Source: Thermoanaerobaculia bacterium (GTDB taxonomy: Bacteria > Acidobacteriota > Thermoanaerobaculia > Multivoradales > Multivoraceae). From it: a stretch of DNA of 64,000 nucleotides. A program made the translations under genes and the position numbers. This document shows positions 1 to 64,000 of this stretch, piece by piece; within the stretch, counting starts at the first letter, position 1; the number at the start of each line of letters is the position of its first letter. The stretch is from the NCBI GenBank assembly GCA_963666565.1, contig OY762911.1, positions 1,472,001-1,536,000 on the forward strand, read 5' to 3'. The notes under the pieces are model-generated. The model made no database searches. It had not been told where the DNA came from and was given only the letters and a program-made list of their open reading frames with translations.

Positions 1-733
1 AGCTGCGGACGTGGCCGGGCGGGTTGTTGTTCTGGAGCGGGAAGTCGTAGATGCGCGAGCCGACGACGATCGTGTCCCCGACGACGATCACCGGCTGGCC
101 GTGGCTGATGTTGCGGAGCACGATGTTCTCGCGGCCGAGATTCCGCGAGAGTTCGACCGTGCCGTCCTCGCCGAAGCCGCGGTCGGGCAGCCCGGTGGCG
201 GGGTCGATCGAGATGAGCTGCTTGCCGATCGTGGCGATGAACAGGCGCTCCTGCTCGCCGTCGCTCCAGTACTCGAGGCCGCGGGTGTAGTAGTTGCTCT
301 GCGCCGGCTTGCCGCGCTCGTAGCTCTTCGGGTCGTAGACCCAAAGTTCCTCGCCGGAGGCCGCGTCGAGCGCCGCGACCTGGCTCAGCTCGGTCGGGAT
401 GTAGAGGCGTCCGTTGACGACCAGCGGCGAAGAGCGGAACACCTGCCGCCGGTACGGCGAGTTCGCCTCGATGCGCGAATCGGCGGACGCCCACCGCCAC
501 GCCGGTTCGAGCCGGCCGAAGTTCGAGCCGTCGATCTGGTCGAGCGCCGTGTAGCGCGTGAAGCCGTCGTCGCCGCCGTGATGGCGCCATTCGCCGTCCG
601 CGGCCCCGTACTGGGCCCACGCGCCCGTACACAGAGAGAGTACGCCGAGGATCGCCAGGGCGATTGCCCAACCGGTGACCCGTTTGCCCGAAGCGATGGC
701 CTTGGGTGTGCAGTAGAGAAGTGGAAGGCGCAA
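1..733 (-). CDS. PQQ-dependent (quinoprotein glucose dehydrogenase-like) dehydrogenase, N-terminal part, runs off the window
   Basis: Not in the ORF track. Manual minus-strand translation: signal peptide, then GEWRHHGGDDGFTRYTALDQID...SSPLVVNGRLY...VAALDAASGEELWVYDP...RGLEYWSDG...PPGHVRS. Start (TTG 733) uncertain. Confidence 0.85.
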   Translation of the reverse strand, partial: MRLPLLYCTPKAIASGKRVTGWAIALAILGVLSLCTGAWAQYGAADGEWRHHGGDDGFTRYTALDQIDGSNFGRLEPAWRWASADSRIEANSPYRRQVFRSSPLVVNGRLYIPTELSQVAALDAASGEELWVYDPKSYERGKPAQSNYYTRGLEYWSDGEQERLFIATIGKQLISIDPATGLPDRGFGEDGTVELSRNLGRENIVLRNISHGQPVIVVGDTIVVGSRIYDFPLQNNNPPGHVRS

Positions 734-745
734 CGGCGGTGCTCT

Positions 746-769
746 GGGTGCGCGGACCCTCTGGTCCGC
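746..769 (+). repeat. REP-like hairpin, variant copy
   Basis: GGGTGC-GCGGACC-CTCT-GGTCCGC: same foot and geometry as the family consensus GGGTGC-GCGGGTC-TTCC-GACCCGC, with compensatory stem changes. Confidence 0.65.
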
Positions 770-852
770 ATCAAGCGCGATGCCGCGAAGCGGCGAGCCC
801 GAGTGCCAATAGCATAGAGGGCAATGAACGCCACAGACATCCGGATCAGCCG

Positions 853-1938
853 ATGAGAGCGGGACGCTCCCTCTTGGTCCTCTCCTTCACCGCCTCACTC
901 ACCGCCCTGGCCTGCGCGGCCCCGGACGCCGAACCTGCCTTCGACACCGAAGCGCCGTCCGACACCGCCCCCAGGCCCTCCATCCGCGTCGAACGCCTCC
1001 TCGATGCTCCCATCATCGGCCCGGAGCTGGACCCGAGCATCGGCGAGAACATCCAGGGGCCGTCGCTGATCCGCGTGCCCGGCTGGGTAGCCGACCCTCT
1101 CGGCCGCTACTACCTCTACTTCGCCGACCACAAGGGCCACTACATCCGGCTCGCCTACGCCGACGACCTGCTCGGGCCGTGGTCGATCCACGTTCCCGGC
1201 AGCCTGCAGATCGAGCACTCCCACTTCCTGGTCGAGCCGCCGGAGGTGACGCCCGAGATGGTCGCCGAGTGGGAGGAGCGCCGCGGCCTGAAGCTGTCGC
1301 ACGACGTCCAGAAGGAGATCACGGCGACCCACATCGCGTCGCCCGACGTGCACGTCGACGATGAGAACCAGCGGATCGTCATGTACTTCCACGGCCTGGA
1401 GGACGTCGGCAGGCAGATCTCGCGGGTCGCTACTTCGACCGACGGCATCGACTTCGAGGCTCAGCCCCAGTCGCTGGGCCGCACCTACATGCGGATCTTC
1501 CACTACGGCGGGTTGACCTACTCGCTCGCCATGCCCGGCCAGTTCTACCGCTCGGCGGACGGCTTCACCGACTTCGAGGAGGGTCCGCTGCTGTTCAACC
1601 CGGACATGCGCCACTCGGCCGTGCTGCTCCGGGGCGACACGTTGTGGGTGTTCTGGACCCAGGTCGGCGAGGCGCCGGAGCGGATCCTGCTGAGCAGCAT
1701 CGACCTCTCCGGCGACTGGACGGACTGGACCGAGTCCGAACCGGTCGAGGTCCTGCGGCCGGAGCGTGACTGGGAGGGCGCCGACGCCCCGCTCGAACCG
1801 TCCGTCCGCAGTACCGCCTACGGCAAGGTGAACCAGTTGCGCGATCCCGCGATCTACGAGGAGGACGGCCGCGTCTTCCTCCTCTACGCCGTCGCCGGCG
1901 AGAGCGGCATCGCGATCGCCGAGGTCTTCCTTGACTGA
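853..1938 (+). CDS. Lipoprotein, five-bladed beta-propeller glycoside hydrolase-like protein
   Basis: Lipobox LTALAC; GH43/32/130-like motifs YYLYFADH...GPW, HIASPDV, QLRDPAIYEEDGRVFLLYAV. Confidence 0.65.
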   Translation: MRAGRSLLVLSFTASLTALACAAPDAEPAFDTEAPSDTAPRPSIRVERLLDAPIIGPELDPSIGENIQGPSLIRVPGWVADPLGRYYLYFADHKGHYIRLAYADDLLGPWSIHVPGSLQIEHSHFLVEPPEVTPEMVAEWEERRGLKLSHDVQKEITATHIASPDVHVDDENQRIVMYFHGLEDVGRQISRVATSTDGIDFEAQPQSLGRTYMRIFHYGGLTYSLAMPGQFYRSADGFTDFEEGPLLFNPDMRHSAVLLRGDTLWVFWTQVGEAPERILLSSIDLSGDWTDWTESEPVEVLRPERDWEGADAPLEPSVRSTAYGKVNQLRDPAIYEEDGRVFLLYAVAGESGIAIAEVFLD

Positions 1939-3301
1939 GAAAGATACAGACTGGGTGCGCCGGCGCCCTCGCCGGCATCCGGTTCTGTTCCGGCCTCTCG
2001 CCGTCGCCTCGGTCGCTGCCCTGGCCGCCTGCGCCCCAAGCCCGCCCGTCATCGACGGCGCCGACACCATCACGATCGCCGGCGCGACCCTGATCGACGG
2101 CACCGGCGCACCGCCGGTCGAGGACGCCGTCGTCATCGTCCGCGGCGACCGGATCGAACAGTTCGGCTCGCGCGACGACGTGCCGGTGCCCGATGGCGGA
2201 GAAGTCGTCGACGCCACGGGCAAGTTCCTGATCCCCGGTCTCGTCGACCTGCACAACCACTACCGCGACGGCCTGGAGAAGTGGTCCTGGGCGCTGCAAC
2301 TCCACGCCGGGGTGCTGACCGTCCGCAGTCTCGGTTCCGACCACGGCCAGACGCCGGCGATGATCGCCGAGGCACGCGCCGGCAACGTGCCGGCGCCGCG
2401 CATCTTCACCGCAGGGGTCGGCTTCACGCACCCCGAGGGCTTCCCGCCGGGCAAGCTGGGTCCGGCCACCGAAGAGGAGGCCCGCGAGATGGTGCGCGAA
2501 CTCGCCGCGCAGGAAGTCGACCTGATCAAGATGTGGGTCGACACCTTCCTCGACACGCGGCCGAAGATCGAGCCCGAGATCCGCGCCGCCATCGCCGACG
2601 AGGCGGCGCGGCACGGCATCCCCGTCTCGGCCCACATCTTCTTCGAGGAGGATGTCCGGCAACTCGTCGACGCCGGCGTGCGTTCCTTCGTCCACGGCGT
2701 GCGCGACCAGGAGGTCGACGACGAGTTCGTCTCGATGGCGCGGGAGAACGACCTCTCCTTCGCGCCCGCTCTCGGCCAGGCGAAGACCTTCTGGTGGGTC
2801 GCCGAGCACCCGGAGCTGCTCGACGACGAGGGGTTCCGGGCCGGACTTCAGCCAGCCCTGCTGGAACGACTGCTCGATGCCGAGAACCGGGCCGCCATGC
2901 TGGAGAGCGAGTCGACCGCCAAACGCCGCGTCGCCTACGACTACGTGACGAAGTTCGTCCGCCGCATGAACGAAGCCGGCGTCACGGTCACCGTCGGCTC
3001 TGACAGCGGCGCCGGCAACATCGCCTACGGCTGGGGCACCCACCACGAAGTGGAGACCCTGGTCGAGGACGGCGGCCTGACGCCGCTCGAGGCCCTGGCG
3101 GCGGCCGGTGCCGCCGCGGCCGCTGAACTCACCGACGACCCGGACTTCGGGTCGGTCGCCGAGGGCAACGCCGCGGACCTCGTGCTTCTATCCGCCGATC
3201 CCCTCGCCGACATCCGCAACACACGGCAGATCGATCGTGTGATGCAGGCCGGGGTCTGGCTCGAACGCGGGCTGCCGGAGTTCCCGCAGCCGGCGGAGTA
3301 G
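1931..3301 (+). CDS. Amidohydrolase-family lipoprotein
   Basis: Lipobox ALAAC; PGLVDLHNH metal motif, GSDSG, GNAADLVLLSADPL. Confidence 0.85.
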   Translation: MTEKDTDWVRRRPRRHPVLFRPLAVASVAALAACAPSPPVIDGADTITIAGATLIDGTGAPPVEDAVVIVRGDRIEQFGSRDDVPVPDGGEVVDATGKFLIPGLVDLHNHYRDGLEKWSWALQLHAGVLTVRSLGSDHGQTPAMIAEARAGNVPAPRIFTAGVGFTHPEGFPPGKLGPATEEEAREMVRELAAQEVDLIKMWVDTFLDTRPKIEPEIRAAIADEAARHGIPVSAHIFFEEDVRQLVDAGVRSFVHGVRDQEVDDEFVSMARENDLSFAPALGQAKTFWWVAEHPELLDDEGFRAGLQPALLERLLDAENRAAMLESESTAKRRVAYDYVTKFVRRMNEAGVTVTVGSDSGAGNIAYGWGTHHEVETLVEDGGLTPLEALAAAGAAAAAELTDDPDFGSVAEGNAADLVLLSADPLADIRNTRQIDRVMQAGVWLERGLPEFPQPAE

Positions 3302-3587
3302 CCGGAACCCGCGCTCGAATCCGCATAGTCCGCCCGCAGCGCTGTTCGACACAGTGGGTCTGGCACGCCGACGTCCGCCCTCCGGCCCGGGAGCGCCACC
3401 GCGAGCGGGCCCAGCCCTCCCTTGGCCCAACACCTCTCGCCCGTGGACCGCGGAAGCCGACGATCCGCCGCCGCGGGGGTCGGGGTCGCCGGTCGGTCGC
3501 GGCCGTCTCGAAGCCTCGAAGCCGCCGCGCGACGGCCGCGGTCTCAAAGCCTGGCCCAGGCGCTGGCGGGTGCGTCCAGGACCGGCC

Positions 3588-4472
3588 TCAGCCGTCCCGC
3601 CAGCTCACCACCCGCATGAAGTACTGAACATCGATGAAGTCGCGCGGCTTGACTTCGGCCAGCCCAGCTTCCGCCAGTTCGTCGCGGACGACCTGGAAGA
3701 ACTCCCGGATCCGGCGGTAGCCGTCCCAGGCCACTTCCGAGCGGTAGCCCACGTCGTAGCGCCAGGCGGCGGCCGCTCTTGTGACGGAGTCGGGCTGGAC
3801 CAAGACTTCGCGATCGGGGAACACGATCCACCGAAAGTACGTCGAGAGCGGCCACCTTGCGGTTCCCAGGCTGTCCAACCACGAGACGAACTGCTCGAAG
3901 GCGGTTTCCTCGCTCCGCGATCCATAGAGCAGCGTCCGCAGTCCGCTTGCGAAGGCCCTTTCTCTGGCGTCGTCGCCAAGAACCTGTTTCCACAGGTCGT
4001 CGGAAGCGCGCCAGTCGACCACGTTCGTGATCTTGAGGTTCTTCTTGGCGCGCCGGCATGCCTCCGAGTGGTTTCCTTCTTCGAGCAGTTCGTCGAGGGC
4101 GTCGCGGCTCAGCCGCTCAAGGGCTTGCCGGCGAGCGGCCTCCTTGTAGTTCCGCTCGGCGGCGACGTACGCCTCGTTGGAGAACCCACCGGGAAACTTC
4201 CTGAGGAAGTAGTCGATCGACTTCGCGAGGTTGCGGTACTCCGGTACCAACGCCGTCGTCGAGTCCCGGAGATCGAGCCGATCGAGACGCGGATGGGCAG
4301 GTCTCGGCACGAGCGGAGGCAGCGGAATCCGCCCAAGGTCGATCTTCTTGACGCCGTCAACGAAGAAGATCTCCGCCTTGCCGCCACCCACATCGAGCAC
4401 CTGGCCGAGGCCGAGCTTGGGATGGAGAACGCGATCCCCCGAACTGAGCTGCGCTGCTGGCCGGCTGGTCAT
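3588..4472 (-). CDS. Hypothetical protein with N-terminal Tudor/SH3-like domain (DUF3553-like)
   Basis: GDRVLHPKLGLGQV N-terminus resembles the UvrD C-terminal/DUF3553 domain; C-terminal PRDFIDVQYF; coding-like composition. Confidence 0.6.
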   Translation of the reverse strand: MTSRPAAQLSSGDRVLHPKLGLGQVLDVGGGKAEIFFVDGVKKIDLGRIPLPPLVPRPAHPRLDRLDLRDSTTALVPEYRNLAKSIDYFLRKFPGGFSNEAYVAAERNYKEAARRQALERLSRDALDELLEEGNHSEACRRAKKNLKITNVVDWRASDDLWKQVLGDDARERAFASGLRTLLYGSRSEETAFEQFVSWLDSLGTARWPLSTYFRWIVFPDREVLVQPDSVTRAAAAWRYDVGYRSEVAWDGYRRIREFFQVVRDELAEAGLAEVKPRDFIDVQYFMRVVSWRDG

Positions 4473-4490
4473 TCTTTGTTGGCGCGCATT

Positions 4491-4967
4491 CTAGTCGAGG
4501 GGTGGCCTTGTGGGCCGCTCTGCCGCGGAGGAGGGCCGCGACTGGCCGCGGCCCTCCTCGGCTTGGTGCGTTCCGGTAGTCCGGCCGCGCAGGCGCCGGC
4601 CAGCCTGCGTCAGGCGGTAGCGCTGGTTCCTTGCGCTGGGAGTCTCGGGCCGCGTCATCTTGATCAGGCCGTCCTTCAGCGCTGGCCCCAGATACGCCTG
4701 TCGCAGCCACTTCCGGTCGCGCAGGCCCAGCGCCTCCAGTACCTCGCGCCCCGACATCTCCCCGTCCAGCACCCGCAGAAGCCGCTCGACCTGGGGGGAA
4801 ACCTGGGGGGTTTCCTGGGGGGCGTCCTCCCGCACGGCATCGAGGATGGCCTCCAGCATGAAGCGGATGAAGAACGTGCTCTCACCCGCCCCGGAACTCC
4901 GTTCGATCGCCTCGTAGTAATCGCTCTGACGGGCGCGCACGACGCTCTCCACACGGCGACTCGTCAC
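4491..4967 (-). pseudogene. C-terminal (winged-HTH) fragment of a Fic-family gene, lacking the Fic catalytic domain; may be translated from a GTG overlapping the upstream stop
   Basis: VESVVRARQSDYYEAIERSS...PQVSPQVERLL...RNQRYRLT aligns by eye with the C-terminal third of the Fic at 30462-31457; no HPFxDGNGR motif; GTGA overlap at 4964-4967. Confidence 0.7.
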
Positions 4968-6142
4968 TCGTTCGAGCCTTGCTTGAGCAAAGGCCGATTT
5001 GGAACGACGCCACGCAGGAACTCGTCGACCGGCAAGCAGAGGACGTCGTCGACCAGGAGGCGGTCGGCGCCGCGATACAGCAGAGCGGCCTGAGCCTCCG
5101 GATAGTCGGCCACGAAGGCCCTGAGCGCGCGCAGGTCGCTTCGCTGCGCGGTCCGGGAGTTCTTGACCTCGAAGGCCCAGAAGCCAGCCTCTCCGTAAAC
5201 GACGAAGTCGATCTCCGAACCGCCGCGCGTGCGCCAGAAGAACAGCCTGTTGGCGCCTCCCGAGTACGCGGCCCAGGCGCGGAGATGCTGTGCCACGAGA
5301 CCTTCGAGGGCCGGTCCTTCCGTCTCGGCCCGGCTGTCCAGCGGTCCGGCTGGACGGAGCGCCCGAAAGACGCCGGCGTCGAAGAGGTAGAGCTTCTGGT
5401 GGACGACCGTCTTGCGGCGCGCGCGCCTCCGGAACACGGGCAGGCGGAATGCCAGAAGCAGGTCTTCCAGGATGGTGACGTAGCCGGAGGCGGTGCGGTG
5501 CGGCACTTCGCACTCCCTGGCGACGGAGGCGACGTTGAGCTGGGCGCCGTGCGAGAAGCTGACTGCTTCGAGGAAGCGGGCGAAGGCCCCGACGTCGCGA
5601 ACGATGCCCTCGGCCTGGACTTCCTGCTCCAGGTAGAGCCCCGCATACGCCCTGAGCATCTCGTCGGGATCCGGCGCGCGGGTCACCAGGGGAAGGAGTC
5701 CGATGGCTAGTGCTCGGTCCAGGGAGAAGTCGGGCGTCTCCGCGGCCATGAAGGGGTGCATCGTCCGGTAGAAGGCTCGGCCCCCGAGGAGATCGACGCC
5801 GCCTCGGCGGAGCTTCCTCGCGCTCGATCCGGTAAGCGCGAACCGCCGGCTGTCGGGCGATTCCAGGACGGAGTGAACCACGGTGAGAAGCTCGGGTACG
5901 CGCTGGACCTCGTCGACGACCACGTCGGTGCGGTCCGGCTCGGCGGCGATCATCTCGCGCAGGCGCTCCGGGCGGGCCCGGAGAGCGCGGTACAGAGCCG
6001 GGTTGAGCAGATCCAGATAGAGAGCATCCGGAAGCTGGTCCCGGAGCCAGGTCGACTTGCCCGTCCCCCGAGGCCCGAAGAGGAAGAAACTCTGGTCTGG
6101 TAGCCCGCAGAAGCGCGGCGTTATTGCCGATTTGCGTCGCAA
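4964..6142 (-). CDS. AAA_14 ATPase with DUF4143 / PD-(D/E)xK-like C-terminus
   Basis: Walker A GPRGTGKST, Walker B VVDEVQ, LTGSSARKL, KLYLFDAG, EIDFVV...AFEVK. Confidence 0.9.
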   Translation of the reverse strand: MRRKSAITPRFCGLPDQSFFLFGPRGTGKSTWLRDQLPDALYLDLLNPALYRALRARPERLREMIAAEPDRTDVVVDEVQRVPELLTVVHSVLESPDSRRFALTGSSARKLRRGGVDLLGGRAFYRTMHPFMAAETPDFSLDRALAIGLLPLVTRAPDPDEMLRAYAGLYLEQEVQAEGIVRDVGAFARFLEAVSFSHGAQLNVASVARECEVPHRTASGYVTILEDLLLAFRLPVFRRRARRKTVVHQKLYLFDAGVFRALRPAGPLDSRAETEGPALEGLVAQHLRAWAAYSGGANRLFFWRTRGGSEIDFVVYGEAGFWAFEVKNSRTAQRSDLRALRAFVADYPEAQAALLYRGADRLLVDDVLCLPVDEFLRGVVPNRPLLKQGSNE

Positions 6143-6270
6143 AACGGCGACAGCCTAGCCGATTTGGGACTCTTAGGCATCCTAACCGCCTTCGCCTCGA
6201 ACATCGAAGGGGGCGAAAACCTCGCCTGCCCGTGGTCGAAACGTCGCGGAAAGACGGCGGGCCGTGCGGC

Positions 6271-6975
6271 TCACTCGACGGGCGGGTCGCCTGCCCCGGA
6301 GACCGCCAACCGCCAGCCCAGGAGACCCATGTAGACGATGCCGCTGGCGGACGTCAACGCGAACACCGGAGCGAGCGACAGCTCCAGCGTGTTCGAATGC
6401 CACGCGGCGATGAACAGCGCCAGCGCAACCAGGGTCAGCACGCCGACGATGCCGTTCAGCACCGGCGGCAGGCGCAGCGGCTCCGGTCGGGAGATGAGGC
6501 CGAACGCCAGCACCGCGATCCCGGCGTAGCCCGCGACGCTGCCCGTGAAGTGCAGACCCCATACCGTGCGCTGCATCGCCAGCGCCGTCGCCAGCGATTG
6601 CGCCGCCTGTTCCGGGTCGGACCCCAGCGCCGCCCTGCCAAAGCCGACGAGCATGTAGTCGAAGCCTCGCATCACCATCTGCAGGACCGCGCCGACCGTC
6701 ATACCGAGCAGGCCGAGCCGCGGCACGGGGGCGGCGTACCGCCGCAACGTCACGATGCCGTTCAGCATGAGCAAGGCGCCCAGGACGATGACGACCGCCA
6801 GGGCGTAGGACAGGGCGGCGTTGCGCCCCATCGCCAGCGTCAGGTCCGTCAGGCTGGTGCTGGGGACGGTATCCACCATGCCGCGGCCGGGCGACAGCGC
6901 GGAGGCGACAGCCACCGCGACGGTTCCGGACAGCAGCGACCAGCCGCCAAGTCTCGTTTCGGTCAAGCCCTTCAT
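6271..6975 (-). CDS. Integral membrane protein of unknown function
   Basis: About 6 hydrophobic segments; GAGGAGG Shine-Dalgarno before the ATG at 6975. Confidence 0.7.
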   Translation of the reverse strand: MKGLTETRLGGWSLLSGTVAVAVASALSPGRGMVDTVPSTSLTDLTLAMGRNAALSYALAVVIVLGALLMLNGIVTLRRYAAPVPRLGLLGMTVGAVLQMVMRGFDYMLVGFGRAALGSDPEQAAQSLATALAMQRTVWGLHFTGSVAGYAGIAVLAFGLISRPEPLRLPPVLNGIVGVLTLVALALFIAAWHSNTLELSLAPVFALTSASGIVYMGLLGWRLAVSGAGDPPVE

Positions 6976-7039
6976 GTGCCTCCTCGATCCGCCGTAGAGC
7001 GGCGGCAATCCGGTCCCTCCATGCGACTCCCGGACCCCC

Positions 7040-8344
7040 TCAGCGGCACTCCGCCGACAGCACCTCCGACTCGACGATCACGCCGCAGATGTGGCTCGTG
7101 TACTCGAAGGGGTCGCCGTCGAAGAGGGCGAGGTCCGCGTCCTTGCCGACCTCGACCGAGCCGACCCGGTCGTCGATGCCGAGGATGCGAGCCGGGCTCA
7201 GGGTGACGGCCTCCAGGGCGCGTTCCATGCCGAGGCCGTTGGCGGCGGCGATGGCGGCTTCCCAGAGCAGCACGCGGGTCTTCGGCACGTAGCCCTCGAA
7301 GCCGGTCTGGATGGCGAACGGGATGCCGGCGTCGGCGAGCTGCGAGGCGGTCTCGTAGGAGCCGTTGCGGACCCGGCTCATCGTCGGGTGGAGGAGGACG
7401 GGCACGCCGGCCTCCCGGATCTCGTCGAGCAGCAGGTAGGACTCGGCGGCGCCGTCGAGCACGAGGTCGAACCCGAACTCGCGCTGCAGCCGGAGCGCCG
7501 CGGCGATCTCGGGCACGGCGTTGGCCGTGATCAGCAGCGACAGCTCGCCGTCGAGGACCTGGCCGAGCGCCTCCTTGGCGAGGTCGCGTGGCGGCGGCTT
7601 GGGGGCCGGTTTGGCGTCGCCGTTCTCGTCGTCGTTGCCGGCTTCCTCGCCGTCCGCGTCGCTCTCGCCCTCATCGTCTCTGCCGGCTTCCTCCGCCTTG
7701 CGCACCTGCTCCAGGTACGCCTGGGCGCCGTGCAGCGCGTTCCGCAGCATCGCCACACCCTTGGCCGACGTTCCGGGCGACTGGAAGTTCGACGACACGG
7801 CGTTGCCGAGCGTCGAGGCGAGCATGCGCGCCGGCACGACGGCCGCCTGGTCGACGTTGCGGCCGCGGGTCTTGGCGATCATCGTCTGGCCGCTTATGAG
7901 CGCCCCGGGACCGTGGCCGGTGTGCAGCGTCGTGACGCCGTAGGAGCGCACCCACTCGACGAGGGTCTCGTTCGCGTCGTAGGCGTCGATGGCGCGAAGG
8001 TCGGGCTGGAGCGGCGAGGATCGTTCGAGTTGATCCTGGTCGCGCACCGGGCCGACGTTGCTGTTCAAGGCGCCCGAGAGGCCCACCACCGAGCGGGCGT
8101 CGACGAGGCCGGGCGTGACGACGGCGGCTTCGAGGACGTCCGTGCCGTCCGGGATGTCGGCTTCGGCGGTCGGGCCGACCCAGGCGATCTTCCCGTCCGC
8201 GCCGGCGATCACGACGGCGTTCTCGATCGCGTCGCCGGACACCGTGTGCAGCGTGCCGGCCCGCACCGCCACCTGTGCGGCGGCCGGCATGCCGGCGAGA
8301 GCTGCCAGAGCCACAAGAAAGGAGGTTGTACCCAAGCGCTTCAT
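7040..8344 (-). CDS. Secreted amidohydrolase-family protein with degenerate metal site
   Basis: Signal peptide; PGLVDARS in place of PGLxDxHxH; IGSVEVGKDAD-type C-terminal motif. Confidence 0.85.
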   Translation of the reverse strand: MKRLGTTSFLVALAALAGMPAAAQVAVRAGTLHTVSGDAIENAVVIAGADGKIAWVGPTAEADIPDGTDVLEAAVVTPGLVDARSVVGLSGALNSNVGPVRDQDQLERSSPLQPDLRAIDAYDANETLVEWVRSYGVTTLHTGHGPGALISGQTMIAKTRGRNVDQAAVVPARMLASTLGNAVSSNFQSPGTSAKGVAMLRNALHGAQAYLEQVRKAEEAGRDDEGESDADGEEAGNDDENGDAKPAPKPPPRDLAKEALGQVLDGELSLLITANAVPEIAAALRLQREFGFDLVLDGAAESYLLLDEIREAGVPVLLHPTMSRVRNGSYETASQLADAGIPFAIQTGFEGYVPKTRVLLWEAAIAAANGLGMERALEAVTLSPARILGIDDRVGSVEVGKDADLALFDGDPFEYTSHICGVIVESEVLSAECR

Positions 8345-9696
8345 CGCGTCTCTCCCAGCAGCAGCTCGTGGATCATCTCGTCTTCGTGGGCGGTCGTGCG
8401 GTAGACCTTGTAGCCGCCGACCGCGTACTTGCGGTGGTCCGGGTTGGCGCGGTCGTAGATCATCGTTCCCTCGACCCAGGTCTGCTCGACCTTCGTGTAG
8501 GCGCTCAGCGGATCGCCGGAGAGGATGACGAAGTCGGCGTCCTTGCCGGCTTCGAGCGAGCCGATCCGGTCCTCCAGTCCGAGCGCCCGCGCCGGCGCCA
8601 GGGTCAGCCCCTCGATCGCCTTGTCGCGCGACATCCCGTAGCGCACCGCCATCGCCGCGGCCCGGAACAGCAGCCGCGAATCGGTCACCGAGTCGTCCGT
8701 GTTGAAGCTGACGTCGACGCCCGCGCGCTCCAGGATCGCGCCCATCTCCATGTTCCAGTCGATCGTCTCCTCCTTGCCGCCCGGCGCGTCGATCCAGGTG
8801 ATCGACACCGGCACGCCGGCGGCGGCGAGTTCGTCGGCGACCTTCCAGGACTCCGTGCCGTGCTGGGCGACGACGCGGAACCCGAACTCCTCCTTGAGCC
8901 GCAGGACCGTGGCGATGTCGTTGTGGCGGTGCGTGTGGTGCTGGACGATCCGCTTGCCGTCGAGCACCTCGACCAGGGTCTCCATCCGCAGGTCGCGCTT
9001 CGCGGGCTCGCCGCCGTCTTCGCCGTCCTCGCCATCCTCGGCCTCGGCCTCGGCCATCTTCTCGCGGTACTCGACGGCCTCGTGGTAGAGGTTGCGGACC
9101 AGGGCGGCCGACTTGGCGCGGGTGCCGGGGAAGGGCGGCTGGCCGATCGAGTTCGTGCCGTTCGCCATCTTCAGGCCGCCGCAGATGCCGGTCAGCGGAT
9201 CGTCGCAGTAGAGCCAGTCCTCGATCGTGCGGGCGCCGTCGCGCAGCTTGACGTAGGCGGTCTGCCCGGACATGAGGTGCCCGGAGCCCGACATGATGTT
9301 GACCGTCGTGATGCCGCCGGCCCGGGCGCGCCAGATGCTGTCGGAGGCGACGTCGATCGAGTCGAGGTTCCGCACGTCCGGGTGCAGCGGCGCCGAGCGG
9401 TCGCCGCCGGAGACCGAGCCGATGTGGGAGTGGGTGTCGACGAGCCCGGGCATCAGCACCTTGCCGCCGAGGTCGTGCTCGACGGCGCCCCGGGGCGTGG
9501 ACGTGTCCGGGCCGCCGACGCCGACGATCCTGCCGCCCTGGACCACCAGGACGCCGTTGTCGATCGGCTCTCCGGCGATCGGCAGCAGCCGCGCGCCGCG
9601 GAAGACATGGGGATCGTCCTGCGCCGCGGCCGGCGTCGCGGCAAGAAGCGCCGGCAGCGCAACGGCGAACAGGAACGAGACGGGACGTTTTCTCAT
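8341..9696 (-). CDS. Secreted amidohydrolase-family protein
   Basis: Signal peptide; PGLVDTHSH, HHTH, FNTDD, GSLEAGKDADFV; 4-nt overlap with the next gene. Confidence 0.9.
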   Translation of the reverse strand: MRKRPVSFLFAVALPALLAATPAAAQDDPHVFRGARLLPIAGEPIDNGVLVVQGGRIVGVGGPDTSTPRGAVEHDLGGKVLMPGLVDTHSHIGSVSGGDRSAPLHPDVRNLDSIDVASDSIWRARAGGITTVNIMSGSGHLMSGQTAYVKLRDGARTIEDWLYCDDPLTGICGGLKMANGTNSIGQPPFPGTRAKSAALVRNLYHEAVEYREKMAEAEAEDGEDGEDGGEPAKRDLRMETLVEVLDGKRIVQHHTHRHNDIATVLRLKEEFGFRVVAQHGTESWKVADELAAAGVPVSITWIDAPGGKEETIDWNMEMGAILERAGVDVSFNTDDSVTDSRLLFRAAAMAVRYGMSRDKAIEGLTLAPARALGLEDRIGSLEAGKDADFVILSGDPLSAYTKVEQTWVEGTMIYDRANPDHRKYAVGGYKVYRTTAHEDEMIHELLLGETR

Positions 9697-9706
9697 GCGT
9701 GCTCCT

Positions 9707-10825
9707 CTAACGGCGGAACGACGGGTCAAGGTCGATACGGTACAACGCCTCCCGCGGCCGGCCGCCGTTGCGGCTGCCGCCCCAGACGACGTGGACGGCG
9801 ATGCGGTCGCCGCGGGGGCTCCAGGCCAGGTCGCCGACGTAGGCGTGGCCCAGGCTGTGGTCGGAGGCCGGATCGTTGAAGAACGTGAGCCGGCGCTTGT
9901 TCGAGCCGTCCGCGTCCATCAGCCACAGCTCGCGGCGGTCGGCGGCCGGCACCGCCTGGTCCGGCTCGGCGCCGCGGATTCCGGCGTTCGAGGTGAAGGC
10001 GACGTGCCGGCCGGTGGGCGACAGGCGGGCGTACTCGTCGGCGCCGCTCCGGGAGTGGGTGAGGCGCTCGGGCTCGCCGCCGTCGAAGCGCAGCCGGTAG
10101 AGGTCGAGCGTGTCGGGCGACTGCCCCGGTTCGAGGTTGGCCGCGACCAGCGCGCCGCGGTCGTCGGGCGTGTAGCCCTGCGGGACGATCAGGGCGTCGG
10201 CAGGCGCTGGATGCGTCCTGACCTTGCCCAGCCTCGGGATGCCGCTCCGCTTGACCTGGAACTCGGCACTGCGGAGGCGCCAGGTGCCGTAGCGGCCTTC
10301 GCGCGCCCTGAACCGCTCGCTCCACAGCAGCCGCTCGCCGTCGAACGCGAAGTGCGGGTCGAGCACCGCCGCGCCGCTGGCCGCGAATCGGGTGAGCAGG
10401 GTGAAGTGCTTGCCTCTCCGGTCGACGTCGTAAAACTCGCTGTGGACGCCGCGGTCGGGGGTCAGGAGCTGCAGCGGATCGGCCACGAACTTGAGCCGCT
10501 TCGGGTGGCTCTGGACCTGCACGACCAGCCGCTCGCCCGAGGGGTGCCACGCGGGGTTCAGCACGTTGTCCTTGCGGAGCTCGTACATCTCGCAGGTCAG
10601 GCAGCGCTCGGCCAGGAGGTCCGTCGACGTGACGTAGACGTCGTAGCGGCCGTCCTCGCCGGCCTTGTCGTAGGCCAGCCACTCGCCCTGGCGGGACCAG
10701 TCGACCCGGGCGCCGCCCTCGATCCAGCGTTCGATGCGCACCACCGGGTTCGTCTCCGGATCGGCGGCCGGCGCCGGCGCGGCGGCCGCGGCCAGCAGGA
10801 TGCAGATCAGGCGGAAACCGACCAT
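9707..10825 (-). CDS. Secreted TolB-like / PD40 beta-propeller protein
   Basis: Signal peptide MVGFRLICILLAAAAAPAPA; repeats NPAWHPSG, ARLSPTGRHVAFTS, LAWSPRGD. Confidence 0.8.
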   Translation of the reverse strand: MVGFRLICILLAAAAAPAPAADPETNPVVRIERWIEGGARVDWSRQGEWLAYDKAGEDGRYDVYVTSTDLLAERCLTCEMYELRKDNVLNPAWHPSGERLVVQVQSHPKRLKFVADPLQLLTPDRGVHSEFYDVDRRGKHFTLLTRFAASGAAVLDPHFAFDGERLLWSERFRAREGRYGTWRLRSAEFQVKRSGIPRLGKVRTHPAPADALIVPQGYTPDDRGALVAANLEPGQSPDTLDLYRLRFDGGEPERLTHSRSGADEYARLSPTGRHVAFTSNAGIRGAEPDQAVPAADRRELWLMDADGSNKRRLTFFNDPASDHSLGHAYVGDLAWSPRGDRIAVHVVWGGSRNGGRPREALYRIDLDPSFRR

Positions 10826-10892
10826 CGCTGGAAGGCTACCAGCGGCCGCGGCCCTGAAGCTGCGTCGTCGCCCTCGAAACTGGACGCCCGCT

Positions 10893-10957
10893 GGGTGCGC
10901 GGTTCTTCCGACCCGCCGGGTGCGCGGGTCTTCCGACCCGCCGCCGCCGAAGGCGGC
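10893..10957 (+). repeat. Two tandem REP-like hairpins followed by a GCCGCC-GAA-GGCGGC hairpin
   Basis: GGGTGCGCGG(T/G)TCTTCCGACCCGC at 10893 and 10918. Confidence 0.9.
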
Positions 10958-11031
10958 CGGAAAGACGAGTCGGCCGCCAGGCCGGCACCGCGTTGGCGGC
11001 CGGGTTCCGGGCGAGCGGCTGGCGGGTTCGG

Positions 11032-12186
11032 TCAGCGCGAGGCCACGCCGACGAGTTGGCGCCCGGCGCCTTCGCGCGGCGCCTCTGGCGACACGTCCCG
11101 CGGCTTCGCCTCCGGCTGCCACTCCGGGAAGAACTGCCGGTACCAGCGCCGCAGCCGGACGACCGGCCCGTCGTCGCGGCAGAGCGTCGGATGCGTCGTG
11201 TAGGTCTTGTTCTCCCAGATCCGGATGTCGTGCTCCCACTGGGAGATCCAGTTGCCGACGACGTACCAAACGAGCAGGCGCGGCATCCGGCGGTCGGCGA
11301 ACCAGTGGAAGTCGACCTGCTGCTCGAGCGGCGCGACCGGAAGGTGGGTCTGAACGATGTCGACCTCGCCGGCGCCGGGGATCGTGATGCGGAAGTTCAC
11401 GATGCTGGCCGGACCGGTGCAGGTGACCCGGGCGCTTGCCCGGGTCCGTTCGAGGCGCCGGCCGAAGACCCTGAGCACGGTCCGGTCGAGGAAGTACAGC
11501 CGCCAGGGCTTGTCGTCGTCCAGTTCCCATCCGGGCGTGTGGACGAGCTGAACGCCGGGAACCGGAATCTGCGTCCACGGCACCGTCATCTGGCTGTGGA
11601 TGTACCGGAAATGGGCGAAGTCGGCCGTGTTCTCAAGGAACTCGACGATGTGCATGCGCACGCAGCCGGCGTCGTGGTGGCCGCGGTAGGCGAAGCTCCC
11701 GTCGTCGACCTCCGGGATGCGGGGAACCGGGTAGGGGACGTGGTCGCCGGCCTGTTGCTTCGGTCCGGCGGCCCGGTGATGCAGGAAGATCTGCCCGTTC
11801 ACGTCCTCCACGGGGAAGCTCTCGGCCGCGACGCGGGACGGCACGGTGTCGCTGTACGGCACGCAGGCCGCCCGGCCGTCGCCGGTGAACTGCCAGTTGT
11901 GGAACGGACACTCGATGCGGTCCTCGCGGACGCGGCCGTGCCTCAGGTTCGCGCCCAGGTGGGGGCAGAAGGCCTGCATCGCGTGGACGTCGTCGCTGTC
12001 TTCGCTCCGCCAGACGACCAGCGCGCGGCCGAGGCACTCCAGGTAGCGCACCTGCCCGCGCCGGAGCGACTTCGACGTCATCAGCCGGTACCAGCCGTCC
12101 GGGTAGGGATGCGGATAGCCGGCGAGACGGAGATCGTCCGAGGTCGGCGGTTCCCGGCGCCGCGAACGGCGAGTGATGGCGCCCAT
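11032..12186 (-). CDS. Rieske non-heme iron oxygenase, cholesterol 7-desaturase (Neverland/DAF-36) / KshA-like
   Basis: PYPDGWY; Rieske CPHLGANL...CPFH; mononuclear Fe motif ENTADFAHFRYIH; C-terminal DIRIWENK...DGPVVRLRRWYRQF. Confidence 0.85.
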   Translation of the reverse strand: MGAITRRSRRREPPTSDDLRLAGYPHPYPDGWYRLMTSKSLRRGQVRYLECLGRALVVWRSEDSDDVHAMQAFCPHLGANLRHGRVREDRIECPFHNWQFTGDGRAACVPYSDTVPSRVAAESFPVEDVNGQIFLHHRAAGPKQQAGDHVPYPVPRIPEVDDGSFAYRGHHDAGCVRMHIVEFLENTADFAHFRYIHSQMTVPWTQIPVPGVQLVHTPGWELDDDKPWRLYFLDRTVLRVFGRRLERTRASARVTCTGPASIVNFRITIPGAGEVDIVQTHLPVAPLEQQVDFHWFADRRMPRLLVWYVVGNWISQWEHDIRIWENKTYTTHPTLCRDDGPVVRLRRWYRQFFPEWQPEAKPRDVSPEAPREGAGRQLVGVASR

Positions 12187-12270
12187 CGCGGACCTAACGC
12201 TGGCGGAAGGCAGGCATCCGCTCGAATCGGAACGAGGCGATCGGGTCGTTCACGAAGTCCTCCAGGCGGC

Positions 12271-13350
12271 TCACGAGGGAGTCGTCGCGTCGCCGTCCGG
12301 CTTGCGCGCGTGGATGAGGAAGGAGGGCGTGAAGATGCCCGCCACGCCGCCCTCGACGAGGGAGTCGGCGGCCACGTTCAGGATGCGGGCGGCCTCGCCG
12401 GTGCCGGCGGGCGCGATGCGGAGCAGCTCGAGCAGACGGGTCGCCCCGGCCGTGAACCGGCGGCCCGCGGGAATCCGCCCGAGCGACGCGAGCGAAAGGT
12501 CGCGTCCCTGGAGCGACCGGTACCAGGGAGTGTCCGGATCGCACTCGAGGGAGTAGTCCTTCGCGGCCAGGATCTCGAAGCCGGCAGCCCTGGCCGCGTC
12601 GAGCTGCTGCGAAGTCGTGAGCAGGTTGGGCGTCGCGTTGGCGACTTCAAGCCGGTCGCGGATGTCGCGGTGGGCGGGATCGCCCGCGTCGTACCTCGCG
12701 GTGAGGCACCAGTCATTCAAGGCCAGCTCGCCGCCCGGTCTGAGCAGACGGAAGAACTCCTTGAAGCAGAGGTCCGTTCGGGGCGCGTGACAGACGGCGT
12801 CGAAGGAGTACGCCGCATCGAAGCAGCCGTCCTCGAGAGGCACGTCCAGGAAGTTCGCGAGCAGGAAGTCGCACGTCTCTTCGAGCCCGGCCCGGCGCAC
12901 CGCCCTGCGGCCTCTCTCGATCTGGAGCGCATTGAGGTTCAGGCCCGTGATGCTGGCGCCGGTGGCCTTCGCGATCGCGATCATCGGCCCGCCGACGCCG
13001 CATCCGAGATCGGCGGCCTTCATTCCCGGCTTGAGATCCAGGAGTTCGGCGACGCCGAGTTCGTGGCGGCGGACCGAGTCCCGGAGGCTCTCCCCGGATC
13101 GCCGAGGAGAGAAGTGGAACGACTGCCCCCAGCCGTACTCGTAGAAGCGGGTGACGACGTCGTAGTAGCGACTCACCATGCCGGGCTGACCGCGCAGGGC
13201 GCGGTCTTCTTCCTCCGCGCCGACGAGTGCCTTCAGCTCGAGGTAATCGTCGAGCGCCTCTCTCAGGGAGCCGCCGCTGTTGGCGGCCACGTGCGGACGA
13301 CCCGGTGTCGTCTCCACGCCGTCAACGTCGATGTGCGCTGGCTCTGCCAT
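12271..13350 (-). CDS. Sterol C24-methyltransferase (SMT/ERG6-like)
   Basis: SMT signature YYDVVTRFYEYGWGQSFHF; SAM motif DLGCGVGGP; YSFDAVCHAP; LRPGG; C-terminal GIFTP...ARKP. Confidence 0.9.
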   Translation of the reverse strand: MAEPAHIDVDGVETTPGRPHVAANSGGSLREALDDYLELKALVGAEEEDRALRGQPGMVSRYYDVVTRFYEYGWGQSFHFSPRRSGESLRDSVRRHELGVAELLDLKPGMKAADLGCGVGGPMIAIAKATGASITGLNLNALQIERGRRAVRRAGLEETCDFLLANFLDVPLEDGCFDAAYSFDAVCHAPRTDLCFKEFFRLLRPGGELALNDWCLTARYDAGDPAHRDIRDRLEVANATPNLLTTSQQLDAARAAGFEILAAKDYSLECDPDTPWYRSLQGRDLSLASLGRIPAGRRFTAGATRLLELLRIAPAGTGEAARILNVAADSLVEGGVAGIFTPSFLIHARKPDGDATTPS

Positions 13351-13407
13351 GGGCGCCGTGCCTCCCCGCCCGTGAGCCTATACCCGCGTCGAGGAGGTCC
13401 GCCCGCT

Positions 13408-13431
13408 GGGTGCGCGGGTCTTCCGACCCGC
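13408..13431 (+). repeat. REP-like hairpin
   Basis: Exact consensus GGGTGCGCGGGTCTTCCGACCCGC. Confidence 0.9.
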
Positions 13432-13506
13432 CCACCGACACGCGGCCAGTTCCCCGCGCGGCAGCGCGGCCTCGCGGCTGCGAACGCTGCTAGCGTCCTC
13501 GTCGAG

Positions 13507-14664
13507 ATGACCGACGAAGCCGGCGCCCGGAAGCGAGCCAGTTTCGCCGTTCCGGCTCTGATCGCCCTGTGGATCGTCGGTTCGGCGCCCTTTCTGGGCC
13601 GCCTGACCCGGTGGATTCGGGAGGAGGTCGACCGTTCGCTTCTCGTGATCGTGCCGACGATCCTGTTCTGGGGCGCGGCGGCGGCGTTCGCGGTCTGGGT
13701 GGTGCGTTCGGCACGGCGCCTGCGATGGAAGAACTGGATCGCGATGGCGCTCGGTCTGCTCTGGGCGGTCGTCCAGGCGACGGCACTCGCCCGCGGCCGT
13801 CCCGAAGAGTCCGCCCTCGAGCGGATGCACCTGGTTCTCTACGGCGTCGTCGCTCTGCTGCTCTACCGGGCCTTCCTCCGGGGCGGCCGGTCGGCAATCG
13901 CGGCGGCGTTTTCGGCCGTTGCTCTGACTTCGCTCGTCGGGCTAGCCGACGAGTTCATCCAGTGGCTCGTGTGGGTCCGCGCCGGCGACTTCTACGACTG
14001 CCTGCTGAACGCCTCGGCCGCTGGCTGCGGCGTCGTCTTCGGGCTGGGCCTGTTCGGATTCGACCCCCGGTCCCCGCCTCTCCCGGAACGCCGCGCGATT
14101 GCCGTCCTGTGGGTCGTCCTCGCCGTGGCGTCGGTCGGCCTCGTCGATCTGACGAACCTCGGCCACCGGATCGTCGACCCGGAACTCGGCAGCTTCCAGA
14201 GCCACTACAGCGCCGAGCGGCTCGAGCGCCTGAACGAGAATCGCCGCGCCCGCTGGCCCGCGAAGCAGCCGCCGACGCCGCCCTTCCAGCCCTGGCAGGT
14301 CGAGGATCACTTCCTGTCCGAGGCCGCCTGGCATGTCCAGGCTCGCAACGAAGCCTTCGACGCGGGAGAGTGGGCCACCGCCGCCGCCGAGCAGGCGATC
14401 CTCAGCCGCTACTACCCGGCCGTGCTGGAAGAAGTTCGGAATCCCGACGGCAACCTGCGCCACGCCTTCCCGCTGGAGAGAGTCCAGCGGCTCCAGCAGG
14501 AAGGCGCTGTCCCCGTCCCGACGTACGAAAGCTCCGCGGGCGGCACCAGGATCTGGATCTGGCCGAGGTTCCTGGCGTCGACTCTCTTTCTTCTCGCCCT
14601 TCTCCCCGCGGTTCCGCTGTCGATGGTTGGGCATCGGCGCCGCACGATCCCGGACCGCTCATAG
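13507..14664 (+). CDS. VanZ-family membrane protein
   Basis: ERMHLVLYG...ADEFIQWLVWVRAGDFYDCLLNA motif; multiple TM segments. The long 10993 ORF is only real from about 13507. Confidence 0.8.
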   Translation: MTDEAGARKRASFAVPALIALWIVGSAPFLGRLTRWIREEVDRSLLVIVPTILFWGAAAAFAVWVVRSARRLRWKNWIAMALGLLWAVVQATALARGRPEESALERMHLVLYGVVALLLYRAFLRGGRSAIAAAFSAVALTSLVGLADEFIQWLVWVRAGDFYDCLLNASAAGCGVVFGLGLFGFDPRSPPLPERRAIAVLWVVLAVASVGLVDLTNLGHRIVDPELGSFQSHYSAERLERLNENRRARWPAKQPPTPPFQPWQVEDHFLSEAAWHVQARNEAFDAGEWATAAAEQAILSRYYPAVLEEVRNPDGNLRHAFPLERVQRLQQEGAVPVPTYESSAGGTRIWIWPRFLASTLFLLALLPAVPLSMVGHRRRTIPDRS

Positions 14665-14705
14665 CGCATCCAATGCGGTCGCCGCTTCGCGGCGCATTTC
14701 TTCAA

Positions 14706-14745
14706 GCCGCCTCCGGCGGCAGCGGGTCGGAAGACCCGCGCACCC
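14706..14745 (-). repeat. REP-like hairpin plus GCCGCC hairpin, inverted
   Basis: GCGGGTCGGAAGACCCGCGCACCC at 14722-14745. Confidence 0.9.
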
Positions 14746-14757
14746 AGCGTCCGACAA

Positions 14758-14945
14758 CGTCCAGTCCGCGAGCGGGTCCGGGGGGAGGGTCCCAGGGCGT
14801 CGGAGGCAAACGACTCCCTCCGCCCGACCATCGACCGACGCCGACGCGGAGTGCAGCCGACAACAGCGAGCCCCTGCTCCCCATCCTCTCCGTGAAGGCG
14901 AGCGTGCCCTGGGACCCTCCCCCCGGCCGGCTCGCGGACGGGTGC
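14758..14945 (+). repeat. 188-nt long-hairpin repeat element, copy A
   Basis: Ends CGTCCA...GGGTGC; about 35-nt inverted arms; core similar to copies at 31942, 38518 and 39441. Confidence 0.85.
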
Positions 14946-14989
14946 AACCGCCGCCGCCTCGGCAGCGTCGACCGTCGCCGCCGCAGCGG

Positions 14990-16099
14990 TCAGTCGCAGC
15001 CTTCGCGCGTCTCTTCGATGAGGCCATCGACGACGGCGTTCAGGTCGCCCGCCTCGGCGCGGGCGATCTGGCGGTCGGCGCTGGTGCCCTCGGCGAGGAT
15101 CCGGTGGACGTACTCGACCTCCTTGCGGATGTTCAGCTCGTCCAGCACGTCGTCGACGAAGTCGAGGAGTTCCTCGGTCAGAGAGCGAAGCGGCACCTCC
15201 TCGCCCTTGCCGAAGTCGATCAGCTTGCCGTCGATGCCGTAACGGATCGCGCGCCACTTGTTCTCGTAGATCAGGTGGCGGGGATAGCGGCGCCAGGCCT
15301 GGTTGTTATGGCGGAGGCGGATCAGCTTGCCGACGATCGCCATCAGGAGCGCCGTCATGCACAGCGCCTCCTCGATCTTCGTGCAGACGTCGAAGACCCG
15401 GAACTCGATCGTCGGGAACTTGGGGTGCGGCCGGACGTCCCACCAGATCTGCGTCGGCTCCTCGATGCACCTCGTCTGGACCAGCACGTTCACGAGCCGC
15501 TCGTACTCGGCGTAGGAGCGGAGCGACGGCGGCAGGCCGGAGCGGGGGAGGCTCTCGAAGACGACGGAGCGGTAGGACTTGAGCCCCGTGTTGCGCCCCT
15601 GCCAGAACGGCGAACTCGTCGACAGCGCGAGCAGGTGCGGCAGGAAGTAGAGCGACTGGTCCATCACGTCGATGCGGAGTTCCTTGTCGGGAACGCCGAC
15701 GTGGACGTGCATGCCGAAGATCAGCATGCGCCGGGCGACGTCGCCGAAGTTCTCCTGCAGCTTGATGTAGCGCTGCGCCTCCGTGACGTCCTGCTCCTGC
15801 CAGGCCGAGAACGGATGGCTGCTGGCCGCCGCGATGCGGAGTCCGTTCCGGGACGCCAGGTGCCCGATCGACCGCCGCAGCCGGATGAGCTCCTGGCGCG
15901 CCTCGTCGATCGAGCCGCAGACCTCGCTGCCGACCTCGACCTGGCACTGCAACTGCTCCGCCTTGATCTGCTCCTGGAGCACGATCTGGCCCTGCTCCAG
16001 GAACTTCTGGATGAAGGGCTTCAGTTCCCGGCTCTCGGGTTCGATGATCTGGTACTCCTCTTCGATGCCGATGGTCAGCTCGGGAAGTCTCGTCTTCAT
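14990..16099 (-). CDS. ybdK: Carboxylate-amine ligase, YbdK/GCS2 family (glutamate-cysteine ligase-like)
   Basis: TIGIEEEYQ, FGMHVHVG, LALSTSSPFW, IWWDVRPHPKFPTIEFRVFD, ENKWRAIRYG. Confidence 0.9.
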   Translation of the reverse strand: MKTRLPELTIGIEEEYQIIEPESRELKPFIQKFLEQGQIVLQEQIKAEQLQCQVEVGSEVCGSIDEARQELIRLRRSIGHLASRNGLRIAAASSHPFSAWQEQDVTEAQRYIKLQENFGDVARRMLIFGMHVHVGVPDKELRIDVMDQSLYFLPHLLALSTSSPFWQGRNTGLKSYRSVVFESLPRSGLPPSLRSYAEYERLVNVLVQTRCIEEPTQIWWDVRPHPKFPTIEFRVFDVCTKIEEALCMTALLMAIVGKLIRLRHNNQAWRRYPRHLIYENKWRAIRYGIDGKLIDFGKGEEVPLRSLTEELLDFVDDVLDELNIRKEVEYVHRILAEGTSADRQIARAEAGDLNAVVDGLIEETREGCD

Positions 16100-16233
16100 C
16101 GGGCCTGCTCCTGGGTTGGGGGATGCCGCAAGCGTATCCGGCCCGCGCGGGACGGCCGCGGCGCGCGGCCCATCCCGCGCGCGCTCCCGGGGGACCGGCG
16201 ACGCCGGGGCGCTCTGATACCGTGACGCCCGCC

Positions 16234-18006
16234 ATGAGCTGGCCCGCGACCACCGCCTGGCGCCCGCGGGTTCCCCGCGCGGTGAGCTGGCTGCTCGTTC
16301 CGCTCCTGCTTCTGGGAGCGGCCTGCGGCGGGCGCGACGCGGCGCCGGACGCCGCCGCATCCTGGCCGCTCTACGGCACGGCGCCCACGGCGCGCGGCGA
16401 GGCGGGCATGGTCGTCAGCGGCCACGGCCTCGCCTCCGACGTCGGCGCCGCGATCCTGGCGGAGGGCGGCAACGCGGTCGACGCGGCCGTCGCGGTCGGC
16501 TTCGCCCTGGCCGTCGTGCTGCCGTCCGCCGGCAACCTCGGCGGCGGCGGCTTCCTCGTCTACCGGTCGAGCGACGGCGACGCGCGCGCCCTGGACTACC
16601 GCGAGAAGGCGCCGGCCGCCGCCAGCCGGGACATGTTCCTGGACGACGAGGGCAAGGTGACGGAGGCGTCGGTCATCGGCCACCTCGCCGCCGGCGTCCC
16701 TGGCTCGGTGGCCGGCCTGTGGGAGATGCACCGGGAGTACGGCACGTTGCCCTGGGCCGACCTCGTCGCGCCGGCGGTCGAACTCGCCCGCGGCCACGAG
16801 ATCGACGAAGCCCGCTCCGGAAGCCTGGCCCGCGCGGCGTCGCGGCTCGAGCGCTTTCCCGCCAGTGCGGCCCAGTTCCTGGTCGACGGCGAGGCGCCGC
16901 CGCCGGGCACGGTCCTGGCCCAGCCCGACCTGGCCGCGACGCTGACCGCGATCGCGGAGCAGGGGCCGGACGGCTTCTACCGCGGTCCCGTCGCCGATCT
17001 GATCGTCGCCGAGATGGAACGGGGCGGCGGGCTCATCTCCCACCGGGACCTGGAGGACTACGCCCCGGTCTGGCGCGAGCCGGTCGTGGCCGAGTACCGG
17101 GGCCACACGATCTTCTCGATGCCCCCGGTCTCCTCGGGCGGACTCACCCTGGGCCTCATCCTGAACGTGCTGGAGGGCTGGGATCCGCTGCCGCCGTTCG
17201 GCAGCGCCGGCCTGGTGCACGTGGAGGCGGAGACGATGCGGCTCGCCTTCCGCGACCGCAACACCCTGCTCGGCGACCCGGACTTCATCGACATTCCCCG
17301 CGCGCAGTTCGAGTCCCAGGAGTACGCGGACGAACTGCGGGCGCGGATCGATCCCGAGCGCGCGACGCCGCTGCCGCCGATCGAGGCGGCGCCGCCGGCC
17401 GAGAGCGCCGAGACGACGCACTACTCCATCGTCGACCGCTGGGGCGCGGCGGCGTCCGTCACCACGACGATCAACGGCGCCTACGGGAACGCCGTCACGG
17501 TCGCCGGCGCCGGCTTCCTGCTGAACAACGAGATGGACGACTTCGCCGCGTCGCCGGGCCAGCCGAACCAGTTCGGGCTGGTCGAGGGCGAGAACAACGC
17601 GATCGTGCCCGGCAAGCGGATGCTCTCCTCGATGACGCCGAGCATCGTGCTCGACCCGGAAGGCGATCTGATGATGGTGGTCGGCACGCCGGGCGGCCCG
17701 ACGATCATCACCTCCGTCTACCACGCGATCTCGAACGTGATCGACCACGGGATGCCGCTCGACCGGGCGGTCGAGAGCCCGCGGGTGCATCATCAGGCGT
17801 GGCCGGACCGGATCTTCTACGAGGAGGAAGGGCTCGCCGCCGACGTGGTCCAGGAACTGGAGCGCCGCGGGCACCGGGTGGTCGGCCGGGGCCACAGCGG
17901 CGACGTCGCCGCCATCCTGGTGGAGGGGTCGAGCCTCGTCGGCGTGGCGGACCCGCGGCGAGGAGGCGGCGCCAGCGCGCCGGACTCGCCCGGCGACGCC
18001 GACTGA
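16234..18006 (+). CDS. ggt: Gamma-glutamyltransferase (lipoprotein)
   Basis: GGNAVDAAVA, DYREKAP, autocleavage site ETTHYSIVD, LNNEMDDF, PGKRMLSSMTP, GTPGG. Confidence 0.95.
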   Translation: MSWPATTAWRPRVPRAVSWLLVPLLLLGAACGGRDAAPDAAASWPLYGTAPTARGEAGMVVSGHGLASDVGAAILAEGGNAVDAAVAVGFALAVVLPSAGNLGGGGFLVYRSSDGDARALDYREKAPAAASRDMFLDDEGKVTEASVIGHLAAGVPGSVAGLWEMHREYGTLPWADLVAPAVELARGHEIDEARSGSLARAASRLERFPASAAQFLVDGEAPPPGTVLAQPDLAATLTAIAEQGPDGFYRGPVADLIVAEMERGGGLISHRDLEDYAPVWREPVVAEYRGHTIFSMPPVSSGGLTLGLILNVLEGWDPLPPFGSAGLVHVEAETMRLAFRDRNTLLGDPDFIDIPRAQFESQEYADELRARIDPERATPLPPIEAAPPAESAETTHYSIVDRWGAAASVTTTINGAYGNAVTVAGAGFLLNNEMDDFAASPGQPNQFGLVEGENNAIVPGKRMLSSMTPSIVLDPEGDLMMVVGTPGGPTIITSVYHAISNVIDHGMPLDRAVESPRVHHQAWPDRIFYEEEGLAADVVQELERRGHRVVGRGHSGDVAAILVEGSSLVGVADPRRGGGASAPDSPGDAD

Positions 18007-18031
18007 GGGGCCGGGTGGCCGTGGCCGGCGC

Positions 18032-21000
18032 ATGAACGGCCGGCGGATCTTCGCCGCGGTGACCGTCGGTCACCTCGGCATCGACATCTTCAACAGCATG
18101 GGGCCCGTGCTGCTGGCCTTCCTGCAGGCGCCGCTCGGTCTGAGCGCCGCGCAGATCGGCCTCGCGGTGGGCCTCTTCCAGGTCCTGGCCGGCACGACCC
18201 AGCCGGCGTTCGGCTGGCTGGTCGACCGGATCGGCAGCCGCTTCCTGGGTCCGCTCAGCGTCGCCGTCAACCTCGGCTGCGTGGCGCTCGCGGTCGCGGC
18301 CGCCGGCGCGACGGGCAGCTTCGTCCTGTTCCTCGTTCCGTTCGCGCTCGCCGCGGTCGCGTCGGGCGCCTTCCATCCGCTGGGCGTGATGCACTCCAGC
18401 ACGGTCAACCTGGCGCGCTCGGCCACGTTCACCGCCATCTTCTTCTTCTGCGGCCAGGTGGGGCTGACGACCGGGCCGGTCCTGGCCGGCCTCGCGCTGG
18501 ACCGCGCGGGGCTTGCCGGGATCTACTGGCTGGTGCTGATCGTCGCGCCGGTGCCGCTGTTCATGGCCTTCGCGATGGGGCCGCGGCGGGTCCATTCCGC
18601 GCCCGCCACGGCTCACCCGGGTGAGAGTCGGGCCGACGACGGCGTCGGCGACGCGGCGTCCGGCGGCCGGCTTCCCCTGCGGGTCGGCGCCGTCGCTCTG
18701 CTCGCGCTGGTCTTCGCCAGCCGGTCCTGGGCCGTGTTCGGGACGATCGCGTTTCTGCCCCTGCTGCTGAGCGGGTACGGCTACAGCTCCCTGGCCCAGG
18801 GGGTCGCCAGCGCGATGTTCCTGCTGGGCGGCGCCGTCACCGCGGTCTTCGCCGGCGCCTGGGCCGATCGCTGGGGCCGGCGCCCGGTCGTCTTTCTGAC
18901 CACGCTGCTCGGTTCGCTGCTGCTGGCCGTGTTGCCGGGCGCCGGCGGCTGGCTGTTCGCCGTCGTCCTGCCCTGCGGCGCGCTGCTGGGCGCCTCGCAC
19001 TCCATCCTGATCGTCACGGCCCAGTCGTTGCTGCCGTGGCGCCGGGGCCTGACCTCGGGGACGGCGCTCGGTTTCCTGTTCGCGACCGGCGGGATCGCCA
19101 CCTGGGCCATCGGCGAACTGGCCGACCGCTACGAACTGGCGACCGTGCTGCAGGCGGGGGCGATCGTCGGCTTGGTGTCCGCGGTCTCCTCCCTCCTCCT
19201 GCCGAGGCGGGGCCGGGCCCCGCTGGCGGCCGCGCCGGCGGTTTCGACGGCGCTCGTCGTCGCGGTCGCCGGCCTCACGCTGTTCGGCGCCCGTCCGGCG
19301 GCCGCCGGCCTGAACGGCGAGATCAACGGCCAGGTGCGCGACGCCGCGACCGACGTGCCGCTGGCGGGCGCGGAGATCAGGATCACGGGCGACCAGTTGC
19401 ACAGCACCCAGATCGTCCGCGCCGGCCGCGGCGGCAGCTACCGGGCGCCGGGCCTGCCTCCCGGCGACTACTACGTCGAGGCGAGCGTGGACGGCTACGC
19501 GACCTCCGTCGTCGAGAACCTGATCCTGGTCGCCGGCGGCGTGCTGCGGGTCGACTTCCGGATGAGGGCCGGCAGCGCCTCGGCGCTCGATCTCGTCACG
19601 TCGCCGCTGCTCGACGTGGTCACCGGCAGCGACGGCAACGTCCTCGCCGGCGACGACCTGCGCGAACTCCCTGGCGCCGCGGCGGCGTTCAACCTCGACC
19701 TGGCCTCCGGCCTCGACGGGCTGGACGGAGACGTGGCGGTCAACGGCTGGTCGCCCGGCTTCGCCACCTACCGGATCGACGGTCAGGAGAGCGCGGTCCG
19801 CGAACCGGACGCCGCTGGCATCGATCCTCGCTGGGTGGACCAGGTACGGGTCTGGACGATGGAACTGGCGGCCGCGATGGCCGGTCCGCACATCGACCTG
19901 ATCACGCGCTCGGGGGGGACCGAGTGGCGGGCCAACGGCGGCTGGTCGACGGTCGAGCCGCTCGACACAGGCAAGCGGCTGGCCCTGCGCCTGCTCGACG
20001 CCGGAGAGTCGCCGGCCGGCGGCAGGGACCGGAGACGCATCGAGGGCGACGAAGCGACCGTCTTCGCCGGCGGGCCGCTGCGGGACAAGCGGGCGCGCGC
20101 GTTCGGCGGCCATTCGAGAAGCCGCGCGCGCGGCACGGAGAACCTCTTCGGCGCGGGCGCGCCGCTGACCTGGGACGAGACGGTCGAACAGTCCGTCGGT
20201 AAGCTCGACTGGTGGGCCGGCTCGGCCAGCAACCTGACCCTCAAGCACCACAGCGCGGCCGGCGAGCTGGACGGCCGGCGACCGGCGCCGTTCGTTCTCC
20301 CGTCCGCGGACGGGAACGAGAGCGCCCGGTCGCGCCGGCAGACGACCAGCCTGAACGTGGAGTGGGGAATCACCGACCGGCTCTGGCTGCGCGTCTTCGG
20401 CGGGCGCTCCGACTTCACCGGGACGGGCGAACCGTGGCAGGACGCGGGGGCGTACTTCGCGGCGCCCGCGCCCGGCCGGGCGGCGGGCTGGTACGAGGCG
20501 GGTCCGGCGGGCCGGGTTCGGCGGGCGGTGGAGCGGCGGAACTGGGCGGTGGAACCGTCGTTCTTCTTCTTCGACCACACGCTGGAGGTCGGCGTGCAGA
20601 GCACGAAGGGCCGCCTGGATTTCGCCCGATCCGGACGCTCCGCGCGGATTCTGGAGTTGCCGGGCGGCCCGCTCGACACCTGGAGCGGCGATGGTGTCGG
20701 CGCTTACCGGCTCCGGCAGGAGAAACGCGCCGTCTACGTCCAGGACGCCTGGCGCGTTGGCGGCGCTTTCGAGCGGCGGCTGACGCTGCACGCGGGACTG
20801 CGCGCGGAAGAGGAAGAGGCGGGCCCGCTCGACCTTGAGTTCGAAGACCGCACGGAACCTCGGCTCGCGTTCGTCTGGGACGCCGCGGGCCGCGGCAGGT
20901 GGAAGGTCTACGGCGGCGCGGCGTGGTGGCACGTCGAGGTCTTCCGGCCGGGGGCGGGCCGCGCGGACGTCGACGCGGTCGCGGCCGTGGAAGCGGCCGG

Positions 21001-21988
21001 CGGCTACGGCGGCACGAGCCTCGACTTCGCACGGGCGGCGGTGGACCCTGACCTCCGTCCCGGCCGGGTGCGCGAAGTCCAGTTGGGTACGGTCTACCAG
21101 TTCCTGCCCGACGTCGTCATCTCGGCACGGGTCGCCCGGCGCCGGTTGCGGGACGGCATCCGCCTCCTGCCCGCGTTGGCCGGCGGCGAAGTCGTGCCGA
21201 CTCTGCTGACTCCCGGCCGCGGCGCCGGCCGGGCGCCCTGGGGCGAAGCCGGCGGGGAGCTTCCCCGGCTCGAGCAGAACTGGTGGGGCGCCGAACTGAA
21301 CGCTCATGTCGGCTTCAACCCCTCGTGGAGGATTCGCTTCTCGTACGTCCTGAGCCGGCTGACCGGCAACCACGAGGCCGGCGGACTCGGGCTCGGGCCG
21401 GGCGACCTGCCGGGCGCCCATCCGGCCCTTGCCGCGCTCGACCTGTGCTCCTCGCCCGTGCCCTGCGACGTGTTCGATGTCACGAACGACAGCCGCCGGC
21501 TGAGCCTCGACCGCGAGCACCAGCTCTCCGGCTGGCTCGTCCTCTCACCGGGCGAACGCTGGCAGATGGCCCTGGTCTACCGCTTCCGCACCGGCGCCGC
21601 CTACGTGCCGCGCGCCTTGGCGGTCCGGGTCGACGGGGAGAGCCGCATCCTCGGCGCCGGCCTGACTCCTTTGCCGTCCGGCGCGGACGGGCCGCTCAAG
21701 AGCGCCGATCTCAAGCGCGCCGACCTGTCTCTCACCTACCGCGTCCCGCTTCGCTCGGACGACCGGCGGCTGTCCCTCTTCGCCGAGGCCCTCAACGTCT
21801 TCGACCAGGACGCCGCGAACCAGCTCTGGCCGCTCGCCTGGCTCGACCCGGTCCTCGTCGGCCCGGGCCGTACCGACCTGCTCGCCGCCGCGGCAGCGCA
21901 GGGGGCAAGGCCGGATCCGCGCGAGTCGCTTCCCGCCGCCTTCCAGACCAGCCGCCGCGTACGCGCCGGTCTGCGCCTCCAGTTCTGA
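18032..21988 (+). CDS. Fusion: MFS transporter (Fsr-like, about aa 1-390) + internal signal peptide + carboxypeptidase-regulatory domain + TonB-dependent-receptor-like beta-barrel
   Basis: MFS motifs GWLVDRIGSR and GAWADRWGRR; then PRRGRA-hydrophobic-PAAA; GEINGQVRD...GLPPGDYYVEAS; AVYVQDAWRV...LTLHAGLR; C-terminal VRAGLRLQF. No stop codon between the parts. Confidence 0.8.
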   Translation: MNGRRIFAAVTVGHLGIDIFNSMGPVLLAFLQAPLGLSAAQIGLAVGLFQVLAGTTQPAFGWLVDRIGSRFLGPLSVAVNLGCVALAVAAAGATGSFVLFLVPFALAAVASGAFHPLGVMHSSTVNLARSATFTAIFFFCGQVGLTTGPVLAGLALDRAGLAGIYWLVLIVAPVPLFMAFAMGPRRVHSAPATAHPGESRADDGVGDAASGGRLPLRVGAVALLALVFASRSWAVFGTIAFLPLLLSGYGYSSLAQGVASAMFLLGGAVTAVFAGAWADRWGRRPVVFLTTLLGSLLLAVLPGAGGWLFAVVLPCGALLGASHSILIVTAQSLLPWRRGLTSGTALGFLFATGGIATWAIGELADRYELATVLQAGAIVGLVSAVSSLLLPRRGRAPLAAAPAVSTALVVAVAGLTLFGARPAAAGLNGEINGQVRDAATDVPLAGAEIRITGDQLHSTQIVRAGRGGSYRAPGLPPGDYYVEASVDGYATSVVENLILVAGGVLRVDFRMRAGSASALDLVTSPLLDVVTGSDGNVLAGDDLRELPGAAAAFNLDLASGLDGLDGDVAVNGWSPGFATYRIDGQESAVREPDAAGIDPRWVDQVRVWTMELAAAMAGPHIDLITRSGGTEWRANGGWSTVEPLDTGKRLALRLLDAGESPAGGRDRRRIEGDEATVFAGGPLRDKRARAFGGHSRSRARGTENLFGAGAPLTWDETVEQSVGKLDWWAGSASNLTLKHHSAAGELDGRRPAPFVLPSADGNESARSRRQTTSLNVEWGITDRLWLRVFGGRSDFTGTGEPWQDAGAYFAAPAPGRAAGWYEAGPAGRVRRAVERRNWAVEPSFFFFDHTLEVGVQSTKGRLDFARSGRSARILELPGGPLDTWSGDGVGAYRLRQEKRAVYVQDAWRVGGAFERRLTLHAGLRAEEEEAGPLDLEFEDRTEPRLAFVWDAAGRGRWKVYGGAAWWHVEVFRPGAGRADVDAVAAVEAAGGYGGTSLDFARAAVDPDLRPGRVREVQLGTVYQFLPDVVISARVARRRLRDGIRLLPALAGGEVVPTLLTPGRGAGRAPWGEAGGELPRLEQNWWGAELNAHVGFNPSWRIRFSYVLSRLTGNHEAGGLGLGPGDLPGAHPALAALDLCSSPVPCDVFDVTNDSRRLSLDREHQLSGWLVLSPGERWQMALVYRFRTGAAYVPRALAVRVDGESRILGAGLTPLPSGADGPLKSADLKRADLSLTYRVPLRSDDRRLSLFAEALNVFDQDAANQLWPLAWLDPVLVGPGRTDLLAAAAAQGARPDPRESLPAAFQTSRRVRAGLRLQF

Positions 21989-21993
21989 CCGCC

Positions 21994-22153
21994 GGGTGCG
22001 CGGGTCTTCCGACCGCTGGGTGCGCGGGTCTTCCGACCCGCATCGGGCGAGCCGCGAAGCGGCGGAGCCCGGAGAATCGGGCCGCCGGCCAAAGGCCGGC
22101 GACGCTGCCGGTCGCCGCCTCCGGCGGCAGCGGGTCGGAAGACCCGCGCACCC
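21994..22153. repeat. BIME-like cluster of three REP-like hairpins between convergent genes
   Basis: Direct copies at 21994 and 22018, inverted copy at 22130-22153. Confidence 0.9.
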
Positions 22154-22166
22154 GGTGTGGGGCGGC

Positions 22167-24917
22167 CTACACCAGTTCGCTCAGCCGCCGCAGCGCGGCC
22201 AGCAGGTCCGGCTGTTCCGTCAGCACGCCGCGGAGCGGGTCGGCCTTCAGCTCTTTCAGCCGCTCGGGCACGGTGCGGATGTTGTGGTCGCGCAGGTCGA
22301 GACCGGGCTTGACTTCCGACCAGCGAAGCGGCGTCGACACCGGCGCCGCGGGCAGCGGCCGGACGCTGAAAGGGGCCACGAGCAGCCGGCCTCGGCCGTT
22401 CTGGACGTAGTCGATGTAGACCTTGCCGGCGCGCCGTTCCGGGTTGCGGGTCACGGTGGCGATCTCGGGCAGTTCGCGGCAGACGATCTGGGCGATGAGC
22501 TGCCCCAGGCCGCGCGACTGCTCCCATGTGCAGGCGCCGCCGAGCGGCAGGAGCACGTGCAGGCCGCTCGAGCCGCTGGTCTTGACGAAGCTGGGCAGCT
22601 CGATCTTCCGGCACAGGCGGCGGATGGCGAGGGCGATTTCGATCACGTCCTCGAACGGGGCGTCCTTGGGGTCGAGGTCGAGGATGCACCAGTCGGGCTG
22701 GCCGAGCCGGTGCAGCCGGCTGGACCACACGTGGAGGACGATCGCGGCCAGGTTGGCCACGTAGAGGAGGCTCTCGCGGTTCTGGCAGACGAAGTACTCG
22801 ACGTCCTTGCCGGTCCGCGGGCTGGTCAGCCGGACCGTCTGGAGCCAGTCCGGCGCGAAGTCCGGCGCGTTCTTCTGGAAGAAGGACTTGCCGTCGATCC
22901 CGTCCGGGTAGCGGGTCATCACCAGGGGACGGTCGCTCAGGTAGGGCTGGATCGCCCCGGCGACGGCGGCGTAGAAGTCGATCAGATCGCCCTTTGCGTA
23001 GCCCTCGTCCGGCCAGAAGACCTTGGAGACGTTCGTGATCTCGACCCGGCGCTTGGGCGGCACGGGCGGGGCGGCGCTCTTCGCGCGCGGCCCGGCGCGC
23101 CGGACGCAGTCCCCGATCGGCTTGTCGTCCCGGCGCCGCAGGAAGACCGGATGCCGGAGCAGGCCGTGGGGCGTCCACTCCTTGAAGCGGACCTCGCAGA
23201 CCAGTTCGTCGTCCGGCTCGACCCAGGTCTGGTCGGCGATGCGGCCGCCCATGATGTGCTCGTCGGCGAGCGCGGCGCCGGCCGGCGTCGCGCGGCCGTC
23301 TCCGGCATCGCCGGCGCCGTCTTCGATGTCTCGGTTGCCGCGGTCGCCGCCGTCCGCCGCCACGGGCGCTCCGCACGGAGGGCTGTCGCGCCGTCTGGCC
23401 GTCAGGCGCTCCGTCAGTTGCGCGAGATCCGCGTCGCTGAATCCCGTGCCGACGCGCCCGGCGTAGACGAGCCCGCCTCGCGGTCCGCCGTCGCCGCTGG
23501 CGCCTTCCGCTCCCTCGACGGCCCCGGCCTCGGGGTCCCAGACCGCCAGGTGGAGCGAGCCGAAGCCGACCCGGCTGCCCTTGGGCGGCGACATGCCGAC
23601 GATGGCGAAGTCGGCGGTGCGCTCGGTCCGGAACTTGACCCAGGACGACGAGCGGCGGCCCACGTAGCGCGACGCGCCGTCCTTGGCCATCGCCCCCTCG
23701 AGACCCATGGCGGCGACCTGCTCGAAGAACGCCTCTCCCTGCTCCTCGATGTGGTCGGAGTAGCGAAGCGGACCGGCCGGCGGCAGCACCCTGGCAAGCA
23801 GGGCCTTGCGCTCCAGCAGCGGCAGCGGGCGCAGGTCGCGGCCCTCGAACGACACCAGGTCGAAGGCGAACAGGGTCGCCGGCTGGCGCACGGCGGCCCG
23901 CTCGATGTCGACCTGGCGGCTGAGCAGGCCGCGCTGCTGCAGCCGGGGGAAGCTCGGCCGGCCGCCGCCGTCGAGCACGACGACTTCGCCGTCGAGGACC
24001 AGGGACTGCGCCGGCAGCGCTCGCAGGGCGCGGGTCAGCTCCGGGTAGAGCGCGGTCACGTCGCCGCCGCGCCGGTAGCGCAGGAAGACGTCGCCGCCCT
24101 CCCTGGCGGCGATCAGCCGGTAGCCGTCGTGCTTCAGTTCGTAGATCCAGCCGGCGCGGGAGAAGGGCCGGTCGCCCGCCACCGCCAGCATCGGCGGCAG
24201 CGTCCGCGGGTCGACCCGGCGGCGCGGCGCCGCCGACGCCTCGATCTCCTCCCGCACCTCCTCGATCCGCTCGCAGCCGTCCCGCAGTTCCTCCACGGTC
24301 AGGCCCGAGAGCACGGACTCCTGCGGCAGGCCGTCTCCGGGGCCGGCGTCCCCGTCGCCGCCGGCAGGGTCGGTGTGCATGTCGCTGCCGGCCCGGTTCG
24401 CGCCGTCGTCGCTGCCGGCCGGCCGCGCCGCGGCGTCCGGCTTCTTCATGAGCAGCCACTGACTGCCGTCCTCGGCCTGCCGCCGGCCGCCGGTGCGGAA
24501 CAGCGTCCACACGCCGCGCAGCTTGTAGCCCCGCAGCTCGAACAGGAGCTTGCCGCTCTCCATGCCGGCCACCGGATCCTCGAGCGGGACCCAGCGTCCG
24601 CTGTCCCACACGATCATCGCGCCGGCGCCGTAGTTGCCGGCGGGGATCGAGCCCTCGAAGTCGGCGTACTCCAGCGGGTGGTCCTCGGTGGCCACCGCGA
24701 GCCGCTTGACCTCCGGGTCGAGGCTGGGGCCGCGCGGCACGGCCCAGGACTTGAGCGTGCCCTCGAGTTCCAGGCGCAGGTCGAAGTGGACGCGGCGAGC
24801 GGCGTGCTTCTGGACGACGAAGCGCCCGCCGCCGGCCGCGGCTCGAGAGCCCATCGGCTCGGGCGTCGCGTCGCCCGAACGCTTGCGGCGGTAGACCTCC
24901 AGATCGCCGTGCGGCAT
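22167..24917 (-). CDS. ligD: NHEJ DNA ligase D (phosphoesterase - ligase - polymerase)
   Basis: FVVQKHAARRVHFDLRLE (PE), YELKHDGYR (ligase), RYPDGIDG...FFQK, DLDP, KTSGSSGLHV (POL). Confidence 0.95.
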   Translation of the reverse strand: MPHGDLEVYRRKRSGDATPEPMGSRAAAGGGRFVVQKHAARRVHFDLRLELEGTLKSWAVPRGPSLDPEVKRLAVATEDHPLEYADFEGSIPAGNYGAGAMIVWDSGRWVPLEDPVAGMESGKLLFELRGYKLRGVWTLFRTGGRRQAEDGSQWLLMKKPDAAARPAGSDDGANRAGSDMHTDPAGGDGDAGPGDGLPQESVLSGLTVEELRDGCERIEEVREEIEASAAPRRRVDPRTLPPMLAVAGDRPFSRAGWIYELKHDGYRLIAAREGGDVFLRYRRGGDVTALYPELTRALRALPAQSLVLDGEVVVLDGGGRPSFPRLQQRGLLSRQVDIERAAVRQPATLFAFDLVSFEGRDLRPLPLLERKALLARVLPPAGPLRYSDHIEEQGEAFFEQVAAMGLEGAMAKDGASRYVGRRSSSWVKFRTERTADFAIVGMSPPKGSRVGFGSLHLAVWDPEAGAVEGAEGASGDGGPRGGLVYAGRVGTGFSDADLAQLTERLTARRRDSPPCGAPVAADGGDRGNRDIEDGAGDAGDGRATPAGAALADEHIMGGRIADQTWVEPDDELVCEVRFKEWTPHGLLRHPVFLRRRDDKPIGDCVRRAGPRAKSAAPPVPPKRRVEITNVSKVFWPDEGYAKGDLIDFYAAVAGAIQPYLSDRPLVMTRYPDGIDGKSFFQKNAPDFAPDWLQTVRLTSPRTGKDVEYFVCQNRESLLYVANLAAIVLHVWSSRLHRLGQPDWCILDLDPKDAPFEDVIEIALAIRRLCRKIELPSFVKTSGSSGLHVLLPLGGACTWEQSRGLGQLIAQIVCRELPEIATVTRNPERRAGKVYIDYVQNGRGRLLVAPFSVRPLPAAPVSTPLRWSEVKPGLDLRDHNIRTVPERLKELKADPLRGVLTEQPDLLAALRRLSELV

Positions 24918-24997
24918 CAGGCGTGCATTCTCCCAGAACGTCAAGGGAGCTTCACGGAATCCCGCGGAAGCGGTTTCAATGCTAGGATTTGCGGTCT

Positions 24998-25966
24998 ATG
25001 CCCGCTCGTACCGTTGGCGCCGGCACCGTCTCGTTCGGCCTGGTCTCGATTCCCGTCCGCCTGTACTCCACCTCGGAGACCTCGGGCGCGGTCCGCTTCA
25101 ATATGCTCGACCCGACCGACAACACGCGGGTCAAGCAGCAGTTGATCAACCCGCGCACCGGCGCCGAGGTGAAGCGCAAGGAGACCATCAAGGGCTACGA
25201 GTTCGGCAAGGGCCAGTACGTCACCTTCAGCGACGAGGAGATCAAGGGCCTCCAGGAGAAGGCGTCGCCCGCCATCGAGATCACCGAGTTCGTGCCGCTC
25301 GAGGAAGTCGAGCCGATCTACTTCGAGAAGTCGTACTACCTGGGTCCCGAGAAGGGCGGCGAACGCGCCTACCGGCTGCTCAGCGAGGCGATGCGGAAGA
25401 CCGGCCGTTCGGCTCTGGCCAAGCACGCGGCGCGCGGCAAACAGTACCTCGTCATGCTCCGCCCCTTCGCGTCCGGCCTGCTGATGCAGCAACTGAAGTA
25501 CGAGGACGAGCTGAAGTCGTTCGACGAGGTGCCGCTCGGCGAGGAGACGGAGCTCAAGCCGGGCGAACTGGAGCTTGCCGTGCAGTTGATCGAGCAGATC
25601 GCGTCGGACGAGTTCAAGCCCGGCGAGTACACCGACGAGGTGCGCAAGCGGCTGTGGGACGCGATCCAGAGCAAGATCGACGGCCGCGAACTGGCCGAGG
25701 ACGAGACGGAGGCGCCTCAGGCACAGATCATCGACCTGATGGAGGCGTTGAAGGCGAGCCTGTCGAAGAACGGCGAAGCCGACGCCGGCGAGTCGGCCGC
25801 CGGCGGCGCCAGACCGAAGTCCGGCGCCCGCAAGGCCGGGGCCGCCAAGCCCAATTCCGGAACCCGCAAGCCGGCCAGGAAGGCGACGGCGCCGCGCAAG
25901 GCGACGAAGAAGAAGCCGGTTCGGCGAGCCGCGAGCACGACGGCGAAGCGGGCCGTGGCCGGTTGA
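24998..25966 (+). CDS. ku: NHEJ Ku protein
   Basis: GTVSFGLVSIPVRLY, IKGYEF, YFEKSYYLGP, IIDLMEALKASL, Lys-rich tail; divergent from ligD. Confidence 0.95.
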   Translation: MPARTVGAGTVSFGLVSIPVRLYSTSETSGAVRFNMLDPTDNTRVKQQLINPRTGAEVKRKETIKGYEFGKGQYVTFSDEEIKGLQEKASPAIEITEFVPLEEVEPIYFEKSYYLGPEKGGERAYRLLSEAMRKTGRSALAKHAARGKQYLVMLRPFASGLLMQQLKYEDELKSFDEVPLGEETELKPGELELAVQLIEQIASDEFKPGEYTDEVRKRLWDAIQSKIDGRELAEDETEAPQAQIIDLMEALKASLSKNGEADAGESAAGGARPKSGARKAGAAKPNSGTRKPARKATAPRKATKKKPVRRAASTTAKRAVAG

Positions 25967-26126
25967 CGTGAGCGACCCTTCGTGAAGGCGGGAGGCGAGG
26001 GCCGCGGCGCGACTGCCGCCCTGCCCGTTCAACAGACTGGATCCGCGCACGCGCTCCGGCGGAAACGGCTAAGGTAGCCGTTCGCCCCGGCACCCGCCCC
26101 TAGACGGCAGCACAGGAGGCATCGAG

Positions 26127-26654
26127 ATCGCACGCCCAACAAACGAGCCGCGCATCAACCACCGGATTCGGAAGAGCCCGGTACGGCTCATCGATCAGGA
26201 CGGCGCCCAGGTCGGCGTCGTTCCCCTTGAAGACGCGAAGCGACGCGCTCAGGACGCCCGACTCGATCTCGTCGAGGTCGGTCCGAACGCGGACCCGCCC
26301 GTGGTCCGCGTCATGGACTGGGGCAAGGTCAAGTTCGAGCGCGAGAAGAAGAAGCGGGAGTCGCGGAAGAAGGCGGCCACGATCGACCTGAAGGAGGTCA
26401 AGTACCGCCCGACGATCGACCCGCACGACTACCAGATCAAGACCGACCGGGCGCTTCGCTTCCTGCGGGAGGGCAAGAAGGTCAAGGTGACGATCTTCTT
26501 CCGTTACCGGCAACTCCGCCGGCCCGAACTCGGCGTCGCCATCCTGGACAAGGTGAGCGCGGCGATCGAGGGCGTGGGCGAGGTGGAGACGCGGTCCGGC
26601 CTGGAGGGCCGTCAGATGACGATGGTCCTGAACCCGGTCGCGCAGGAGGACTGA
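26127..26654 (+). CDS. infC: Translation initiation factor IF-3, ATC start
   Basis: RINHRIR...VRLID...LDLVEV...PPVVRVMDWGK, KEVKYRPTIDPHD, KVKVTIFFR; AGGAGG at 26114-26119, 7 nt before an in-frame ATC. Confidence 0.93.
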   Translation: MARPTNEPRINHRIRKSPVRLIDQDGAQVGVVPLEDAKRRAQDARLDLVEVGPNADPPVVRVMDWGKVKFEREKKKRESRKKAATIDLKEVKYRPTIDPHDYQIKTDRALRFLREGKKVKVTIFFRYRQLRRPELGVAILDKVSAAIEGVGEVETRSGLEGRQMTMVLNPVAQED

Positions 26655-26697
26655 AGGCAGGCCGGGGCGTTCCGAACGGCTCCAGGAGCCGGCGCCG

Positions 26698-27846
<1,149 letters not shown>

Positions 27847-27916
27847 CTAGCATCCTCCCGGAGCGCGGCCGCTCGCTGGCGGGCGGCCCGCCCCGACCGG
27901 GAGAGGCGCCGAGCAA

Positions 27917-29767
27917 GTGGGAAACGACCAACGCGCGAATTGGTTCACGTGTGGCGCGAGAACGCGCCACACGGGTGCCCGCCGGCTTCCGGGAAGGGCG
28001 CGCCGCGAAGCGGCGACCGTCCTGCACGTCGCGGTCGCCGCCGCCGGCGTGTTCGCGGCTCAGGCCGCGCCCGCACACGCCCAGCGTCCCGGAGCGCCGA
28101 TCGACGTCCTGGACTACCGCTTCGAGCTCACCCTCTCCGATGAAACCGACGAGATCGAAGGCAAGGCGGCCATCGCCTTCCGCGTCCTCCGGCCGGCCGC
28201 AGAGATCGCGTTCGACCTCGACGACCCGGCGGCCGCCAGCAGCCTGGAAGCCGGCGGCAAGGCCGGCGACGGCCGGCCGGCCGGCGGCATGACCGTCTCC
28301 GCCGTCGAACTGGCCGTGCCGCCGAACCGGGCCGCTCCGCCTCTCGCGTCCGCGGCGTCCGGCCGATCCACTCGTTCCGGCCTGCCCGAACCGCCCGGCG
28401 CCGCGTCATTCGATCCGGCGCCGGCTCTGAGTTTCCGCCAGGAGGGCGACCGTCTCCATGTCCGCCTCCTCCGCGAGGCGGCGGCCGGCGAGCGGCGCCG
28501 GATCGTCGTCCACTACCGCGGCGTACCGGCCGACGGCTTCACGATCGGCCGAAACCGCCACGGCGAGCGCACCTTCTTCGCCGACAACTGGCCCGACCGG
28601 GCGCACCACTGGCTGCCGGTCGTCGACCACCCGTCGGACAAGGCGACCGTGGCCTTCGCCGTCACGGCGCCGGCGCACTACCAGGTCGTCGCCACCGGCG
28701 CCTTCGTCGAGGCGGTGGACCTGGAAGACGGCAGGCGGCGCACCGAGTGGCGCAGCCGGGCGCCGATCGCGACCAAGGTGATGGCGGTCGGCGTCGCGCG
28801 CTTCGTCCGGCAGCGCCAGGCGCTCGTCGACGGCGTGCCGGTCGAAACCTGGGTCTACCCGCAGGACCGCGAAGCCGGCCTGCGGGCGTTCGCGCCGGGG
28901 GCGCGCGTGCTGGGCGCCTTCGAGCGGCGGCTCGGCGACTACCCCTACGCCAAGCTCGCCAACGTGCAGACGACGACCCGCTGGGGCGGCCTGGAGAACG
29001 CCGGCAACGTGTTCTACGACGAGGATGCCGTCGACCGCGAAGGTGGCATCGAGACCCTGGTCGCCCACGAGATCGCCCACCAGTGGTACGGCGACTCGGT
29101 CACCGAGAGCGACTGGCCGCACGTCTGGCTGAGCGAGGGCTTCGCGACCTACCTGACCGCCTGCTACCTGGAGTGGACCTACGGGCGCGGGCGCTTCCTG
29201 GGGCAGATGGACGCGGCGCGGGAGCGGGTCCTGAGCTACGTGGAGGAAGCGCCGGACTCCGTCGTCGTGCCGGAATCCGTGCCCGACCCGCGGCGGCTGC
29301 TCAGCCCGAACGTCTACCAGAAGGCGGCCTGGGTGCTGCACATGCTCCGCGGCGAGGTCGGCGACGGCACGTTCTGGAAGGGGATGCGGATTTACTACGA
29401 GCGCTTCCGGGACCGTAACGCCTCGACCGCCGACTTCGCGGCGGTGATGGAGGAGGTCTCGGGGCGGAGGCTCGACTGGTTCTTCGATCAGTGGCTCCGC
29501 CGGCCCGGCGTGCCGGAGCTCGAGATCGAGTGGGGCTTCGACGCGGCGCCGGCGTTGGAGATCGAGGCGCGGCAGCTCGGACCGACGATCTACCGCCTGC
29601 CGCTCGACGTCGAGGCAGTCATGGCAGACGGCCGCGGCGTGCGCGGTCGCTTCGCGGTTGAGGGCGAACGGACGACCGCCACGATCCCCCTGCGCGAGCG
29701 CCCGGAGCGGCTGCGCTTCGACCCGGACGGCTGGCTCCTCATGCGGTACACGGTGGAGGAGGAGTAG
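27917..29767 (+). CDS. M1-family metallo-aminopeptidase
   Basis: GGLEN, HEIAHQWYG...WLSEGFATY, VYQKAAWVLHML. Start uncertain. Confidence 0.9.
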   Translation: MGNDQRANWFTCGARTRHTGARRLPGRARREAATVLHVAVAAAGVFAAQAAPAHAQRPGAPIDVLDYRFELTLSDETDEIEGKAAIAFRVLRPAAEIAFDLDDPAAASSLEAGGKAGDGRPAGGMTVSAVELAVPPNRAAPPLASAASGRSTRSGLPEPPGAASFDPAPALSFRQEGDRLHVRLLREAAAGERRRIVVHYRGVPADGFTIGRNRHGERTFFADNWPDRAHHWLPVVDHPSDKATVAFAVTAPAHYQVVATGAFVEAVDLEDGRRRTEWRSRAPIATKVMAVGVARFVRQRQALVDGVPVETWVYPQDREAGLRAFAPGARVLGAFERRLGDYPYAKLANVQTTTRWGGLENAGNVFYDEDAVDREGGIETLVAHEIAHQWYGDSVTESDWPHVWLSEGFATYLTACYLEWTYGRGRFLGQMDAARERVLSYVEEAPDSVVVPESVPDPRRLLSPNVYQKAAWVLHMLRGEVGDGTFWKGMRIYYERFRDRNASTADFAAVMEEVSGRRLDWFFDQWLRRPGVPELEIEWGFDAAPALEIEARQLGPTIYRLPLDVEAVMADGRGVRGRFAVEGERTTATIPLRERPERLRFDPDGWLLMRYTVEEE

Positions 29768-29775
29768 CCGCCGCC

Positions 29776-30501
29776 ATGCCCGCCAGCAGCCTCTCCGCGG
29801 CCGAGGACTTCGAGCGCTCCCACGCCGGCGGCGCCTTCGGCACCGTTCTGGCCGATCCGCCCTGGCAGTTCACGAACCGCACCGGCAAGGTGGCGCCCGA
29901 GCACCGCCGGCTCAGCCGCTACGCGACGCTGACGCAGGAGGAGATCGAAGCGATTCCGGTCGCCGCCGCCTGCGCCGAGGACGCCCATCTCTACCTGTGG
30001 GTGCCGAATGCTCTCCTCCAGGAAGGCCTCGACGTGATGCAGCGCTGGGGCTTCACCTACAAGACGAACCTGGTCTGGCACAAGGTCCGCAAGGACGGCG
30101 GTCCCGACGGCCGCGGCGTCGGCTTCTACTTCCGCAACACGACGGAACTCGTCCTCTTCGGCGTGCGTGGCAAGCTCCGGACGCTCGCTCCCGGTCGCCG
30201 CCAGGTCAACATCATCCGCTCGCGCAAGCGGGAGCACTCCCGCAAGCCGGACGAGCTCTACGACATCGTCGAAGCGTGCAGCCCCGGCCCGTACCTGGAA
30301 CTCTTCGCCCGCGGCCGCCACTCGGAACGCTGGACCGTCTGGGGCGACCAGAGCACGGACTACGAACCCGACTGGCCCACCTACGCAAACGCCCGGTCCT
30401 GCCGCCAAAGGCCGCCAGGAGAACGCGCCGGCCGTCAGGCCCGCGCCGCCCCAACGGCCAGTCAGCCACGAACGCGGCGTCCCGCCGGCGTCAGGCGGTA
30501 G
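29776..30501 (+). CDS. MT-A70-family N6-adenine methyltransferase
   Basis: ADPPW, HLYLW, WGFTYKTNLVW, HSRKP, YLELFAR. Confidence 0.92.
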   Translation: MPASSLSAAEDFERSHAGGAFGTVLADPPWQFTNRTGKVAPEHRRLSRYATLTQEEIEAIPVAAACAEDAHLYLWVPNALLQEGLDVMQRWGFTYKTNLVWHKVRKDGGPDGRGVGFYFRNTTELVLFGVRGKLRTLAPGRRQVNIIRSRKREHSRKPDELYDIVEACSPGPYLELFARGRHSERWTVWGDQSTDYEPDWPTYANARSCRQRPPGERAGRQARAAPTASQPRTRRPAGVRR

Positions 30502-31457
30502 CGCTGGTTTCTTGCTCTGGGCACCTTGGGCCGCGTCATCTCGATCAGGCCGCCGTCGAGAGCGGGGCCGAGGTATCTCTGACGCAGCCACTTGCGGTCT
30601 CGCAGGTCCAGGGCGGCGAGCAGATCTCGCCCCGACATCTCGCCGTCCAGGACCTGCAGAAGCCGCTGTACTTGGGGGGATACTTGGGGGGATACTTGGG
30701 GGGTCGCTTCCCGCAAGGCGGCGAGGATCGCGTCCAGCACGAAACAGATGAACGGCGTGCTCTCACCTTGCCTGGAACTATCTTCGATCGCCGTGTAGTA
30801 CTCGGGCTGGCGCGTGTGCACGACGCTCTCCACCGGCACCTGTGCGAACAGCGGCTTCCAGCGGCGGAGGATGAGGGTCTGCCACAGCCGGCCGAGGCGG
30901 CCGTTGCCGTCTTCGAACGGATGGATGAACTCGAACTCGTAGTGAAACACGGAGCTCGCGATCAACGGGTGTTCGTCGGTGTCCCGCAGCCAGCCGAGGA
31001 GGTCGGCCATAAGCCCAGGCACCCGGTCGGCCGGCGGACCGATGTGATGCACGCCGTCCGGGCCGACCACGCCCACGGTGCCGGTGCGGTACCGCCCCGG
31101 CGTACCGGCGAGTTCGGCCATCATTGCAGCGTGAGCGGCCAGCAAGTCGGCCTCGCTCGCGGGCGTCCAGTCCTCGGCCAGGTCGTAGCTCCTGTTCGCG
31201 TTGCGCACCTCCTGCACATCCCTCGGCGGTCCCACGACGCGTTGGCCGTCGAGGATCGCCGACACCTGCTCCTCCGACAACACGTTGCCCTCGATGGCGA
31301 CGGAACCGTGAACCGTGCGCACCCGCGCCTCGCGCCGCAGTCGCAGGTCCAGCCCCAGTCCAGCCGCCTCGGCGTGACCGATCGCCCCGCCGATCCGCTC
31401 CACCAGGGACAGGATCCCGGGCGTGATCGTGTATGGGGGCTTGGCGGCGGGGGCCAT
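30462..31457 (-). CDS. Fic-family protein with C-terminal wHTH
   Basis: HPFEDGNGRLGR catalytic motif; GSVAIEGN inhibitory motif; PQVS repeats. Confidence 0.92.
   Translation of the reverse strand: MAPAAKPPYTITPGILSLVERIGGAIGHAEAAGLGLDLRLRREARVRTVHGSVAIEGNVLSEEQVSAILDGQRVVGPPRDVQEVRNANRSYDLAEDWTPASEADLLAAHAAMMAELAGTPGRYRTGTVGVVGPDGVHHIGPPADRVPGLMADLLGWLRDTDEHPLIASSVFHYEFEFIHPFEDGNGRLGRLWQTLILRRWKPLFAQVPVESVVHTRQPEYYTAIEDSSRQGESTPFICFVLDAILAALREATPQVSPQVSPQVQRLLQVLDGEMSGRDLLAALDLRDRKWLRQRYLGPALDGGLIEMTRPKVPRARNQRYRLTPAGRRVRG
30669..30703. repeat. 12-bp in-frame tandem repeat inside the fic gene
   Basis: (TACTTGGGGGGA) x about 3, encoding PQVS repeats. Confidence 0.85.
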
Positions 31458-31627
31458 GCCCGAGACTCTTGCACAGCCTGACCCGCACGGGCCGAGGCGC
31501 GGCGTGGAACCAGCGCTTTCGGGAGCCAACGGTTCGGGTATGCGGCGCTGACGCGTGCCCGCGGCGGCCGTAGCGCGGCAGAACCCTGGCCGCGCTACGA
31601 TGCGTTCGTCCGCTGAAGGAGACGACC

Positions 31628-31915
31628 ATGTGCAGGAACATCCGCGTCCTCTACAACTTCGAGCCGCCGGCCAGCGCCGGTGAGGTCCGCGCCGCGGCGC
31701 TCCAGTACGTTCGCAAGGTCAGCGGTTCGACCAAGCCGTCGCGCGCCAACGAGGCGGCCTTCGAGCGCGCGGTCGATGCGGTTGCCGTGGCCACGGCCGA
31801 ACTGCTCGGCGAGCTGACGACGACCGCGCCGCCGCGCGACCGGGAGGTCGAGGCCGAGAAGGCGCGTGCACGCTGGCGCAAGCGGCAGCGGCGGATGGCT
31901 GCGGCGCCCGCGTAG
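31628..31915 (+). CDS. DUF2277-family small protein
   Basis: MCRNIRVLYNFEPPA...AAALQYVRKVSG; AAGGAG Shine-Dalgarno. Confidence 0.85.
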   Translation: MCRNIRVLYNFEPPASAGEVRAAALQYVRKVSGSTKPSRANEAAFERAVDAVAVATAELLGELTTTAPPRDREVEAEKARARWRKRQRRMAAAPA

Positions 31916-31941
31916 AAGGGCGCGGCTTCGCGGCGGCGGCC

Positions 31942-32132
31942 GCACCCGCCCGTCTTGGGTCAGGAGGGGTCGGCGCCCAGGTGACGCGCGCGCTCGAGAG
32001 GAGAGGGACGGGGTTTGCGCTTGCTCCGCTTCACTCGCTCCGGTTCGGCGTCGGCTTCCGGGGAAGGCGTCGGCCGTCGCTCGTTCAGAGGCACCTGGAC
32101 GCCGACCCCTCCTGACCCGACTGGGCTGGACG
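31942..32132 (-). repeat. 191-nt long-hairpin repeat element, copy D (most divergent)
   Basis: Ends GCACCC...TGGACG; arms GGGTCAGGAGGGGTCGGCGCCCAGGTG / CACCTGGACGCCGACCCCTCCTGACCC; core CGCTCCGGTTCG(G/A)CGTCGG shared with copy B. Confidence 0.8.
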
Positions 32133-32135
32133 TCG

Positions 32136-33395
32136 TCAGGCCATCTCCTGACGCACCACCTCGTCGTAGTGGTCGATCACCCGCCGCACGTAGGCCCGCT
32201 TCTCGATGTAGCTGCCCGGGTAGAAGCTGCGCTTGAAGCCGTAGATGACCACGTTGCGCAGGTCGTCGAGGGAAAGGTCGAAGGCGTGGCAGGCCAGGGC
32301 GATCTCGTTGGTCACCGTGGTGTGGGACATGAGCCGGTTGTCGGTGCAGAGGGTGACCGAGAGGCGATCCGCCATCATCCTGCCGAAGGGGTGGTCGGCG
32401 AAGGTCTCCAGGCTCTGGATGCTCTGCAGGTTCGAGGTGATGCAGACCTCCAGGGTGATCCGCCGGTCGCTGATGTACTGGGCCAGGTTGCGGATGTAGC
32501 GCTCGGGATCCCGGGCCGCCGCCGAGTCCGGGTTGTCGCGCCGGAGCCGGTCGGCGGCGTAGAGGTGGGTGCCGTGGCCGATCCGGTCGGCCTGGAGCAG
32601 GGTGATCGCCTGGAAGATGCTCTCCGGCCCGTATGCCTCGCCGGCGTGGATCGTCTTCTTCAGGAAGTGCTGCTGCGCGTACAGGAAGGCGTCCCGATGC
32701 ACGGCGGCGGGGTTGCCGGCCTCGGCGCCGGCGAGATCGAAAGCGACGACCGGCAGCCCGAGCCGGTCGCGCGCCTCGACCACGGAACGGGCCAGCGACA
32801 GCGAGGCGGCGGCGTGGATCTCGGGCCTGGTCCAGCCGTCGAGAGCCGAGAAGAGGCCGCGGTAGTACGGGCTGTGGCCGGGACCGAACATCCGTAACGC
32901 GCAGGCGATGATCCCGTAGCGGAAGGGCGGCTCGGCGCCGCTCCGCACGCTCTCGGCGGCCTCGTGCTCGCGCTGGACCCGGGCGAGCCCCCGGTCGACC
33001 GCGGCCAGCACGCCGGCGGTGTCGAGACCGGGGCCGGTGTGGAGTTGCGGCGCCAGGCGCACCTCCAGGTAGCAGACGTTCTCGGCCAGGTTGTCGGCGC
33101 CGAGTTCGTAGGCGGCGCGCTCCAGCGCCTCGGCGGTGCAGAGCGCCGGCGCAGTGTAGGAGAAGGTGCGGAGGTAGTCCTCCAGGTCGTCGTAGCGCTC
33201 CTTGAAGACGAGTTCCAGCAGACCCTCCGGCGTCTGCGAGGGGAGTTCCAGCCGAGCGTCTCGGGCCAGCTCGATCAGCGTGTCGAGCCGGAGCGAACCG
33301 TCGAGGTGAACGTGAAGGTCGGTCTTCGGCAGCTTGCCGATCAGATCGGCCGAGGGAAGGGGTGCGTTCAAGTCGGTATCATGCGCGGTCTGCAT
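32136..33395 (-). CDS. add: Adenosine deaminase-family protein
   Basis: LPKTDLHVHLDGSLR, FDLAGAE, TIHAGEA, RIGHG, EVCITSN, LCTDN. Confidence 0.9.
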   Translation of the reverse strand: MQTAHDTDLNAPLPSADLIGKLPKTDLHVHLDGSLRLDTLIELARDARLELPSQTPEGLLELVFKERYDDLEDYLRTFSYTAPALCTAEALERAAYELGADNLAENVCYLEVRLAPQLHTGPGLDTAGVLAAVDRGLARVQREHEAAESVRSGAEPPFRYGIIACALRMFGPGHSPYYRGLFSALDGWTRPEIHAAASLSLARSVVEARDRLGLPVVAFDLAGAEAGNPAAVHRDAFLYAQQHFLKKTIHAGEAYGPESIFQAITLLQADRIGHGTHLYAADRLRRDNPDSAAARDPERYIRNLAQYISDRRITLEVCITSNLQSIQSLETFADHPFGRMMADRLSVTLCTDNRLMSHTTVTNEIALACHAFDLSLDDLRNVVIYGFKRSFYPGSYIEKRAYVRRVIDHYDEVVRQEMA

Positions 33396-33449
33396 GGCGC
33401 AGTGTACAGCGACTTTGAGGATGGGCGACCATCGGCGGGAGGCGAGACG

Positions 33450-34820
33450 ATGACGACGACCAGACGTTCCTTTCTCGGCGGCGTGGGCGGTCTCGGCGCG
33501 GCCGCCGCGGGCTTCGGCACGGCGGGCGCCGCGTTCGCCGCGCCGGCGCGCCGCAAGGCGGTGGCCCCGAGCGACCGCATCCGCGTTGGGTCCATCGGCG
33601 TCAACGGCATGGGGTCGAGCGACATGGGCTCGATGCTCGATGTCGACGGCGTCGAATGCGCGGCGCTCTGCGACGTCGACCGGAACGTGCTCGACCGGGC
33701 GGTCGAGGGCTTCACGGAACTGACCGGCAGCAAGCCGGACGCTTACACCGACTACCGCAAGCTGCTCGAGGACGACGAGATCGACGCGGTCATCGTCGCC
33801 ACCCCGGACCACTGGCACTGCAAGATCATGGTCGACGCCTGCGAGGCGGGGAAGGACGTCTACGTCGAAAAGCCGATGGCGAACTCGATCGAGGAGATCC
33901 GCATCATGCAGCGAGCCGCCAGGGCCTACGGCCGGGTCGTCCAGGTCGGCCAGTGGCAGCGCTCCGGCAAGCACTGGCAGGACGCGATGGAGTACCTCTG
34001 GTCCGGCGAACTCGGCCAGATCCGCACGGCGAAGGCCTGGGCCTACATGGACTGGGACGCGCCGGAGCGAGTGCCGGACTCGAAGCCGCCGAAGGGCGTG
34101 GACTACGACATGTGGCTGGGCCCGGCGCCGAAGCGGCCCTTCAACGAGAACCGGTTCCACTGGAACTTCCGCTGGTACTGGGACTACGCCGGCGGCCTGA
34201 TGACGGACTGGGGCGTCCACCTGATCGACATGGCGCTGATGGGCATGAAGGCGACGGCGCCGAAGTCGGTCATGTCGCTGGGCGGGGCGTTCGGCTATCC
34301 CGACGGCGCGGTCGAGACGCCGGATACCCAGCAGGCGGTGTACGAGTTCGACGACTTCACGATGGTCTGGGAGCACGCCCTGGGCATCGCGCTCGGTCCG
34401 CACCAGCGCGGGCACGGCGTGTCCTTCGTCGGCAACAGGGGCACGCTGGTCGTCGATCGGAGCGGCTGGGAAGTGCTGCCCGAGGTCGGCCGCGAGGACG
34501 GCAAGCGGTTCTACAAGACGGCCGCGATCCCCGACCGGGTGGCATCGCGCAGCCGGCGGGGTCTGGCCCAGCACACCGAGGACTTCATCGAGTGCATGAA
34601 GACCCGCGAGCAGCCGCGCTGCAACGCGGACGTCGGCGCCCTGGCCGCCGTCAACGCGCACCTCGGGAACATCGCGTTCCGCACCGGCCGGCGGGTCTAC
34701 TGGGACCACGAGGCGGGCCGGTTCATCGGCGACGACGAGGCGAACGCGCTGCTCCTGGCCGAGTACCACAACGGCTGGCAGCTTCCGGTCGTCTCGGGCG
34801 CCGAGGCTTCGGCGGGTTGA
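33450..34820 (+). CDS. Tat-exported Gfo/Idh/MocA oxidoreductase
   Basis: TRRSFL twin-arginine signal; ATPDHWH, DVYVEKP, DWGVHLID. Confidence 0.92.
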   Translation: MTTTRRSFLGGVGGLGAAAAGFGTAGAAFAAPARRKAVAPSDRIRVGSIGVNGMGSSDMGSMLDVDGVECAALCDVDRNVLDRAVEGFTELTGSKPDAYTDYRKLLEDDEIDAVIVATPDHWHCKIMVDACEAGKDVYVEKPMANSIEEIRIMQRAARAYGRVVQVGQWQRSGKHWQDAMEYLWSGELGQIRTAKAWAYMDWDAPERVPDSKPPKGVDYDMWLGPAPKRPFNENRFHWNFRWYWDYAGGLMTDWGVHLIDMALMGMKATAPKSVMSLGGAFGYPDGAVETPDTQQAVYEFDDFTMVWEHALGIALGPHQRGHGVSFVGNRGTLVVDRSGWEVLPEVGREDGKRFYKTAAIPDRVASRSRRGLAQHTEDFIECMKTREQPRCNADVGALAAVNAHLGNIAFRTGRRVYWDHEAGRFIGDDEANALLLAEYHNGWQLPVVSGAEASAG

Positions 34821-34891
34821 TTCACCGCCTGAACGCGGCCCGCGGCGCCCAGTGGCCGCGGGCGGGCGGCGCGCGGTATTGAGGTCCTGAC

Positions 34892-35794
34892 GTGGGTTCT
34901 CTCGAAGACCTGCGGCTCGGCGCCGCCACGATCCTGTTCGGCGAGGGCCGGGGCAAGTACCCCGACAACAACGCCCTGCTGGTCGAGGGCGCCGAGTCGA
35001 CGATGCTCGTCGACCCGTCGCTCGGCGTGCGCGCCCGCGGCCGGGGCGCCCTGCCGCCGGTCGACCTCGTGCTGCTCAGCCACTGCCACGAGGACCACAC
35101 CGCCGGGCTGCCGCTGTTCCGGGACGCGCCCGTCCACGTCCACGAGGAGGATCTGCCGGGCCTGCTCGACTTCGACGGTTTTCTGGACATCTTCGGCGTC
35201 GAGCCGGAGCGCCGCGAGGAGTACGGCGGCTACCTGCGGACGCGTTTCTTCTACGAGCCGCGGCCGGACGCCGTGCCGTTCCGCGACGGCGACCTGTTCG
35301 ACCTCGGCGGCGGCGTCTCGGTGCGGATCCTCCACACGCCCGGCCATACGCGCGGGCACTGCGCCCTGCTGATCGAGCCGGACGGCGTCCTGTTCCTGGG
35401 CGACATCGACCTGACCGGTTTCGGTCCGTACTACGGCGACGCGTGGTCCGACCTGGAGGAGTTCGAGCGCTCGCTCGAGCAGGTCCGCGGCATCGAGGCG
35501 AGGCACTACCTGACCGGTCACCACATCGGCCTGCTTGCCGACCGCGAGGCGTTCCTGGGGCGACTGGACCGTTACGTCGCGCGCATCGCCGACCGCGAGG
35601 GCCGCCTGCTCCAGTACCTGAGCGAGCCGCGGACGATGGAGGACATCGTCGCCCACCGCTTCGTCTATCGCCCGCACGACCGGGGCGAGGGCATCGCCAA
35701 GGTCGAACGGCGCAGCGCGCAGCTCCACCTCGACCGCCTCGAGCGCGACGGCCGGGTCGAGCGGGACGGCGACCTGTACCGCGCGACCCGGTAG
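34892..35794 (+). CDS. MBL-fold metallo-hydrolase
   Basis: SHCHEDH, HTPGHTRGH, FLGD, TGH. Confidence 0.9.
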   Translation: MGSLEDLRLGAATILFGEGRGKYPDNNALLVEGAESTMLVDPSLGVRARGRGALPPVDLVLLSHCHEDHTAGLPLFRDAPVHVHEEDLPGLLDFDGFLDIFGVEPERREEYGGYLRTRFFYEPRPDAVPFRDGDLFDLGGGVSVRILHTPGHTRGHCALLIEPDGVLFLGDIDLTGFGPYYGDAWSDLEEFERSLEQVRGIEARHYLTGHHIGLLADREAFLGRLDRYVARIADREGRLLQYLSEPRTMEDIVAHRFVYRPHDRGEGIAKVERRSAQLHLDRLERDGRVERDGDLYRATR

Positions 35795-35816
35795 GCGCAG
35801 CAACGGGTCGCTCGCT

Positions 35817-35840
35817 GGGTGCGCGGGTCTTCCGACCCGC
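35817..35840 (+). repeat. REP-like hairpin
   Basis: Exact consensus. Confidence 0.9.
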
Positions 35841-35890
35841 CCGCCGCTCCGCCCTGGGGCGTTCTATACTGCCGAACGGGAGGTTCCAGA

Positions 35891-36448
35891 TTGTCCGTCA
35901 AGACCCTTGCCGCCGTCGTTCCGGCTCTCGCCCTGGCCGCGGCGCCGCTCGCCGCCGCGCCGCCGCTGTTCGCCGAGGACGCGGCCTCCGTGGCACACCT
36001 GATCGAGCCGGACACCGTCCACCCGGCCACCGCGGAGCAGTTCAAGGCAGTCCTGGAACACCACCGCGGCAAGGTGGTCGTCGTCAACTTCTGGGCCACC
36101 TGGTGCATCCCTTGCCTTCAGGAACTCCCCGAACTCGACCTCCTGCAGGAGCGCTACGCCGACCGCGGCCTCGTCGTGCTCGCCGTTTCCATGGACGACC
36201 CGGAGAAGCTGGAGGACCGGGTCCGCCCCTTCTTCGCCAAGCGGGCGCCGGGCCTCGTCTCCTACCTCGCGTCGTCCGAGGGCGACTCGGTCGAATTCGT
36301 GACCGCGCTCGACCCGGAATGGCCGGGGGCGCTGCCGACGACGATGTTCTTCGACCGCGATGGGGAGTTCGTCAACATGCACCTCGGGCGGATGCTGTAC
36401 TCGGAGTTCGAAGAGGCCGTGCTCGAACTGCTCGGGGAGGACGCCTGA
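35891..36448 (+). CDS. TlpA-family thiol:disulfide oxidoreductase
   Basis: Signal peptide; VNFWATWCIPC; ALPTT; GGAGG before TTG. Confidence 0.9.
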   Translation: MSVKTLAAVVPALALAAAPLAAAPPLFAEDAASVAHLIEPDTVHPATAEQFKAVLEHHRGKVVVVNFWATWCIPCLQELPELDLLQERYADRGLVVLAVSMDDPEKLEDRVRPFFAKRAPGLVSYLASSEGDSVEFVTALDPEWPGALPTTMFFDRDGEFVNMHLGRMLYSEFEEAVLELLGEDA

Positions 36449-37404
36449 GCGGTCAGGCGGCGTCGGGGAAACGGCGGCCCCACAACGCGCTCGCCGAACC
36501 GGCGGTCGACCGCCGGTCCGAGCGCCGCGCCGACGCCGACTGGCTTGCGCGCCGCCTCGCCGACCCGGCCAGCCGGTTGACCGCCGTCTGGCGCGAGCGC
36601 AGCCTCATCTTCGACGCGCACGCCGGCGACCGGGGGCCGGTTCCCGGCACCGTACCGGCGGTCGAGGCGGCCGCTCTGGTCGAGCAGTCGGAGCAAGTCG
36701 TCTTCCTGGGCGAAGCGGAGGGCGTCGCCTACTTCTCGATCGACGTGTCCGACCGCGAGGATCCCCTCGCCGGTCCGCTGCGGGGCGCCGGCCGCTTCGT
36801 CGAGTTGCGCCAGGTCGGCGCCGCGATGAGCGGCCGCGGCGGCAACCTGCTCGCCTACGCCCGGGCCATGGCCACCTGGCACCGCCGCCACCGTTTCTGC
36901 GGCCAGTGCGGCGCCGCGACCGAGAGCCGCAACGCCGGCCACCTGCGGGTCTGCACGGCGTGCGGCAGCGAGCACTTTCCGCGCACCGACCCCGCCGTCA
37001 TCATGCTCGTCCACACGGAGGCCGGCGGCGACCGTTCCTGTCTGCTGGGCCGGCAGGCCTCCTGGCCGGCGGGCATGTTCTCGGCGCTCGCCGGCTTCGT
37101 CGAGCCCGGCGAGAGCCTGGAGAGCGCGGTCGCGCGCGAGGTCCGGGAAGAGACCGGCATCGCGGTGGACAAGGTCCGCTACCACTCCTCCCAGCCCTGG
37201 CCGTTTCCGACCTCGATCATGCTCGGCTTCTACGCCACCTCGCCCGGCGGCGACGTGCGGGTCGACACCGAGGAACTGGAGCAGGCCGTGTGGGCCACCC
37301 GTTCGGACCTTGAGTACGCGCTCCGCGCCCGCGAGGTGCGGCTGCCGCCGCCGTTCTCCATCGCCCGCCGCCTGATCGACGACTGGCTCCGCGACGAGCG
37401 CTGA
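36445..37404 (+). CDS. nudC: NAD(H) diphosphatase
   Basis: FCGQCG...CTAC zinc ribbon, FPRTDPAVI, Nudix box GFVEPGESLESAVAREVREETG, SQPWPFP. Probable CTG start. Confidence 0.9.
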   Translation: MSGQAASGKRRPHNALAEPAVDRRSERRADADWLARRLADPASRLTAVWRERSLIFDAHAGDRGPVPGTVPAVEAAALVEQSEQVVFLGEAEGVAYFSIDVSDREDPLAGPLRGAGRFVELRQVGAAMSGRGGNLLAYARAMATWHRRHRFCGQCGAATESRNAGHLRVCTACGSEHFPRTDPAVIMLVHTEAGGDRSCLLGRQASWPAGMFSALAGFVEPGESLESAVAREVREETGIAVDKVRYHSSQPWPFPTSIMLGFYATSPGGDVRVDTEELEQAVWATRSDLEYALRAREVRLPPPFSIARRLIDDWLRDER

Positions 37405-37422
37405 GCGCGTAGCATTGTCCCC

Positions 37423-38472
37423 ATGACCCTCGACTCGACGAATGGCGGCGCCTCGTCGGCCGCGGTGACCGACCTCCTCGGCCGGCCGTTGCGCGACCTG
37501 CGCATCTCCGTCATCGACCGTTGCAACTTCCGCTGCACGTTCTGCATGCCGGCCGACCGGGAGTACAGGTTCCTGCCGAGGCAGCAGTTGATGACGTTCG
37601 AGGAGATCGAGCGGCTGGTGCGGCTGTTCGTTCAACTCGGCGTGCGCAAGCTGCGGCTGACCGGCGGCGAGCCCCTCCTGCGGCGGGACATCGAGGATCT
37701 GGTCCGGCGTCTGGCCGCCGTTCCCGGAGTCGAGGACCTCGCCCTGACCACGAACGGCGCCCTGCTGGCGAAGAAAGCCCGCGCGCTTGCCGAGGCCGGC
37801 CTCGACCGGGTGACCGTCAGCGTCGAGTCGCTGCACGACGACGTCTTCGGCCGCGTGACCGGCCTCGGCCACGGCGTCGGCCAGGTGCTGGAGGGCATCG
37901 ACGCCGCGGCGGAAGCCGGCCTCGGCCCGATCAAGATCAACACGGTCGTCATGAAGGGAACGAACGAGGACGAGGTCGCCGACATCGCCGGCTACTTCAA
38001 GGAACGCGGCCACATCGTCCGCTTCATCGAGTTCATGGACGTCGGCACGGTGAACGACTGGAGCCTCGAGCAGGTCGTGACCGCCTCCGGGATCGCCGAC
38101 CGCATCGCCGAGCGCTGGGCCTTCGAGCCGGTCGACCGCGCCCAGCCCAGCGACGTCGCCGAGCGCTTCCGCTACCTCGACGACGGCGTCGAGTTCGGCG
38201 TCATCCCTTCCATCAGCCGCCCCTTCTGCGGGGACTGCGCCAGGGCCCGCCTCTCCTCCGACGGCCGCCTCTACACCTGCCTCTTCGCCGACACCGGCCC
38301 CTCGCTGCGCGACCGCCTCCGCGCCGGCGCCACGGACGACGACCTGCTCGCCTTCCTCGCCGCCCACTGGCGCCAGCGCGAAGACCGCTACTCCGAAGTC
38401 CGCGCCGAACGCCTCCGCGCCGGCCTGCAGCCGGCCGCGGAACGCGTCGAGATGTTCCGCATCGGCGGCTGA
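37423..38472 (+). CDS. moaA: GTP 3',8-cyclase (molybdenum cofactor biosynthesis)
   Basis: LRISVIDRCNFRCTFC, LTGGEPLLR, FCGDCARAR...YTCLF, C-terminal IGG. Confidence 0.95.
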   Translation: MTLDSTNGGASSAAVTDLLGRPLRDLRISVIDRCNFRCTFCMPADREYRFLPRQQLMTFEEIERLVRLFVQLGVRKLRLTGGEPLLRRDIEDLVRRLAAVPGVEDLALTTNGALLAKKARALAEAGLDRVTVSVESLHDDVFGRVTGLGHGVGQVLEGIDAAAEAGLGPIKINTVVMKGTNEDEVADIAGYFKERGHIVRFIEFMDVGTVNDWSLEQVVTASGIADRIAERWAFEPVDRAQPSDVAERFRYLDDGVEFGVIPSISRPFCGDCARARLSSDGRLYTCLFADTGPSLRDRLRAGATDDDLLAFLAAHWRQREDRYSEVRAERLRAGLQPAAERVEMFRIGG

Positions 38473-38517
38473 GACGCCCCGCGGCGCGGCCGCCCGGGGT
38501 GTGGCGACGTCGTCCGT

Positions 38518-38705
38518 GCACCAGCCCGCGGCGGGGCCGGGGGGAGGGGCGCCAGGGGCCGCTCGCCCTCTCGGAGAGGATGGGGAGGGTGGGCTCGCTG
38601 TTGTCGGCTGCGCTCCGGTTCGACGTCGGTTGCCGGAACGGTGTAGGCAGTCGCTGGCCTCCGACCCCCTGGCGCCCCTCCCCCCGGCCCGCAGCGGGCT
38701 GGACG
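38518..38705 (-). repeat. 188-nt long-hairpin repeat element, copy B
   Basis: Reverse-complement match to 14758-14945, for example shared GGAGAGGATGGGGAG and GGCTCGCTGTTGTCGGCTGC. Confidence 0.88.
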
Positions 38706-38710
38706 CCGTT

Positions 38711-38750
38711 GGGTGCGCGGGTCTTCTGACCCGCCGCCGCCGAAGGCGGC
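38711..38750 (+). repeat. REP-like hairpin plus GCCGCC-GAA-GGCGGC hairpin
   Basis: GGGTGCGCGGGTCTTCTGACCCGC; same position relative to the long element as at copy A. Confidence 0.88.
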
Positions 38751-38887
38751 GAACAGACGCCGCCGGCCGAAGAGACGGCGACCTCCCGGAATGTCAGGAC
38801 GGTGTGATGGCCGCTGGGGAGCAGCCCTGCCTGTGTGACCGTGCGCTGACCGGTCGGTGATTTCGCCGGAAAGGGCTCGTTCACGCG

Positions 38888-38917
38888 TTGACCGTCGGTG
38901 GACGCGGCCGGTACGCT
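38888..38917 (+). promoter_or_regulatory. Sigma70-like promoter of a probably leaderless mRNA
   Basis: TTGACC-N18-TACGCT, 7 nt upstream of the ATG at 38925. Confidence 0.55.
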
Positions 38918-38924
38918 GTCGGCG

Positions 38925-39125
38925 ATGACGACGGTCGAGCAGGCTGCGGAACGCGATCAGCGGCTTTCGGGACGCGACGAACCCGCTACTCGCGGCGACC
39001 TCTCCCTTTTGGCCGCCGAGATTCGCGCCGAGATCGCGGCCCTGGAATCTCGCCTCCTGTGGCGTCTTCTCGGCGGCGGTGGCGCCCTGCTGCTCCTTTC
39101 CCGTCTCGCCGACTTCCTTACCTGA
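38925..39125 (+). CDS. Small coiled-coil protein with C-terminal membrane anchor (DUF1640-like)
   Basis: ATRGDL...EIRAEIAALESRLLWRLL plus hydrophobic tail; own promoter. Confidence 0.65.
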   Translation: MTTVEQAAERDQRLSGRDEPATRGDLSLLAAEIRAEIAALESRLLWRLLGGGGALLLLSRLADFLT

Positions 39126-39363
39126 CGTCGGCGTTCGCCACGACCTTCAACTCCAGACCGCTCTCCTGGAGAACGCGGTCCAGTATCCCCTCCTCGCGGC
39201 AGCCCTCGAAGAAGATCGCCAGGGCCTCATGCAGCATGGCCATGGCTTCCTCGACCGTGGAGCCCTGGCTCGCTACATGAAGCCCCGGACACGAGGCTAT
39301 CCAGGCGTCCCGCTCGCGGTGGACTTCTGCAGGAACTTCGGTACCGGGGACTGTGCGGATCAC
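39118..39363 (-). CDS. HicB-family antitoxin (orphan)
   Basis: WIASCPGLHVASQGSTVEEAMAMLHEALAIFFE; GGAGG before GTG at 39363. Confidence 0.8.
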   Translation of the reverse strand: MIRTVPGTEVPAEVHRERDAWIASCPGLHVASQGSTVEEAMAMLHEALAIFFEGCREEGILDRVLQESGLELKVVANADVR

Positions 39364-39440
39364 TTGAACCTCCAAAGGCTGGAGTGCAACGTAGCACGGC
39401 CAGCCGTGAGGTCCGGCGACCTCATTCCAATGCCCGACGA

Positions 39441-39628
39441 CGTCCAACCTGAAGCGGGTCCGGGGAAGGGTCCCAGCGGGCTGGAGGCCAGCGACTGCCC
39501 TTGTCCCCTCATCGACCAACTTCGTCTCGGAGCGCAGCCGACCGAAGCGAGGGCCAAGTCTCCTCATCCACCTGGAAGGCGCGAGCGTCCGTCTGGGACC
39601 CTCCCCCGGACCCGCTTCAGGCGGGTGC
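39441..39628 (+). repeat. 188-nt long-hairpin repeat element, copy C
   Basis: Ends CGTCCA...GGGTGC; arms CCTGAAGCGGGTCCGGGGAAGGGTCCCAG / CTGGGACCCTCCCCCGGACCCGCTTCAGG; core CGGAGCGCAGCCGAC. Confidence 0.85.
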
Positions 39629-39723
39629 TACTGCCGTCGCATCCGACCGTGAACGCTCCGCTTACGACGCGGTTCCGGTACAGTGACGCGCATGTGCACG
39701 GTCGCGAAACGGGAGCCGCGGCG

Positions 39724-40767
39724 GTGAGCACCCGGCCCCTGCTGGCGGCGGCCGAGGGTGAGCGGGACCGCAAGGCGGAGCACATCCGGCTGGCGCTTGA
39801 CCGGCGGATGCAGGTGGAGCGCAGCTACTTCGACGACTACCGCTTCGAGCACCGGGCACTGCCCGAGATCGACTTCGAGGACGTGCGGATCGGCGCCGAG
39901 TTTCTGGGCCGCGCGCTCCGCGCGCCGCTGCTCATCTCGTGCATGACCGGCGGCACCGGGGTTGCGGAGCGGATCAACCGGCGCCTCGCCGAGGCGGCGG
40001 AGGCGGAGCGGGTCGTGCTGGGGATCGGTTCGCAGCGCAAGGCGATCGACGATCCGGAGACGGCGGCGACGTTCCGCGTCCGGGAATTCGCGCCCAGCGT
40101 GCCGATCCTGGCCAACCTGGGCGCGGTGCAACTGAACTACGGCTACGGCATCGACGAGTGCCGCCGCGCGGTCGACATGGTCGAGGCCGACGCCCTGGCG
40201 CTGCACCTGAACGCGCTGCAGGAGGCGCTCCAGCCGGAAGGGCAACTCAACTTCCGCGGACTGCTGCCGAAGATCGCCCGCGTGGTCGAGGCGCTGGACG
40301 TGCCGGTCGTGGTCAAGGAGATCGGTTGCGGCATCTCGGCGGCGGTCGGCCGCGAGCTCGCCAACGTCGGCATCCGCATCCTGGACACGGCCGGCGTCGG
40401 CGGCACGAGCTGGGCTCGTATCGAGGCGGCCCGAGCCGACGAAACGGCCCTCGGCGAGCGCTTCGCCGACTGGGGGCTGCCGACGCCGGAGTCGATCCGC
40501 CAGTTGGCGGCGGTTCCCGGCGTGCAGGTGATCGGCAGCGGCGGCATCCGCTCCGGCGTCGATGCGGCGAAGGCCCTGGCGCTCGGCGCCGACATCGCCG
40601 GCATGGCGTTCCCGTTCCTCGAGGCGGCGAACGCCTCGACGGCCGCGGTGGTCGACCGGATCGCCCGCACCGCCTTCGAGCTGCGCACCTGCATGTTCTG
40701 CACCGGCGCCGCCGACCTCGCGGCGCTTCGCCGCGTGCCGCTCGCGCGGGAGGCTCGCAGTGGCTGA
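39724..40767 (+). CDS. fni: Type 2 isopentenyl-diphosphate delta-isomerase
   Basis: RKAEHI, SCMTGG, GSQR, HLNALQE, VKEIGCG, GGTSW, SGGIRSG. Confidence 0.95.
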   Translation: MSTRPLLAAAEGERDRKAEHIRLALDRRMQVERSYFDDYRFEHRALPEIDFEDVRIGAEFLGRALRAPLLISCMTGGTGVAERINRRLAEAAEAERVVLGIGSQRKAIDDPETAATFRVREFAPSVPILANLGAVQLNYGYGIDECRRAVDMVEADALALHLNALQEALQPEGQLNFRGLLPKIARVVEALDVPVVVKEIGCGISAAVGRELANVGIRILDTAGVGGTSWARIEAARADETALGERFADWGLPTPESIRQLAAVPGVQVIGSGGIRSGVDAAKALALGADIAGMAFPFLEAANASTAAVVDRIARTAFELRTCMFCTGAADLAALRRVPLAREARSG

Positions 40768-40841
40768 GCGGCTCTCCAGGCTGCCCGGAGGTTCACGTCT
40801 CGAGAGTCGGCGTGCCAGCTCGCCGGCGCGGGAGGCCGTCC

Positions 40842-42119
40842 ATGTCTGATCGGTCGGTTGCCGGTCCTGAACTGGCCCCCGAGCTCGAGGCGGCGGCGGC
40901 CGAGATCGCCGGCTCGGAGCGCGGTTTCCACCGGCCGCCGCCGGGGCTCGACGCGGCGGGGAAGGCCGCGGTCCGCCGTCGTGCCCTGGACCTTGCGAGC
41001 GGCAGCGGACCGCTCACGACCATCGGCAGCTACGCCCTGGACGGCGAACGCGCGTCCACCCAGAACTGCGAGAACTTCATCGGCGCTGCCCAGGTGCCGA
41101 TGGGCGTCGCCGGGCCGGTTCGCGTCCGCGGGAGTGAGATCGACGGCACCGTCTGTGTGCCGATGGCGACCACAGAGGGGGCGCTGCTTGCCAGCGTGAA
41201 CCGCGGCTGCCGCGCGATCACGGCGGCGGGCGGCGCGACCGTCTTCGTCGAGGACGTGGGCATGACCCGGGCGCCGGTCTTTCGCACCACGGGAATTGAG
41301 GACACGAGGCGGCTGCTCAAGTGGCTGGAAGAGAACGAGGAGACGATCCGCGCCAAGGCTCACGAAACGAGTCGCTTCCTGGAACTTCGGGACATTCGAC
41401 CATCGGTGGTCGGAAGCACCGTGTTCCTTCGGTTCCGCTTCGCCACCGGCGACGCGATGGGCATGAACATGGTCACGATCGCCTGCGACCGCGTTGTGTC
41501 CGAGTTGATCGAGCCGGAGACCGGCGCCCAGTGCGTGGCGCTGTCGGGGAACTACTGCGTCGACAAGAAACCCTCCGCGGTCAACTACCAGCTCGGTCGC
41601 GGCAAGCGGATTCACGCAGAGGTGGTGCTGGACGAGACGACCGTGCGCAAGGTCCTCAAGTCGGAAGCGAACGCACTCCAGGACGTGGCCTACCGCAAGA
41701 ACCTGCTGGGCTCCGTCGCGGCCGGCGCGCTCGCCTTCAACGCCCAGTTCGCGAACGTGCTGGCGGCGGTCTTCGTCGCCTGCGGCCAGGATCTCGCCCA
41801 CGTCGTCGAGGGCGCGATGGGCGTCGCCTCGTTCGAGGCGCGCGACGACGGCTCGGTTTACGCGTCCGTCTACATGCCGGATTGTCCGCTGGCCGCGGTC
41901 GGCGGCGGCACGGGTCTGGACACCCAGCGCGAGGCGCTCGAAGTCATGGGCGTGCGGCCCGACGCGGAGCGGCCCGGCGCGGCGGTGCGCCGGCTGGCCG
42001 AGATCGTCGGCGCCGTCGTCCTGGCAGGCGAACTCTCCCTGACCGCGGCGTTCACGTCGCGCGACCTGGCGCGGGCCCACGAGCGGCTGGGCCGCTCCAG
42101 CGCCGCGAGCGCGGGTTGA
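40842..42119 (+). CDS. hmgA: HMG-CoA reductase, class I (archaeal/eukaryotic type)
   Basis: CENFIG, PMATTEGAL, GDAMGMNM, cis-loop GNYCVDKKP, GQDLAH, GELSL...AHERL. Confidence 0.95.
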   Translation: MSDRSVAGPELAPELEAAAAEIAGSERGFHRPPPGLDAAGKAAVRRRALDLASGSGPLTTIGSYALDGERASTQNCENFIGAAQVPMGVAGPVRVRGSEIDGTVCVPMATTEGALLASVNRGCRAITAAGGATVFVEDVGMTRAPVFRTTGIEDTRRLLKWLEENEETIRAKAHETSRFLELRDIRPSVVGSTVFLRFRFATGDAMGMNMVTIACDRVVSELIEPETGAQCVALSGNYCVDKKPSAVNYQLGRGKRIHAEVVLDETTVRKVLKSEANALQDVAYRKNLLGSVAAGALAFNAQFANVLAAVFVACGQDLAHVVEGAMGVASFEARDDGSVYASVYMPDCPLAAVGGGTGLDTQREALEVMGVRPDAERPGAAVRRLAEIVGAVVLAGELSLTAAFTSRDLARAHERLGRSSAASAG

Positions 42120-42125
42120 ACCACC

Positions 42126-42689
42126 ATGTATGAAACCAGGGCGCTCGACGAGACGACCTGGCCGGAGTTCGCGCACCTCGTCGAGGCTAACAACGGTGTC
42201 TGGGGCGGGTGCTGGTGCCTTTGGTATCACGGGAAGGAAGTCAGCGAGAACAGAACGCTCGCTCAGAAGCGCAAGGCGAAGGAACGCCTCGTTCGTGAAG
42301 GCCGGGCGCATGCCTCGCTTGTCTTCGAGGGCGAGGACTGCGTGGGCTGGTGTCAGTTTGGATCGCCGGAAGAGCTTCCGCGGATCCACAATCAGCGCGC
42401 CTATCGGAAGACCGATCCGGTCTTGCCCGACTGGCGGATCACCTGCTTCTTCTCCGGCAAGGGACATCGCGGCAACGGAGTCGCTTCAGTCGCGTTGAAA
42501 GGCGCCATCGAGCAAATCAGGACGCTAGGCGGCGGGCGCGTTGAGGCGTACCCGGAGAACACAGAAGGCAGAAAAGCCTCGCCGGCATTCCTCTTCAACG
42601 GTTCGCTGTCCATGTTCGAACGGAGCGGTTTCAAGCGATCGCAGCAGATCGGGAAGCACAAGTGGGTCGTGACGCGAACGATCAGGTAA
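42126..42689 (+). CDS. GNAT-family acetyltransferase-like protein
   Basis: WGGCWC, CVGWCQF, ITCFF...HRGNGVA, VEAYP, MFERSGF. Confidence 0.85.
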   Translation: MYETRALDETTWPEFAHLVEANNGVWGGCWCLWYHGKEVSENRTLAQKRKAKERLVREGRAHASLVFEGEDCVGWCQFGSPEELPRIHNQRAYRKTDPVLPDWRITCFFSGKGHRGNGVASVALKGAIEQIRTLGGGRVEAYPENTEGRKASPAFLFNGSLSMFERSGFKRSQQIGKHKWVVTRTIR

Positions 42690-42730
42690 CGCCGGGGAGC
42701 TCAGTACAGAAGAGGATTGGCGCCGACCTC

Positions 42731-43873
42731 ATGTCGAAGTTCAATCCAGGCGGAAGAGGAGAGGCGGAGGCGTCGGTGGTGCGGTTGAGCGTGCCCGGCA
42801 AGGTGATCCTGATGGGGGAGCACGCGGCGGTGTATGGCCGGCCGGCTGTGGTGGCGGCCGTGGACCTGCGCCTTGCCGTCGAGGCTCGTAGCGATCCGGC
42901 AGGTGTCGGCCGGATTCGCCTGGACCTGCCTGACCTCGGTCTTCAGGAGGAGCACTCGTGGCCGGCGCTTGAGGACTTCACGAACCGCGCCCGCCGTCGA
43001 TGGAACAGGTTCGAGGCGGGCGACGTGCCGTTCAGGCCGGCGGACGACCGGAGTGCCCTGGTCCGGATCGCGGTCGGTGAAGCGGCGGCGTCTTTGCCAC
43101 CGGCGGTTTCGGAACGGCTGCGACGACGGGGGTTGGAGTTGCGGTTGCGGTCCCAGCTTCCGGTCGGGGCCGGCCTTGGTAGCTCGGCTGCGGCTGCTGT
43201 CGGAGTGGTTGCTGGCGTCCGAGCACTGGCGGGGAGACGGGTTCGCTCACCCGACGAACTGGCTGCGATCGAGGCGGCGGCGCTCGGGGTCGAGCGGCGG
43301 CAGCACGGTTTCCCGTCGGGGATCGACAGTGGAACGGTGCTGCGTGGCGGCGTTCTGCTCGTTCGCCGTGAAGGGGACGAGTTGCGATTCGAGGACCTGC
43401 CGAGGCCGGAGTGGCTTCCGGGCGAGGTCGCGATCCTGGACAGCGGGACGCCTGACCAGACCACGGGCACGGTGGTCACGGCGGTGCGACGGCGCTATGA
43501 GGAAGAGCCAGAGCGGACGATCGCCGTGTTCGACCGCATCGGGGCGGCGGTCGAGTCCTTTCGCGCGGCGCTTGGGGACGGCGGGCCGCGGGACGCGGCG
43601 GCAGCCATCGCCGACGGTCATCGCGCCCTGGTCGAACTCGGCGTGGTGCCGCCGCCGGTCGCTCGCCGGATTGCGTCGGTGGAAGCTGCCGGGGGCGCGG
43701 CGAAGATCTCCGGGGCCGGGGCTCTTGAAGGCGAGTCGGCCGGCGCCCTGGTCTGCATGCTCGGCGGCCGGTCAGTCGAGACGATCGATGGAATCCCGGA
43801 CCTCGAGCCGGTGAACGCGGCGATCGGTGCCGACGGCCTGAGGTTCGAGAGTCCCATCGCCGATCGACTGTAG
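42731..43873 (+). CDS. mvk: Mevalonate kinase
   Basis: PGKVILMGEHAAVYG, LPVGAGLGSSAA, HGFPSGID, AKISGAG. Confidence 0.9.
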   Translation: MSKFNPGGRGEAEASVVRLSVPGKVILMGEHAAVYGRPAVVAAVDLRLAVEARSDPAGVGRIRLDLPDLGLQEEHSWPALEDFTNRARRRWNRFEAGDVPFRPADDRSALVRIAVGEAAASLPPAVSERLRRRGLELRLRSQLPVGAGLGSSAAAAVGVVAGVRALAGRRVRSPDELAAIEAAALGVERRQHGFPSGIDSGTVLRGGVLLVRREGDELRFEDLPRPEWLPGEVAILDSGTPDQTTGTVVTAVRRRYEEEPERTIAVFDRIGAAVESFRAALGDGGPRDAAAAIADGHRALVELGVVPPPVARRIASVEAAGGAAKISGAGALEGESAGALVCMLGGRSVETIDGIPDLEPVNAAIGADGLRFESPIADRL

Positions 43874-43885
43874 GCTTCGGGAGAG

Positions 43886-44938
43886 ATGAACTCCGCGTTG
43901 GAACCGGCCCATGAGCCTGGGCCCGTGACTGCTGAGGCGCCTTCGAACATCGCTTTCATCAAGTACTGGGGCGCCCGGGATCTCAAGGGTCCGGTTCCCT
44001 TCAACCGCTCGCTGTCGATGACCCTGGATGCCTGCCGGTCGATCTGCTCGGCGTCTCCCCTGGCCAACGGACGGGACGACGAGATCGTCTGGCTGGAAGA
44101 GCCGTCTGCCGGTCGAACCGAGGCCGCCGCGGAAGCGCCGCCGGCCTTCGTCGAGCGGACGCGGCGGCACCTGGACCGGCTTCGCGAGTGGTCGCGGCAG
44201 ACGACGGCGCCTTACGCGGGCGGGTTCCGGATCGCGACCGGCAACACTTTCCCGGCGGCGGCCGGGATCGCCTCATCCGCTTCGGGCTTCACCGCCCTGA
44301 CCCTCGCCGTGACGGCCGCCATGGGCTTCGACCTGCCGCCACCGACTCTGTCCGCCCTGTCGCGGAGCAGCGGCTCGGGCTCGGCCGCCCGCTCGGCCTA
44401 CGGCGGCTACGTGGAGTGGCCCGGCGGGAACGGCAACAGCGCGGTCCAGGTCCTCGGCGAGGACGCCTGGCGGCTCTGCGACGTGGTCGCCGTGGTCGAG
44501 ACCGGCGCCAAGAAGGTCTCGTCGCGGGACGGGCACCGGCTTGCCACGAGCAGTCCGTACTTCGCGCCGCGCCTGGCCGCGCTCGAAGGGCGGCTGGACC
44601 AGGTTCGGGCCGCCCTCGAACGGCGCGACTTCGAGGCCCTCGGCCAGGCGGTCGAGGAGGAAGGGATCGATCTCCACCTGATTGCGATGTCGTCCCGGCC
44701 TCCGGTGTACTACTGGTCGCCGGGGACGATCGAGGTGCTGGCGGCGGTCCGCGACCTGCGGGCGGACGGCGTCGCCGCCTACGCGACGATGGATGCCGGC
44801 GCCAACGCCCACGTCATCTGCCAGCCCGGCGACGAACAGCGCGTGGCGGAACGGCTCGGCGCCCTCGGCGCCGTCGAGCGCGTGCTGCGGGACCGCACCG
44901 GCGGGCCGCCCGTCTGGCGGAGCGGAGCCGAGCTTTGA
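43886..44938 (+). CDS. mvaD: (Di)phosphomevalonate decarboxylase; probably mevalonate-5-phosphate decarboxylase
   Basis: APSNIAFIKYWG, SLSMTL, GIASSASG, SGSAARS, TMDAGAN. Confidence 0.9.
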   Translation: MNSALEPAHEPGPVTAEAPSNIAFIKYWGARDLKGPVPFNRSLSMTLDACRSICSASPLANGRDDEIVWLEEPSAGRTEAAAEAPPAFVERTRRHLDRLREWSRQTTAPYAGGFRIATGNTFPAAAGIASSASGFTALTLAVTAAMGFDLPPPTLSALSRSSGSGSAARSAYGGYVEWPGGNGNSAVQVLGEDAWRLCDVVAVVETGAKKVSSRDGHRLATSSPYFAPRLAALEGRLDQVRAALERRDFEALGQAVEEEGIDLHLIAMSSRPPVYYWSPGTIEVLAAVRDLRADGVAAYATMDAGANAHVICQPGDEQRVAERLGALGAVERVLRDRTGGPPVWRSGAEL

Positions 44939-45900
44939 GTGCGGCCGCCGCCGCGATGTCTGGCGGCGCGTCCTCGCGCCAGCGCCCTGGTCCGAGCGCC
45001 CGTCCTCGGGCGGTCGGGCGTCGCGCCGCCGGCGACCGGCCAGCCGTCACGCTGCTCAAGCTCGGCGGCAGCCTGATCACCGACAAGACGAAGCCGCGCG
45101 CGCTCGCAAAGGAACACCTGGGGCGGCTGGCGGCCGAGATCGCGGCGGGATGGTCGGGGAACGGCCTCGTCATCGGTCACGGCAGCGGTTCCTTCGGCCA
45201 CCCGGAGGCGCAGGCGGCCGGCCTCGCCGGGGGCGCGGGAGGCCGCCGGCTCGACCCGGAAGCCGCCGCGATGGGCATCGCGCGCACGCAATCCGCTGCC
45301 TTCGAGCTCCACCGGCTGGTCGTCGGAAGCCTGGTCGAGGCGGGCGTGCCCGCCTACTCGCAGCCGCCGTCGAGCTTCCTGGTCGCCGACGACGGCGAAC
45401 CCCGGGGCGCTCCGCCCGAGCCCATGGCGGCCGCGCTGCGGCGGGGCCTCGTGCCCGTCACGATGGGCGACGTCGTGATCGACAGCGAGCGCGGCGCAGC
45501 GATCGTCTCCACCGAGACGGTGTTCGGGTTTCTGGTCGGGGCGCTGGCCGGACTGGGGATCGACGTGAAGCGGGTCGTGTGGCTGGGCGTGACCGCCGGC
45601 GTGCTGGACCGGGAGGGGCGTCCGATGCCGCGCATTGACGCCTCGAACATCGAGGCCGCGACGGCGGCGGCCGGCGGTTCCGCCGCGGTCGACGTCACCG
45701 GCGGCATGGAACACCGGCTTGCCGCCGCCTGGCGGCTGGCCCGGCGCGGCGTCGAGTCGCTGATCGCCGACGGCAGGCGGCCGGGCCTGCTCCAGTCGGT
45801 GCTCCGCCATCCGGGCGGTGAGGCCGAGGTCGCCGGTACACTCGTGAGCGCCGTCGGCCAGGCGCCTGCGCCGCAGGGCGCAGCGAAGCAGGTTCTGTGA
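44935..45900 (+). CDS. ipk: Isopentenyl phosphate kinase
   Basis: LKLGGSLITDK, HGSGSFGH, IVSTE, DVTGGM; TTGA overlap with the decarboxylase gene. Confidence 0.9.
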   Translation: MSAAAAAMSGGASSRQRPGPSARPRAVGRRAAGDRPAVTLLKLGGSLITDKTKPRALAKEHLGRLAAEIAAGWSGNGLVIGHGSGSFGHPEAQAAGLAGGAGGRRLDPEAAAMGIARTQSAAFELHRLVVGSLVEAGVPAYSQPPSSFLVADDGEPRGAPPEPMAAALRRGLVPVTMGDVVIDSERGAAIVSTETVFGFLVGALAGLGIDVKRVVWLGVTAGVLDREGRPMPRIDASNIEAATAAAGGSAAVDVTGGMEHRLAAAWRLARRGVESLIADGRRPGLLQSVLRHPGGEAEVAGTLVSAVGQAPAPQGAAKQVL

Positions 45901-46025
45901 CGCACGGTGCCGGTTGGGTGGGGGCTGGCGCCAAGCACGGACTCTGCGACGGGTTTGGCGGCTCTGGCCGACCTCCTGAGCGGCGACATCGAGACCTCCA
46001 TCCGGATCTGTCCACCGAGAGAACC

Positions 46026-46706
46026 ATGCGCGCGAGCAGCACCGTCGAGGACTACCTCAAGTGCATCTTCCTGGCTGAGCACGAGGCCAGCCTGGAGAGC
46101 GCCCAGCTCGTGCCGATGGGCCGGATCGCGGCGCGCCTCAAGGTGGCGCCGGCCTCGGTCACGGCGATGATGAAGACTCTCTCCGAGTCCGGCCTGATTG
46201 CCTATGAGCCCTACAGCGGAGTGCGTCTCCTTCCTGCCGGCCGGAAGCTGGCGACGCACGTGCTGCGGCGCCACCGCCTGGTGGAACTCTTCCTGGTGAA
46301 CGTGATGGGCTTCGACTGGAGCGAGGTCCATGCCGAAGCCGAACTGCTCGAGCATTCCGTCTCCGAACGGATGATCGAGCGGATGGACGAGATGCTCGGC
46401 CATCCGTCGGTCGATCCCCACGGCGACCCGATCCCCAGCGCCGACGGCTACATCGAGATCGTGGACCACCCGAGTCTGCTGAGGTGCCCGCTGAACTGCA
46501 CGGTCGAGGTGGTGCGCGTCACCGACCAGGACGCCGACTTCCTGCGCTTCGCCGAACGCGAGGGTCTGGCGCCAGGGAAGTGGATCGAGGTTGCGGCTCG
46601 CGACGAGACCGCGGGCAGCGTCGCCGTAGTCTCCGGCAGCCGGCAGTTCAGCCTCGGCTTCCCGGCCGCGTCCAAGGTACTCGTGCGGGAGGCGAACCAG
46701 GCCTGA
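46026..46706 (+). CDS. DtxR/MntR-family metal-dependent regulator with FeoA domain
   Basis: EDYLKCI, RRHRLVELFL, VHAEAELLEH, DPHGDPIP. Confidence 0.92.
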   Translation: MRASSTVEDYLKCIFLAEHEASLESAQLVPMGRIAARLKVAPASVTAMMKTLSESGLIAYEPYSGVRLLPAGRKLATHVLRRHRLVELFLVNVMGFDWSEVHAEAELLEHSVSERMIERMDEMLGHPSVDPHGDPIPSADGYIEIVDHPSLLRCPLNCTVEVVRVTDQDADFLRFAEREGLAPGKWIEVAARDETAGSVAVVSGSRQFSLGFPAASKVLVREANQA

Positions 46707-46731
46707 TCGCCGGCCGCAGACCTCGCTCCTT

Positions 46732-47244
46732 TCAGACGCAGTCGTTACTCTTCGCGACGACGAAGAGCGGGTCGCCGCCGTCGACGGTCTGGCCGACCTC
46801 CACGAGGAGCTTCTCCAGGCGGCCGTCGATCTCGGACTGGATCTCGTTCTCCATCTTCATCGCCTCGAGCACGACGACGCCCTGGCCGGAGGCCACCTCG
46901 TCGCCCTCGGCCGCGAGCACGGCCGTGACCCGGCCGGGCATGTAGGCGGTCGCCTCGAACACGTCGGCGGCGCCCTGCCGGGCCGCCTCTCCGAGGATCC
47001 GCGAGCGGGGGTCGATCACCGTGAGTTCGGCGCCGTCCACGGCGTAGACGCCCTTGCCGAGCGAGCGGACGTTCCGGGTCGCCTGGCGTCCGTCGACGAT
47101 CATGCTCAGTACGTCGGGCCGTCCCAGGGTCGCGGCGTCCACCCGGTACTCGCGGCCGTCGACCGCCACGGTCCACTGGCCGTCCGCCTCGTCGCGGACC
47201 TCGACGCGAACTTCGCCGGCGCCGCGGGCGACGATCAGTTCCAC
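46732..47244 (-). CDS. Biotin carboxyl carrier protein
   Basis: YMPGRV...VLEAMKMENEI. Confidence 0.9.
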   Translation of the reverse strand: MELIVARGAGEVRVEVRDEADGQWTVAVDGREYRVDAATLGRPDVLSMIVDGRQATRNVRSLGKGVYAVDGAELTVIDPRSRILGEAARQGAADVFEATAYMPGRVTAVLAAEGDEVASGQGVVVLEAMKMENEIQSEIDGRLEKLLVEVGQTVDGGDPLFVVAKSNDCV

Positions 47245-48779
47245 GCCGTGCCCCTCCGGGCGTCGCGGCGCGCGGCGAGCAGCCAGTTCGACCGCGGGGC
47301 GCCGTCGCCTGCCGCCGCGCCGGCGCCGTTCGTCTCGATCCGCGTCACGTGGGCGAGAACGGCGGCGAGGACGGGCAGATCGGCCTCCAGGGCGCCGTCC
47401 TCCGGCGCCGCCGGCCGCAACTCGCCGGTCTCGAGCTTGCGGTCGAGCATCGAGATGTCCATGTTGCCGGCTACGAAGTCCTCGTCCTCGAGCAGCAGTT
47501 CGAACAGGGGCAGGTTCGTGCGGATGCCCTCGACCCGGGTCTCGGCGAGCGCTCGCTTCAGCCGAGCCAGCGCGTCGGCGCGGTCCCGCCCCCAGACGAT
47601 CAGCTTGGCCAGCATCGGGTCGTAGTGGATCGTGACCTCGGCGCCCTCGTAGACGCCGCAGTCGTTGCGCACGCCCGGCCCCTCCGGCAGTTGCAGCAGT
47701 TCGATCCGGCCGGGCGAGGGCGCAAAGTTGCGGAACGGATCCTCCGCGTACAGCCGGACCTCGACGGCGTGCCCCCTGGGCTCGATGCCGTTCTCGAGGG
47801 CCTCGGGCAGCGGCTCGCCGGCCGCGATGTCGAGCTGGGCGGCGACGATGTCGATGCCGGTCACCAGCTCGGTGACCGGATGCTCCACCTGGATCCTCGT
47901 GTTCATCTCCAGGAAGTAGAAGTCCCCCCGCGGATCGAGCAGGAACTCGACCGTGCCGGCGCCGGCGTAGTTCACCGCGGCGGCGGCGCGGACCGCCGCT
48001 TCGCCCATGCGGCGGCGGAGATCCGCGTCGACGACGGGCGACGGCGCCTCCTCGACGACCTTCTGGTGGCGTCGTTGCAGCGAGCACTCCCGTTCGCCGA
48101 GGGAGACGATCCGTCCGTGCCGGTCGCCGAGGATCTGGATCTCGACGTGGCGGGGCCGCTCGACGAAGCGCTCGATGTAGACCGAGGCGTCGTCGAAGCT
48201 GGCGCCGGCCTCCGAGGTCGCGCCGCGGAACGCCGCGTCGAGCTCGCTCTCCTCGCGCACCAGCCGCATCCCCTTGCCGCCGCCGCCGGCGGACGCCTTC
48301 AGCATCACCGGGTAGCCGATCTCGGCCGCCGCCGCGCGGGCAGCCTCGGCGGAGGCCAGCGGGTCCGTGCCGCCCGGCACGATGGGCACGCCGGCCGCGG
48401 TCATCAGGCGGCGGCTCTCGATCTTCGAGCCCATCGCCGCGATCGCCGCCGACGGCGGCCCGATGAAGGCGATGCCGCGCTCCTCGCAGAGACGGGCGAA
48501 ACCGGCGTTCTCCGACAGGAAGCCGTAGCCGGGATGGATCGCGTCGGCGCCGACGAAGGCGGCGAGGTCGACGATCCTCCCGGCCTGGAGGTAGCTCTCG
48601 ATCGAGGGCGCGGGGCCGATGCAGTGCGCCTCGTCCGCCATCCGCGTGGCGAGACCGGCGCGGTCCGCCTCCGAGTAGACGGCGACCGAGACGATGCCGC
48701 GCTCGCGGAGCGCCCGGATCACCCGCACCGCGATCTCGCCGCGGTTCGCGACGAGTACCTTCCGTAGGCCGTTCTTCAT
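47235..48779 (-). CDS. accC: Acyl-CoA carboxylase biotin carboxylase subunit
   Basis: VANRGEIA, HPGYGFLSEN, GGGGKGMR, ECSLQRRHQK, EMNTRIQVEH. Confidence 0.93.
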   Translation of the reverse strand: MKNGLRKVLVANRGEIAVRVIRALRERGIVSVAVYSEADRAGLATRMADEAHCIGPAPSIESYLQAGRIVDLAAFVGADAIHPGYGFLSENAGFARLCEERGIAFIGPPSAAIAAMGSKIESRRLMTAAGVPIVPGGTDPLASAEAARAAAAEIGYPVMLKASAGGGGKGMRLVREESELDAAFRGATSEAGASFDDASVYIERFVERPRHVEIQILGDRHGRIVSLGERECSLQRRHQKVVEEAPSPVVDADLRRRMGEAAVRAAAAVNYAGAGTVEFLLDPRGDFYFLEMNTRIQVEHPVTELVTGIDIVAAQLDIAAGEPLPEALENGIEPRGHAVEVRLYAEDPFRNFAPSPGRIELLQLPEGPGVRNDCGVYEGAEVTIHYDPMLAKLIVWGRDRADALARLKRALAETRVEGIRTNLPLFELLLEDEDFVAGNMDISMLDRKLETGELRPAAPEDGALEADLPVLAAVLAHVTRIETNGAGAAAGDGAPRSNWLLAARRDARRGTAWN

Positions 48780-48840
48780 GCCAGAAGGCGCATCCTAGTA
48801 GCTTGCGCCGTAGCTTGCGTCGCGAACGCAGCGGCGCGGC

Positions 48841-48883
48841 GTCGGACGGACCCGCCCCTCCTGACCCGACTGGGCTGGACGTC
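48841..48883 (-). repeat. Internally deleted copy of the long-hairpin element (D subtype)
   Basis: GTCGGACGGACCCGCCC (matches the reverse complement of 61591-61607) joined to CTCCTGACCCGACTGGGCTGGACGTC (identical to the right end of copy D). Confidence 0.75.
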
Positions 48884-48942
48884 GGTGCCTGGGCCGATGG
48901 CGATACTCTCGAATCGGGTTGGGCGGAACAGGAGGATCTTCG

Positions 48943-50304
48943 ATGGAACGCAGTCTCGGACCGGAATCCACGACCGGCGGCGCGTGGGGATCTCCGGTCA
49001 CAAGGAAAGCCGTCGTGCGGTCGGGACTGGCGGCGCTGCTCGTCACTCCCTTCTGGGCGTCGTCGCTCGCTGCGGGCTTGAGGCAGGAATCGGAGGACGA
49101 GGACTCCGGGTCGCCGGACCGCCCGGAAGGCCGGGGCGCGACGGACGAGGAGATCGTCCTCGGCGTGTCGGCCGCCTTCTCGGGGCCGTCGCGGGGGCTC
49201 GGAACGGAGCTCTACCGGGGCGCGACCGCCTACTTCAACCACGTGAACGAGAACGGGGGGATCGAGGGCCGCAGGATCGCCCTCAAGCTCTACGACGACG
49301 GGTATCAGCCGGACCCCTGCGTCCAGAACACGATGAGGCTGATGCTGGAGGACAATGTGTTCCTCCTGTTCGGCTACGTCGGGACGCCGACGGTCACCCG
49401 GGTTCTTCCGATCCTCAAGAAGTTCCAGGACGAGAGGATCTTCCTGTTCTTCCCCTTCACCGGCGCCCAGCCGCAGCGGGAGCCGCCGTACGGCGACTTC
49501 GCCTTCAACCTGCGGGCGTCCTACAACCAGGAGACGGCAGGGCTGGTCGACAACCTGGTGCGGATCGGCCGGCGGCGGATCGCGGTCTTCTACCAGATCG
49601 ACGCCTACGGCCGGAGCGGCTGGGCCGGGGTCCGGGCGGCGCTGGCGAAGCACGGCGAGCGGCTCGCCGGCGAGGCGACCTACAGCCGCGGCGAGAAGTT
49701 CACCGGCAGCATGAGGAAGCAGGTCGAGATCCTGCAGGGGGTCTCGCCGGACGCGGTCATCTGCATCGGCGCCTACGCCGCCTGCGCCGCGTTCGCGCGC
49801 GACGCGGTGGACCTCGGGCTCGACGTACCGATCGCCAACCTCTCCTTCGTCGGCAGCGAGAACCTGCTCAAGCTCCTGACCGAGGGGCAGGAGGACGCCG
49901 AGAGGTACACCCGGCAGTTGATCGCCTCCCAGGTCGTTCCGAGCTACGAGGACACGTCGATCCCGGCGGTTCGCGAGTACCGGGACCTGATGGCGCGTTA
50001 CGACCCCCAGGTGCCGGCCGCCCTGGTCCAGGAGGAGTACGCGCCGTTTCCGCACAGCTTCGGCAGCCTGGAGGGATTCCTGAACGCCAAGCTGCTGGCG
50101 GAGATCCTCCGGCGGCTGGGGCCGAACCCGGACCGGGCGGGGCTGGAGGAGGCGGTCTTCTCGATCGACGACTTCGATCTCGGCATCAGCGAGCGCGTGT
50201 CGTTCGGTCCCGACCGGCGCCAGGGACTGCAGAGCGTCTACCACACCGTCGTCGAGGAGGGCCGCTTCGTGCCGCTCGACGACTGGGGCGCCAGGTTCGG
50301 TTGA
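48943..50304 (+). CDS. LivJ/LivK-like periplasmic ligand-binding protein
   Basis: IVLGVSAAFSG, GGIEGRRI...DDGYQP, GYVGTPT, FNLRASY, SLEGFLNA; AGGAGG SD. Confidence 0.9.
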   Translation: MERSLGPESTTGGAWGSPVTRKAVVRSGLAALLVTPFWASSLAAGLRQESEDEDSGSPDRPEGRGATDEEIVLGVSAAFSGPSRGLGTELYRGATAYFNHVNENGGIEGRRIALKLYDDGYQPDPCVQNTMRLMLEDNVFLLFGYVGTPTVTRVLPILKKFQDERIFLFFPFTGAQPQREPPYGDFAFNLRASYNQETAGLVDNLVRIGRRRIAVFYQIDAYGRSGWAGVRAALAKHGERLAGEATYSRGEKFTGSMRKQVEILQGVSPDAVICIGAYAACAAFARDAVDLGLDVPIANLSFVGSENLLKLLTEGQEDAERYTRQLIASQVVPSYEDTSIPAVREYRDLMARYDPQVPAALVQEEYAPFPHSFGSLEGFLNAKLLAEILRRLGPNPDRAGLEEAVFSIDDFDLGISERVSFGPDRRQGLQSVYHTVVEEGRFVPLDDWGARFG

Positions 50305-50305
50305 G

Positions 50306-51046
50306 ATGAAGATCCACAGGCTGTTCAAGTGGACGAGGTTCGGCATCTTCGCCGTCTTCGGCCTGATCGTCCTCTCGACTTCGATTCTCTGCATCTACAC
50401 CGTCGACACGGAGCTTTCGGCGGAGTACGAGGTCAACGCCCAGAACATCGCCAAGACGATCGCGGACTCGAGCGCCGGCATTCTCCTGAACCAGAATCTC
50501 GCGACGCTGCAGTCGCTGGTCGATCAGTTTCTCGCGGTGCAGGGCATCCGTTACATCTACATCACCAGCGAGACAGGCGAGTTTCTGGCGCACACGTTCG
50601 TTCCCGGCATCCCGGAGGAGATCCTCCAGAGCGACCACGCGAGCACGGCGCCGGTGGAACGGAACCTGCCCGGAATGGGCGACTTCATCGAGGTCGGCAG
50701 CCCGATCCTCGCGGGCGTCGCCGGCACCGTGCACGTCGGCATGGACCTCGACGTCGTCGCGCTCAAGATCCAGCGCGCCATCGGCCAGCAGGTCTACCTG
50801 ATCAGCGTCATGCTCGTCCTCGCGGTGCTGGCCTCGATCTGGTTCGTCAACCTGGCGGCCAAGCCGCTGGGGGAACTCCTCGCCTACGCGGTGGAACTGG
50901 CGAAGGACGGGGAGAACGACGAGCTGGGCGAGCGCGACATCCTGGGGCGGGACGACGAGGTGGGCCACCTGGCGCGGCTGTTCCTCCACGTGTCGCGGCA
51001 GGGCGCCGGCCGGGGTCTGCCGGCGGGCGCGCCGGGCGCGGAGTAG
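50306..51046 (+). CDS. Two-TM membrane protein with periplasmic sensor-like domain and terminal HAMP, no output domain
   Basis: TM - periplasmic domain - TM - KPLGEL...DDEVGHLARLF, then stop. Confidence 0.8.
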   Translation: MKIHRLFKWTRFGIFAVFGLIVLSTSILCIYTVDTELSAEYEVNAQNIAKTIADSSAGILLNQNLATLQSLVDQFLAVQGIRYIYITSETGEFLAHTFVPGIPEEILQSDHASTAPVERNLPGMGDFIEVGSPILAGVAGTVHVGMDLDVVALKIQRAIGQQVYLISVMLVLAVLASIWFVNLAAKPLGELLAYAVELAKDGENDELGERDILGRDDEVGHLARLFLHVSRQGAGRGLPAGAPGAE

Positions 51047-51052
51047 GCCGGC

Positions 51053-52372
51053 GTGCGGGTACCCCGAGTCGTCATCGCGCTGCTCTGCACGACGCTCCAG
51101 TTGTGCTTCGGCACGGTCTACGCCTGGAGCTTCTTCCAGACGATGCTGGTGCGGCAGGCCGGCTGGACGTTCTCGCAGACGGCCTGGGCCTTCAGCATCA
51201 CGATCTTCTCGCTCGGCGTCTCGGCCGCGTGGGCCGGACAGGCGCTGCCGCGGTTCGGGCCGAGGAAGCTCGCCCTGATCGGCAGCGTCATGTTCTCGGG
51301 CGGCTACGTGATCGCGGCCGTCGCGCTCCGGCTGGACATGCTGCCGCTGTTCTACGCCGGCTACGGGGTGATCGGCGGCGCCGGCATCGGCCTCGGCTAC
51401 GTGACGCCGGTGGCGACGGTCGCCAAGTGGTTCCCGGACCACAAGGGGCTGGTCACCGGGATCGTCGTCATGGGTTTCGGCGTCGGCGCCTTCCTGCTCA
51501 GCAAGGGCCTGGCGCCGCTGCTGGTGGTGGGCGCCGGCGAGGACCTCTCCCAGGTCTTCCTCTGGCTCGGTCTCATCTTCGGCGGCCTGCTGATCCCCTG
51601 CAGCCTGCTGCTGAGCGATCCGCCCGCGCCCTCGGAACTGCCGAAGGTCGTGGCGGGGCCGGCCGCGCCGACGCCCGCCGAGGCCGCCGGGGACGACGCC
51701 GCGGTCAGGACCTACCTCGGTTCCCAGCAGTTCGTCTTCATGTGGATCGTCTTCTTCTTCAACATCGCGGCCGGCATCACGGTGATCAGCTTCCAGTCGG
51801 AGCTGCTGCAGGAGGTCTGGGGGCTCTCCGACCCCTCGCTCGAACCGGCGACCCTGGCGGAGTACGGGGCCACCTTGATCGCGGTCAGTTCCCTGTGCAA
51901 CGGCGTCGGCAGGCTGTTCTGGGGCCTGCTGTCGGACCGCATCGGCCGGGTCAGGGTGTTCCGGATCCTGCTGGCGAGCCAGATGGTCGTCTTCGGCGTG
52001 CTGATGACCGAGACGAACCCGGTGGTCTTCTCCGTGCTCGTCTGCTACGTCCTCCTCTGCTTCGGCGGCGGGTTCGCCACCATGCCGCCCTTCGTCCTGG
52101 ACGTGTTCGGCTCGAGGAAGATGTCCTCGGTCTACGGCGCCGTGCTCACCGCCTGGGCGGCGGCGGGGATCTTCGGCCCGGTCTACCTGGGTTACCTGAA
52201 GGACGTCTACCCGGACCGCGCGGTCATGTACTGCTTCCTGGTCGGGATCCTCATGCTGGGCGGCGGCTTCCTCTTCTCCTACCTGTTGACCGACGACCGG
52301 CTGCGGATGGGGCGCCCGACGCTCGAGGGAACCCTGCGCCAGTTCGGGATTCCCGTTCCAGGCAAGGGGTAG
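51053..52372 (+). CDS. OFA (oxalate:formate antiporter) family MFS transporter
   Basis: GTVYAWS, GIGLGYVTP...KWFPDHKGL, NGVGRLFWGLLSDRIGR, FGGGFATMP. Confidence 0.9.
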   Translation: MRVPRVVIALLCTTLQLCFGTVYAWSFFQTMLVRQAGWTFSQTAWAFSITIFSLGVSAAWAGQALPRFGPRKLALIGSVMFSGGYVIAAVALRLDMLPLFYAGYGVIGGAGIGLGYVTPVATVAKWFPDHKGLVTGIVVMGFGVGAFLLSKGLAPLLVVGAGEDLSQVFLWLGLIFGGLLIPCSLLLSDPPAPSELPKVVAGPAAPTPAEAAGDDAAVRTYLGSQQFVFMWIVFFFNIAAGITVISFQSELLQEVWGLSDPSLEPATLAEYGATLIAVSSLCNGVGRLFWGLLSDRIGRVRVFRILLASQMVVFGVLMTETNPVVFSVLVCYVLLCFGGGFATMPPFVLDVFGSRKMSSVYGAVLTAWAAAGIFGPVYLGYLKDVYPDRAVMYCFLVGILMLGGGFLFSYLLTDDRLRMGRPTLEGTLRQFGIPVPGKG

Positions 52373-52468
52373 GGAACTGCTCTCTCCCGCGGCCGCGCCG
52401 GCGAGCGCGCGCGTCCTGCCGGCGCCCGGCGCGCCGCGGCTCGCGCCGCGCCGGCACGGGAGCGCCGC

Positions 52469-53356
52469 GTGATCGCTGCCGTCCTGAGGTCGCTCCGGCC
52501 GGCGCAGTGGAGCAAGAACGTGTTCGTTCTGGCGCCGGCCGCGTTCGCCGGCAGCCTGCTGGACGGCGGCGCGCTGGCCGCCTCGGCGACCGCCTTCGCG
52601 GCGTTCTGCGCGGCGGCCAGCTCCGTCTACCTGTTCAACGATCTGCGCGACCGCGAGCTGGACCGCCGCCATCCGACCAAGAGGCTGCGGCCGGTGGCGT
52701 CGGGCGCCCTGGGCGCGGCGACGGCCGCGGCAGTCAGCGCGGGGCTGGCGGCCGCCGCCGTCGGCGCCGCCTGGACCCTCGACGGCCGCGCGGTCCAGCT
52801 CGTCGCCGCCTACCTCCTGGTGAACCTCCTCTACTGCCTGTGGTTGAAGCGGGTCGTGATCGTCGACGTGATGGTGCTGTCGAGCGGCTACGTGATCCGC
52901 GTGCTGGCTGGCGGCGCCGCGGTCGGCGTGGCGGTTTCCGCCTGGCTGGTGCTCTGCACCGTCTTCCTGGCGCTCTTCCTGGGGTTCTCCAAGCGGCGGC
53001 ACGAACTGGTGCTTCTGTCGGGCGAGGCCCGCGAGCAGCGGGCGGTGCTCAGCCAGTACAGCCGGACGTTCCTCGACCAGATGATGAACGTGGTGACCGC
53101 CTCGACGCTGCTGTCCTACGCCCTGTACGCCACGGCCGACGAGACGGTCGCACGCTTCGGCGCCTACAGCCTGGTCTGGACGGTTCCCTTCGTGCTCTTC
53201 GGCATCTTCCGCTACCTCTACCTCATCCACCAGGCCGAGAATCCGAAGCAGCGGAATCCGACCGAGCTACTCCTGTTCGATGCGCCGTTCCTCGTCAACA
53301 TGGGGCTCTACAGCCTGACGGTCTTCCTGATCGTCTACGGTCGCGGCCCGTCCTGA
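52469..53356 (+). CDS. UbiA-family prenyltransferase (decaprenyl-phosphate phosphoribosyltransferase-like)
   Basis: LRPAQWSKN, YLFNDLRDRELDRRHPTKRLRPVASG, KRRHEL, FGIFRYL. Confidence 0.9.
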   Translation: MIAAVLRSLRPAQWSKNVFVLAPAAFAGSLLDGGALAASATAFAAFCAAASSVYLFNDLRDRELDRRHPTKRLRPVASGALGAATAAAVSAGLAAAAVGAAWTLDGRAVQLVAAYLLVNLLYCLWLKRVVIVDVMVLSSGYVIRVLAGGAAVGVAVSAWLVLCTVFLALFLGFSKRRHELVLLSGEAREQRAVLSQYSRTFLDQMMNVVTASTLLSYALYATADETVARFGAYSLVWTVPFVLFGIFRYLYLIHQAENPKQRNPTELLLFDAPFLVNMGLYSLTVFLIVYGRGPS

Positions 53357-54418
53357 GCGCCCTCCCGCGTTCGACCGGCGCAGCAGCCACAGCACCCAGG
53401 GCATGGCCAGCAGGCCCACGGCGACCGCGAACCACAGGGTGGCGGCCCGGACGATGACGGTCGCGGCCATCGCCGCGTCGAGGCCGACGCCCTGGCGCTC
53501 CAGCAGCAGGACGAGGGACCCCTCCGCGGCGAGGAGGCCGCCCGGCAGCATCGAGGCGGCGCCGGCGATGCTGGAGGCCGCGTAGTCGAACACGGAGGCC
53601 AGGACGGGCACGGACGGCGCGTAGTGCCGGACGACGAGCGCGCAGCCGACGCCCTCCGCCGCCCACGCGGCGGTGGAGAGGGCGAGGCCCGCGAGCAGCG
53701 TCCGGGTCTCGAGCAGGCGCGCGAAGGCCTGGTGGATGTCGATCAGCACCGCCGCTCGCCCCTTGGCGAGCCGGGTCTTCGCCAGCAGGGGCAGCAGGCG
53801 CCGGACCAGCGGCCCGTACGCCGCCGCCACCGCGGCCGCCGCCGCGACGAGGACGACCGGCGCCATGAACGAGCCTTGGCCGGTGAAGACGAGGGCCGAC
53901 GACGCGATCAGCAGCAGGACGGCGAGCACGTCGAGCAGCCGTTCCGTCACGACGACCGCGACGACCGGGCGCGCCCGTCCGCCGCCGAACTCGCGCGCCA
54001 TCCACGCCTTGGCGAGTTCGCCCGCCTTGCCGGGGGTGACCGCGAGCAGGAAGCCGGTCAGGAAGATCGCGAGGCTGCGGGTCCAGGGCAGGCGGACGTC
54101 GAGGCGCCGCAGGTAGAGCTGCCAGCGCACGAAGCGCAGCCAGTAGTTGACGGCGGACAGCAGCAGCACGACGGCCAGCGTCGCGGGACTGAAGCCGCGG
54201 ATCAGCTCGCGGATCCGCCCGAAGTCGCCCAGGAAGCCGAACGCGGCGAACGTCACCGTGCCCAGCAGGAGCAGAACCAGCAGGCCGCGTCCGATGCCCC
54301 GGAACGGCCGGTTCAAGTCGGCCGCTCCTGGCGAGGTGGGGGCTGGGGCCGAACCTGGCGCCTGCGACGGGTCCGGCGGCGTTTGGCGGTGGTCGGTGAG
54401 CGGCACGGGCGGCAGCAT
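53267..54418 (-). CDS. Lysylphosphatidylglycerol-synthase TM / flippase-like protein (UPF0104)
   Basis: LRFVRW, TPGKAGELAK, ERLLD, LPGGLLAAEG, RAATLWF; 3' end overlaps the UbiA gene. Confidence 0.85.
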   Translation of the reverse strand: MLPPVPLTDHRQTPPDPSQAPGSAPAPTSPGAADLNRPFRGIGRGLLVLLLLGTVTFAAFGFLGDFGRIRELIRGFSPATLAVVLLLSAVNYWLRFVRWQLYLRRLDVRLPWTRSLAIFLTGFLLAVTPGKAGELAKAWMAREFGGGRARPVVAVVVTERLLDVLAVLLLIASSALVFTGQGSFMAPVVLVAAAAAVAAAYGPLVRRLLPLLAKTRLAKGRAAVLIDIHQAFARLLETRTLLAGLALSTAAWAAEGVGCALVVRHYAPSVPVLASVFDYAASSIAGAASMLPGGLLAAEGSLVLLLERQGVGLDAAMAATVIVRAATLWFAVAVGLLAMPWVLWLLRRSNAGGRSGRAATVDDQEDRQAVEPHVDEERRIEQE

Positions 54419-54495
54419 GGACGCTAGCAGCTTGAGGATCGTAAGGACGGGTATGGCGTACGGGTCGGGTGGGAGGCGCTAAGCTGATTCGGCAC

Positions 54496-57342
54496 ATGTC
54501 GAGCGCGAAGTCGAAGGCGCGGCGCCGCCTGGCTGGCCGGGTCGCGCTCTACGGAGCGTTGCTCGCGGCGCTCGCGTTCGCCGTCGCATTCAACCGGCGG
54601 ACGACGCCGGCGCCGGCCTTCGACACGAGCTGGAACGAGGTCGACTGGGAGGCGGATGAAGACGTCCGCCGGCTCCGGGACCTCGTCCGGATCGACACGA
54701 CGGCGGCCACCGGGCGGGAGATCGATGCCGCGCGCTACCTTGCCGGCATCCTGGAGGAAGCGGGAATCCCGGTCGAGATCGAGCCTCTGGAGGGCGCGAA
54801 GGCGAACCTGTGGGCGATCCTCGAAGGCGAGAGCCGGGAGGCGCTGGTGCTCCACAACCACCTCGACGTCGATCCGGTGCGGCGGCCGGACGAGTGGGTC
54901 GCGCCGCCGTTCGAGGGGCGGATCGAACCGCCGTGGATGATCGGCCGCGGCGCGTTCGACATGAAGAGCGTGACGGCGGCCCAGCTCGCCGCGATGCTGG
55001 CGGCGAAGGAGCGGATGGACGCGACCGGCCTGCTGCCGGAGCGGTCGCTGATCTTCCTCGCCACCAGCAGCGAGGAGACCGGCAGCGGTCCGGGGACGCG
55101 CCGCATCCTGAGCGAACGGCCCGAACTTGCCGAGCGCTTCTGGGCGGTGCTGACCGAGGGCGGCGTGCTGGAGGCGACCTGGACGAACGAAGTCAAGTAC
55201 TGGGGCACCTCGTTCGCCCAGAAGCAGTTCCTGGAGGCGACCGCCGCCGCGCCGACGGCCGAGCGGCTGGAGCGGCTCCGCACCGACCTGCTGGCCGCGC
55301 TGCTCGCCGCGAAGCCGGCGGCGGTCGTCCCCGAGGTTGCGGCGTTCGCGGCGGCGTACGGGCCGTCGCGCCAGCACCCGGACTACCGGGCGGCCCTCGC
55401 CGCGCCGGAGCGGGTGCTCGAAGAGCCCGAGCTGTTCGACGGCCTGCCGGACCTTCTCAAGGCGCTGTTCCGCAACGAGGCGCACCCGTTCTTCGTGGAG
55501 GCCGCGCCCGGCGGCGGGTACCGCCTGCGCATCGTCCTCCACGTGCTGCCGGGGCTGGACGCCGACGCGGTCGCCGCCGAGCTCCTGCCGGCCCGGATGC
55601 TGGAAGGCGTCGAGGTGCGGATCGACGACGTGCGGGGCGCCGCCCACGGGAGCTCCCTCGACCATCCGGCGTACCTGCGGCTGATCGACTCGCTGCGGCG
55701 GCGGACCGGCGTCGAGCCGGACCGGATCGGTCCCTACCTGTTGGCGCGCTACGCCAACGACGCCCGGTTCTTCCGGCGCCACGGCATCGCCGCGTACGGC
55801 TTCACGCCCTTTCGGTTCCTCTCCGTCGACTCGATGACCGTGGCGGGCCCGAACGAGAAGATCGCCCTGCCCGCCTTCGTGGAGGGCGTGGCGCTGTACC
55901 GGCAGGTCGTGCAGGACCTCGTGTACCCGGCGACTGCCGCCGCAGGCGGCCGGGAAAGGCGCCGCGAAGCGGCGGCGACTGCGTCCGCCTTCGCCGCCGC
56001 CGAACCGGTCGCCTGGCTTCGGACCTACCTCTCCTTCGACACGAGCAACCCGCCGGGCGGCGAGGCCGCCGCGATCGGGTACCTCGTCTCGTTGATCGAG
56101 CGCCACGACCCGGCGCGGGAGATCGAGGTGCGGGTGCTGACGAGCCCCGGCGGCCGGTCGAACCTGTACGCCCGCCTGCCCGCGAACGCTCCCGACGCGA
56201 AGGGCGGCGCCCTGGTTCTCCTGCACCACGTCGATGTCGTGCCGGCGGGAGCGGGCTGGCGCCTTCCCCCGTTCGGAGGGATCCTTCGCGACGGGAAGAT
56301 CTGGGGCCGCGGTGCGCTCGACGCGAAGAGCCTCGGCATCGCTCACCTGAACGCCATGCTGCATCTGTTGGAGAGCGGGGTGCCGCGACGTCGCGACCTG
56401 ATCTTCGTCGCCAGCGCGGACGAGGAGGCAGGCGGCGCCGAGGGTGCCGGCTGGCTGGTCGAGGAGCACTGGGAGCTGTTCGAGGGCGCCGAGGCGGTCC
56501 TGAACGAGGCCGGGGTCAACCGCATGGCCGGCGAGCGCCTCCTGTGGTGGGGCATCGAGACCGCCCAGAAGCAGGTGCTCTGGCTCCGCGCCACGGCCTC
56601 CGGCCGGGGCGGCCACGGTTCGGGATTCAACCCGGCCAGCCCCACCCACCGGCTGTTGCGGGCGCTCAACCGCGTGCTCGAACTGGAGCATCCGTGGCGG
56701 GTCACGGAGGCGGCGCACCAGGCGTACCGCGGTCTCGCGGCGTTCCATGGGGGGGAGTTCGCCGCGGTGTTCGACCAGCCGATCGAACTCGTGCAGGCCG
56801 AGCTGGACCGGCGCCTCCGGTTCGGAGGGCTGGACCGGGTGCTGATGCCCGGGATGGCGGCGAGCTTTCGCGACACGGTCCAGATCACCCGGTTCGACAA
56901 CGGCGCCGGCCCGGTCAACGTGGCGCCGGGCGAGGCGGCGGCGCTGATCGACGCCCGCCTGCTCCCGGACGCCGACGTCGAGGCGTTCCGCCGGCGGGTC
57001 GACACGGTGCTGGGCGCCGGCATCCACGTCGAGGAGCTCCTGCGCTCGGGTCCGAGTCCGGCGTCCAGCACGGAGAGCGACGTGTACCGCACTCTGGAGC
57101 GCGTGCTCGGCGCGCGGGCGCCGGTCGCGCCGGCCATGATCGCCGGCGCCACGGACTCGCGTTTCTTCCGCCGGCGCGGCGTGGACGCGTACGGCTTCTC
57201 TCCCTTCACGATTCCCGGCGAGGACGCGGCGGGGATCCACGGAATCGACGAGCGGATACCCGCCGACGACTTCCTTCGCGGCTGCGAGACGATGACGCGG
57301 GTCGCCGCCGCCATCGTCCAGGCCGGCGGCGGGGCGCCATGA
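54496..57342 (+). CDS. Tandem double-domain M20/M25/M40 metallopeptidase
   Basis: Two motif sets: HNHLDV/GRGAFDMK/SEE and HHVDVV/GRGALDAK/DEE/IHGIDE; N-terminal TM anchor. Confidence 0.88.
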   Translation: MSSAKSKARRRLAGRVALYGALLAALAFAVAFNRRTTPAPAFDTSWNEVDWEADEDVRRLRDLVRIDTTAATGREIDAARYLAGILEEAGIPVEIEPLEGAKANLWAILEGESREALVLHNHLDVDPVRRPDEWVAPPFEGRIEPPWMIGRGAFDMKSVTAAQLAAMLAAKERMDATGLLPERSLIFLATSSEETGSGPGTRRILSERPELAERFWAVLTEGGVLEATWTNEVKYWGTSFAQKQFLEATAAAPTAERLERLRTDLLAALLAAKPAAVVPEVAAFAAAYGPSRQHPDYRAALAAPERVLEEPELFDGLPDLLKALFRNEAHPFFVEAAPGGGYRLRIVLHVLPGLDADAVAAELLPARMLEGVEVRIDDVRGAAHGSSLDHPAYLRLIDSLRRRTGVEPDRIGPYLLARYANDARFFRRHGIAAYGFTPFRFLSVDSMTVAGPNEKIALPAFVEGVALYRQVVQDLVYPATAAAGGRERRREAAATASAFAAAEPVAWLRTYLSFDTSNPPGGEAAAIGYLVSLIERHDPAREIEVRVLTSPGGRSNLYARLPANAPDAKGGALVLLHHVDVVPAGAGWRLPPFGGILRDGKIWGRGALDAKSLGIAHLNAMLHLLESGVPRRRDLIFVASADEEAGGAEGAGWLVEEHWELFEGAEAVLNEAGVNRMAGERLLWWGIETAQKQVLWLRATASGRGGHGSGFNPASPTHRLLRALNRVLELEHPWRVTEAAHQAYRGLAAFHGGEFAAVFDQPIELVQAELDRRLRFGGLDRVLMPGMAASFRDTVQITRFDNGAGPVNVAPGEAAALIDARLLPDADVEAFRRRVDTVLGAGIHVEELLRSGPSPASSTESDVYRTLERVLGARAPVAPAMIAGATDSRFFRRRGVDAYGFSPFTIPGEDAAGIHGIDERIPADDFLRGCETMTRVAAAIVQAGGGAP

Positions 57343-58130
57343 CCTCCGAAGCCGCGCCGGCGCTGGTCGCCTTCGGAGCGGCGTACGCTGCGGTCGTGGG
57401 ATTGTGCGTCGGCAGCTTCCTGAACGTCGTAGCCCATCGGCTGCCGCGCGCGGAGTCGATCGTGCGGCCGCGGTCGCGCTGTCCGCGCTGCGGCGAGGGG
57501 ATCGCCGCCCGGGACAACGTGCCGGTGCTGAGCTACCTGCTGCTTCGGGGCCGCTGCCGGACCTGCGGCGAGGCGATCGCCTGGCGTTACCCGGCGGTCG
57601 AGGCCGGCAGCGGTCTTTTCTGGCTCGCCTCCTGGCTGGCGTTCGGCGCGACCTGGGACGGTCTGGCGGCCGCCGTGTTCTGCAGCCTGATGCTGGTGCT
57701 GGCGGTCATCGACGCGACCCACTTCCTGCTTCCGGATCCGCTGACGTACGGCGGCATCGGGCTCGGTCTGGCGGCTTCCTTCGCGGTGGGCTGGACGACC
57801 CCCGTCGACTCGCTGCTCGGCGCGGCGGCCGGGGCGGGCGCCCTCCTGCTCCTCATCGGGCTCTGGTACCTGCTTCGCCGGGTCCGGGGCATGGGGCTCG
57901 GCGACGTGAAGATGCTCGCCGCGGTGGGCGCCTTTCTCGGCGTCGGAGGAATGCTGCTGACGCTGTTCCTCGCGTCGCTCATCGGCGCGGCGGCGGGCCT
58001 CCTGTTCATGGTCCGCGGCCGGCTGGGCTGGAGCTCCAGGCTGCCGTTCGGCTTCTTCCTCGCGATCGGCGCCGTCGTGTCCCTGTTCTTCGGCGCCCGG
58101 CTGATCGCCGCCTACGCGGCCCTGCTGTAG
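57339..58130 (+). CDS. pilD: Prepilin peptidase / N-methyltransferase
   Basis: GSFLNVV, SRCPRC...CRTC, VID, GMGLGDVK, LPFGFFL. Confidence 0.93.
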   Translation: MTSEAAPALVAFGAAYAAVVGLCVGSFLNVVAHRLPRAESIVRPRSRCPRCGEGIAARDNVPVLSYLLLRGRCRTCGEAIAWRYPAVEAGSGLFWLASWLAFGATWDGLAAAVFCSLMLVLAVIDATHFLLPDPLTYGGIGLGLAASFAVGWTTPVDSLLGAAAGAGALLLLIGLWYLLRRVRGMGLGDVKMLAAVGAFLGVGGMLLTLFLASLIGAAAGLLFMVRGRLGWSSRLPFGFFLAIGAVVSLFFGARLIAAYAALL

Positions 58131-58152
58131 GAGGTCCCGCACCGGGCGCGCC

Positions 58153-58190
58153 GGGTGCGCGGGTCTTCTGACCCGCTGCCGCCGAAGGCG
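58153..58190 (+). repeat. REP-like hairpin with downstream hairpin
   Basis: GGGTGCGCGGGTCTTCTGACCCGC; downstream sequence resembles that after 10941. Confidence 0.88.
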
Positions 58191-58299
58191 ACGGAGAAAC
58201 GGGCCGGCCGCAGGCCGGCGCCACAGCCACGGCCCCTGCCGTAACCCACGGAGCCGAGCTCCACACCCGATCCTCACCCCCGTTTCCGTCCTTGTCTGT

Positions 58300-58740
58300 A
58301 TGAACAGAAGGATCCGTCACCCCGCCATCCCCCCGCTCTCGAACGCCGGCTTCAGCCTGGTCGAGGCGCTCGTCTCCCTCGCCCTGCTCGGGCTGACCGC
58401 GTCGACCGTCCTCGCGCTTGTCCTCCGCTCCGGGCTGAACAACCTGGAGGCGCGCCGGGCCGACGCGCTGGCGGCGATGGCGCGCTCGTCGCTCCGGGAC
58501 GCCGTCGCCGGGCGGGACCTCGACCAGGTCTGGTGTCCCTCCGCGGCGGCCTGGCGGGACGACTGCGCGGGCGAGGCGCCCCGGTTTCGGCGCGCCGTCC
58601 GCAGCGTCGTGACGCTTGAGCCGGCGGGTCCCGGGGGGTCGGTGGAAGTCGCCGAAGTGACGGTCGAGGTGACCGCGCTGCAGGCCGGCCGGGCGGCCGG
58701 CGAGAGAACGATTACCCTCGTCACCCTCCGTGTCCCATGA
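58300..58740 (+). CDS. Type IV minor pilin (PilV-like)
   Basis: Class III signal AG/FSLVEALVSL. Confidence 0.8.
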   Translation: MNRRIRHPAIPPLSNAGFSLVEALVSLALLGLTASTVLALVLRSGLNNLEARRADALAAMARSSLRDAVAGRDLDQVWCPSAAAWRDDCAGEAPRFRRAVRSVVTLEPAGPGGSVEVAEVTVEVTALQAGRAAGERTITLVTLRVP

Positions 58741-59729
58741 AGGTCCGCGCCGCCGGCTTCAGCCTGATCGAGACGCTCGTGGCCTTCGGGCTGACCGTCG
58801 TCGTGTCGGCGTTCGCGCTCTCGCTCTTCGGCCTCCACCAGCGGCTGGCGCGCGCGCAACTGGAGGACTCGTCGCTGCAGGAGGCTCAGCAAGCGGTCCA
58901 CCGGGAACTGCGGCAGACGTTGCGCGCCGCCGGTCGCGGCGGCCTCGGGCGGGCCGGTCCGGGCCAGGCGGCGCGCCCGGAACTCGCCGCGTTCGTCGAG
59001 AAGGACGTCGCGTCGGGCCATCCGGTCGGCGCCCGGACCGCCGCCGAGGGCACCGACGTGCTCGTCGTGCGCGGCGTGATCGACGGCCCCCTCTACTGGG
59101 TGGAGGACCACGCCTTCGACGCCGCCGCCGGCAGCGGCTGGGTCGAGGTGCGGGCCGAGGCCGCCGGGGGCGTTCCGCAGCCGCTCTCGGCGCTGCGGGA
59201 GGCCGGCGACGCCGGCGACGACGCCTTGCTCCTGGTCTCCGCCGGCGGGGTCCACGCGGTCGTTCCAATCACCGACTACAGCGCCAGCGGACGGGGACGA
59301 CGCCGCACGGCGCGCGTCTTCTTCCACGCCGACGCTTCGAGGGGACCGATCGCCGCCGCCTACCTGGGAATGTCGACCGGCGGCGGCTGGCCCGCCGGCC
59401 GCATGGGCGCGGTCGAGAGGGTCGGCGTGCTGGAGGAATGGCGGTTCTACGTCCGGCCCGCGGACCCGGGGGCCGGCCGCGGGCCGCAGCTCGCGATGGC
59501 CCGCTTCTACCCGGGCGCCGGGATCGCCTGGCGGCGGCGCAACTCGAACCTGGCGCAGCCGATCGCGGACGACATCGTCGACCTGGAGGTGGCCATCGAC
59601 GACGCGCCGGACGGCCGGGGACTCGTCGCCACCGTCGTCAGCACGGCCCGCGCTGGCGAGCCGGCCGTGGGAGCGCTGCGGCTGGAACGGCGGGCGACGT
59701 CCTCGGTCCGCCTGAGGAACGTCCAGTGA
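58737..59729 (+). CDS. Type IV minor pilin (PilW-like)
   Basis: AG/FSLIETLVAF; ELRQTLRAAG; IADDIVDL. Confidence 0.8.
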   Translation: MKVRAAGFSLIETLVAFGLTVVVSAFALSLFGLHQRLARAQLEDSSLQEAQQAVHRELRQTLRAAGRGGLGRAGPGQAARPELAAFVEKDVASGHPVGARTAAEGTDVLVVRGVIDGPLYWVEDHAFDAAAGSGWVEVRAEAAGGVPQPLSALREAGDAGDDALLLVSAGGVHAVVPITDYSASGRGRRRTARVFFHADASRGPIAAAYLGMSTGGGWPAGRMGAVERVGVLEEWRFYVRPADPGAGRGPQLAMARFYPGAGIAWRRRNSNLAQPIADDIVDLEVAIDDAPDGRGLVATVVSTARAGEPAVGALRLERRATSSVRLRNVQ

Positions 59730-61516
59730 GGCGCCCGGCGGCTGCCGAGGGCAGTTCGACCCTGCTGGTCACCCTCGTCCTGCTGCTCCTGAGCGGCGCC
59801 TGCCTGGCGCTGCTGATGGCGACCCAGACCCGGATGCTGATCGCGTCCCGGCAGAAGGTGCAGGTGCGGCTGCTGGCCGCCGCGGAGGGCGGCGTCGAAC
59901 TCGCCGCCGCGCGGGGCATCGCCGGCGCGGCCGATCCGTACGCGCGAGCGCTGGGCGCCACCGCGTCCGGCGCCGGGATCCTGGTGGAGACGTCGGGCTT
60001 CGTCCCGATGGCGAGCGGCGCCTGCGACCTGTGCATGGCGAACCTGGAGATCTCCTCCGGCGGGTTGAAGCGGGTCAGCCACGCCGTCTCCGCGTCGGCG
60101 AGCGCTCCGGGCCGCTCGGACGGTCTGCCGCCTCCCCGGCGCGCGGTGTCGGCGGTCGTCAACCTGATGCCGTGGCCGGCCGCCGGCCGCGACCGGTGGG
60201 ACCTCGCCGCGAGGCGGACGGCAGCGCGGCGGCTCATGGGCGGGGCCGGCCCGCCCGGGGCCGGCGCCGGCGGGAACGGCGTTCCCGTCGCGGTGGCGAC
60301 GATCGAGGGCGAGGACGGCGCCGCGGCACGGACGGTCGCGGTGGGCGGCGCCGGCAGCACGCTCCGTGCCGTCGAGGTGTCGCCGCGACCGGGGCCCCTC
60401 TGGACCTTCGTCGACGCGAGCGACGCCGACGGCAACGACGCGCCCGATCTCGGCCCGTCTCTGGCGCCGCCGGCGATCGCCGCGTTCCGCTTCAGTGGCG
60501 GCATCCGCGCCGTCGCGCTGTTCGGCGGCGGCCACGATCCCGGCGCCGAGGCCATGGTCGGCAACTGGCTCTACATGGTGGACATCGACACCGGACAGCT
60601 TCTCTACAAGAGCGAACTCGACGCACCGGCGACCGCGACGCCGGCCGTCGTGGACCTGACCGGCGACGGCGTGGCCGACCGGATCTACGCCGCCACGCTC
60701 GACGGCAGCCTGTATCGCCTCGACGTCTCGGCGCCGGCTGGGCTCGCCGGAGGCCGGGTCGCGTTCGGGCACTGGCCGCCCCTGCGCGTGTTCGAGACGG
60801 GCGGCCTGCCCATTCGCCATCCGCCGGCGTCCGTACCGGTGCCCGAGCTCGGCGTTCACGCCCTCGTCCTCGCCGCCGGCGGCGAGGGCGGCTCCGCCGC
60901 CGTCCCTGGGCCGCCGCCAACCGGTCCGGGACCGCCGCCCACCGGCCGCCTCGTCCTGCTCGTCGACCGGGGAGCGGGCCGGCTCCCGAGCATCGACCGG
61001 CTGCCCCGGCTCGACCCGGCGAACCCGGCGCTCGGCATCGACCGCCTGGCGCCGAATCTGCCACCGAGCGGACGGGGCTGGTCGCTGGAGCTCGCGGCAA
61101 GCGAACGTCCGGCGGCGCCGCCCCTCGTCTTCGGCGGCCTCGCGGTCCTCCTGACCTTCCGGCCGACCGGGGCCGGCCGGGGCGAGGCACGGATCTACTC
61201 GCTGTGGCTCGGCTCGGGAGACGCCGCGGACGGCGCCGCGCGATCCCGGACCGTCGCCAGCGACGCGCCGTGGCCGCCTCCCGCCGACTTCGGCTTGCCG
61301 GCCCGGATCGACGTCGACCATCCGGCCACCCTGGCCGCGCCCCTCCTCTCGCCCGCCGAAGACCGCATCCTCGAGGGTCTCCGCGCCCGGATGCCCGACC
61401 GCTGCCGCTTCGACGGCGTCCGGATTCGCTTCGCCGGAGTCGGACCGCACGGAGAACCGCTTCGCCTCGCCACGCTGCCGGTCTGTCGCATCGACCGCGA
61501 CTGGACCTTCCGGTGA
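59726..61516 (+). CDS. PilX-like pilin fused to a PilY1/PilC-like beta-propeller
   Basis: EG/STLLVTLVLLLL (no Glu5) and LAAAEGGVE; later FGGG, LYMVDIDTG, DLTGDGVADRIYAATLDGSLYRLD, GWSLEL. Confidence 0.7.
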   Translation: MRRPAAAEGSSTLLVTLVLLLLSGACLALLMATQTRMLIASRQKVQVRLLAAAEGGVELAAARGIAGAADPYARALGATASGAGILVETSGFVPMASGACDLCMANLEISSGGLKRVSHAVSASASAPGRSDGLPPPRRAVSAVVNLMPWPAAGRDRWDLAARRTAARRLMGGAGPPGAGAGGNGVPVAVATIEGEDGAAARTVAVGGAGSTLRAVEVSPRPGPLWTFVDASDADGNDAPDLGPSLAPPAIAAFRFSGGIRAVALFGGGHDPGAEAMVGNWLYMVDIDTGQLLYKSELDAPATATPAVVDLTGDGVADRIYAATLDGSLYRLDVSAPAGLAGGRVAFGHWPPLRVFETGGLPIRHPPASVPVPELGVHALVLAAGGEGGSAAVPGPPPTGPGPPPTGRLVLLVDRGAGRLPSIDRLPRLDPANPALGIDRLAPNLPPSGRGWSLELAASERPAAPPLVFGGLAVLLTFRPTGAGRGEARIYSLWLGSGDAADGAARSRTVASDAPWPPPADFGLPARIDVDHPATLAAPLLSPAEDRILEGLRARMPDRCRFDGVRIRFAGVGPHGEPLRLATLPVCRIDRDWTFR

Positions 61517-61565
61517 AGAGGGGGGCCGGGGCCAAACCTGTCGCAAGCCCCATGTCTGGCCTCGG

Positions 61566-61607
61566 GCACCGACCCCTCCCGACCCAAGACGGGCGGGTCC
61601 GTCCGAC
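61566..61607 (+). repeat. Single arm of the long-hairpin element (D subtype)
   Basis: Reverse complement CCCGCCCGTCTTGGGTCGGGAGGGGTCGGTGC nearly matches the left arm of copy D. Confidence 0.75.
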
Positions 61608-62945
61608 CTAGCAACGGACCTGCTCGACGGCGCGGGCGAGCGCCTCGTCGTCGGCCGGGTCCACCGTCCGCAGGTCGAGGTACAGGCGGCCGTCGCGCTG
61701 GTAGCCGACGACGGGCGGCTCGCCGGCGCGCAGCCTGGCGGCCGCGCCGGCCGGCAGGTCCAGGGCGAGCACCGTTCCCTCGATCGCTTCTTCCGGCGCC
61801 GAACCGCCGCCGACGTAGGCGTCGCCCCGGACCGCCTCGCCGCCGAGCCGGGCGGCCATCCCCTCGACCCGGCGGCGGTGCTCGCCGTCGTCGCGCCACA
61901 GGGCGTCGATCGGCATCGGCAGGTCCGCCAGGCGTCGCCGGAGCACCGCGTCGAGCGCGGCCAGGACCATCCTCCCCGGCCGGAAGGCCCGGTAGAGGGG
62001 CGACTTCCGGAGCCGGGCGACGAGTTCCTCCCGGCCCGCGAGCAGCCCCGCCTGCGGGCCGCCGAGGAGCTTGTCGCCGCTGCCGCAGACCAGGTCGCAA
62101 CCGGCCTCGATCAGGTCGCGGAAGCTCCGGTGGCCGCGCAGCGGCGCCGCCGCTTCGGGCCGCAGCATGCCGCTGCCCTCGTCGACGAGGAGCGGCAGGC
62201 CGCGGCGGCGGGCGAAGCCGGCGAGAGCCGCCGGCTCGACCTCCTCGACGAACCCCCGGATGCGGTAGTTGCTCGGGTACACCTTGAGCACCAGGGACAC
62301 GCCCGGACGGACCGCCCGCTCGTAGTCGGCCAGGCGGGTGCGGTTCGTCGTGCCGATCTCGATCAGGCGCGCGCCGCTCGCCTCCAGGATGTCCGGAATC
62401 CGGAACGAACCGCCGATCTCCACCAGTTCGCCGCGCGACAGCAGCACCTCCCGGCCGGCCGCCAGGGTGGAGAGGGCCAGCACCAGGGCGGCGGCGTTGT
62501 TGTTGACGACCAGCGCGGCCTCGGCGCCGGCGAGGGCCCGCGCCAGGTTCTCGACCCGCCGGCCGCGGTCGCCGCGGCGCCCGGTCTCGAGGCTCATCTC
62601 CAGGTCGCAGTAGGCGTCGAGCCGGTCCGGCAGGCCAGCGACGACTTCGCGGGGCAGCGGCGCCCTGCCCAGGTTGGTGTGGAGGAAGACGCCGGTCGCG
62701 TTGAGCACCCGCCGGAGCGGCGGCGCCTCCGCCTCCAGGCCGGCGCGGACCCGTTCGGGGATCCGGCGGATCGTCTCGGCCAGTTCGTCGTCGTCGATTC
62801 CGGCCCGGATCTCGCCCCGAACCGTATCGAGAATACGGGCCGCTTGGACCCTCAGCGCTTCCCTTCCGTATAATCCTGTGAGTTCGGCAAGCGGGCTTTC
62901 CTGCAGCAAGCGCCCTACTGCAGGCAGTCGTCGCAGTTGACTCAC
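61608..62945 (-). CDS. selA: L-seryl-tRNA(Sec) selenium transferase
   Basis: NATGVFLHTNLGRAPL, VNNNAAA, SRGELVEIGGSFRIPD, GTTNRT, SGDKLLGGPQAG. Confidence 0.95.
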   Translation of the reverse strand: MSQLRRLPAVGRLLQESPLAELTGLYGREALRVQAARILDTVRGEIRAGIDDDELAETIRRIPERVRAGLEAEAPPLRRVLNATGVFLHTNLGRAPLPREVVAGLPDRLDAYCDLEMSLETGRRGDRGRRVENLARALAGAEAALVVNNNAAALVLALSTLAAGREVLLSRGELVEIGGSFRIPDILEASGARLIEIGTTNRTRLADYERAVRPGVSLVLKVYPSNYRIRGFVEEVEPAALAGFARRRGLPLLVDEGSGMLRPEAAAPLRGHRSFRDLIEAGCDLVCGSGDKLLGGPQAGLLAGREELVARLRKSPLYRAFRPGRMVLAALDAVLRRRLADLPMPIDALWRDDGEHRRRVEGMAARLGGEAVRGDAYVGGGSAPEEAIEGTVLALDLPAGAAARLRAGEPPVVGYQRDGRLYLDLRTVDPADDEALARAVEQVRC

Positions 62946-62989
62946 GTCCTGCTCATCCTAGCCTCACCGGAGTCGCGCGAAAGAGAGTC

Positions 62990-64000
62990 ATGATTGCCAT
63001 GAAGACGATGTCGAGAGCGGCGGTGCTCGCCCTGGGTTGGTTGCTGGTCGGGTCGGGCCTGCCGTTCGGCGGCGTCCCGGACGGCGCGGCCCAGACGGTC
63101 GCCGCCGCGCCGTCGGAGGACCGGAACCTGGACCGGGCGATCGCCGCGCAGCGGAAGCGCGTGAGCGAACAGACGCGGCCGGCCGAGCGCGCCAGCGCGC
63201 TGAACGACCTGGCGAACCTGCTGGAACTGCGCGGGGACGTCGACGGCGCGTTCGAGCAGTACCGGGCGGCGCTCGCCGCGGACGGGCGCCTGGCGCCCGC
63301 GCACTACAACCTGGCGCTGCTCGCGTACGCGGCCGGCGACGGCGAACTGGCCACGGACCATCTCGAGACGGCGGTCGAGCTCGATCCCCGGAACGCCTGG
63401 GCGCACTACCAGCTCGGCCGGATCGCGGACGACGCCGGAGATGCCGCCACGGCGGTGGAGCACTACGTTCACGCCCTGAGCCTGGACACGCGTCTGGCGT
63501 TCGCCGACGTGAATCCGCACTTCACGGTCAACCGGCATGCCACCGAGGTGCTCCTCAAGGCGGATCGAAGCCGGGTCGAGGCGCTGCCGCCGCGCACCTA
63601 CTCGGAGCCGGGCCGCATCAGCGGCCTGCTGCTGCCGCCCATCGAGGAGACGGCCAAGGCTGCGGCCCCAGGAGCGGAAGAGGGCGTCGCGGCGGAGGCC
63701 GCGGCGCCGGCCGAGCCGGACCGGGACCGGCCCCGGCGGGCGACCCGGACGAACGGCGGCGAAGACGCGAGCGCCGAGGGCGTCAGGCGCGTCGTCCAGT
63801 CGCCGGGCACCCTGCCCGGGTCCTCGACGGCCGGCCGAGCTTCGGGCGGGACGCTCGACAGTTTGCCCCGCATGGAAGTGCTCCGGACGGAGTGGCAAAC
63901 GCCCGAGACGGCAGACCCGGACGCGGGAACCGGCGGCGCGGAGCGGGAGTCCGCCGACGCGCGCGCCGGCGAGCGGCCGCGGGTCTTCACCCGGGACCAT
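62990..64000 (+). CDS. Secreted tetratricopeptide-repeat protein, runs off the window
   Basis: Not in the ORF track. Manual translation: signal peptide, ALNDLANLL...AHYNLALL...AVELDPRNAWAHYQLG. Confidence 0.8.
   Translation, partial: MIAMKTMSRAAVLALGWLLVGSGLPFGGVPDGAAQTVAAAPSEDRNLDRAIAAQRKRVSEQTRPAERASALNDLANLLELRGDVDGAFEQYRAALAADGRLAPAHYNLALLAYAAGDGELATDHLETAVELDPRNAWAHYQLGRIADDAGDAATAVEHYVHALSLDTRLAFADVNPHFTVNRHATEVLLKADRSRVEALPPRTYSEPGRISGLLLPPIEETAKAAAPGAEEGVAAEAAAPAEPDRDRPRRATRTNGGEDASAEGVRRVVQSPGTLPGSSTAGRASGGTLDSLPRMEVLRTEWQTPETADPDAGTGGAERESADARAGERPRVFTRDH

Follow-up and report, generated by a model that had tools for sequence, protein, structure and literature searches.

What would an uncultured acidobacterium, a near relative of Candidatus Multivorans, do with a gene of the sterol methyltransferase (SMT) family that is directly followed by a gene for a Rieske oxygenase, and would the two proteins work on sterols together? 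This question is raised by a window of 64,000 nucleotides (by window we mean the whole stretch of DNA that was analysed), for which an initial annotation, made from the sequence letters, had described a sterol-remodelling cassette of two adjacent, co-oriented genes, recognized by an SMT signature and a sterol-type Rieske signature. Both genes are present where they had been placed, and both carry the motifs that had been quoted:

12271-13350, minus strand: SMT gene, 359 aa, SMT/ERG6 family (open reading frame and Pfam)
12187-12270, minus strand: spacer of 84 bp between the SMT stop and the Rieske start
11032-12186, minus strand: Rieske oxygenase gene, 384 aa, Neverland/DAF-36-type (open reading frame and Pfam)
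10971-10984, minus strand: terminator-like hairpin, 48 bp beyond the stop codon of the Rieske gene

The order on the minus strand is SMT gene first, with the Rieske gene downstream of it in the same orientation. By codon position, the GC content of both follows the pattern expected of real genes, with GC3 values of 0.87 and 0.91 (the window has ~70% GC). A scan of the coding strand found neither a promoter-like nor a terminator-like site in the 84-bp spacer. The evidence from the hairpin is weak (two terminator-like sites were found in the scanned region vs 1.0 expected from shuffled sequences).

By its domains and motifs the first gene is a member of the SMT family, as had been proposed. The encoded protein matches Pfam Sterol_MT_C (PF08498; 4.4e-19, 68.8 bits vs a cut-off of 21.7, profile positions 9-65 of 66) and has a class I SAM-methyltransferase domain (Methyltransf_11, 6.4e-19; Methyltransf_25, 7.4e-17). 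Its sterol-binding Region I motif is intact: FYEYGWGQSFHF occupies residues 69-80 (window 13111-13146), with YEYGWG at 70-75; the glycine-rich SAM loop GCGVGG follows at residues 116-121, and DAVCHAP at residues 184-190 (window 12781-12801). PF08498 is found in all of the best 120 SMT homologues listed, many of which are named sterol 24-C-methyltransferase by JGI, and the closest ESM Atlas clusters of the SMT include clusters of fungal sterol 24-C-methyltransferases (0.99). The Region I positions (Y81 and F83 in yeast numbering) were taken from the preprint of Brown and Welander (2025), according to which Phe at two Region I positions raises the output of isopropyl sterols. The motif YEYGWG has Tyr at both of these Phe-sensitive positions, which argues weakly against propylation; the counterpart of the propylation-determining Gly249 would be Asn238 if a constant offset from Region I is used (a provisional alignment). 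The product prediction therefore goes no further than a methyl, perhaps an ethyl group.

The second protein matches the Pfam families Rieske (7e-22) and KshA_C (1.8e-22), and contains two metal-binding motifs:

11899-11967, minus strand: Rieske [2Fe-2S] ligand motif CPH-x16-CPFH, residues 74-96
11596-11631, minus strand: mononuclear iron motif NTADFAHFRYIH, residues 186-197

In an alignment of 23 sequences, C74, H76, C93 and H96 are invariant, and so are N186, D189, H192, H197 and D320; the counterparts of the cluster and iron ligands are also invariant in an alignment of eukaryote-like sequences. We take the roles of the iron ligands to be those known from KshA, and D320 is likely to be the third ligand of the mononuclear iron. 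The AlphaFold2 model of the protein has a mean pLDDT of 81.6, and its closest solved folds are those of KshA (Foldseek, TM 0.64-0.72). About 20 residues precede the conserved core of the protein, which lacks a hydrophobic segment, so no N-terminal membrane anchor was found; in the eukaryote-like representatives the N-terminus is longer by 60-100 or more residues that include a hydrophobic stretch. In the ESM Atlas the protein falls in bacterial clusters only, which have automatic names and are not decisive.

On sequence grounds the Rieske protein belongs on the Neverland/DAF-36 (cholesterol 7-desaturase) side, away from KshA; the phylogeny that the initial annotation had suggested for telling the two clades apart places it there. 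In a maximum-likelihood tree of 60 hand-chosen rows (quick search, no bootstrap), the clade of the window's protein is nested within the Neverland-type group, with a branch of SH-aLRT 96 between it and the 10 KshA-like rows of the outgroup. Within that group it is part of 38 rows (SH-aLRT 97) that also include sequences from Naegleria, a rotifer and Physarum as well as unnamed ones, and these 38 rows are sister to a 12-row group of animal Nvd sequences. Comparison with the eukaryote-like profile by hhalign gave a probability of 100 and an E-value of 1e-108, collinear over 338 columns with 41% consensus identity. Among the first ~130 rows of a library clustered at 50% identity, every representative either aligns over the full length in a single stretch or is a fragment, and many have an N-terminal hydrophobic extension. 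The Neverland-type representatives match the Rieske protein over the full length with up to 369 bits, vs 152 bits in two stretches for the first KshA-like representative (P0373, which matches the KshA structure 4qdc with 557 bits). A profile of 33 eukaryote-like representatives retrieves proteins that NCBI or UniRef name as cholesterol 7-desaturases (nvd or daf-36), from fish, lungfish, shark, birds, a lizard, Bombyx, Helicoverpa, a barnacle, the sponge Halichondria, Naegleria and rotifers, and the same list holds three members of the window's clade at 360-406 bits. At 50% identity the bacterial Rieske clade forms a single representative, and the nearest representatives outside it share 31-52% identity with the Rieske protein.

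Two other identities were rejected. KshA itself matches with 131 bits in two stretches (phmmer E of 3.7e-37), and KshA-like rows are the outgroup of the tree; SdmA was rejected at 49.9 bits vs a cut-off of 600 (NCBIfam NF052579). As for an sdmB partner, the recurrent neighbours of related loci include no conserved NAD(P)-dependent reductase gene beside the pair, and a short-chain dehydrogenase cluster (c42) occurs in three loci only.

The SMT and Rieske genes form one unit that is conserved far outside the source genome, in line with their initial reading as a module: a same-strand SMT gene is found beside the Rieske gene in 46 out of 78 related loci, all from MAGs, which belong to seven phyla (25 loci in Acidobacteriota, 10 in Chloroflexota, four in Actinomycetota, three in Gemmatimonadota, two in Pseudomonadota and one each in Myxococcota and Spirochaetota). 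No other neighbour is conserved across phyla in the related loci (the neighbour Pfam scans covered representatives of 44 recurrent families and eight further frames of the loci L045 and L046; each locus reached up to 10 kb on each side). The aligned coding stretches of the two genes lie 0-75 bp apart in 41 out of 44 pairs, and in one locus (L041) the stop of one overlaps the start of the other. Distances in the SMT tree and in the Rieske tree go together (Mantel r of 0.91, a value reached by 0 of 999 permutations). The conservation suggests a sterol-tailoring route shared across uncultured bacteria of seven phyla. In L045 and L046 a gene of the geranylgeranyl-reductase family (TIGR02032; 1.6e-29 and 1.9e-31) lies between the SMT and Rieske genes; a bacterial sterol C-24 reductase, Bsr, is reported to be of this family (PMC12004948), and a gene of this kind within the pair speaks for sterol side chains as the substrate. 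No adjacent SMT gene was found within the available sequence of 32 of the 78 loci (for L056 and L072 the upstream part is too short to decide). These solo copies of the Rieske gene interleave with the paired copies on the tree, requiring at least 10 changes, so that the oxygenase is not strictly dependent on an adjacent SMT. The context of the family in Chloroflexota looks catabolic, with CoA-transferase, PhyH-dioxygenase, amidohydrolase, hydrolase and transporter genes. We found no description of the SMT/Rieske pairing in the literature; one supplement outside our reach may mention it.

The window was initially said to lack squalene epoxidase and cyclase genes, and this holds: none of the 59 window frames scanned matches squalene epoxidase, oxidosqualene cyclase, CYP51 or ERG24 by Pfam, and a six-frame screen of the window with crude motifs was negative for sterol-forming genes. 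The crude motif screen found none in any of the related loci either, where misses are possible; its single match, in L035, is P450-like and unrelated. A reductase partner for the Rieske oxygenase is not encoded nearby. The proposal of host or dietary sterols as the substrate has one basis, that no cyclase lies in the 64 kb analysed out of a ~4.8-Mb contig, and de novo supply is just as possible, because ERG24-CYP51-LSS clusters occur in phyla that carry the pair. Such clusters are reported from 115 out of 537 sponge-associated MAGs of 10 phyla, with SMT genes enriched (PMC9531527); five of the seven phyla with the pair are among those mentioned there (which take in Acidobacteriota, Gemmatimonadota, Actinobacteriota and Chloroflexota, and also Gammaproteobacteria). 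The window itself has a cluster of mevalonate-pathway genes (HMG-CoA reductase, GHMP kinase, diphosphomevalonate decarboxylase and an FMN-dependent IDI-like gene), a pathway that Hoshino and Gaucher discuss as the stage at which bacterial steroid synthesis obtains its precursors (PMC8237579).

The best explanation, to which we give about an even chance, is that the pair would combine C-24 methylation by the SMT with sterol oxidation by the Neverland-type oxygenase, most probably at C7(8). The two genes would be transcribed as one unit. The SMT would transfer the methyl group of SAM to C-24 of a sterol with a delta-24 double bond in its side chain, giving 24-methylene or 24-methyl sterols. The Rieske protein would receive electrons from a reductase or ferredoxin encoded elsewhere, activate O2 at its mononuclear iron and oxidize the same sterols; by homology to Neverland and DAF-36 this step would most probably be the C7(8) desaturation of a delta-5 sterol, and the unit would put out 24-alkylated delta-5,7 (ergosterol-type) sterols. 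Homology is all that sets the position of attack, which is probably C7(8); it also makes the 24-alkyl delta-5,7 product a reasonable guess, and we infer the substrate and the order of the two steps. Metagenomic bacterial SMTs are reported to methylate desmosterol in vitro (PMC10070321), and Capsaspora to convert cholesterol to ergosterol with a Rieske C7-desaturase, an SMT and a C22-desaturase (PMC4967820); our literature search found no assayed member of the bacterial Rieske clade. The C7(8) assignment is weakened by the 31-52% identity given above, a range in which the attack position of Rieske oxygenases can change. There are counterpoints as well: ring desaturation offers no obvious reason for a tight coupling to a side-chain methyltransferase, the bacterial proteins are without the eukaryotic N-terminal anchor, and reductase and sterol-forming genes are absent nearby. 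The solo copies of the Rieske gene and the catabolic-looking Chloroflexota context count against this reading too.

One other arrangement is a serious possibility, somewhat short of even: the pair may be the last, tailoring part of a full bacterial pathway to sterols, whose genes for the cyclase and for C-14 and C-4 demethylation are located elsewhere in the genome, and not a means of remodelling sterols from a host or the diet. The ERG24-CYP51-LSS clusters of sponge-associated MAGs and the mevalonate-pathway cluster within the window both speak for it, as does the report that 13 out of 24 tested metagenomic SMTs come from clusters or MAGs with a cyclase (PMC10070321). However, cyclase, CYP51 and ERG24 genes are absent beside the pair in the 78 loci (by crude motifs and the Pfam scans of recurrent neighbours) and in the window, and the 12 clusters of Supplementary Data 1 of PMC10070321 have sdmA and sdmB and no Neverland-type gene. 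The absence of sterol-forming genes nearby, together with an activity that is assigned to the clade by homology, could also mean that the substrate of the pair is an isoprenoid other than a sterol (squalene, a hopanoid or a different triterpenoid, of bacterial or host origin). Triterpene methyltransferases are indeed known among SMT-like enzymes (Botryococcus). We nevertheless regard a non-sterol substrate as quite improbable: the Sterol_MT_C domain and the Region I motif are intact, characterized members of both partner families act on sterols, and desmosterol was methylated by eight out of 10 sponge-symbiont SMTs and 12 out of 14 environmental SMTs among those reported as tested (PMC10070321).

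Sterols could also be attacked elsewhere than at C7(8). It is known that SMTs require an olefinic side chain, and the oxygenase could act on the side chain of the sterol, for example by making a delta-24(25) or delta-25 double bond for the SMT; saturated sterols such as cholesterol could in this way be admitted to alkylation, or else the newly alkylated chain could be desaturated or hydroxylated. Oxidation of the side chain would account for the adjacency or overlap of the two genes in seven phyla (0-75 bp in 41 of 44 pairs; the overlap in L041) and for the Bsr-family gene inside the pair in two loci, and we still consider it unlikely, as the characterized members of the Neverland group all act, to our knowledge, at C7(8). 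The Neverland-group enzyme of Capsaspora is one that is reported to act at C7 (PMC4967820). Most improbable of all is a catabolic role, with the oxygenase as a KshA-like hydroxylase that opens rings and the region as one of steroid degradation. Among solved structures KshA is indeed the best match, in sequence as well as in fold, divergent 'KshA homologs' are described as restricted to sponge MAGs (PMC5790920), and the Chloroflexota paralogues lie among catabolic-looking genes; but KshA-like sequences form the outgroup of the tree, and the 131 bits to KshA in two stretches stand against up to 369 bits over the full length for Neverland-type proteins. KshB, KstD and Hsa-type genes are absent from the 59 window frames and the 44 recurrent neighbour families, and a fixed biosynthetic methyltransferase partner is at odds with catabolism.

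Each known system shares some features with the pair and differs in others. Neverland, DAF-36 and Tetrahymena DES7 have the same Rieske and KshA_C domains, the same cluster and iron ligands and the same side of the tree; the bacterial protein, with its predicted function, is shorter and anchorless, has a bacterial clade of its own and is encoded directly after an SMT. The metagenomic bacterial SMTs (Brown et al. 2023, PMC10070321, and the preprint) resemble the window's SMT in having both domains, in their bacterial origin and in being well represented among symbiont MAGs, and several are reported to methylate both desmosterol and 24-methylenecholesterol in vitro. They are described, however, as clustering with cyclase, CYP51, ERG24 and sdmA/sdmB, whereas the window's SMT is found with a Neverland-type oxygenase and none of those. 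KshA is likewise a steroid-acting Rieske oxygenase, with a shared C-terminal domain family and the closest solved structures, but it has the two-stretch similarity and outgroup position noted above, and its catabolic context is absent at the window locus. SdmA, the Rieske oxygenase of bacterial sterol C-4 demethylation, is often clustered with an SMT (PMC10070321), but the window's protein scores far below the SdmA equivalog cut-off and sdmB was not found adjacent. Capsaspora is similar in using the Rieske C7-desaturase and SMT families on an exogenous sterol, and differs in being a eukaryote with unlinked genes that also needs a P450 C22-desaturase (PMC4967820).

That host-associated (largely sponge) bacteria share the pair horizontally as a module for converting sterols, possibly those of the host, to 24-alkyl delta-5,7 sterols, is a tentative and rather doubtful extension of the preferred reading. 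If it is true, some of the sterol signal now credited to sponges would come from bacteria, which would bear on the argument built on sterane biomarkers; steranes with alkylated side chains serve to date early animals, a reading that is said to have been complicated already when bacterial SMTs were discovered (PMC10070321). A second tailoring enzyme linked to the SMT in seven phyla would show bacterial sterol alkylation to belong to a selected, transferable pathway that probably ends in delta-5,7 sterols of the ergosterol type, and a testable role would be gained for the first bacterial branch among Neverland proteins. If, in a bolder variant, the oxygenase makes saturated host sterols methylatable by creating the double bond in the side chain, this would be a Rieske activity without earlier description. 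In either case the SMT and Rieske pair is a two-gene construct open to direct assay.

The initial annotation had also described the cassette as bracketed by REP-like repeats:

13408-13429, plus strand: single copy of a 22-nt REP-like repeat, 58 bp ahead of the start codon of the SMT gene
10893-10914 and 10918-10939, plus strand: two tandem copies of the same repeat, downstream of the operon

No exact copy of this 22-mer was found in any of the 78 related loci. The repeats are real, but the bracketing role falls away: 10 copies (with at most three mismatches) are found across the window vs 0.02 expected from shuffled sequences, and since they are scattered through the window they are not a marker of the cassette; their dispersal rules them out as its borders. 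The 22-mer is a dispersed intergenic repeat of the source genome, whose remaining copies in the window lie at 14724, 21994, 22018, 22132, 35817, 38711 and 58153.

The sterol C-24 methyltransferase (SMT) gene and the Rieske oxygenase gene of the window are a real, well-conserved two-gene unit with a predicted role in sterol tailoring, as seen in their families, motifs, operon layout and conservation. Each protein belongs to a known family. The two genes are:

12271-13350, minus strand: SMT gene (ORF, 359 aa)
11032-12186, minus strand: Rieske oxygenase gene (ORF, 384 aa), 3' of the SMT gene

The initial annotation described an adjacent, co-oriented pair; this is what we observed (SMT then Rieske, 84 bp apart), and all motifs it cited are found in the two proteins. 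The SMT protein matches Sterol_MT_C (4.4e-19) and SAM-methyltransferase domains in Pfam. In the Rieske protein, Pfam finds a Rieske domain (7e-22) plus the catalytic domain KshA_C (1.8e-22); the cluster ligands CPH-x16-CPFH lie at residues 74-96, and residues 186-197 form the iron motif NTADFAHFRYIH. The G+C content of the window is ~70%, and both genes have the codon-position GC pattern typical of its real genes (GC3 = 0.87 for SMT and 0.91 for Rieske). A Shine-Dalgarno-like GGGGAGG is found 5' of the SMT start codon. The terminator-like hairpin 48 bp 3' of the Rieske stop codon is weak evidence, as a scan of the region gave two sites vs 1.0 expected. Both genes are overlapped on the opposite strand by an ORF of 1223 aa (10993-14664); it has a sub-threshold VanZ match in its last third only (26.1 bits vs a cut-off of 30.1), and we consider it spurious over the SMT-Rieske stretch.

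Scanning species-representative genomes with A1 (a 23-sequence alignment of the window's bacterial Rieske clade) yielded 264 confirmed matches, of which the best 80 correspond to 78 loci, all from records titled MAG. Several organisms titled in the matched records (Candidatus Multivorans, Poriferisodalis) are presumably sponge associates, judging from the meaning of their names. Of the 78 loci, 46 have SMT adjoining the Rieske gene in the same orientation (by submitters' taxonomy, Acidobacteriota 25, Chloroflexota 10, Actinomycetota 4, Gemmatimonadota 3, Pseudomonadota 2, Myxococcota 1 and Spirochaetota 1). In 44 of these pairs each aligned stretch is 250 aa or longer; the count of 46 also includes L009, where a contig end truncates SMT, and L076, where SMT is intact and the Rieske match fragmentary. 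SMT is directly upstream, with 0-75 bp between aligned stretches, in 41 of the 44 pairs; two have one gene in between (L045, Myxococcota, and L046, Spirochaetaceae) and one has the order reversed (L066). Among the 32 loci outside the 46, two (L056 and L072) have less than 1.1 kb upstream and so cannot be scored; in the rest the oxygenase gene is solo, sometimes in a pair-bearing genome (e.g. L002 and L032 are on one chromosome). The whole neighbourhood is common to close acidobacterial relatives, and beyond these no neighbour except SMT is conserved across phyla in the 78 loci.

The closest solved structures by sequence are KshA (E 3.7e-37, confined to two separate stretches), and KshA structures are also nearest (TM 0.64-0.72) to an AlphaFold2 model of the Rieske protein (mean pLDDT 81.6); PDB matches from the sequence and fold searches included no Neverland-type structure. 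In a 50%-identity library the entire clade of the window protein collapses into a single representative (P0079). Representatives ranked after it, many with an N-terminal hydrophobic extension, are 31-52% identical to the window protein and are fragments or align at full length in a single stretch; the first KshA-like representative is at just 152 bits to the window protein, and at 557 bits to the KshA structure 4qdc. We searched with a profile built from 33 extension-bearing representatives (A2, eukaryote-like and Neverland-type), which retrieved 141 proteins at E <= 1e-20. The 120 listed include proteins named cholesterol 7-desaturase (nvd/daf-36) by NCBI/UniRef from vertebrates (fishes, lungfish, sharks, birds and a lizard), Bombyx, Helicoverpa, a barnacle, the sponge Halichondria, Naegleria and rotifers, together with three members of the window clade (360-406 bits). 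Profile-profile alignment of A1 and A2 covers 338 collinear columns (probability 100, E 1e-108, 41% identity), and residues invariant in A2 have identical invariant counterparts in A1. We also built a maximum-likelihood tree (quick search, SH-aLRT support only) of 60 rows hand-picked from ~490 proteins: 13 from the window clade, 21 named eukaryotic or EukProt/MMETSP, 16 other (15 unnamed and one named Polyangiales) and 10 outgroup. The KshA-like outgroup is split from all other rows (SH-aLRT 96), and the window clade belongs to a group of 38 rows (SH-aLRT 97) that also holds Naegleria, rotifer, Physarum and unnamed sequences and is sister of the animal Nvd group. Based on the A2 matches, the tree and the profile-profile alignment, the Neverland versus KshA phylogeny that the initial annotation called for favours the Neverland side. 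The protein was rejected as SdmA (49.9 bits to the NCBIfam SdmA model vs a cut-off of 600).

Patristic distances in separate SMT and Rieske trees (44 pairs plus the window) are strongly correlated (Mantel r 0.91, reached by 0 out of 999 permutations), which fits a pair inherited or transferred as a unit, with relatedness alone accounting for part of the correlation. Signs of transfer are seen: the L045 and L046 copies are sisters on short branches (their intervening genes are 87% identical), and the Actinomycetota copies are scattered among Acidobacteriota and Gemmatimonadota copies, with one among Chloroflexota. Mapped onto a tree of 77 oxygenase copies, adjacency to SMT is present in both halves and requires at least 10 changes, so the pairing looks old and marked by repeated duplication or loss.

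For the function we infer substrate, regiochemistry and order of steps. SMT would methylate C-24 of a delta-24 sterol, and the oxygenase, with electrons from an unlinked reductase, would most probably introduce a C7(8) double bond by analogy with its eukaryotic relatives, giving 24-alkyl delta-5,7 sterols. A serious rival reading has the oxygenase act on the side chain (e.g. making the double bond that SMT requires), which would better account for the tight coupling of the two genes. The gene between SMT and the oxygenase in two loci is of the geranylgeranyl-reductase family:

L045 (Myxococcota), 8828-9928: geranylgeranyl-reductase-family gene
L046 (Spirochaetaceae), 3352-4467: geranylgeranyl-reductase-family gene

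Among NCBIfam models it matches TIGR02032 best (1.6e-29 and 1.9e-31, short of the model's 158.8-bit cut-off). A member of this family, Bsr, reduces the sterol C-24 double bond in Myxococcota according to PMC12004948, and the intervening gene may encode a Bsr-like side-chain reductase; its position is an argument for sterol side chains being what the module works on. The Chloroflexota loci (within L043-L062, and L074) have their own conserved neighbourhood around the oxygenase, with or without SMT, which looks catabolic: it encodes CoA-transferase III, PhyH dioxygenase, several amidohydrolases, alpha/beta hydrolases, MFS and xanthine/uracil-type permeases, DinB_2 and DUF7002. L048 and L051 each have two oxygenase copies.

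Bacterial SMTs are established: Brown et al. (PMC10070321) report activity for 8/10 sponge-symbiont and 12/14 environmental SMTs. Their 12 tabulated clusters (Supplementary Data 1) list ERG1, 7, 9, 11, 24, 6, 4, 2, DHCR24 and sdmA/B/C; the sdmA homologues are 44-47% identical to the Methylococcus gene. SdmA and the window oxygenase belong to different Rieske families, and neither 'Rieske' nor 'desaturase' occurs in the text of that paper. Kelly et al. (PMC9531527) report an enrichment of SMT in sponge MAGs, along with cyclase clusters across 10 phyla, and Holert et al. (PMC5790920) a sponge-only cluster of divergent 'KshA homologs'. The oxygenase may already be among the 'three uncharacterized genes' that accompany SMT in PMC8237579. 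Our full-text search found no description of a bacterial SMT paired with a Neverland-type oxygenase; in the literature searched, neither this combination nor a bacterial Neverland branch has been described or assayed.

The pair was also said to be bracketed by REP-like repeats. The 22-nt repeats are real:

10893-10914, 10918-10939 and 13408-13429: copies flanking the pair
starts at 14724, 21994, 22018, 22132, 35817, 38711 and 58153: copies in unrelated intergenic places

The 22-mer (GC-rich, with a small internal hairpin GGGTC-TTCC-GACCC, at times in tandem) occurs 10 times in the 64 kb vs 0.02 expected, and the 78 related loci contain no exact copy. Being so dispersed and without an exact copy in related loci, it is a genome-wide REP-like element and no cassette border.

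The genes downstream of the pair encode a secreted beta-propeller-like protein and two amidohydrolases; those upstream encode a divergent VanZ-like membrane protein, a GCS2-type ligase and gamma-glutamyltranspeptidase. Scanning 59 window frames against Pfam gave no squalene epoxidase or cyclase, as the initial annotation had noted, and no CYP51 or sterol reductase. The sterol could come from the organism's own pathway or from a host, the stated preference for host sterols reflecting solely this absence from 64 kb. The Pfam-scanned frames include a mevalonate-pathway cluster, which is of note near a sterol-tailoring operon as a possible source of isoprenoid precursors:

39079-44938, plus strand: mevalonate-pathway cluster
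39939-42119 (frame), plus strand: HMG-CoA reductase (5e-116)
42662-43873, plus strand: GHMP kinase
43886-44938, plus strand: diphosphomevalonate decarboxylase
within the cluster: FMN-dependent dehydrogenase-like gene, possibly type 2 IDI (match spans the C-terminal part only)

In L041 (9974-11170, a Candidatus Poriferisodalis record) the SMT stop overlaps the oxygenase start, and the oxygenase C-terminus is a ~35-residue copy of the C-terminal tail of SMT (...AESSRIPNAAADALV...FTPSYLVHARKPD), hence the Sterol_MT_C match in the database listing of the Rieske homologue P0094; the copy may have arisen by duplication, or it may be a recombination scar or an artefact of assembly. Elsewhere in the window, divergent LigD (phosphoesterase, ligase and primase-polymerase domains) and Ku genes at 22167-25966 are a bacterial non-homologous end-joining pair. 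An MT-A70-family methyltransferase gene adjoins one for a Fic/DOC-domain protein at 29662-31718; codon bias is weaker there (GC3 0.80-0.84), and the two genes may form a mobile or defence-related islet. At 61608-62957 (minus strand) a gene for SelA (L-seryl-tRNA(Sec) selenium transferase) implies selenocysteine use by the organism.

Follow-up and report, generated by a model that had tools for sequence, protein, structure and literature searches.

A genus-restricted family of hairpin DNA repeats with divergent, complementary arms in a Thermoanaerobaculia bacterium

A family of small, probably mobile elements restricted to one genus was identified in a genome of the Thermoanaerobaculia (Acidobacteriota), the host genus being probably Candidatus Multivorans or a close relative. 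Four parts make up each element: a left tail of 7 nt (CGTCCAG), a stem that measures about 35 bp, a core of roughly 100 nt and a right tail, (C)GGGTGC. The sequence of the stem is free provided that both arms are complementary. The element belongs to the REPIN/MITE kind as a distinct variant. With a little better than even confidence, we regard the family as non-autonomous hairpin DNA repeats that move as folded single-stranded DNA and whose arms are kept complementary at the DNA level. No published description of the family was found in the literature.

Four copies and two relics lie in the 64,000-nt stretch of DNA that was analyzed (the window; Table 1). A covariance model (R1), trained on genome G000, finds all four copies of the first-pass annotation at 133-159 bits, and the rest of the window scores at most 21 bits. 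Both remnants that had been reported near 48841 and 61566 proved to be internally deleted D-type copies. Directly before the second of them, 61527-61572 represents the extended left flank that D-type copies typically have, and the relic region is 90% complementary to 31937-31978. As had also been noticed, copies A and B adjoin a REP hairpin in the same orientation, with 12 nt and 5 nt, respectively, between the GCACCC tag and the CGTCCAG end.

Table 1. Element copies, relics and neighboring features in the window.
Feature	Position	Strand	Basis or remark
REP hairpin with GGGTGC tag, 12 nt from left end of copy A	14722..14745	-	
Left-junction motif of copy A, CCGACAA (family consensus CCGACGA)	14751..14757	+	flank conservation, 74 copies
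Copy A, full length, 188 nt	14758..14945	+	155.1 bits, model positions 1-189; ends CGTCCAG / CGGGTGC
Copy D, 191 nt, young D subfamily	31942..32132	-	covariance model; lineage-specific insertion between two convergent genes
Copy B, 188 nt	38518..38705	-	right end faces stop codon of upstream gene (TGA, 38471-38473)
REP hairpin (GGGTGC tag and stem) and second small hairpin, 5 nt from left end of copy B	38711..38752	+	repeat families D2, D6
Variable cassette between inverted copies B and C	38753..39440	.	
Copy C, 188 nt	39441..39628	+	covariance model and single-stranded DNA fold
Copy C, left tail (approximate)	39441..39447		
Copy C, left arm (approximate)	39448..39485		
Copy C, branched core (approximate)	39486..39585		
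Copy C, right arm (approximate)	39586..39621		
Copy C, right tail (approximate)	39622..39628		
D-type relic, right end joined to left arm, about 150 nt of hairpin deleted	48848..48881	-	15.9 bits, E = 0.069; assigned by eye from comparison with copy D
D-type relic, right arm and right end	61573..61600	+	20.9 bits, E = 0.0073

The same genome contains 89 forward-strand matches to the model (96 rows, 7 of which are reverse-strand echoes). The fixed length claimed from the window holds genome-wide, since 72 of the 74 near-full-length copies span 184-193 nt and the two outliers measure 174 and 197 nt. Matches were obtained in 28 of 30 other genomes of the genus, the copy number ranging from 0 to more than 80. 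A search at the level of the class returned matches in only 1 of 67 genera, and the family is thus restricted to that genus. Rfam gave no match at the gathering score in the window, and five copies searched with 60-nt flanks produced only two chance-level matches (E 0.25 and 0.51), so that the Rfam comparison suggested by the first-pass annotation yielded no known family.

The conserved ends of the element read CGTCCAG...GGCGGGTGC. These termini show no covariation and act as sequence motifs, and their outermost 7 nt do not form an inverted repeat. An invariant A stands immediately outside the stem in 72 of the 74 copies. The core folds into two to three short helices, which covary, and contains many invariant bases. 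The arms are less similar between copies than the core (mean identity 0.56 versus 0.65). Outside the element, a motif with the consensus CCGACGA adjoins the left end (positions -6 to -1 in 74 copies: C57, G46, A50, C57, G60, A39), and conservation is stronger in the left flank than in the right one. No conserved upstream sequence that might represent a promoter was found beyond 7 nt in the aligned flanks. When folded as single-stranded DNA, copy C reaches -58.4 kcal/mol, compared with -38.8 +/- 3.3 for its shuffles (z = -5.95).

Although the arms diverge between copies, their complementarity is retained. Among 3091 stem cells, 95.8% are paired, compared with 73.6% after shuffling, and none of 500 shuffles reached the observed value (covariation score 0.546 versus 0.150). 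Changes on both sides occur at 36 of the 42 stem pairs, and pairing falls to 38-50% when the partner column is shifted by 1-3 positions. In the dereplicated G000 set (63 copies), 2497 pairs are Watson-Crick, 47 G:T, 29 A:C and 56 other; the share of G:T is below 2% in this set and in G013. On either strand G:T is hardly more frequent than A:C (150 versus 115, summed over four genomes), and the pairing is therefore strand-symmetric, that is, almost purely Watson-Crick.

Both young copies and orthologs from different species retain the fold. In the D subfamily, 17 copies are near-identical, and 629 cells contain 27 one-sided changes (9 G:T, 9 A:C and 9 other in a hand tally) and 7 compensated ones, against 0.22 compensated changes expected under independence (Poisson P = 4e-9). 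For orthologous B2 copies, 28 pairwise comparisons gave means of about 1.0 compensated and 3.0 other changed pairs of 42, while the unpaired positions differ by 0-19%; at a mean unpaired rate of about 12%, our own arithmetic gives an expectation of about 9 one-sided and 0.2 compensated changes. The near-pure Watson-Crick pairing, together with 7 instead of 0.22 compensated pairs, points to upkeep of the arms at the DNA level rather than to selection on an RNA. The first-pass annotation had named a lack of covariation as evidence against its proposal. Covariation between the arms is very strong, but it does not discriminate between RNA and DNA here; the pattern looks like that of an RNA gene but is no evidence that one exists.

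A cis-acting RNA was nevertheless considered, in which the element, located in the 3' untranslated end of the upstream gene, stabilizes, terminates or processes the mRNA and selection on the RNA keeps the fold. In 61 copies versus 11 (15 not callable; P = 1.5e-9), the right end points toward the 3' end of a converging gene, often at a distance of 0-40 nt. This bias is not predicted by the mobile-element model, and its alternative explanation may be a role in the transcript of the upstream gene. The fold kept in orthologs, the conserved core and its covarying short helices are likewise compatible with an RNA. However, RNA families usually tolerate far more wobble pairs than the element does. 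The transcript of the upstream gene would carry the reverse complement, in which G:U would read as A:C, and A:C is not enriched. Moreover, that strand has no U tract after the hairpin, the forward strand has no conserved promoter upstream, the Rfam searches gave no match, and the 7 compensated pairs in the young subfamily are too many for stepwise selection. We consider this explanation fairly unlikely. Of the two natures envisaged by the first-pass annotation, the undescribed structured non-coding RNA is disfavored by the strand-symmetric pairing and the missing promoter, whereas a single-strand-mobilized non-autonomous element selected on fold and length agrees with the length constraint, the junction motif and, as described below, the insertion polymorphism, the nested and tandem copies and the lack of a copy-specific target duplication.

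Comparison with relatives demonstrates that the family is mobile, now or recently. Empty sites, which the first-pass annotation had proposed to look for, were found: copy D is missing from all 22 relatives in which both anchors were located (29 loci, 7 not assessable). Beside one core gene, some species have an empty site and others carry one of three different subfamilies. A nested composite is present at three loci, and G013 carries a tandem array of four copies separated by 10-13-nt spacers containing GCCGACAT. Empty and filled sites differ by more than 188 nt because 20-45-nt flanks also differ, and the boundaries of the moved unit are accordingly approximate. Insertion and excision are deduced indirectly, from such site comparisons and from the arrangement of the copies. 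No copy-specific target duplication was detected, the direct repeats in the flanks of the 74 copies having the length distribution of shuffled flank pairs.

The latter result bears on a classical MITE, which would derive from an insertion sequence by internal deletion, have terminal inverted repeats and be moved in trans by a DDE transposase through cut-and-paste with target-site duplication. Long inverted arms are present, the relics resemble internal deletions, and a CCGACG-like word that flanks many copies on either side could represent duplication of a specific target. However, a transposase reading terminal repeats would not allow arms that are less conserved than the core, and neither the unlike outer 7 nt nor the stronger conservation of the left flank fits such an element. 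Furthermore, a scan of the same genome for these ends, with complementary arms separated by 120-12,000 nt, revealed no longer, autonomous element; the sole new related match was a 147-nt variant. A classical MITE is thus very unlikely.

Under the explanation that we favor, the element would move as folded single-stranded DNA, without target duplication and beside a CCGACGA-like motif. Mismatches within the stem would be either reverted or copied onto the opposite arm, possibly by replication template switching in quasipalindromes or by mismatch correction within the hairpin, and complementarity would be kept. Only well-folded copies would be likely to seed new ones. These two processes would allow the arm sequences to drift freely, and the core and tails would be held by protein recognition.

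Mobilization is probably due to the only RAYT-type HUH Y1 transposase of the genome, whose own REPs carry the same GGGTGC tag as the right end of the element. The genome has one Y1_Tnp gene, which scores 76.6 bits against the model of REP-associated tyrosine transposases (cut-off 80 bits); it is the sole HUH gene, and REPs lie on its flanks. Across species the GGGTGC tag of the REPs is kept and their stem changes. All six element-poor genomes lack both a RAYT and the REP variant searched for. Six element-rich genomes also lack a RAYT, indicating that it is not needed for copies to persist. Copies are more decayed in two genomes without a RAYT than in two with one. Copies below 110 bits (at E <= 1e-8) account for 3 of 122 in the RAYT-bearing genomes G000 and G013 and for 13 of 53 in the RAYT-free complete genomes G041 and G023, and Watson-Crick pairing is 96.2% in G013 and 93.8% in G000 versus 89.1% in G041 and 90.7% in G023; this contrast compares two with two related genomes, using a model trained on G000. 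We infer from these data that the RAYT probably mobilizes the copies. The first-pass annotation had proposed to look for a linked HUH transposase; the genome encodes one RAYT, but the element stands beside the RAYT gene in none of the six loci examined, where only REPs occur.

IS200/IS605-derived palindrome-associated elements are moved by a single-strand "peel and paste" mechanism. The present element resembles them in its asymmetric ends, the lack of a copy-specific target duplication, the proposed dependence on folded DNA and the conserved short word directly 5' of the left end, which could be the target and cleavage site. It differs in forming one giant hairpin instead of a separate subterminal hairpin at each end, the RAYT-like gene is the sole TnpA of the genome, and TnpB is absent. 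No replication-strand bias was observed, the forward strand being the leading strand in 37 of 87 copies (P = 0.20), which argues against transposition of the IS200/IS605 type, for which a bias toward the lagging strand would be predicted. ERIC, Correia/NEMIS, RUP and BOX are structured intergenic palindromic repeats that keep their arm sequences. They share with the element the form of imperfect intergenic palindromes of 100-200 nt, often near gene ends and co-transcribed, and their lineage specificity; in the element, by contrast, the arms are the least conserved part, and compensated changes keep them complementary.

REPINs share a number of features with the element. As described by Bertels and Rainey 2011 (PMC3116915), they are non-coding and extragenic, occur in tens to hundreds of copies whose number varies strongly between relatives, form tandem clusters that include the flanks, and accompany a single-copy RAYT; long single-stranded DNA hairpins are predicted for them, with constrained length and hairpin capacity and with common compensatory changes. 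According to the same text, inverted REP 16-mers are conserved at both ends of a REPIN and the spacer is variable, whereas the element has variable stem ends and conserves a central core and two short, dissimilar tails. In addition, its length is roughly double that of a REPIN, and its core is branched. Its arms vary by copy and are not the REP GGGTGCGCGGGTCTTCCGACCCGC, only the 6-nt GGGTGC being shared at one end, and the RAYT gene is flanked by REPs and not by the element. The resemblance to CGTC-tagged REPs, suggested at first by the CGTC directly before the stem, is superficial. According to Di Nocera et al. 2013 (PMC3733652), these combine 8-9-bp stems and 4-5-nt loops with a head-to-head dimer arrangement, and no dedicated transposase is reported there; the element lacks this architecture, with its stem of about 35 bp, its core of about 100 nt and GGGTGC rather than GACG at the other end.

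Several closely spaced copy pairs enclose genes that resemble toxin-antitoxin or restriction-modification genes (translations judged by eye, one checked against Pfam). Copies also lie at the borders of a variable cassette region, which measures 2-98 nt in six species but can reach several kb in other species. This raises the question of attC-like recombination sites, where a recombinase recognizing the folded strand would bring in or swap accessory gene cassettes. In common with attC sites, the element conserves structure over sequence, has short conserved ends, carries unpaired landmark bases, has the invariant A just outside the stem and is positioned behind gene 3' ends. The consensus of the attC core site is GTTRRRY, and the ends of the element are unlike it; the element is also longer than known attC sites. 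No integron integrase was found, the best match to TIGR02249 scoring 66 bits against a cut-off of 265 bits. Moreover, the copy pairs around cassettes are inverted with their left ends inward, whereas integrons contain direct arrays of cassette plus site, many copies are solitary beside core genes, and several pairs merely enclose core genes such as ruvB. Recombination sites of this kind are quite unlikely.

A further explanation, which we judge unlikely, is that the element is the substrate of an undescribed structure-reading DNA transaction. A single-copy HUH enzyme or another host protein would read the branched single-stranded fold and the two short tails instead of any sequence in the arms, the fold would be actively repaired in place, and the copies would be long-lived, vertically inherited residents, marking the 3' ends of genes and providing landing pads for accessory cassettes. 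In the window, the cassette between copies B and C contains two small genes, one of them HicB-like/DUF7387, and is missing or different in relatives.

The first-pass annotation had reported four copies and two remnants of a fixed-length repeat in the window. When the whole window was scanned with filters off using R1, the covariance model of the element built in this analysis, the four copies were recovered at 133-159 bits where they had been placed, and besides them nothing exceeded 21 bits. Both remnants were confirmed as relics of D-type copies. In the genome (4.79 Mb), iterated nhmmer searches and the covariance model together gave 89 forward matches, and 72 of 74 near-full-length copies measured 184-193 nt. 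Copy number across the genus ranges from 0 to more than 80, and no element match at E <= 1e-5 was obtained in 130 genomes of 66 other genera. The family accounts for much of the intergenic repeat content in these uncultured sponge-associated Acidobacteriota. The finding is real and non-random, and it is undescribed in the literature searched: work on miniature inverted repeats of Acidobacteria or sponges and on Multivoraceae/Multivoradales yielded no published description of the family.

Coordinates of element copies, relics, composite structures and RAYT-associated features
Feature	Location	Description
Copy A	window 14758-14945 (+)	
Copy B	window 38518-38705 (-)	
Copy C	window 39441-39628 (+)	
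Copy D	window 31942-32132 (-)	
Remnant	window 48848-48881	D-type; entire hairpin lost between right end and left arm
Remnant	window 61573-61600	right arm and right end of a D-type copy; attached is the extended left flank characteristic of this type
Chimeric element	L105:1440-1760, relative G001, between the genes flanking copies B and C	tails CACCCGCC...GGCGGGTG
Nested composite	own genome 1811717, 2085941, 3375434	inverted REP doublet, left arm of one element, second complete element inserted inside
Tandem array, four copies	L220, relative G013 1134140-1135090	spacers of 10-13 nt containing GCCGACAT; then a lone right arm
RAYT gene	L001:1138-1932 = own genome 749064-749855	frame extends into REP array
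REPs around RAYT	L290, relative G022	GGGTGC tag kept; stem GCGGACC...GGTCCGC instead of GCGGGTC...GACCCGC

The layout was derived from an alignment of 74 copies. The junction word CCGACGA is conserved just outside the left end. In the left tail, CGTCCAG, the A is almost invariant (72/74 copies). Inward of it follow a long stem and then a core that has many invariant bases along with two to three short helices, and the right tail reads (C)GGGTGC. In the model-based alignment, 95.8% of cells are paired, whereas shuffling the columns gives 73.6% and none of 500 shuffles was as high; double changes occur at 36 of the 42 pairs, and pairing falls to 38-50% when the partner is slid by 1-3 columns. 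The arms are the least conserved part, with a mean between-copy identity of 0.56 versus 0.65 for the core; certain copy pairs have cores 85% identical and arms 43% identical. Among bacterial palindromic repeats, this combination of freely varying arms, fixed core and dissimilar tails is unusual. The five outer bases, which look G:U-paired in single folds, are sequence motifs; a terminal helix CGTCC/GGGTG was dropped because variants there show no covariation. A 147-nt element in the own genome (~3396828-3396974, minus strand) agrees in junction word and tails and likewise has complementary arms, but its core is different and shorter. D-type copies (e.g. own genome 595818, 1237317, 1681413) resemble each other beyond the element as well, over 20-25 nt to the left and over about 40 nt, including a small hairpin, to the right; therefore, the moved unit of the D subfamily is longer than 188 nt. 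The possibility that the right flank is a degenerate REP was set aside, as the match is low-complexity GC-rich sequence.

The first-pass annotation had suggested a structured ncRNA or a single-strand-mobilised non-autonomous element; our results point away from the former. Pairing is almost only Watson-Crick: 63 dereplicated copies contain 2497 Watson-Crick, 47 G:T, 29 A:C and 56 other pairs. Summed over four genomes, G:T pairs number 150 against 115 A:C, and thus wobble is not favoured on the forward strand or on the reverse strand, the one that the upstream gene would transcribe. Beyond 7 nt, no upstream conservation was detected in the 74-copy alignment, and the comparison with Rfam proposed in the first-pass annotation gave no match, placing the element in no Rfam family. 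Among the 17 copies of the young D subfamily (629 stem cells), we counted 27 one-sided and 7 compensated changes, against 0.22 compensated ones expected if mutations were independent (P = 4e-9). By hand count, the one-sided changes comprise 9 G:T, 9 A:C and 9 other. Stepwise RNA selection cannot account for this number of exact second hits when the stem has diverged by about 3%. Several results thus point to a strand-symmetric constraint acting at the DNA level. When window positions 30001-50000 were compared with related contigs (runs X1-X5), C-to-G and G-to-C were the commonest differences, which fits the frequent GC-to-CG swaps in stems. Such strong covariation in multicopy DNA, in which evidence for an RNA function is lacking, calls for caution in RNA discovery: a pipeline for which compensatory changes prove an RNA structure would rate this family as a high-confidence RNA. 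The ratio of wobble pairs to A:C mismatches and the compensated changes in very young copies provide simple counter-checks.

A role of the element at the transcript level nevertheless remains alive as a rival reading, and the orientation of the copies speaks for it. By a frame-signature gene test, 61 copies against 11 turn their right end towards the 3' end of a converging gene (15 not callable; P = 1.5e-9). This gene-end bias is the main observation that a mobile-DNA reading fails to predict. For 57 of 87 copies, the DNA 100-310 nt away on the left side is non-coding. In 32 of 87, a REP is found no more than 260 nt from the left end, and these REPs are almost all oriented alike. No replication-linked orientation was observed: of the 87 copies, 37 have their forward strand as the leading one.

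To follow the fold in place, copies located behind the same gene in eight species were compared (28 pairs). Unpaired positions of these orthologous copies differ by 0-19%. Of 42 pairs, on average about 3.0 carried a non-compensated and about 1.0 a compensated change, while roughly 9 and 0.2, respectively, would be expected at the mean unpaired rate by our own arithmetic. Uncompensated changes are fewer and compensated changes more numerous than expected, and the fold is therefore kept after insertion, not merely sampled at transposition. Template switching at quasipalindromes turns imperfect inverted repeats into perfect ones, as described in PMC7202029. If it acts on the element, such switching could preserve arm complementarity without any function. 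The family offers a chance to study the concerted evolution of hairpin arms.

Empty sites in relatives, which the first-pass annotation had suggested seeking, were found. Copy D sits between two convergent genes, and the corresponding interval lacks the element in all 22 relatives in which both anchors were found (7 of 29 loci not assessable). Behind another core gene, six species have an empty site whose gap measures 2-98 nt; in 14 species, the own genome included, this site is occupied by elements of three different subfamilies. At this core-gene site, one species carries a chimeric element with a right-type tail at both ends, consistent with a deletion in which two inverted copies recombined through their like arms. 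Of the three nested composite loci, two are 96.6% identical over 411 nt. In the tandem array, left and right arms are in some cases mismatched with each other, which suggests unequal exchange among the tandem copies. A copy-specific target duplication was rejected, as none is made; at both loci compared, the difference from the empty sites extends 20-45 nt into the flanks, so that insertion boundaries are not definable there. A first scan for a longer autonomous version returned chance matches only in this GC-rich genome. A stricter scan of the own genome found no such version, its only large hit being part of an ABC-transporter gene duplicated in inverted orientation.

As a candidate enzyme, we considered the single HUH Y1 gene of the genome, which is RAYT-like and REP-flanked. 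Its last ~50 residues are a REP-encoded repeat of the type VRGSSDPH, and more REP tags lie upstream of the gene. The REP tag GGGTGC, the same word as in the right tail of the element, is kept in a species with a differing REP stem; the sequence in relative G022 indicates that compensated changes between species affect the REP stem, too. Six element-poor genomes of the genus all lack both RAYT and the REP variant searched for, and RAYT is also missing from six element-rich genomes. Copies below 110 bits make up 13 of 53 in two complete RAYT-free genomes versus 3 of 122 in two RAYT-bearing ones, and Watson-Crick pairing amounts to 89-91% versus 94-96%. Because this contrast sets two related genomes against two, with a scoring model trained on the own genome, we rate mobilisation of the element by RAYT as plausible only, with the chances leaning against it. 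The element flanks the RAYT gene at none of the 6 loci examined, which counts against the link. The family allows asking whether RAYT-type enzymes act on non-REP substrates. The REP GGGTGCGCGGGTCTTCYGACCCGC (at most 2 mismatches) occurs 846 times in the own genome and 0-185 times in the 30 relatives searched, a strong lineage-specific expansion.

Among described kinds, REPINs come closest: PMC3116915 reports constrained length and hairpin capacity for them, together with compensatory changes and clustering in tandem. Compared with REPINs, the layout is inverted, with free stem ends and a fixed core and two unlike tails, and the arms are not REPs. The element is not a classical MITE: its arms vary, no copy-specific duplication accompanies it, and the scan of the own genome revealed no parent insertion sequence. 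The element is not an attC site, and a search of the genome gave no integron integrase above the cut-off; a TnpB search gave 0 hits. Nor is it a CGTC-tagged REP, as judged against PMC3733652. The kind is known, and the family is best placed among hairpin-forming mobile repeats.

The family and the REPs mark points where short-read assemblies break, which matters for annotation. Among the contigs of four runs compared with window positions 30001-50000, short-read contigs end at D (31951-32106) and at REPs, single contigs span copies B and C unchanged, and usable presence/absence joints at the copies were not obtained. In the right flanks of the 87 copies, the word TAGCGGCG recurs, and the stops within 90 nt of the right end are TAG (30), TGA (17) and TAA (1); genome-wide gene calls give TAG 1340, TGA 1891 and TAA 144. 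The interval between the inverted copies B and C (window 38753-39440) contains a HicB-like/DUF7387 gene, checked against Pfam. Other inverted pairs enclose an MqsA-like pair, or a methylase and a putative endonuclease, named by eye from translations. Closely spaced inverted pairs often enclose such small accessory genes, and others enclose core genes, e.g. ruvB.

Follow-up and report, generated by a model that had tools for sequence, protein, structure and literature searches.

The DNA analysed here (the window, 64,000 nucleotides) contains one open reading frame in which two transport proteins are joined. The parts of its 1318-residue product are, in order, a 12-helix MFS permease, a signal-peptide-like linker and an Oar-type TonB-dependent transporter (TBDT) module; the latter is in turn ordered as CarboxypepD_reg domain, plug-like region, barrel and terminal Phe. 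The features of the locus are the following:

14990..16096, minus strand: GCS2-family (glutamate-cysteine-ligase-like) gene, divergent (Pfam GCS2, E 1.7e-58)
16123..18006, plus strand: gamma-glutamyltranspeptidase gene (Pfam G_glu_transpept, E 1.1e-162)
18032..21988, plus strand: fused ORF, 1318 aa plus stop, ATG start (ORF list and translation)
18032..19204, plus strand: MFS permease module, residues 1–391, 12 TM helices (Pfam MFS_1, AF2, Foldseek)
19205..19306, plus strand: internal signal-peptide-like linker, residues 392–425 (orthologue tallies, homologue alignment, AF2)
19322..19564, plus strand: CarboxypepD_reg domain, residues 431–511 (Pfam PF13620; beta sandwich in AF2)
19586..19990, plus strand: TonB-box-like stretch LDLVTS (519–524) and plug-like domain (about 536–653) (conservation, AF2)
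20015..21985, plus strand: beta-barrel, residues about 662–1318, with conserved C-terminal signal ...RxGxRxxF (Pfam PF00593, AF2, Foldseek)

The N-terminal module matches MFS_1 (PF07690) at residues 21–335 (E 8.9e-29, 100.9 bits against a Pfam cut-off of 33.4) and displays motif-A-like loops, DRIGSR after helix 2 and DRWGRR after helix 8. The AF2 model, from which the helices were counted, has 12 of them within residues 2–387, in two halves of six as in the MFS fold and mostly with a pLDDT above 90; a long loop lies at 182–217. The top 50 Foldseek matches of the MFS model are all MFS transporters (TM-score normalised to target 0.55–0.83), and free-standing MFS relatives of about 400 aa cover 93–100% of residues 1–397. 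The name FSR (fosmidomycin-resistance-like) comes from the homologue labels of one source only; no NCBIfam MFS subfamily model reached its cut-off with this module, the best scoring 17.6 bits against 407.75.

Judged by its model, the C-terminal part makes up a whole TBDT-like protein. The AF2 model of its 893 residues has a mean pLDDT of 85 and a pTM of 0.85, and the top Foldseek matches listed are all TBDTs (YddB, PqqU, FusA, Cir and others, E 1e-40 to 1e-30; best, YddB 6ofr, E 1.2e-40), with alignments to TBDTs spanning 826–936 columns of the 893-residue model. According to the Oar study, an N-terminal CarboxypepD_reg extension is typical of Oar-subclass TBDTs (PMC6434023), and this PF13620 extension is found here (E 1.7e-15, 57.6 bits against a cut-off of 32.3), folded as a beta sandwich in both AF2 models. 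Residues 519–548, which follow it, are highly conserved among 33 orthologues and include invariant columns. The stretch LDLVTS resembles the TonB boxes of other TBDTs and is a putative TonB box. The plug-like region shows mixed helix and strand elements at model positions 111–228, before the first barrel strand; Pfam Plug (PF07715) had no match in the fused protein at E<=1. TonB_dep_Rec_b-barrel (PF00593) matches residues 761–1256 (E 6.1e-12, 46.6 bits against a cut-off of 27). At the C-terminus, R1311, G1313, R1315 and F1318 are invariant in the 33 orthologues, and the terminal Phe is nearly invariant also in a 67-row alignment with distant homologues. An earlier reading of the sequence, the first-pass annotation, had described a single 1318-residue frame with a full MFS, followed by a CarboxypepD_reg domain and a barrel ending in Phe. 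The ORF list, the translation, Pfam and AF2 bear out this description, as does the presence of F1318 in 33/33 orthologues.

The linker that joins the modules comprises an n-region (392–397, RRGRAP), a hydrophobic region (398–420) with a helical core (403–417) and a c-region (421–425, RPAAA); thus RRGR is followed by a hydrophobic stretch and then by P-A-A-A ahead of G426. The predicted signal peptidase I cut is A425|G426, between nucleotides 19306 and 19307. Free-standing homologues (P0042, P0050, P0058 and others) carry N-terminal signal peptides that match the linker column for column, and the AxA|Q ends of these signal peptides align exactly with A423-x-A425|G426. In our own tally over the 33 orthologues, position -1 is always Ala, 32 have Ala and one has Val at position -3, position -2 is occupied by eight different residues, position -4 is Pro in 29, and the n-region has a net positive charge in 32. 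Apart from these positions, conservation within the protein is lowest in the linker (column identity 0.72 versus 0.82–0.85 elsewhere). A small residue at -3 and -1, with any residue between them, is needed by signal peptidase I, not by a mere membrane anchor. The linker therefore possesses the traits of a Sec signal peptide (positive n-region, hydrophobic core, small -3 and -1 residues), except for the expected N-terminal location, its first residue being 392, behind 12 helices. In the AF2 model, residues 403–417 form a detached 15-residue helix and residues 419–429 are disordered, the confidence of the segment being low (about 57); so modelled, the core resembles that of a signal peptide and is rather short to span the membrane stably. 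Judged from these alignments, the linker looks like the retained signal peptide of the outer-membrane protein. The cut had already been placed before Gly426, at nucleotide 19307, by the first reading; the codon position is correct and coincides with the AxA|Q sites of the free-standing homologues. The accompanying argument, that the cytoplasmic C-terminus of a 12-helix MFS gives the linker the right topology for export, agrees with the AF2 model of residues 1–520, where 12 helices extend to residue 387 and are followed by the separate low-confidence helix 403–417.

The match to residues 1–1318 runs unbroken and without stops in 20 of the 24 genomes compared within the genus (72–84% identity), and in three further ones the junction is contiguous while the frame is broken elsewhere or at contig ends. 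A probe of residues 301–560 shows uninterrupted read-through of the junction in 40 of the genus's 41 other genomes, and the public protein collection contains 33 fused proteins of full length (67–84% identity). At a genomic G+C content of about 74%, long frames may arise by chance; this is no explanation here, since both halves match curated families in-frame and the frame is conserved in relatives. Logan contigs from three runs extend across the junction and show 0 differences and no indels; these are contigs rather than raw reads, and their agreement still leaves room for rare variants. The three fully covering runs belong to one study, and the source sample may be among them, while run X5, from a second study, covers only part of the fused gene, at about 92% likeness. 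The first-pass annotation had envisaged that a stop or indel might turn up at the junction, or that the join might be a private deletion of this genome. There is neither stop nor indel in the contigs examined, and the fusion is the rule in the genus.

The sole exception, genome G010, carries a 1-nt deletion in the linker. Both of its halves are intact, in different frames, and the frame of the outer-membrane protein (OMP) has, 53 codons ahead of the cut site, a GTG with an Arg-rich stretch after it. The FastTree tree of the MFS part places G010 within the fused clade and is the only tree to do so; the OMP tree, built by a quick method, has a basal polytomy and very long outgroup branches, and the position of G010 is not fixed there. 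The MFS and OMP parts have discordant histories, with the breakpoint at the junction. Together with the intact halves of G010, this discordance indicates that the two halves, as far as their sequences tell, behave as separable modules. In the protein atlas there is no large cluster combining MFS and TBDR families, the best scores being 0.75, which are leads only.

Elsewhere in the family, the probe was compared with 15 genomes from 12 other genera, and in 14 of them it aligns with the MFS C-terminus alone, stopping at the junction; the MFS is free-standing there, about 400 aa long, with a stop soon after helix 12. A separate CarboxypepD_reg ORF, with or without a TBDR barrel, lies directly downstream on the same strand in five of ten sister loci (four genera), and no such gene was found among the same-strand ORFs tested in the other five. 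This two-gene layout suggests a fusion of two neighbouring genes. The outer-membrane genes next to the MFS in sister genera share only 22–38% identity with the corresponding part of the fused protein and sit on very long branches, so that their orthology is uncertain.

The gamma-glutamyltranspeptidase gene has the same orientation as the fused ORF and lies 25 nt ahead of it; all 12 genus loci examined have a homologue immediately upstream of the fusion, and the gene is likely an operon partner. To judge only from this invariable neighbourhood of a periplasmic-type gamma-glutamyltranspeptidase gene, one may tentatively speculate that the substrate is a gamma-glutamyl compound, for instance glutathione, or a product of its breakdown. 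As machinery for the proposed processing and assembly, the host genome contains two signal peptidase I genes, one BamA and five TonB_C matches. A scan for the sigma-70-type consensus only returned no promoter-like site in 15900–22300. Six terminator-like matches occur inside the ORF, against 1.6 expected; being weak and located within conserved coding sequence, they were given no weight.

Our preferred interpretation is that the fused gene probably encodes a polyprotein which signal peptidase I cuts to give an MFS of 13 helices and the mature transporter of the outer membrane. In this view, the gene of an FSR-like 12-helix MFS was joined, genus-wide, to that of a TonB-dependent outer-membrane transporter of the Oar type; the stop codon of the first, the spacer and the start codon of the second were lost, while the Sec signal peptide, now internal, was kept. 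The MFS part would be inserted co-translationally with both ends cytoplasmic. The retained signal peptide would then act as a 13th membrane segment, oriented in-to-out, and start SecYEG translocation of the 893-residue C-terminal part, and signal peptidase I would cleave after A425. The inner membrane would keep a 425-residue MFS with an extra C-terminal helix, while the mature protein, beginning at G426, would reach the outer membrane via BAM, using its C-terminal Phe signal. The beta-barrel precursor would thus be the tail of an SRP-type substrate, brought to SecYEG during translation and freed by internal cleavage. Export of outer-membrane proteins is normally post-translational, and our literature search found neither a precedent for an 893-residue barrel precursor exported in this manner nor a description of an MFS–TBDT fusion or of an inner/outer-membrane polyprotein. 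The two products would form an ordinary two-membrane uptake pair of the SuxA/SuxC type, made in a 1:1 ratio from one message. The first-pass annotation had left the choice between such a polyprotein and an uncleaved envelope-spanning transporter; the conserved -3/-1 pattern, from which we infer cleavage, favours the former.

Alternatively, the linker could be a permanent 13th TM helix that tethers the TBDT to the MFS, either as an envelope-spanning importer or with the barrel held near the inner membrane. This seems unlikely, and we similarly doubt that the uncut chain is a single-polypeptide conduit across the whole envelope in which substrate is passed directly between the transporters. One unbroken frame has been kept over the whole history of the genus, and the uncharged segment L398–A420, with its 23 residues, is long enough for a membrane span and could be a stable anchor if wholly helical. 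Moreover, in the Oar study, the N-terminal extension of Oar is periplasmic and dispensable for its outer-membrane accumulation (PMC6434023), so a tether at this end is not obviously incompatible with barrel assembly. An anchor, however, requires neither Ala at -1 and Ala or Val at -3 in 33/33 orthologues, with -2 left free, nor Pro at -4. The geometry is also unfavourable: the beta sandwich begins five residues past the hydrophobic segment and is linked to the plug by about 25 low-confidence residues, giving an estimated reach of about 10–12 nm, which is short compared with a typical Gram-negative periplasm, as generally understood, though that of this organism may differ. Furthermore, the independent recombination of the MFS and OMP parts argues against a co-adapted single machine, and the two intact halves of G010 in separate frames point in the same direction.

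A further possibility, which we consider improbable, is that an internal start, for example the in-frame GTG at V382, mainly makes the outer-membrane protein. The linker would then be an ordinary signal peptide and the fusion a tolerated by-product, perhaps also cleaved. Such a GTG is found in 11 of 12 genus loci examined, and the upstream GTG with its Arg-rich stretch in the OMP frame of G010 would fit the same explanation. However, GTG is a common Val codon at such G+C, locus L016 has GCG at this position, and the promoter scan described above detected no candidate site. The fused chain would in any case be made, since ribosomes completing the MFS meet no stop codon and must enter the OMP part. 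The missing GTG in one of 12 loci and the frame without a stop led us to downgrade this explanation. That a sequencing or assembly error, or a recent inactivating mutation, joined two genes is hardly credible: high G+C favours long open frames and G010 differs by a 1-nt indel at the same spot, but such an artefact, decaying pseudogene or private deletion is contradicted by read-through in independently assembled genomes across the genus and by the agreement of the contigs of three runs, as well as by public fused proteins down to 67% identity, column identity of 0.82–0.85 over both halves, intact Pfam domains and confident AF2 models.

If the polyprotein is indeed cleaved, a single ribosome run yields proteins for two different membranes. 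The locus would then be a natural test case for the co-translational export of a large beta-barrel precursor behind a polytopic membrane protein, for the efficiency of signal peptidase I on an internal signal of a native bacterial protein, and for the role of a left-over 13th helix in an MFS. In addition, the fusion is direct genetic evidence that this MFS and this TonB-dependent-type barrel act in one pathway, which neighbourhood alone only suggests. The source labels on the fused proteins read 'MFS transporter' or FSR-family MFS; since they name only the MFS, the annotation of the whole genus conceals an outer-membrane transporter.

Pairs of a TBDT and an MFS permease are known from siderophore uptake (FptA/FptX, RhtA/RhtX), and the adjacent two-gene loci of sister genera have the same layout. 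In the Xanthomonas sucrose locus, outer-membrane SuxA is reportedly accompanied by the inner-membrane MFS SuxC (PMC1790865, PMC12798719). As in this pair, a barrel and an MFS permease are encoded together here and presumed to pass one substrate over both membranes; unlike SuxA/SuxC, they share one frame, the MFS comes first, the signal peptide of the barrel is internal and the MFS is FSR-like according to one source. Myxococcus xanthus Oar consists of a PF13620 N-terminal extension, a TonB box and plug, and a barrel of the 22-strand type, and is reportedly required for secretion of a protease (PMC6434023). The C-terminal 893 residues follow the same order of parts, with a TonB-box-like stretch and a plug-like region; Oar, however, is made with an N-terminal signal peptide of its own and matches Pfam Plug, whereas here the module stands behind an MFS and gives no Plug match. 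The linker itself resembles the Sec/signal peptidase I signal peptides of free-standing homologues in its n/h/c organisation and AxA cut motif, but these are N-terminal, whereas the linker lies 391 residues into the chain, behind 12 TM helices. The fbcH polyprotein of Bradyrhizobium japonicum is split at an internal signal peptide into cytochromes b and c1. As in fbcH, the frame begins with a polytopic inner-membrane protein and continues into an exported protein behind an internal signal sequence, for which processing by signal peptidase is predicted here. The two fbcH products remain together in a single inner-membrane complex; the second product of the present gene would, in contrast, be an outer-membrane beta-barrel that crosses the periplasm and is assembled by BAM.

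A single reading frame of 1318 codons, opening with ATG, runs through window 18032–21988 (+), and three Pfam domains exceed their curated cut-offs within it.

Pfam domains of the fused protein
Residues 21–335, + strand: MFS_1 (E 8.9e-29)
Residues 431–511, + strand: CarboxypepD_reg (E 1.7e-15)
Residues 761–1256, + strand: TonB_dep_Rec_b-barrel (E 6.1e-12)

In the interval between the MFS and CarboxypepD_reg, RRGR is followed by a hydrophobic stretch and by P-A-A-A immediately ahead of G426, whose codon starts at nt 19307; the last residue of the chain is Phe. These three matches in one ORF confirm the first-pass annotation, which had described an MFS permease, a carboxypeptidase-regulatory domain and a barrel with terminal Phe in one frame, and the linker is likewise as it had been given there. 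Since the G+C content of the region is about 74%, open frames alone are weak evidence, and the reality of the frame is instead argued by the domain matches and by conservation in relatives. The source genome is one contig of 4.79 Mb, 97% complete. A consensus scan also returned six terminator-like hairpin-plus-T sites on the + strand at window 18870–20563, inside the fused ORF (1.6 expected from shuffles); because all lie in conserved coding sequence, they were given no functional weight.

A whole-protein search gave a contiguous, stop-free match to residues 1–1318 in 20 of 24 other genomes of the genus (72–84% identity). Three more (G007, G011 and G016) read through the junction, with breaks or contig ends only in other places; in the last, G010, the frame is interrupted at the junction itself. 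A junction probe (residues 301–560) was run on 57 genomes of the family: of the 41 other genus members, 40 match it at full length and stop-free, the sole exception being again G010. Fused sequences are already public: 33 full-length proteins of 1300–1336 aa (67–84% identity), labelled ‘MFS transporter’ (Holophagales or Acidobacteriota bacterium) or, in one case, with an FSR-family MFS name. When the search was limited to long proteins carrying this MFS, 35/35 matches belonged to the same fused family of MFS and TonB-dependent transporter (TBDT). The read-through in so many genomes and public proteins disposes of a private deletion, the possibility raised at first reading.

The situation is different in the sister genera, represented by 15 genomes from 12 other genera of the family. 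The probe matches only the MFS C-terminus in 14 of the 15 (46–59% identity); in 12 of these the match stops at probe residue 93–116, about where the MFS ends, and in the other two it reaches residues 127 and 147 only through TGA stops. At the 10 sister loci fetched (L021 left out), the MFS stop lies 6–35 codons past the conserved ‘LP’ closing helix 12. In five of them (L020, L022, L024, L026 and L028, from four genera) the MFS is directly followed by a separate same-strand ORF with CarboxypepD_reg, and three of these five ORFs also match the TonB-dependent receptor (TBDR) barrel; no CarboxypepD_reg/TBDR domain was found in the same-strand ORFs of at least 200 aa that were scanned at the other five. 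Free-standing MFS relatives have about 400 aa and span 93–100% of residues 1–397. The simplest history would start from an MFS–TBDT operon of two genes, from which the ancestor of the genus lost the stop, the spacer and the start. The outer-membrane genes next to the MFS in sister genera share only 22–38% identity with the fused outer-membrane part and sit on very long tree branches, whereas the MFS proteins are 52–59% identical, so that orthology of the outer-membrane partners is plausible but not proven. This gap in divergence suggests that the barrel either may have evolved fast or may have undergone non-orthologous replacement.

An AlphaFold2 model of residues 1–520 (mean pLDDT 83) contains 12 confident helices within residues 2–387, with a long central loop at 182–217. 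These are followed by a low-confidence segment (388–402), a detached 15-residue helix (403–417, pLDDT about 57), a disordered stretch (419–429) and then a beta sandwich. Foldseek groups the model with MFS transporters, for example sialin, DgoT, FLVCR and GlpT. Motif-A-like loops follow helix 2 (DRIGSR) and helix 8 (DRWGRR); in known MFS proteins, loops at these positions are cytoplasmic. Both termini of the MFS would accordingly be cytoplasmic and the linker helix would run in-to-out, which would put G426 and all residues beyond it on the periplasmic side. The motif-A-like loops and the 12-helix model thus support the topology proposed at first reading, with a cytoplasmic MFS C-terminus and a linker oriented for export.

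The remainder of the chain (residues 426–1318) was modelled from a 67-row alignment (mean pLDDT 85, pTM 0.85) as a beta sandwich, a mixed alpha/beta region (model positions 111–228) and many antiparallel strands. The top Foldseek matches in the PDB are all TBDTs: YddB (E 1.2e-40), PqqU, FusA, PirA, Cir, YncD, PfeA and SusC-type chains. Pfam Plug has no match in the fused protein, and a plug is only structurally suggested by the model. Ahead of the plug region there is a conserved LDLVTS...PLLD stretch, of which LDLVTS presumably represents a putative TonB box, and every orthologue ends in ...RxGxRxxF. The order of CarboxypepD_reg extension, plug and barrel is the same as that of the Oar subclass (PMC6434023).

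A search with these 893 residues against 1.84 billion cluster representatives yielded 2994 matches at E≤0.001, only 16 of them at E≤1e-30. Giant proteins of 3000–6300 aa with dozens of tandem CarboxypepD_reg copies also match (among P0039–P0054 and others; P0040, of 6305 aa, has 59 stretches matching the domain) and are unrelated to the fusion. Among free-standing full-length proteins, the nearest relatives are P0042 (990 aa, E 4.7e-44), P0050 (985 aa) and P0058 (989 aa), in which residue 32–42, just past the protein's own signal peptide, aligns to query residues 3–6. In a multiple alignment, the AxA|Q signal-peptide ends of free-standing homologues share columns with A423-x-A425|G/S/Q426 of the fused proteins.

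Residues around the predicted cut in 33 fused orthologues
Position -4: Pro in 29
Position -3: Ala in 32, Val in 1
Position -2: A, S, W, V, M, H, R or T
Position -1: Ala in 33
Position +1: G in 17, S in 9, Q in 7

Net positive charge precedes the hydrophobic core in 32 of the 33. Otherwise, conservation is lowest in the linker, whose mean column identity is 0.72 (0.60 in the n-region) as against 0.82–0.85 in the MFS, CarboxypepD_reg, plug and barrel parts. Signal peptidase I follows a -3,-1 rule of small/any/small. Since the linker sequence drifts while this rule and the helix breaker stay, we infer a pattern that a signal peptidase I substrate would show and a simple anchor in the membrane would not. 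Genes for two signal peptidase I homologues and one BamA are present in the genome, as are five TonB_C matches.

We propose that the MFS part would be inserted co-translationally, that the linker would serve as the in-to-out segment starting translocation of the C-terminal part, and that signal peptidase I would cut after A425, leaving a 13-helix MFS in the inner membrane and releasing a TBDT for BAM-dependent assembly. Taken as a whole, this scheme is probable. Alternatively, the protein may stay uncleaved, with the TBDT tethered to the MFS; this is unlikely, the -3/-1 pattern being at odds with a simple anchor, and modular exchange pointing the same way. Seven orthologues (P0022, P0023, P0025, P0026, P0030, P0033 and P0034) have in common a divergent ‘type B’ MFS module with 89–91% mutual identity, but the outer-membrane parts behind it are only about 72% identical. 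Conversely, their nearest relatives by the outer-membrane part (P0019, P0020, P0029 and P0024) are 90–93% identical in that part and only 64–71% in the MFS. Identity switches at the helix-12/linker border (window 18032–19204 versus 19307–21985) and the MFS and outer-membrane trees disagree accordingly; the MFS module has therefore been swapped by recombination, with the fusion kept. Such exchange is more in line with two products that work independently than with a single co-adapted machine.

The split genome G010 bears on the same point. Its linker (L019, G010:C1:3264000-3274000, locus position about 5570–5600) is 1 nt shorter than that of the window, and the MFS frame terminates at a TGA one codon past the deletion. 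The signal-peptide-like stretch and outer-membrane part remain intact in another frame (926 aligned residues, 71% identity, no stop), where the nearest ATG/GTG/TTG, a GTG, precedes the cut site by 53 codons. Either a sequencing error in a homopolymer or a true secondary split could account for the deletion. In a FastTree phylogeny of MFS parts, rooted with free-standing MFS, G010 falls among the fused proteins (support 97) and its sister group is again a fused clade, which makes a secondary split the more parsimonious reading; the outer-membrane tree gives G010 no resolved position. If the split is real, the two halves are able to exist as separate chains.

It is quite improbable that the outer-membrane part is made mainly by internal initiation: an in-frame GTG is present at V382 in 11 of 12 genus loci, but the codon is GCG in L016, the remaining one. 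An artefact is extremely improbable; Logan contigs from three runs of one study, possibly one that contains the source sample, agree with the window at every position of the junction, and hence lack the stop or indel whose presence there would have spoken against the fusion.

Returning to the proposed pair of transporters, the neighbourhood offers a hint of function. A gamma-glutamyltranspeptidase (GGT) gene lies directly upstream of the fused gene in 12/12 genus loci, and a GCS2-family ligase gene (-) is divergent from the GGT gene (+; window 14990–18006). GGT is also near the MFS in three sister loci (L022, L024 and L026), with a GAF-GGDEF gene in between. The latter, of diguanylate-cyclase type and about 390–416 aa, is absent between GGT and the fused gene in the window's genus. 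At the GGT N-terminus, a hydrophobic stretch that ends in ...LLLLGAACGG could be a lipoprotein-type signal. Downstream, the gene for LigD and the fused gene run towards each other in 11/12 genus loci. In the window, the stretch that follows immediately (22167–25966) encodes this 925-aa protein (-; phosphoesterase, ligase and primase-polymerase domains), and an ORF at 24989–25966 (+), probably Ku-like as judged from its translation, may complete a non-homologous end-joining pair with it. SuxA and SuxC (PMC1790865) are an example of a TBDT and an MFS moving one substrate across both membranes. From such known pairs, the upstream GGT and the adjacent GCS2-family gene, gamma-glutamyl compounds or their products are a reasonable guess, and no more, at the substrate.

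The literature searched (full text, few subscription journals) contained no account of an MFS–TBDT fusion or of an inner/outer-membrane polyprotein, which is not proof of absence. The components and steps are all of known kinds; it is their combination that is new. The nearest known precedent is the fbcH cytochrome b/c1 polyprotein, both products of which remain at the inner membrane, whereas the fused chain described here would give one product for the inner and one for the outer membrane.
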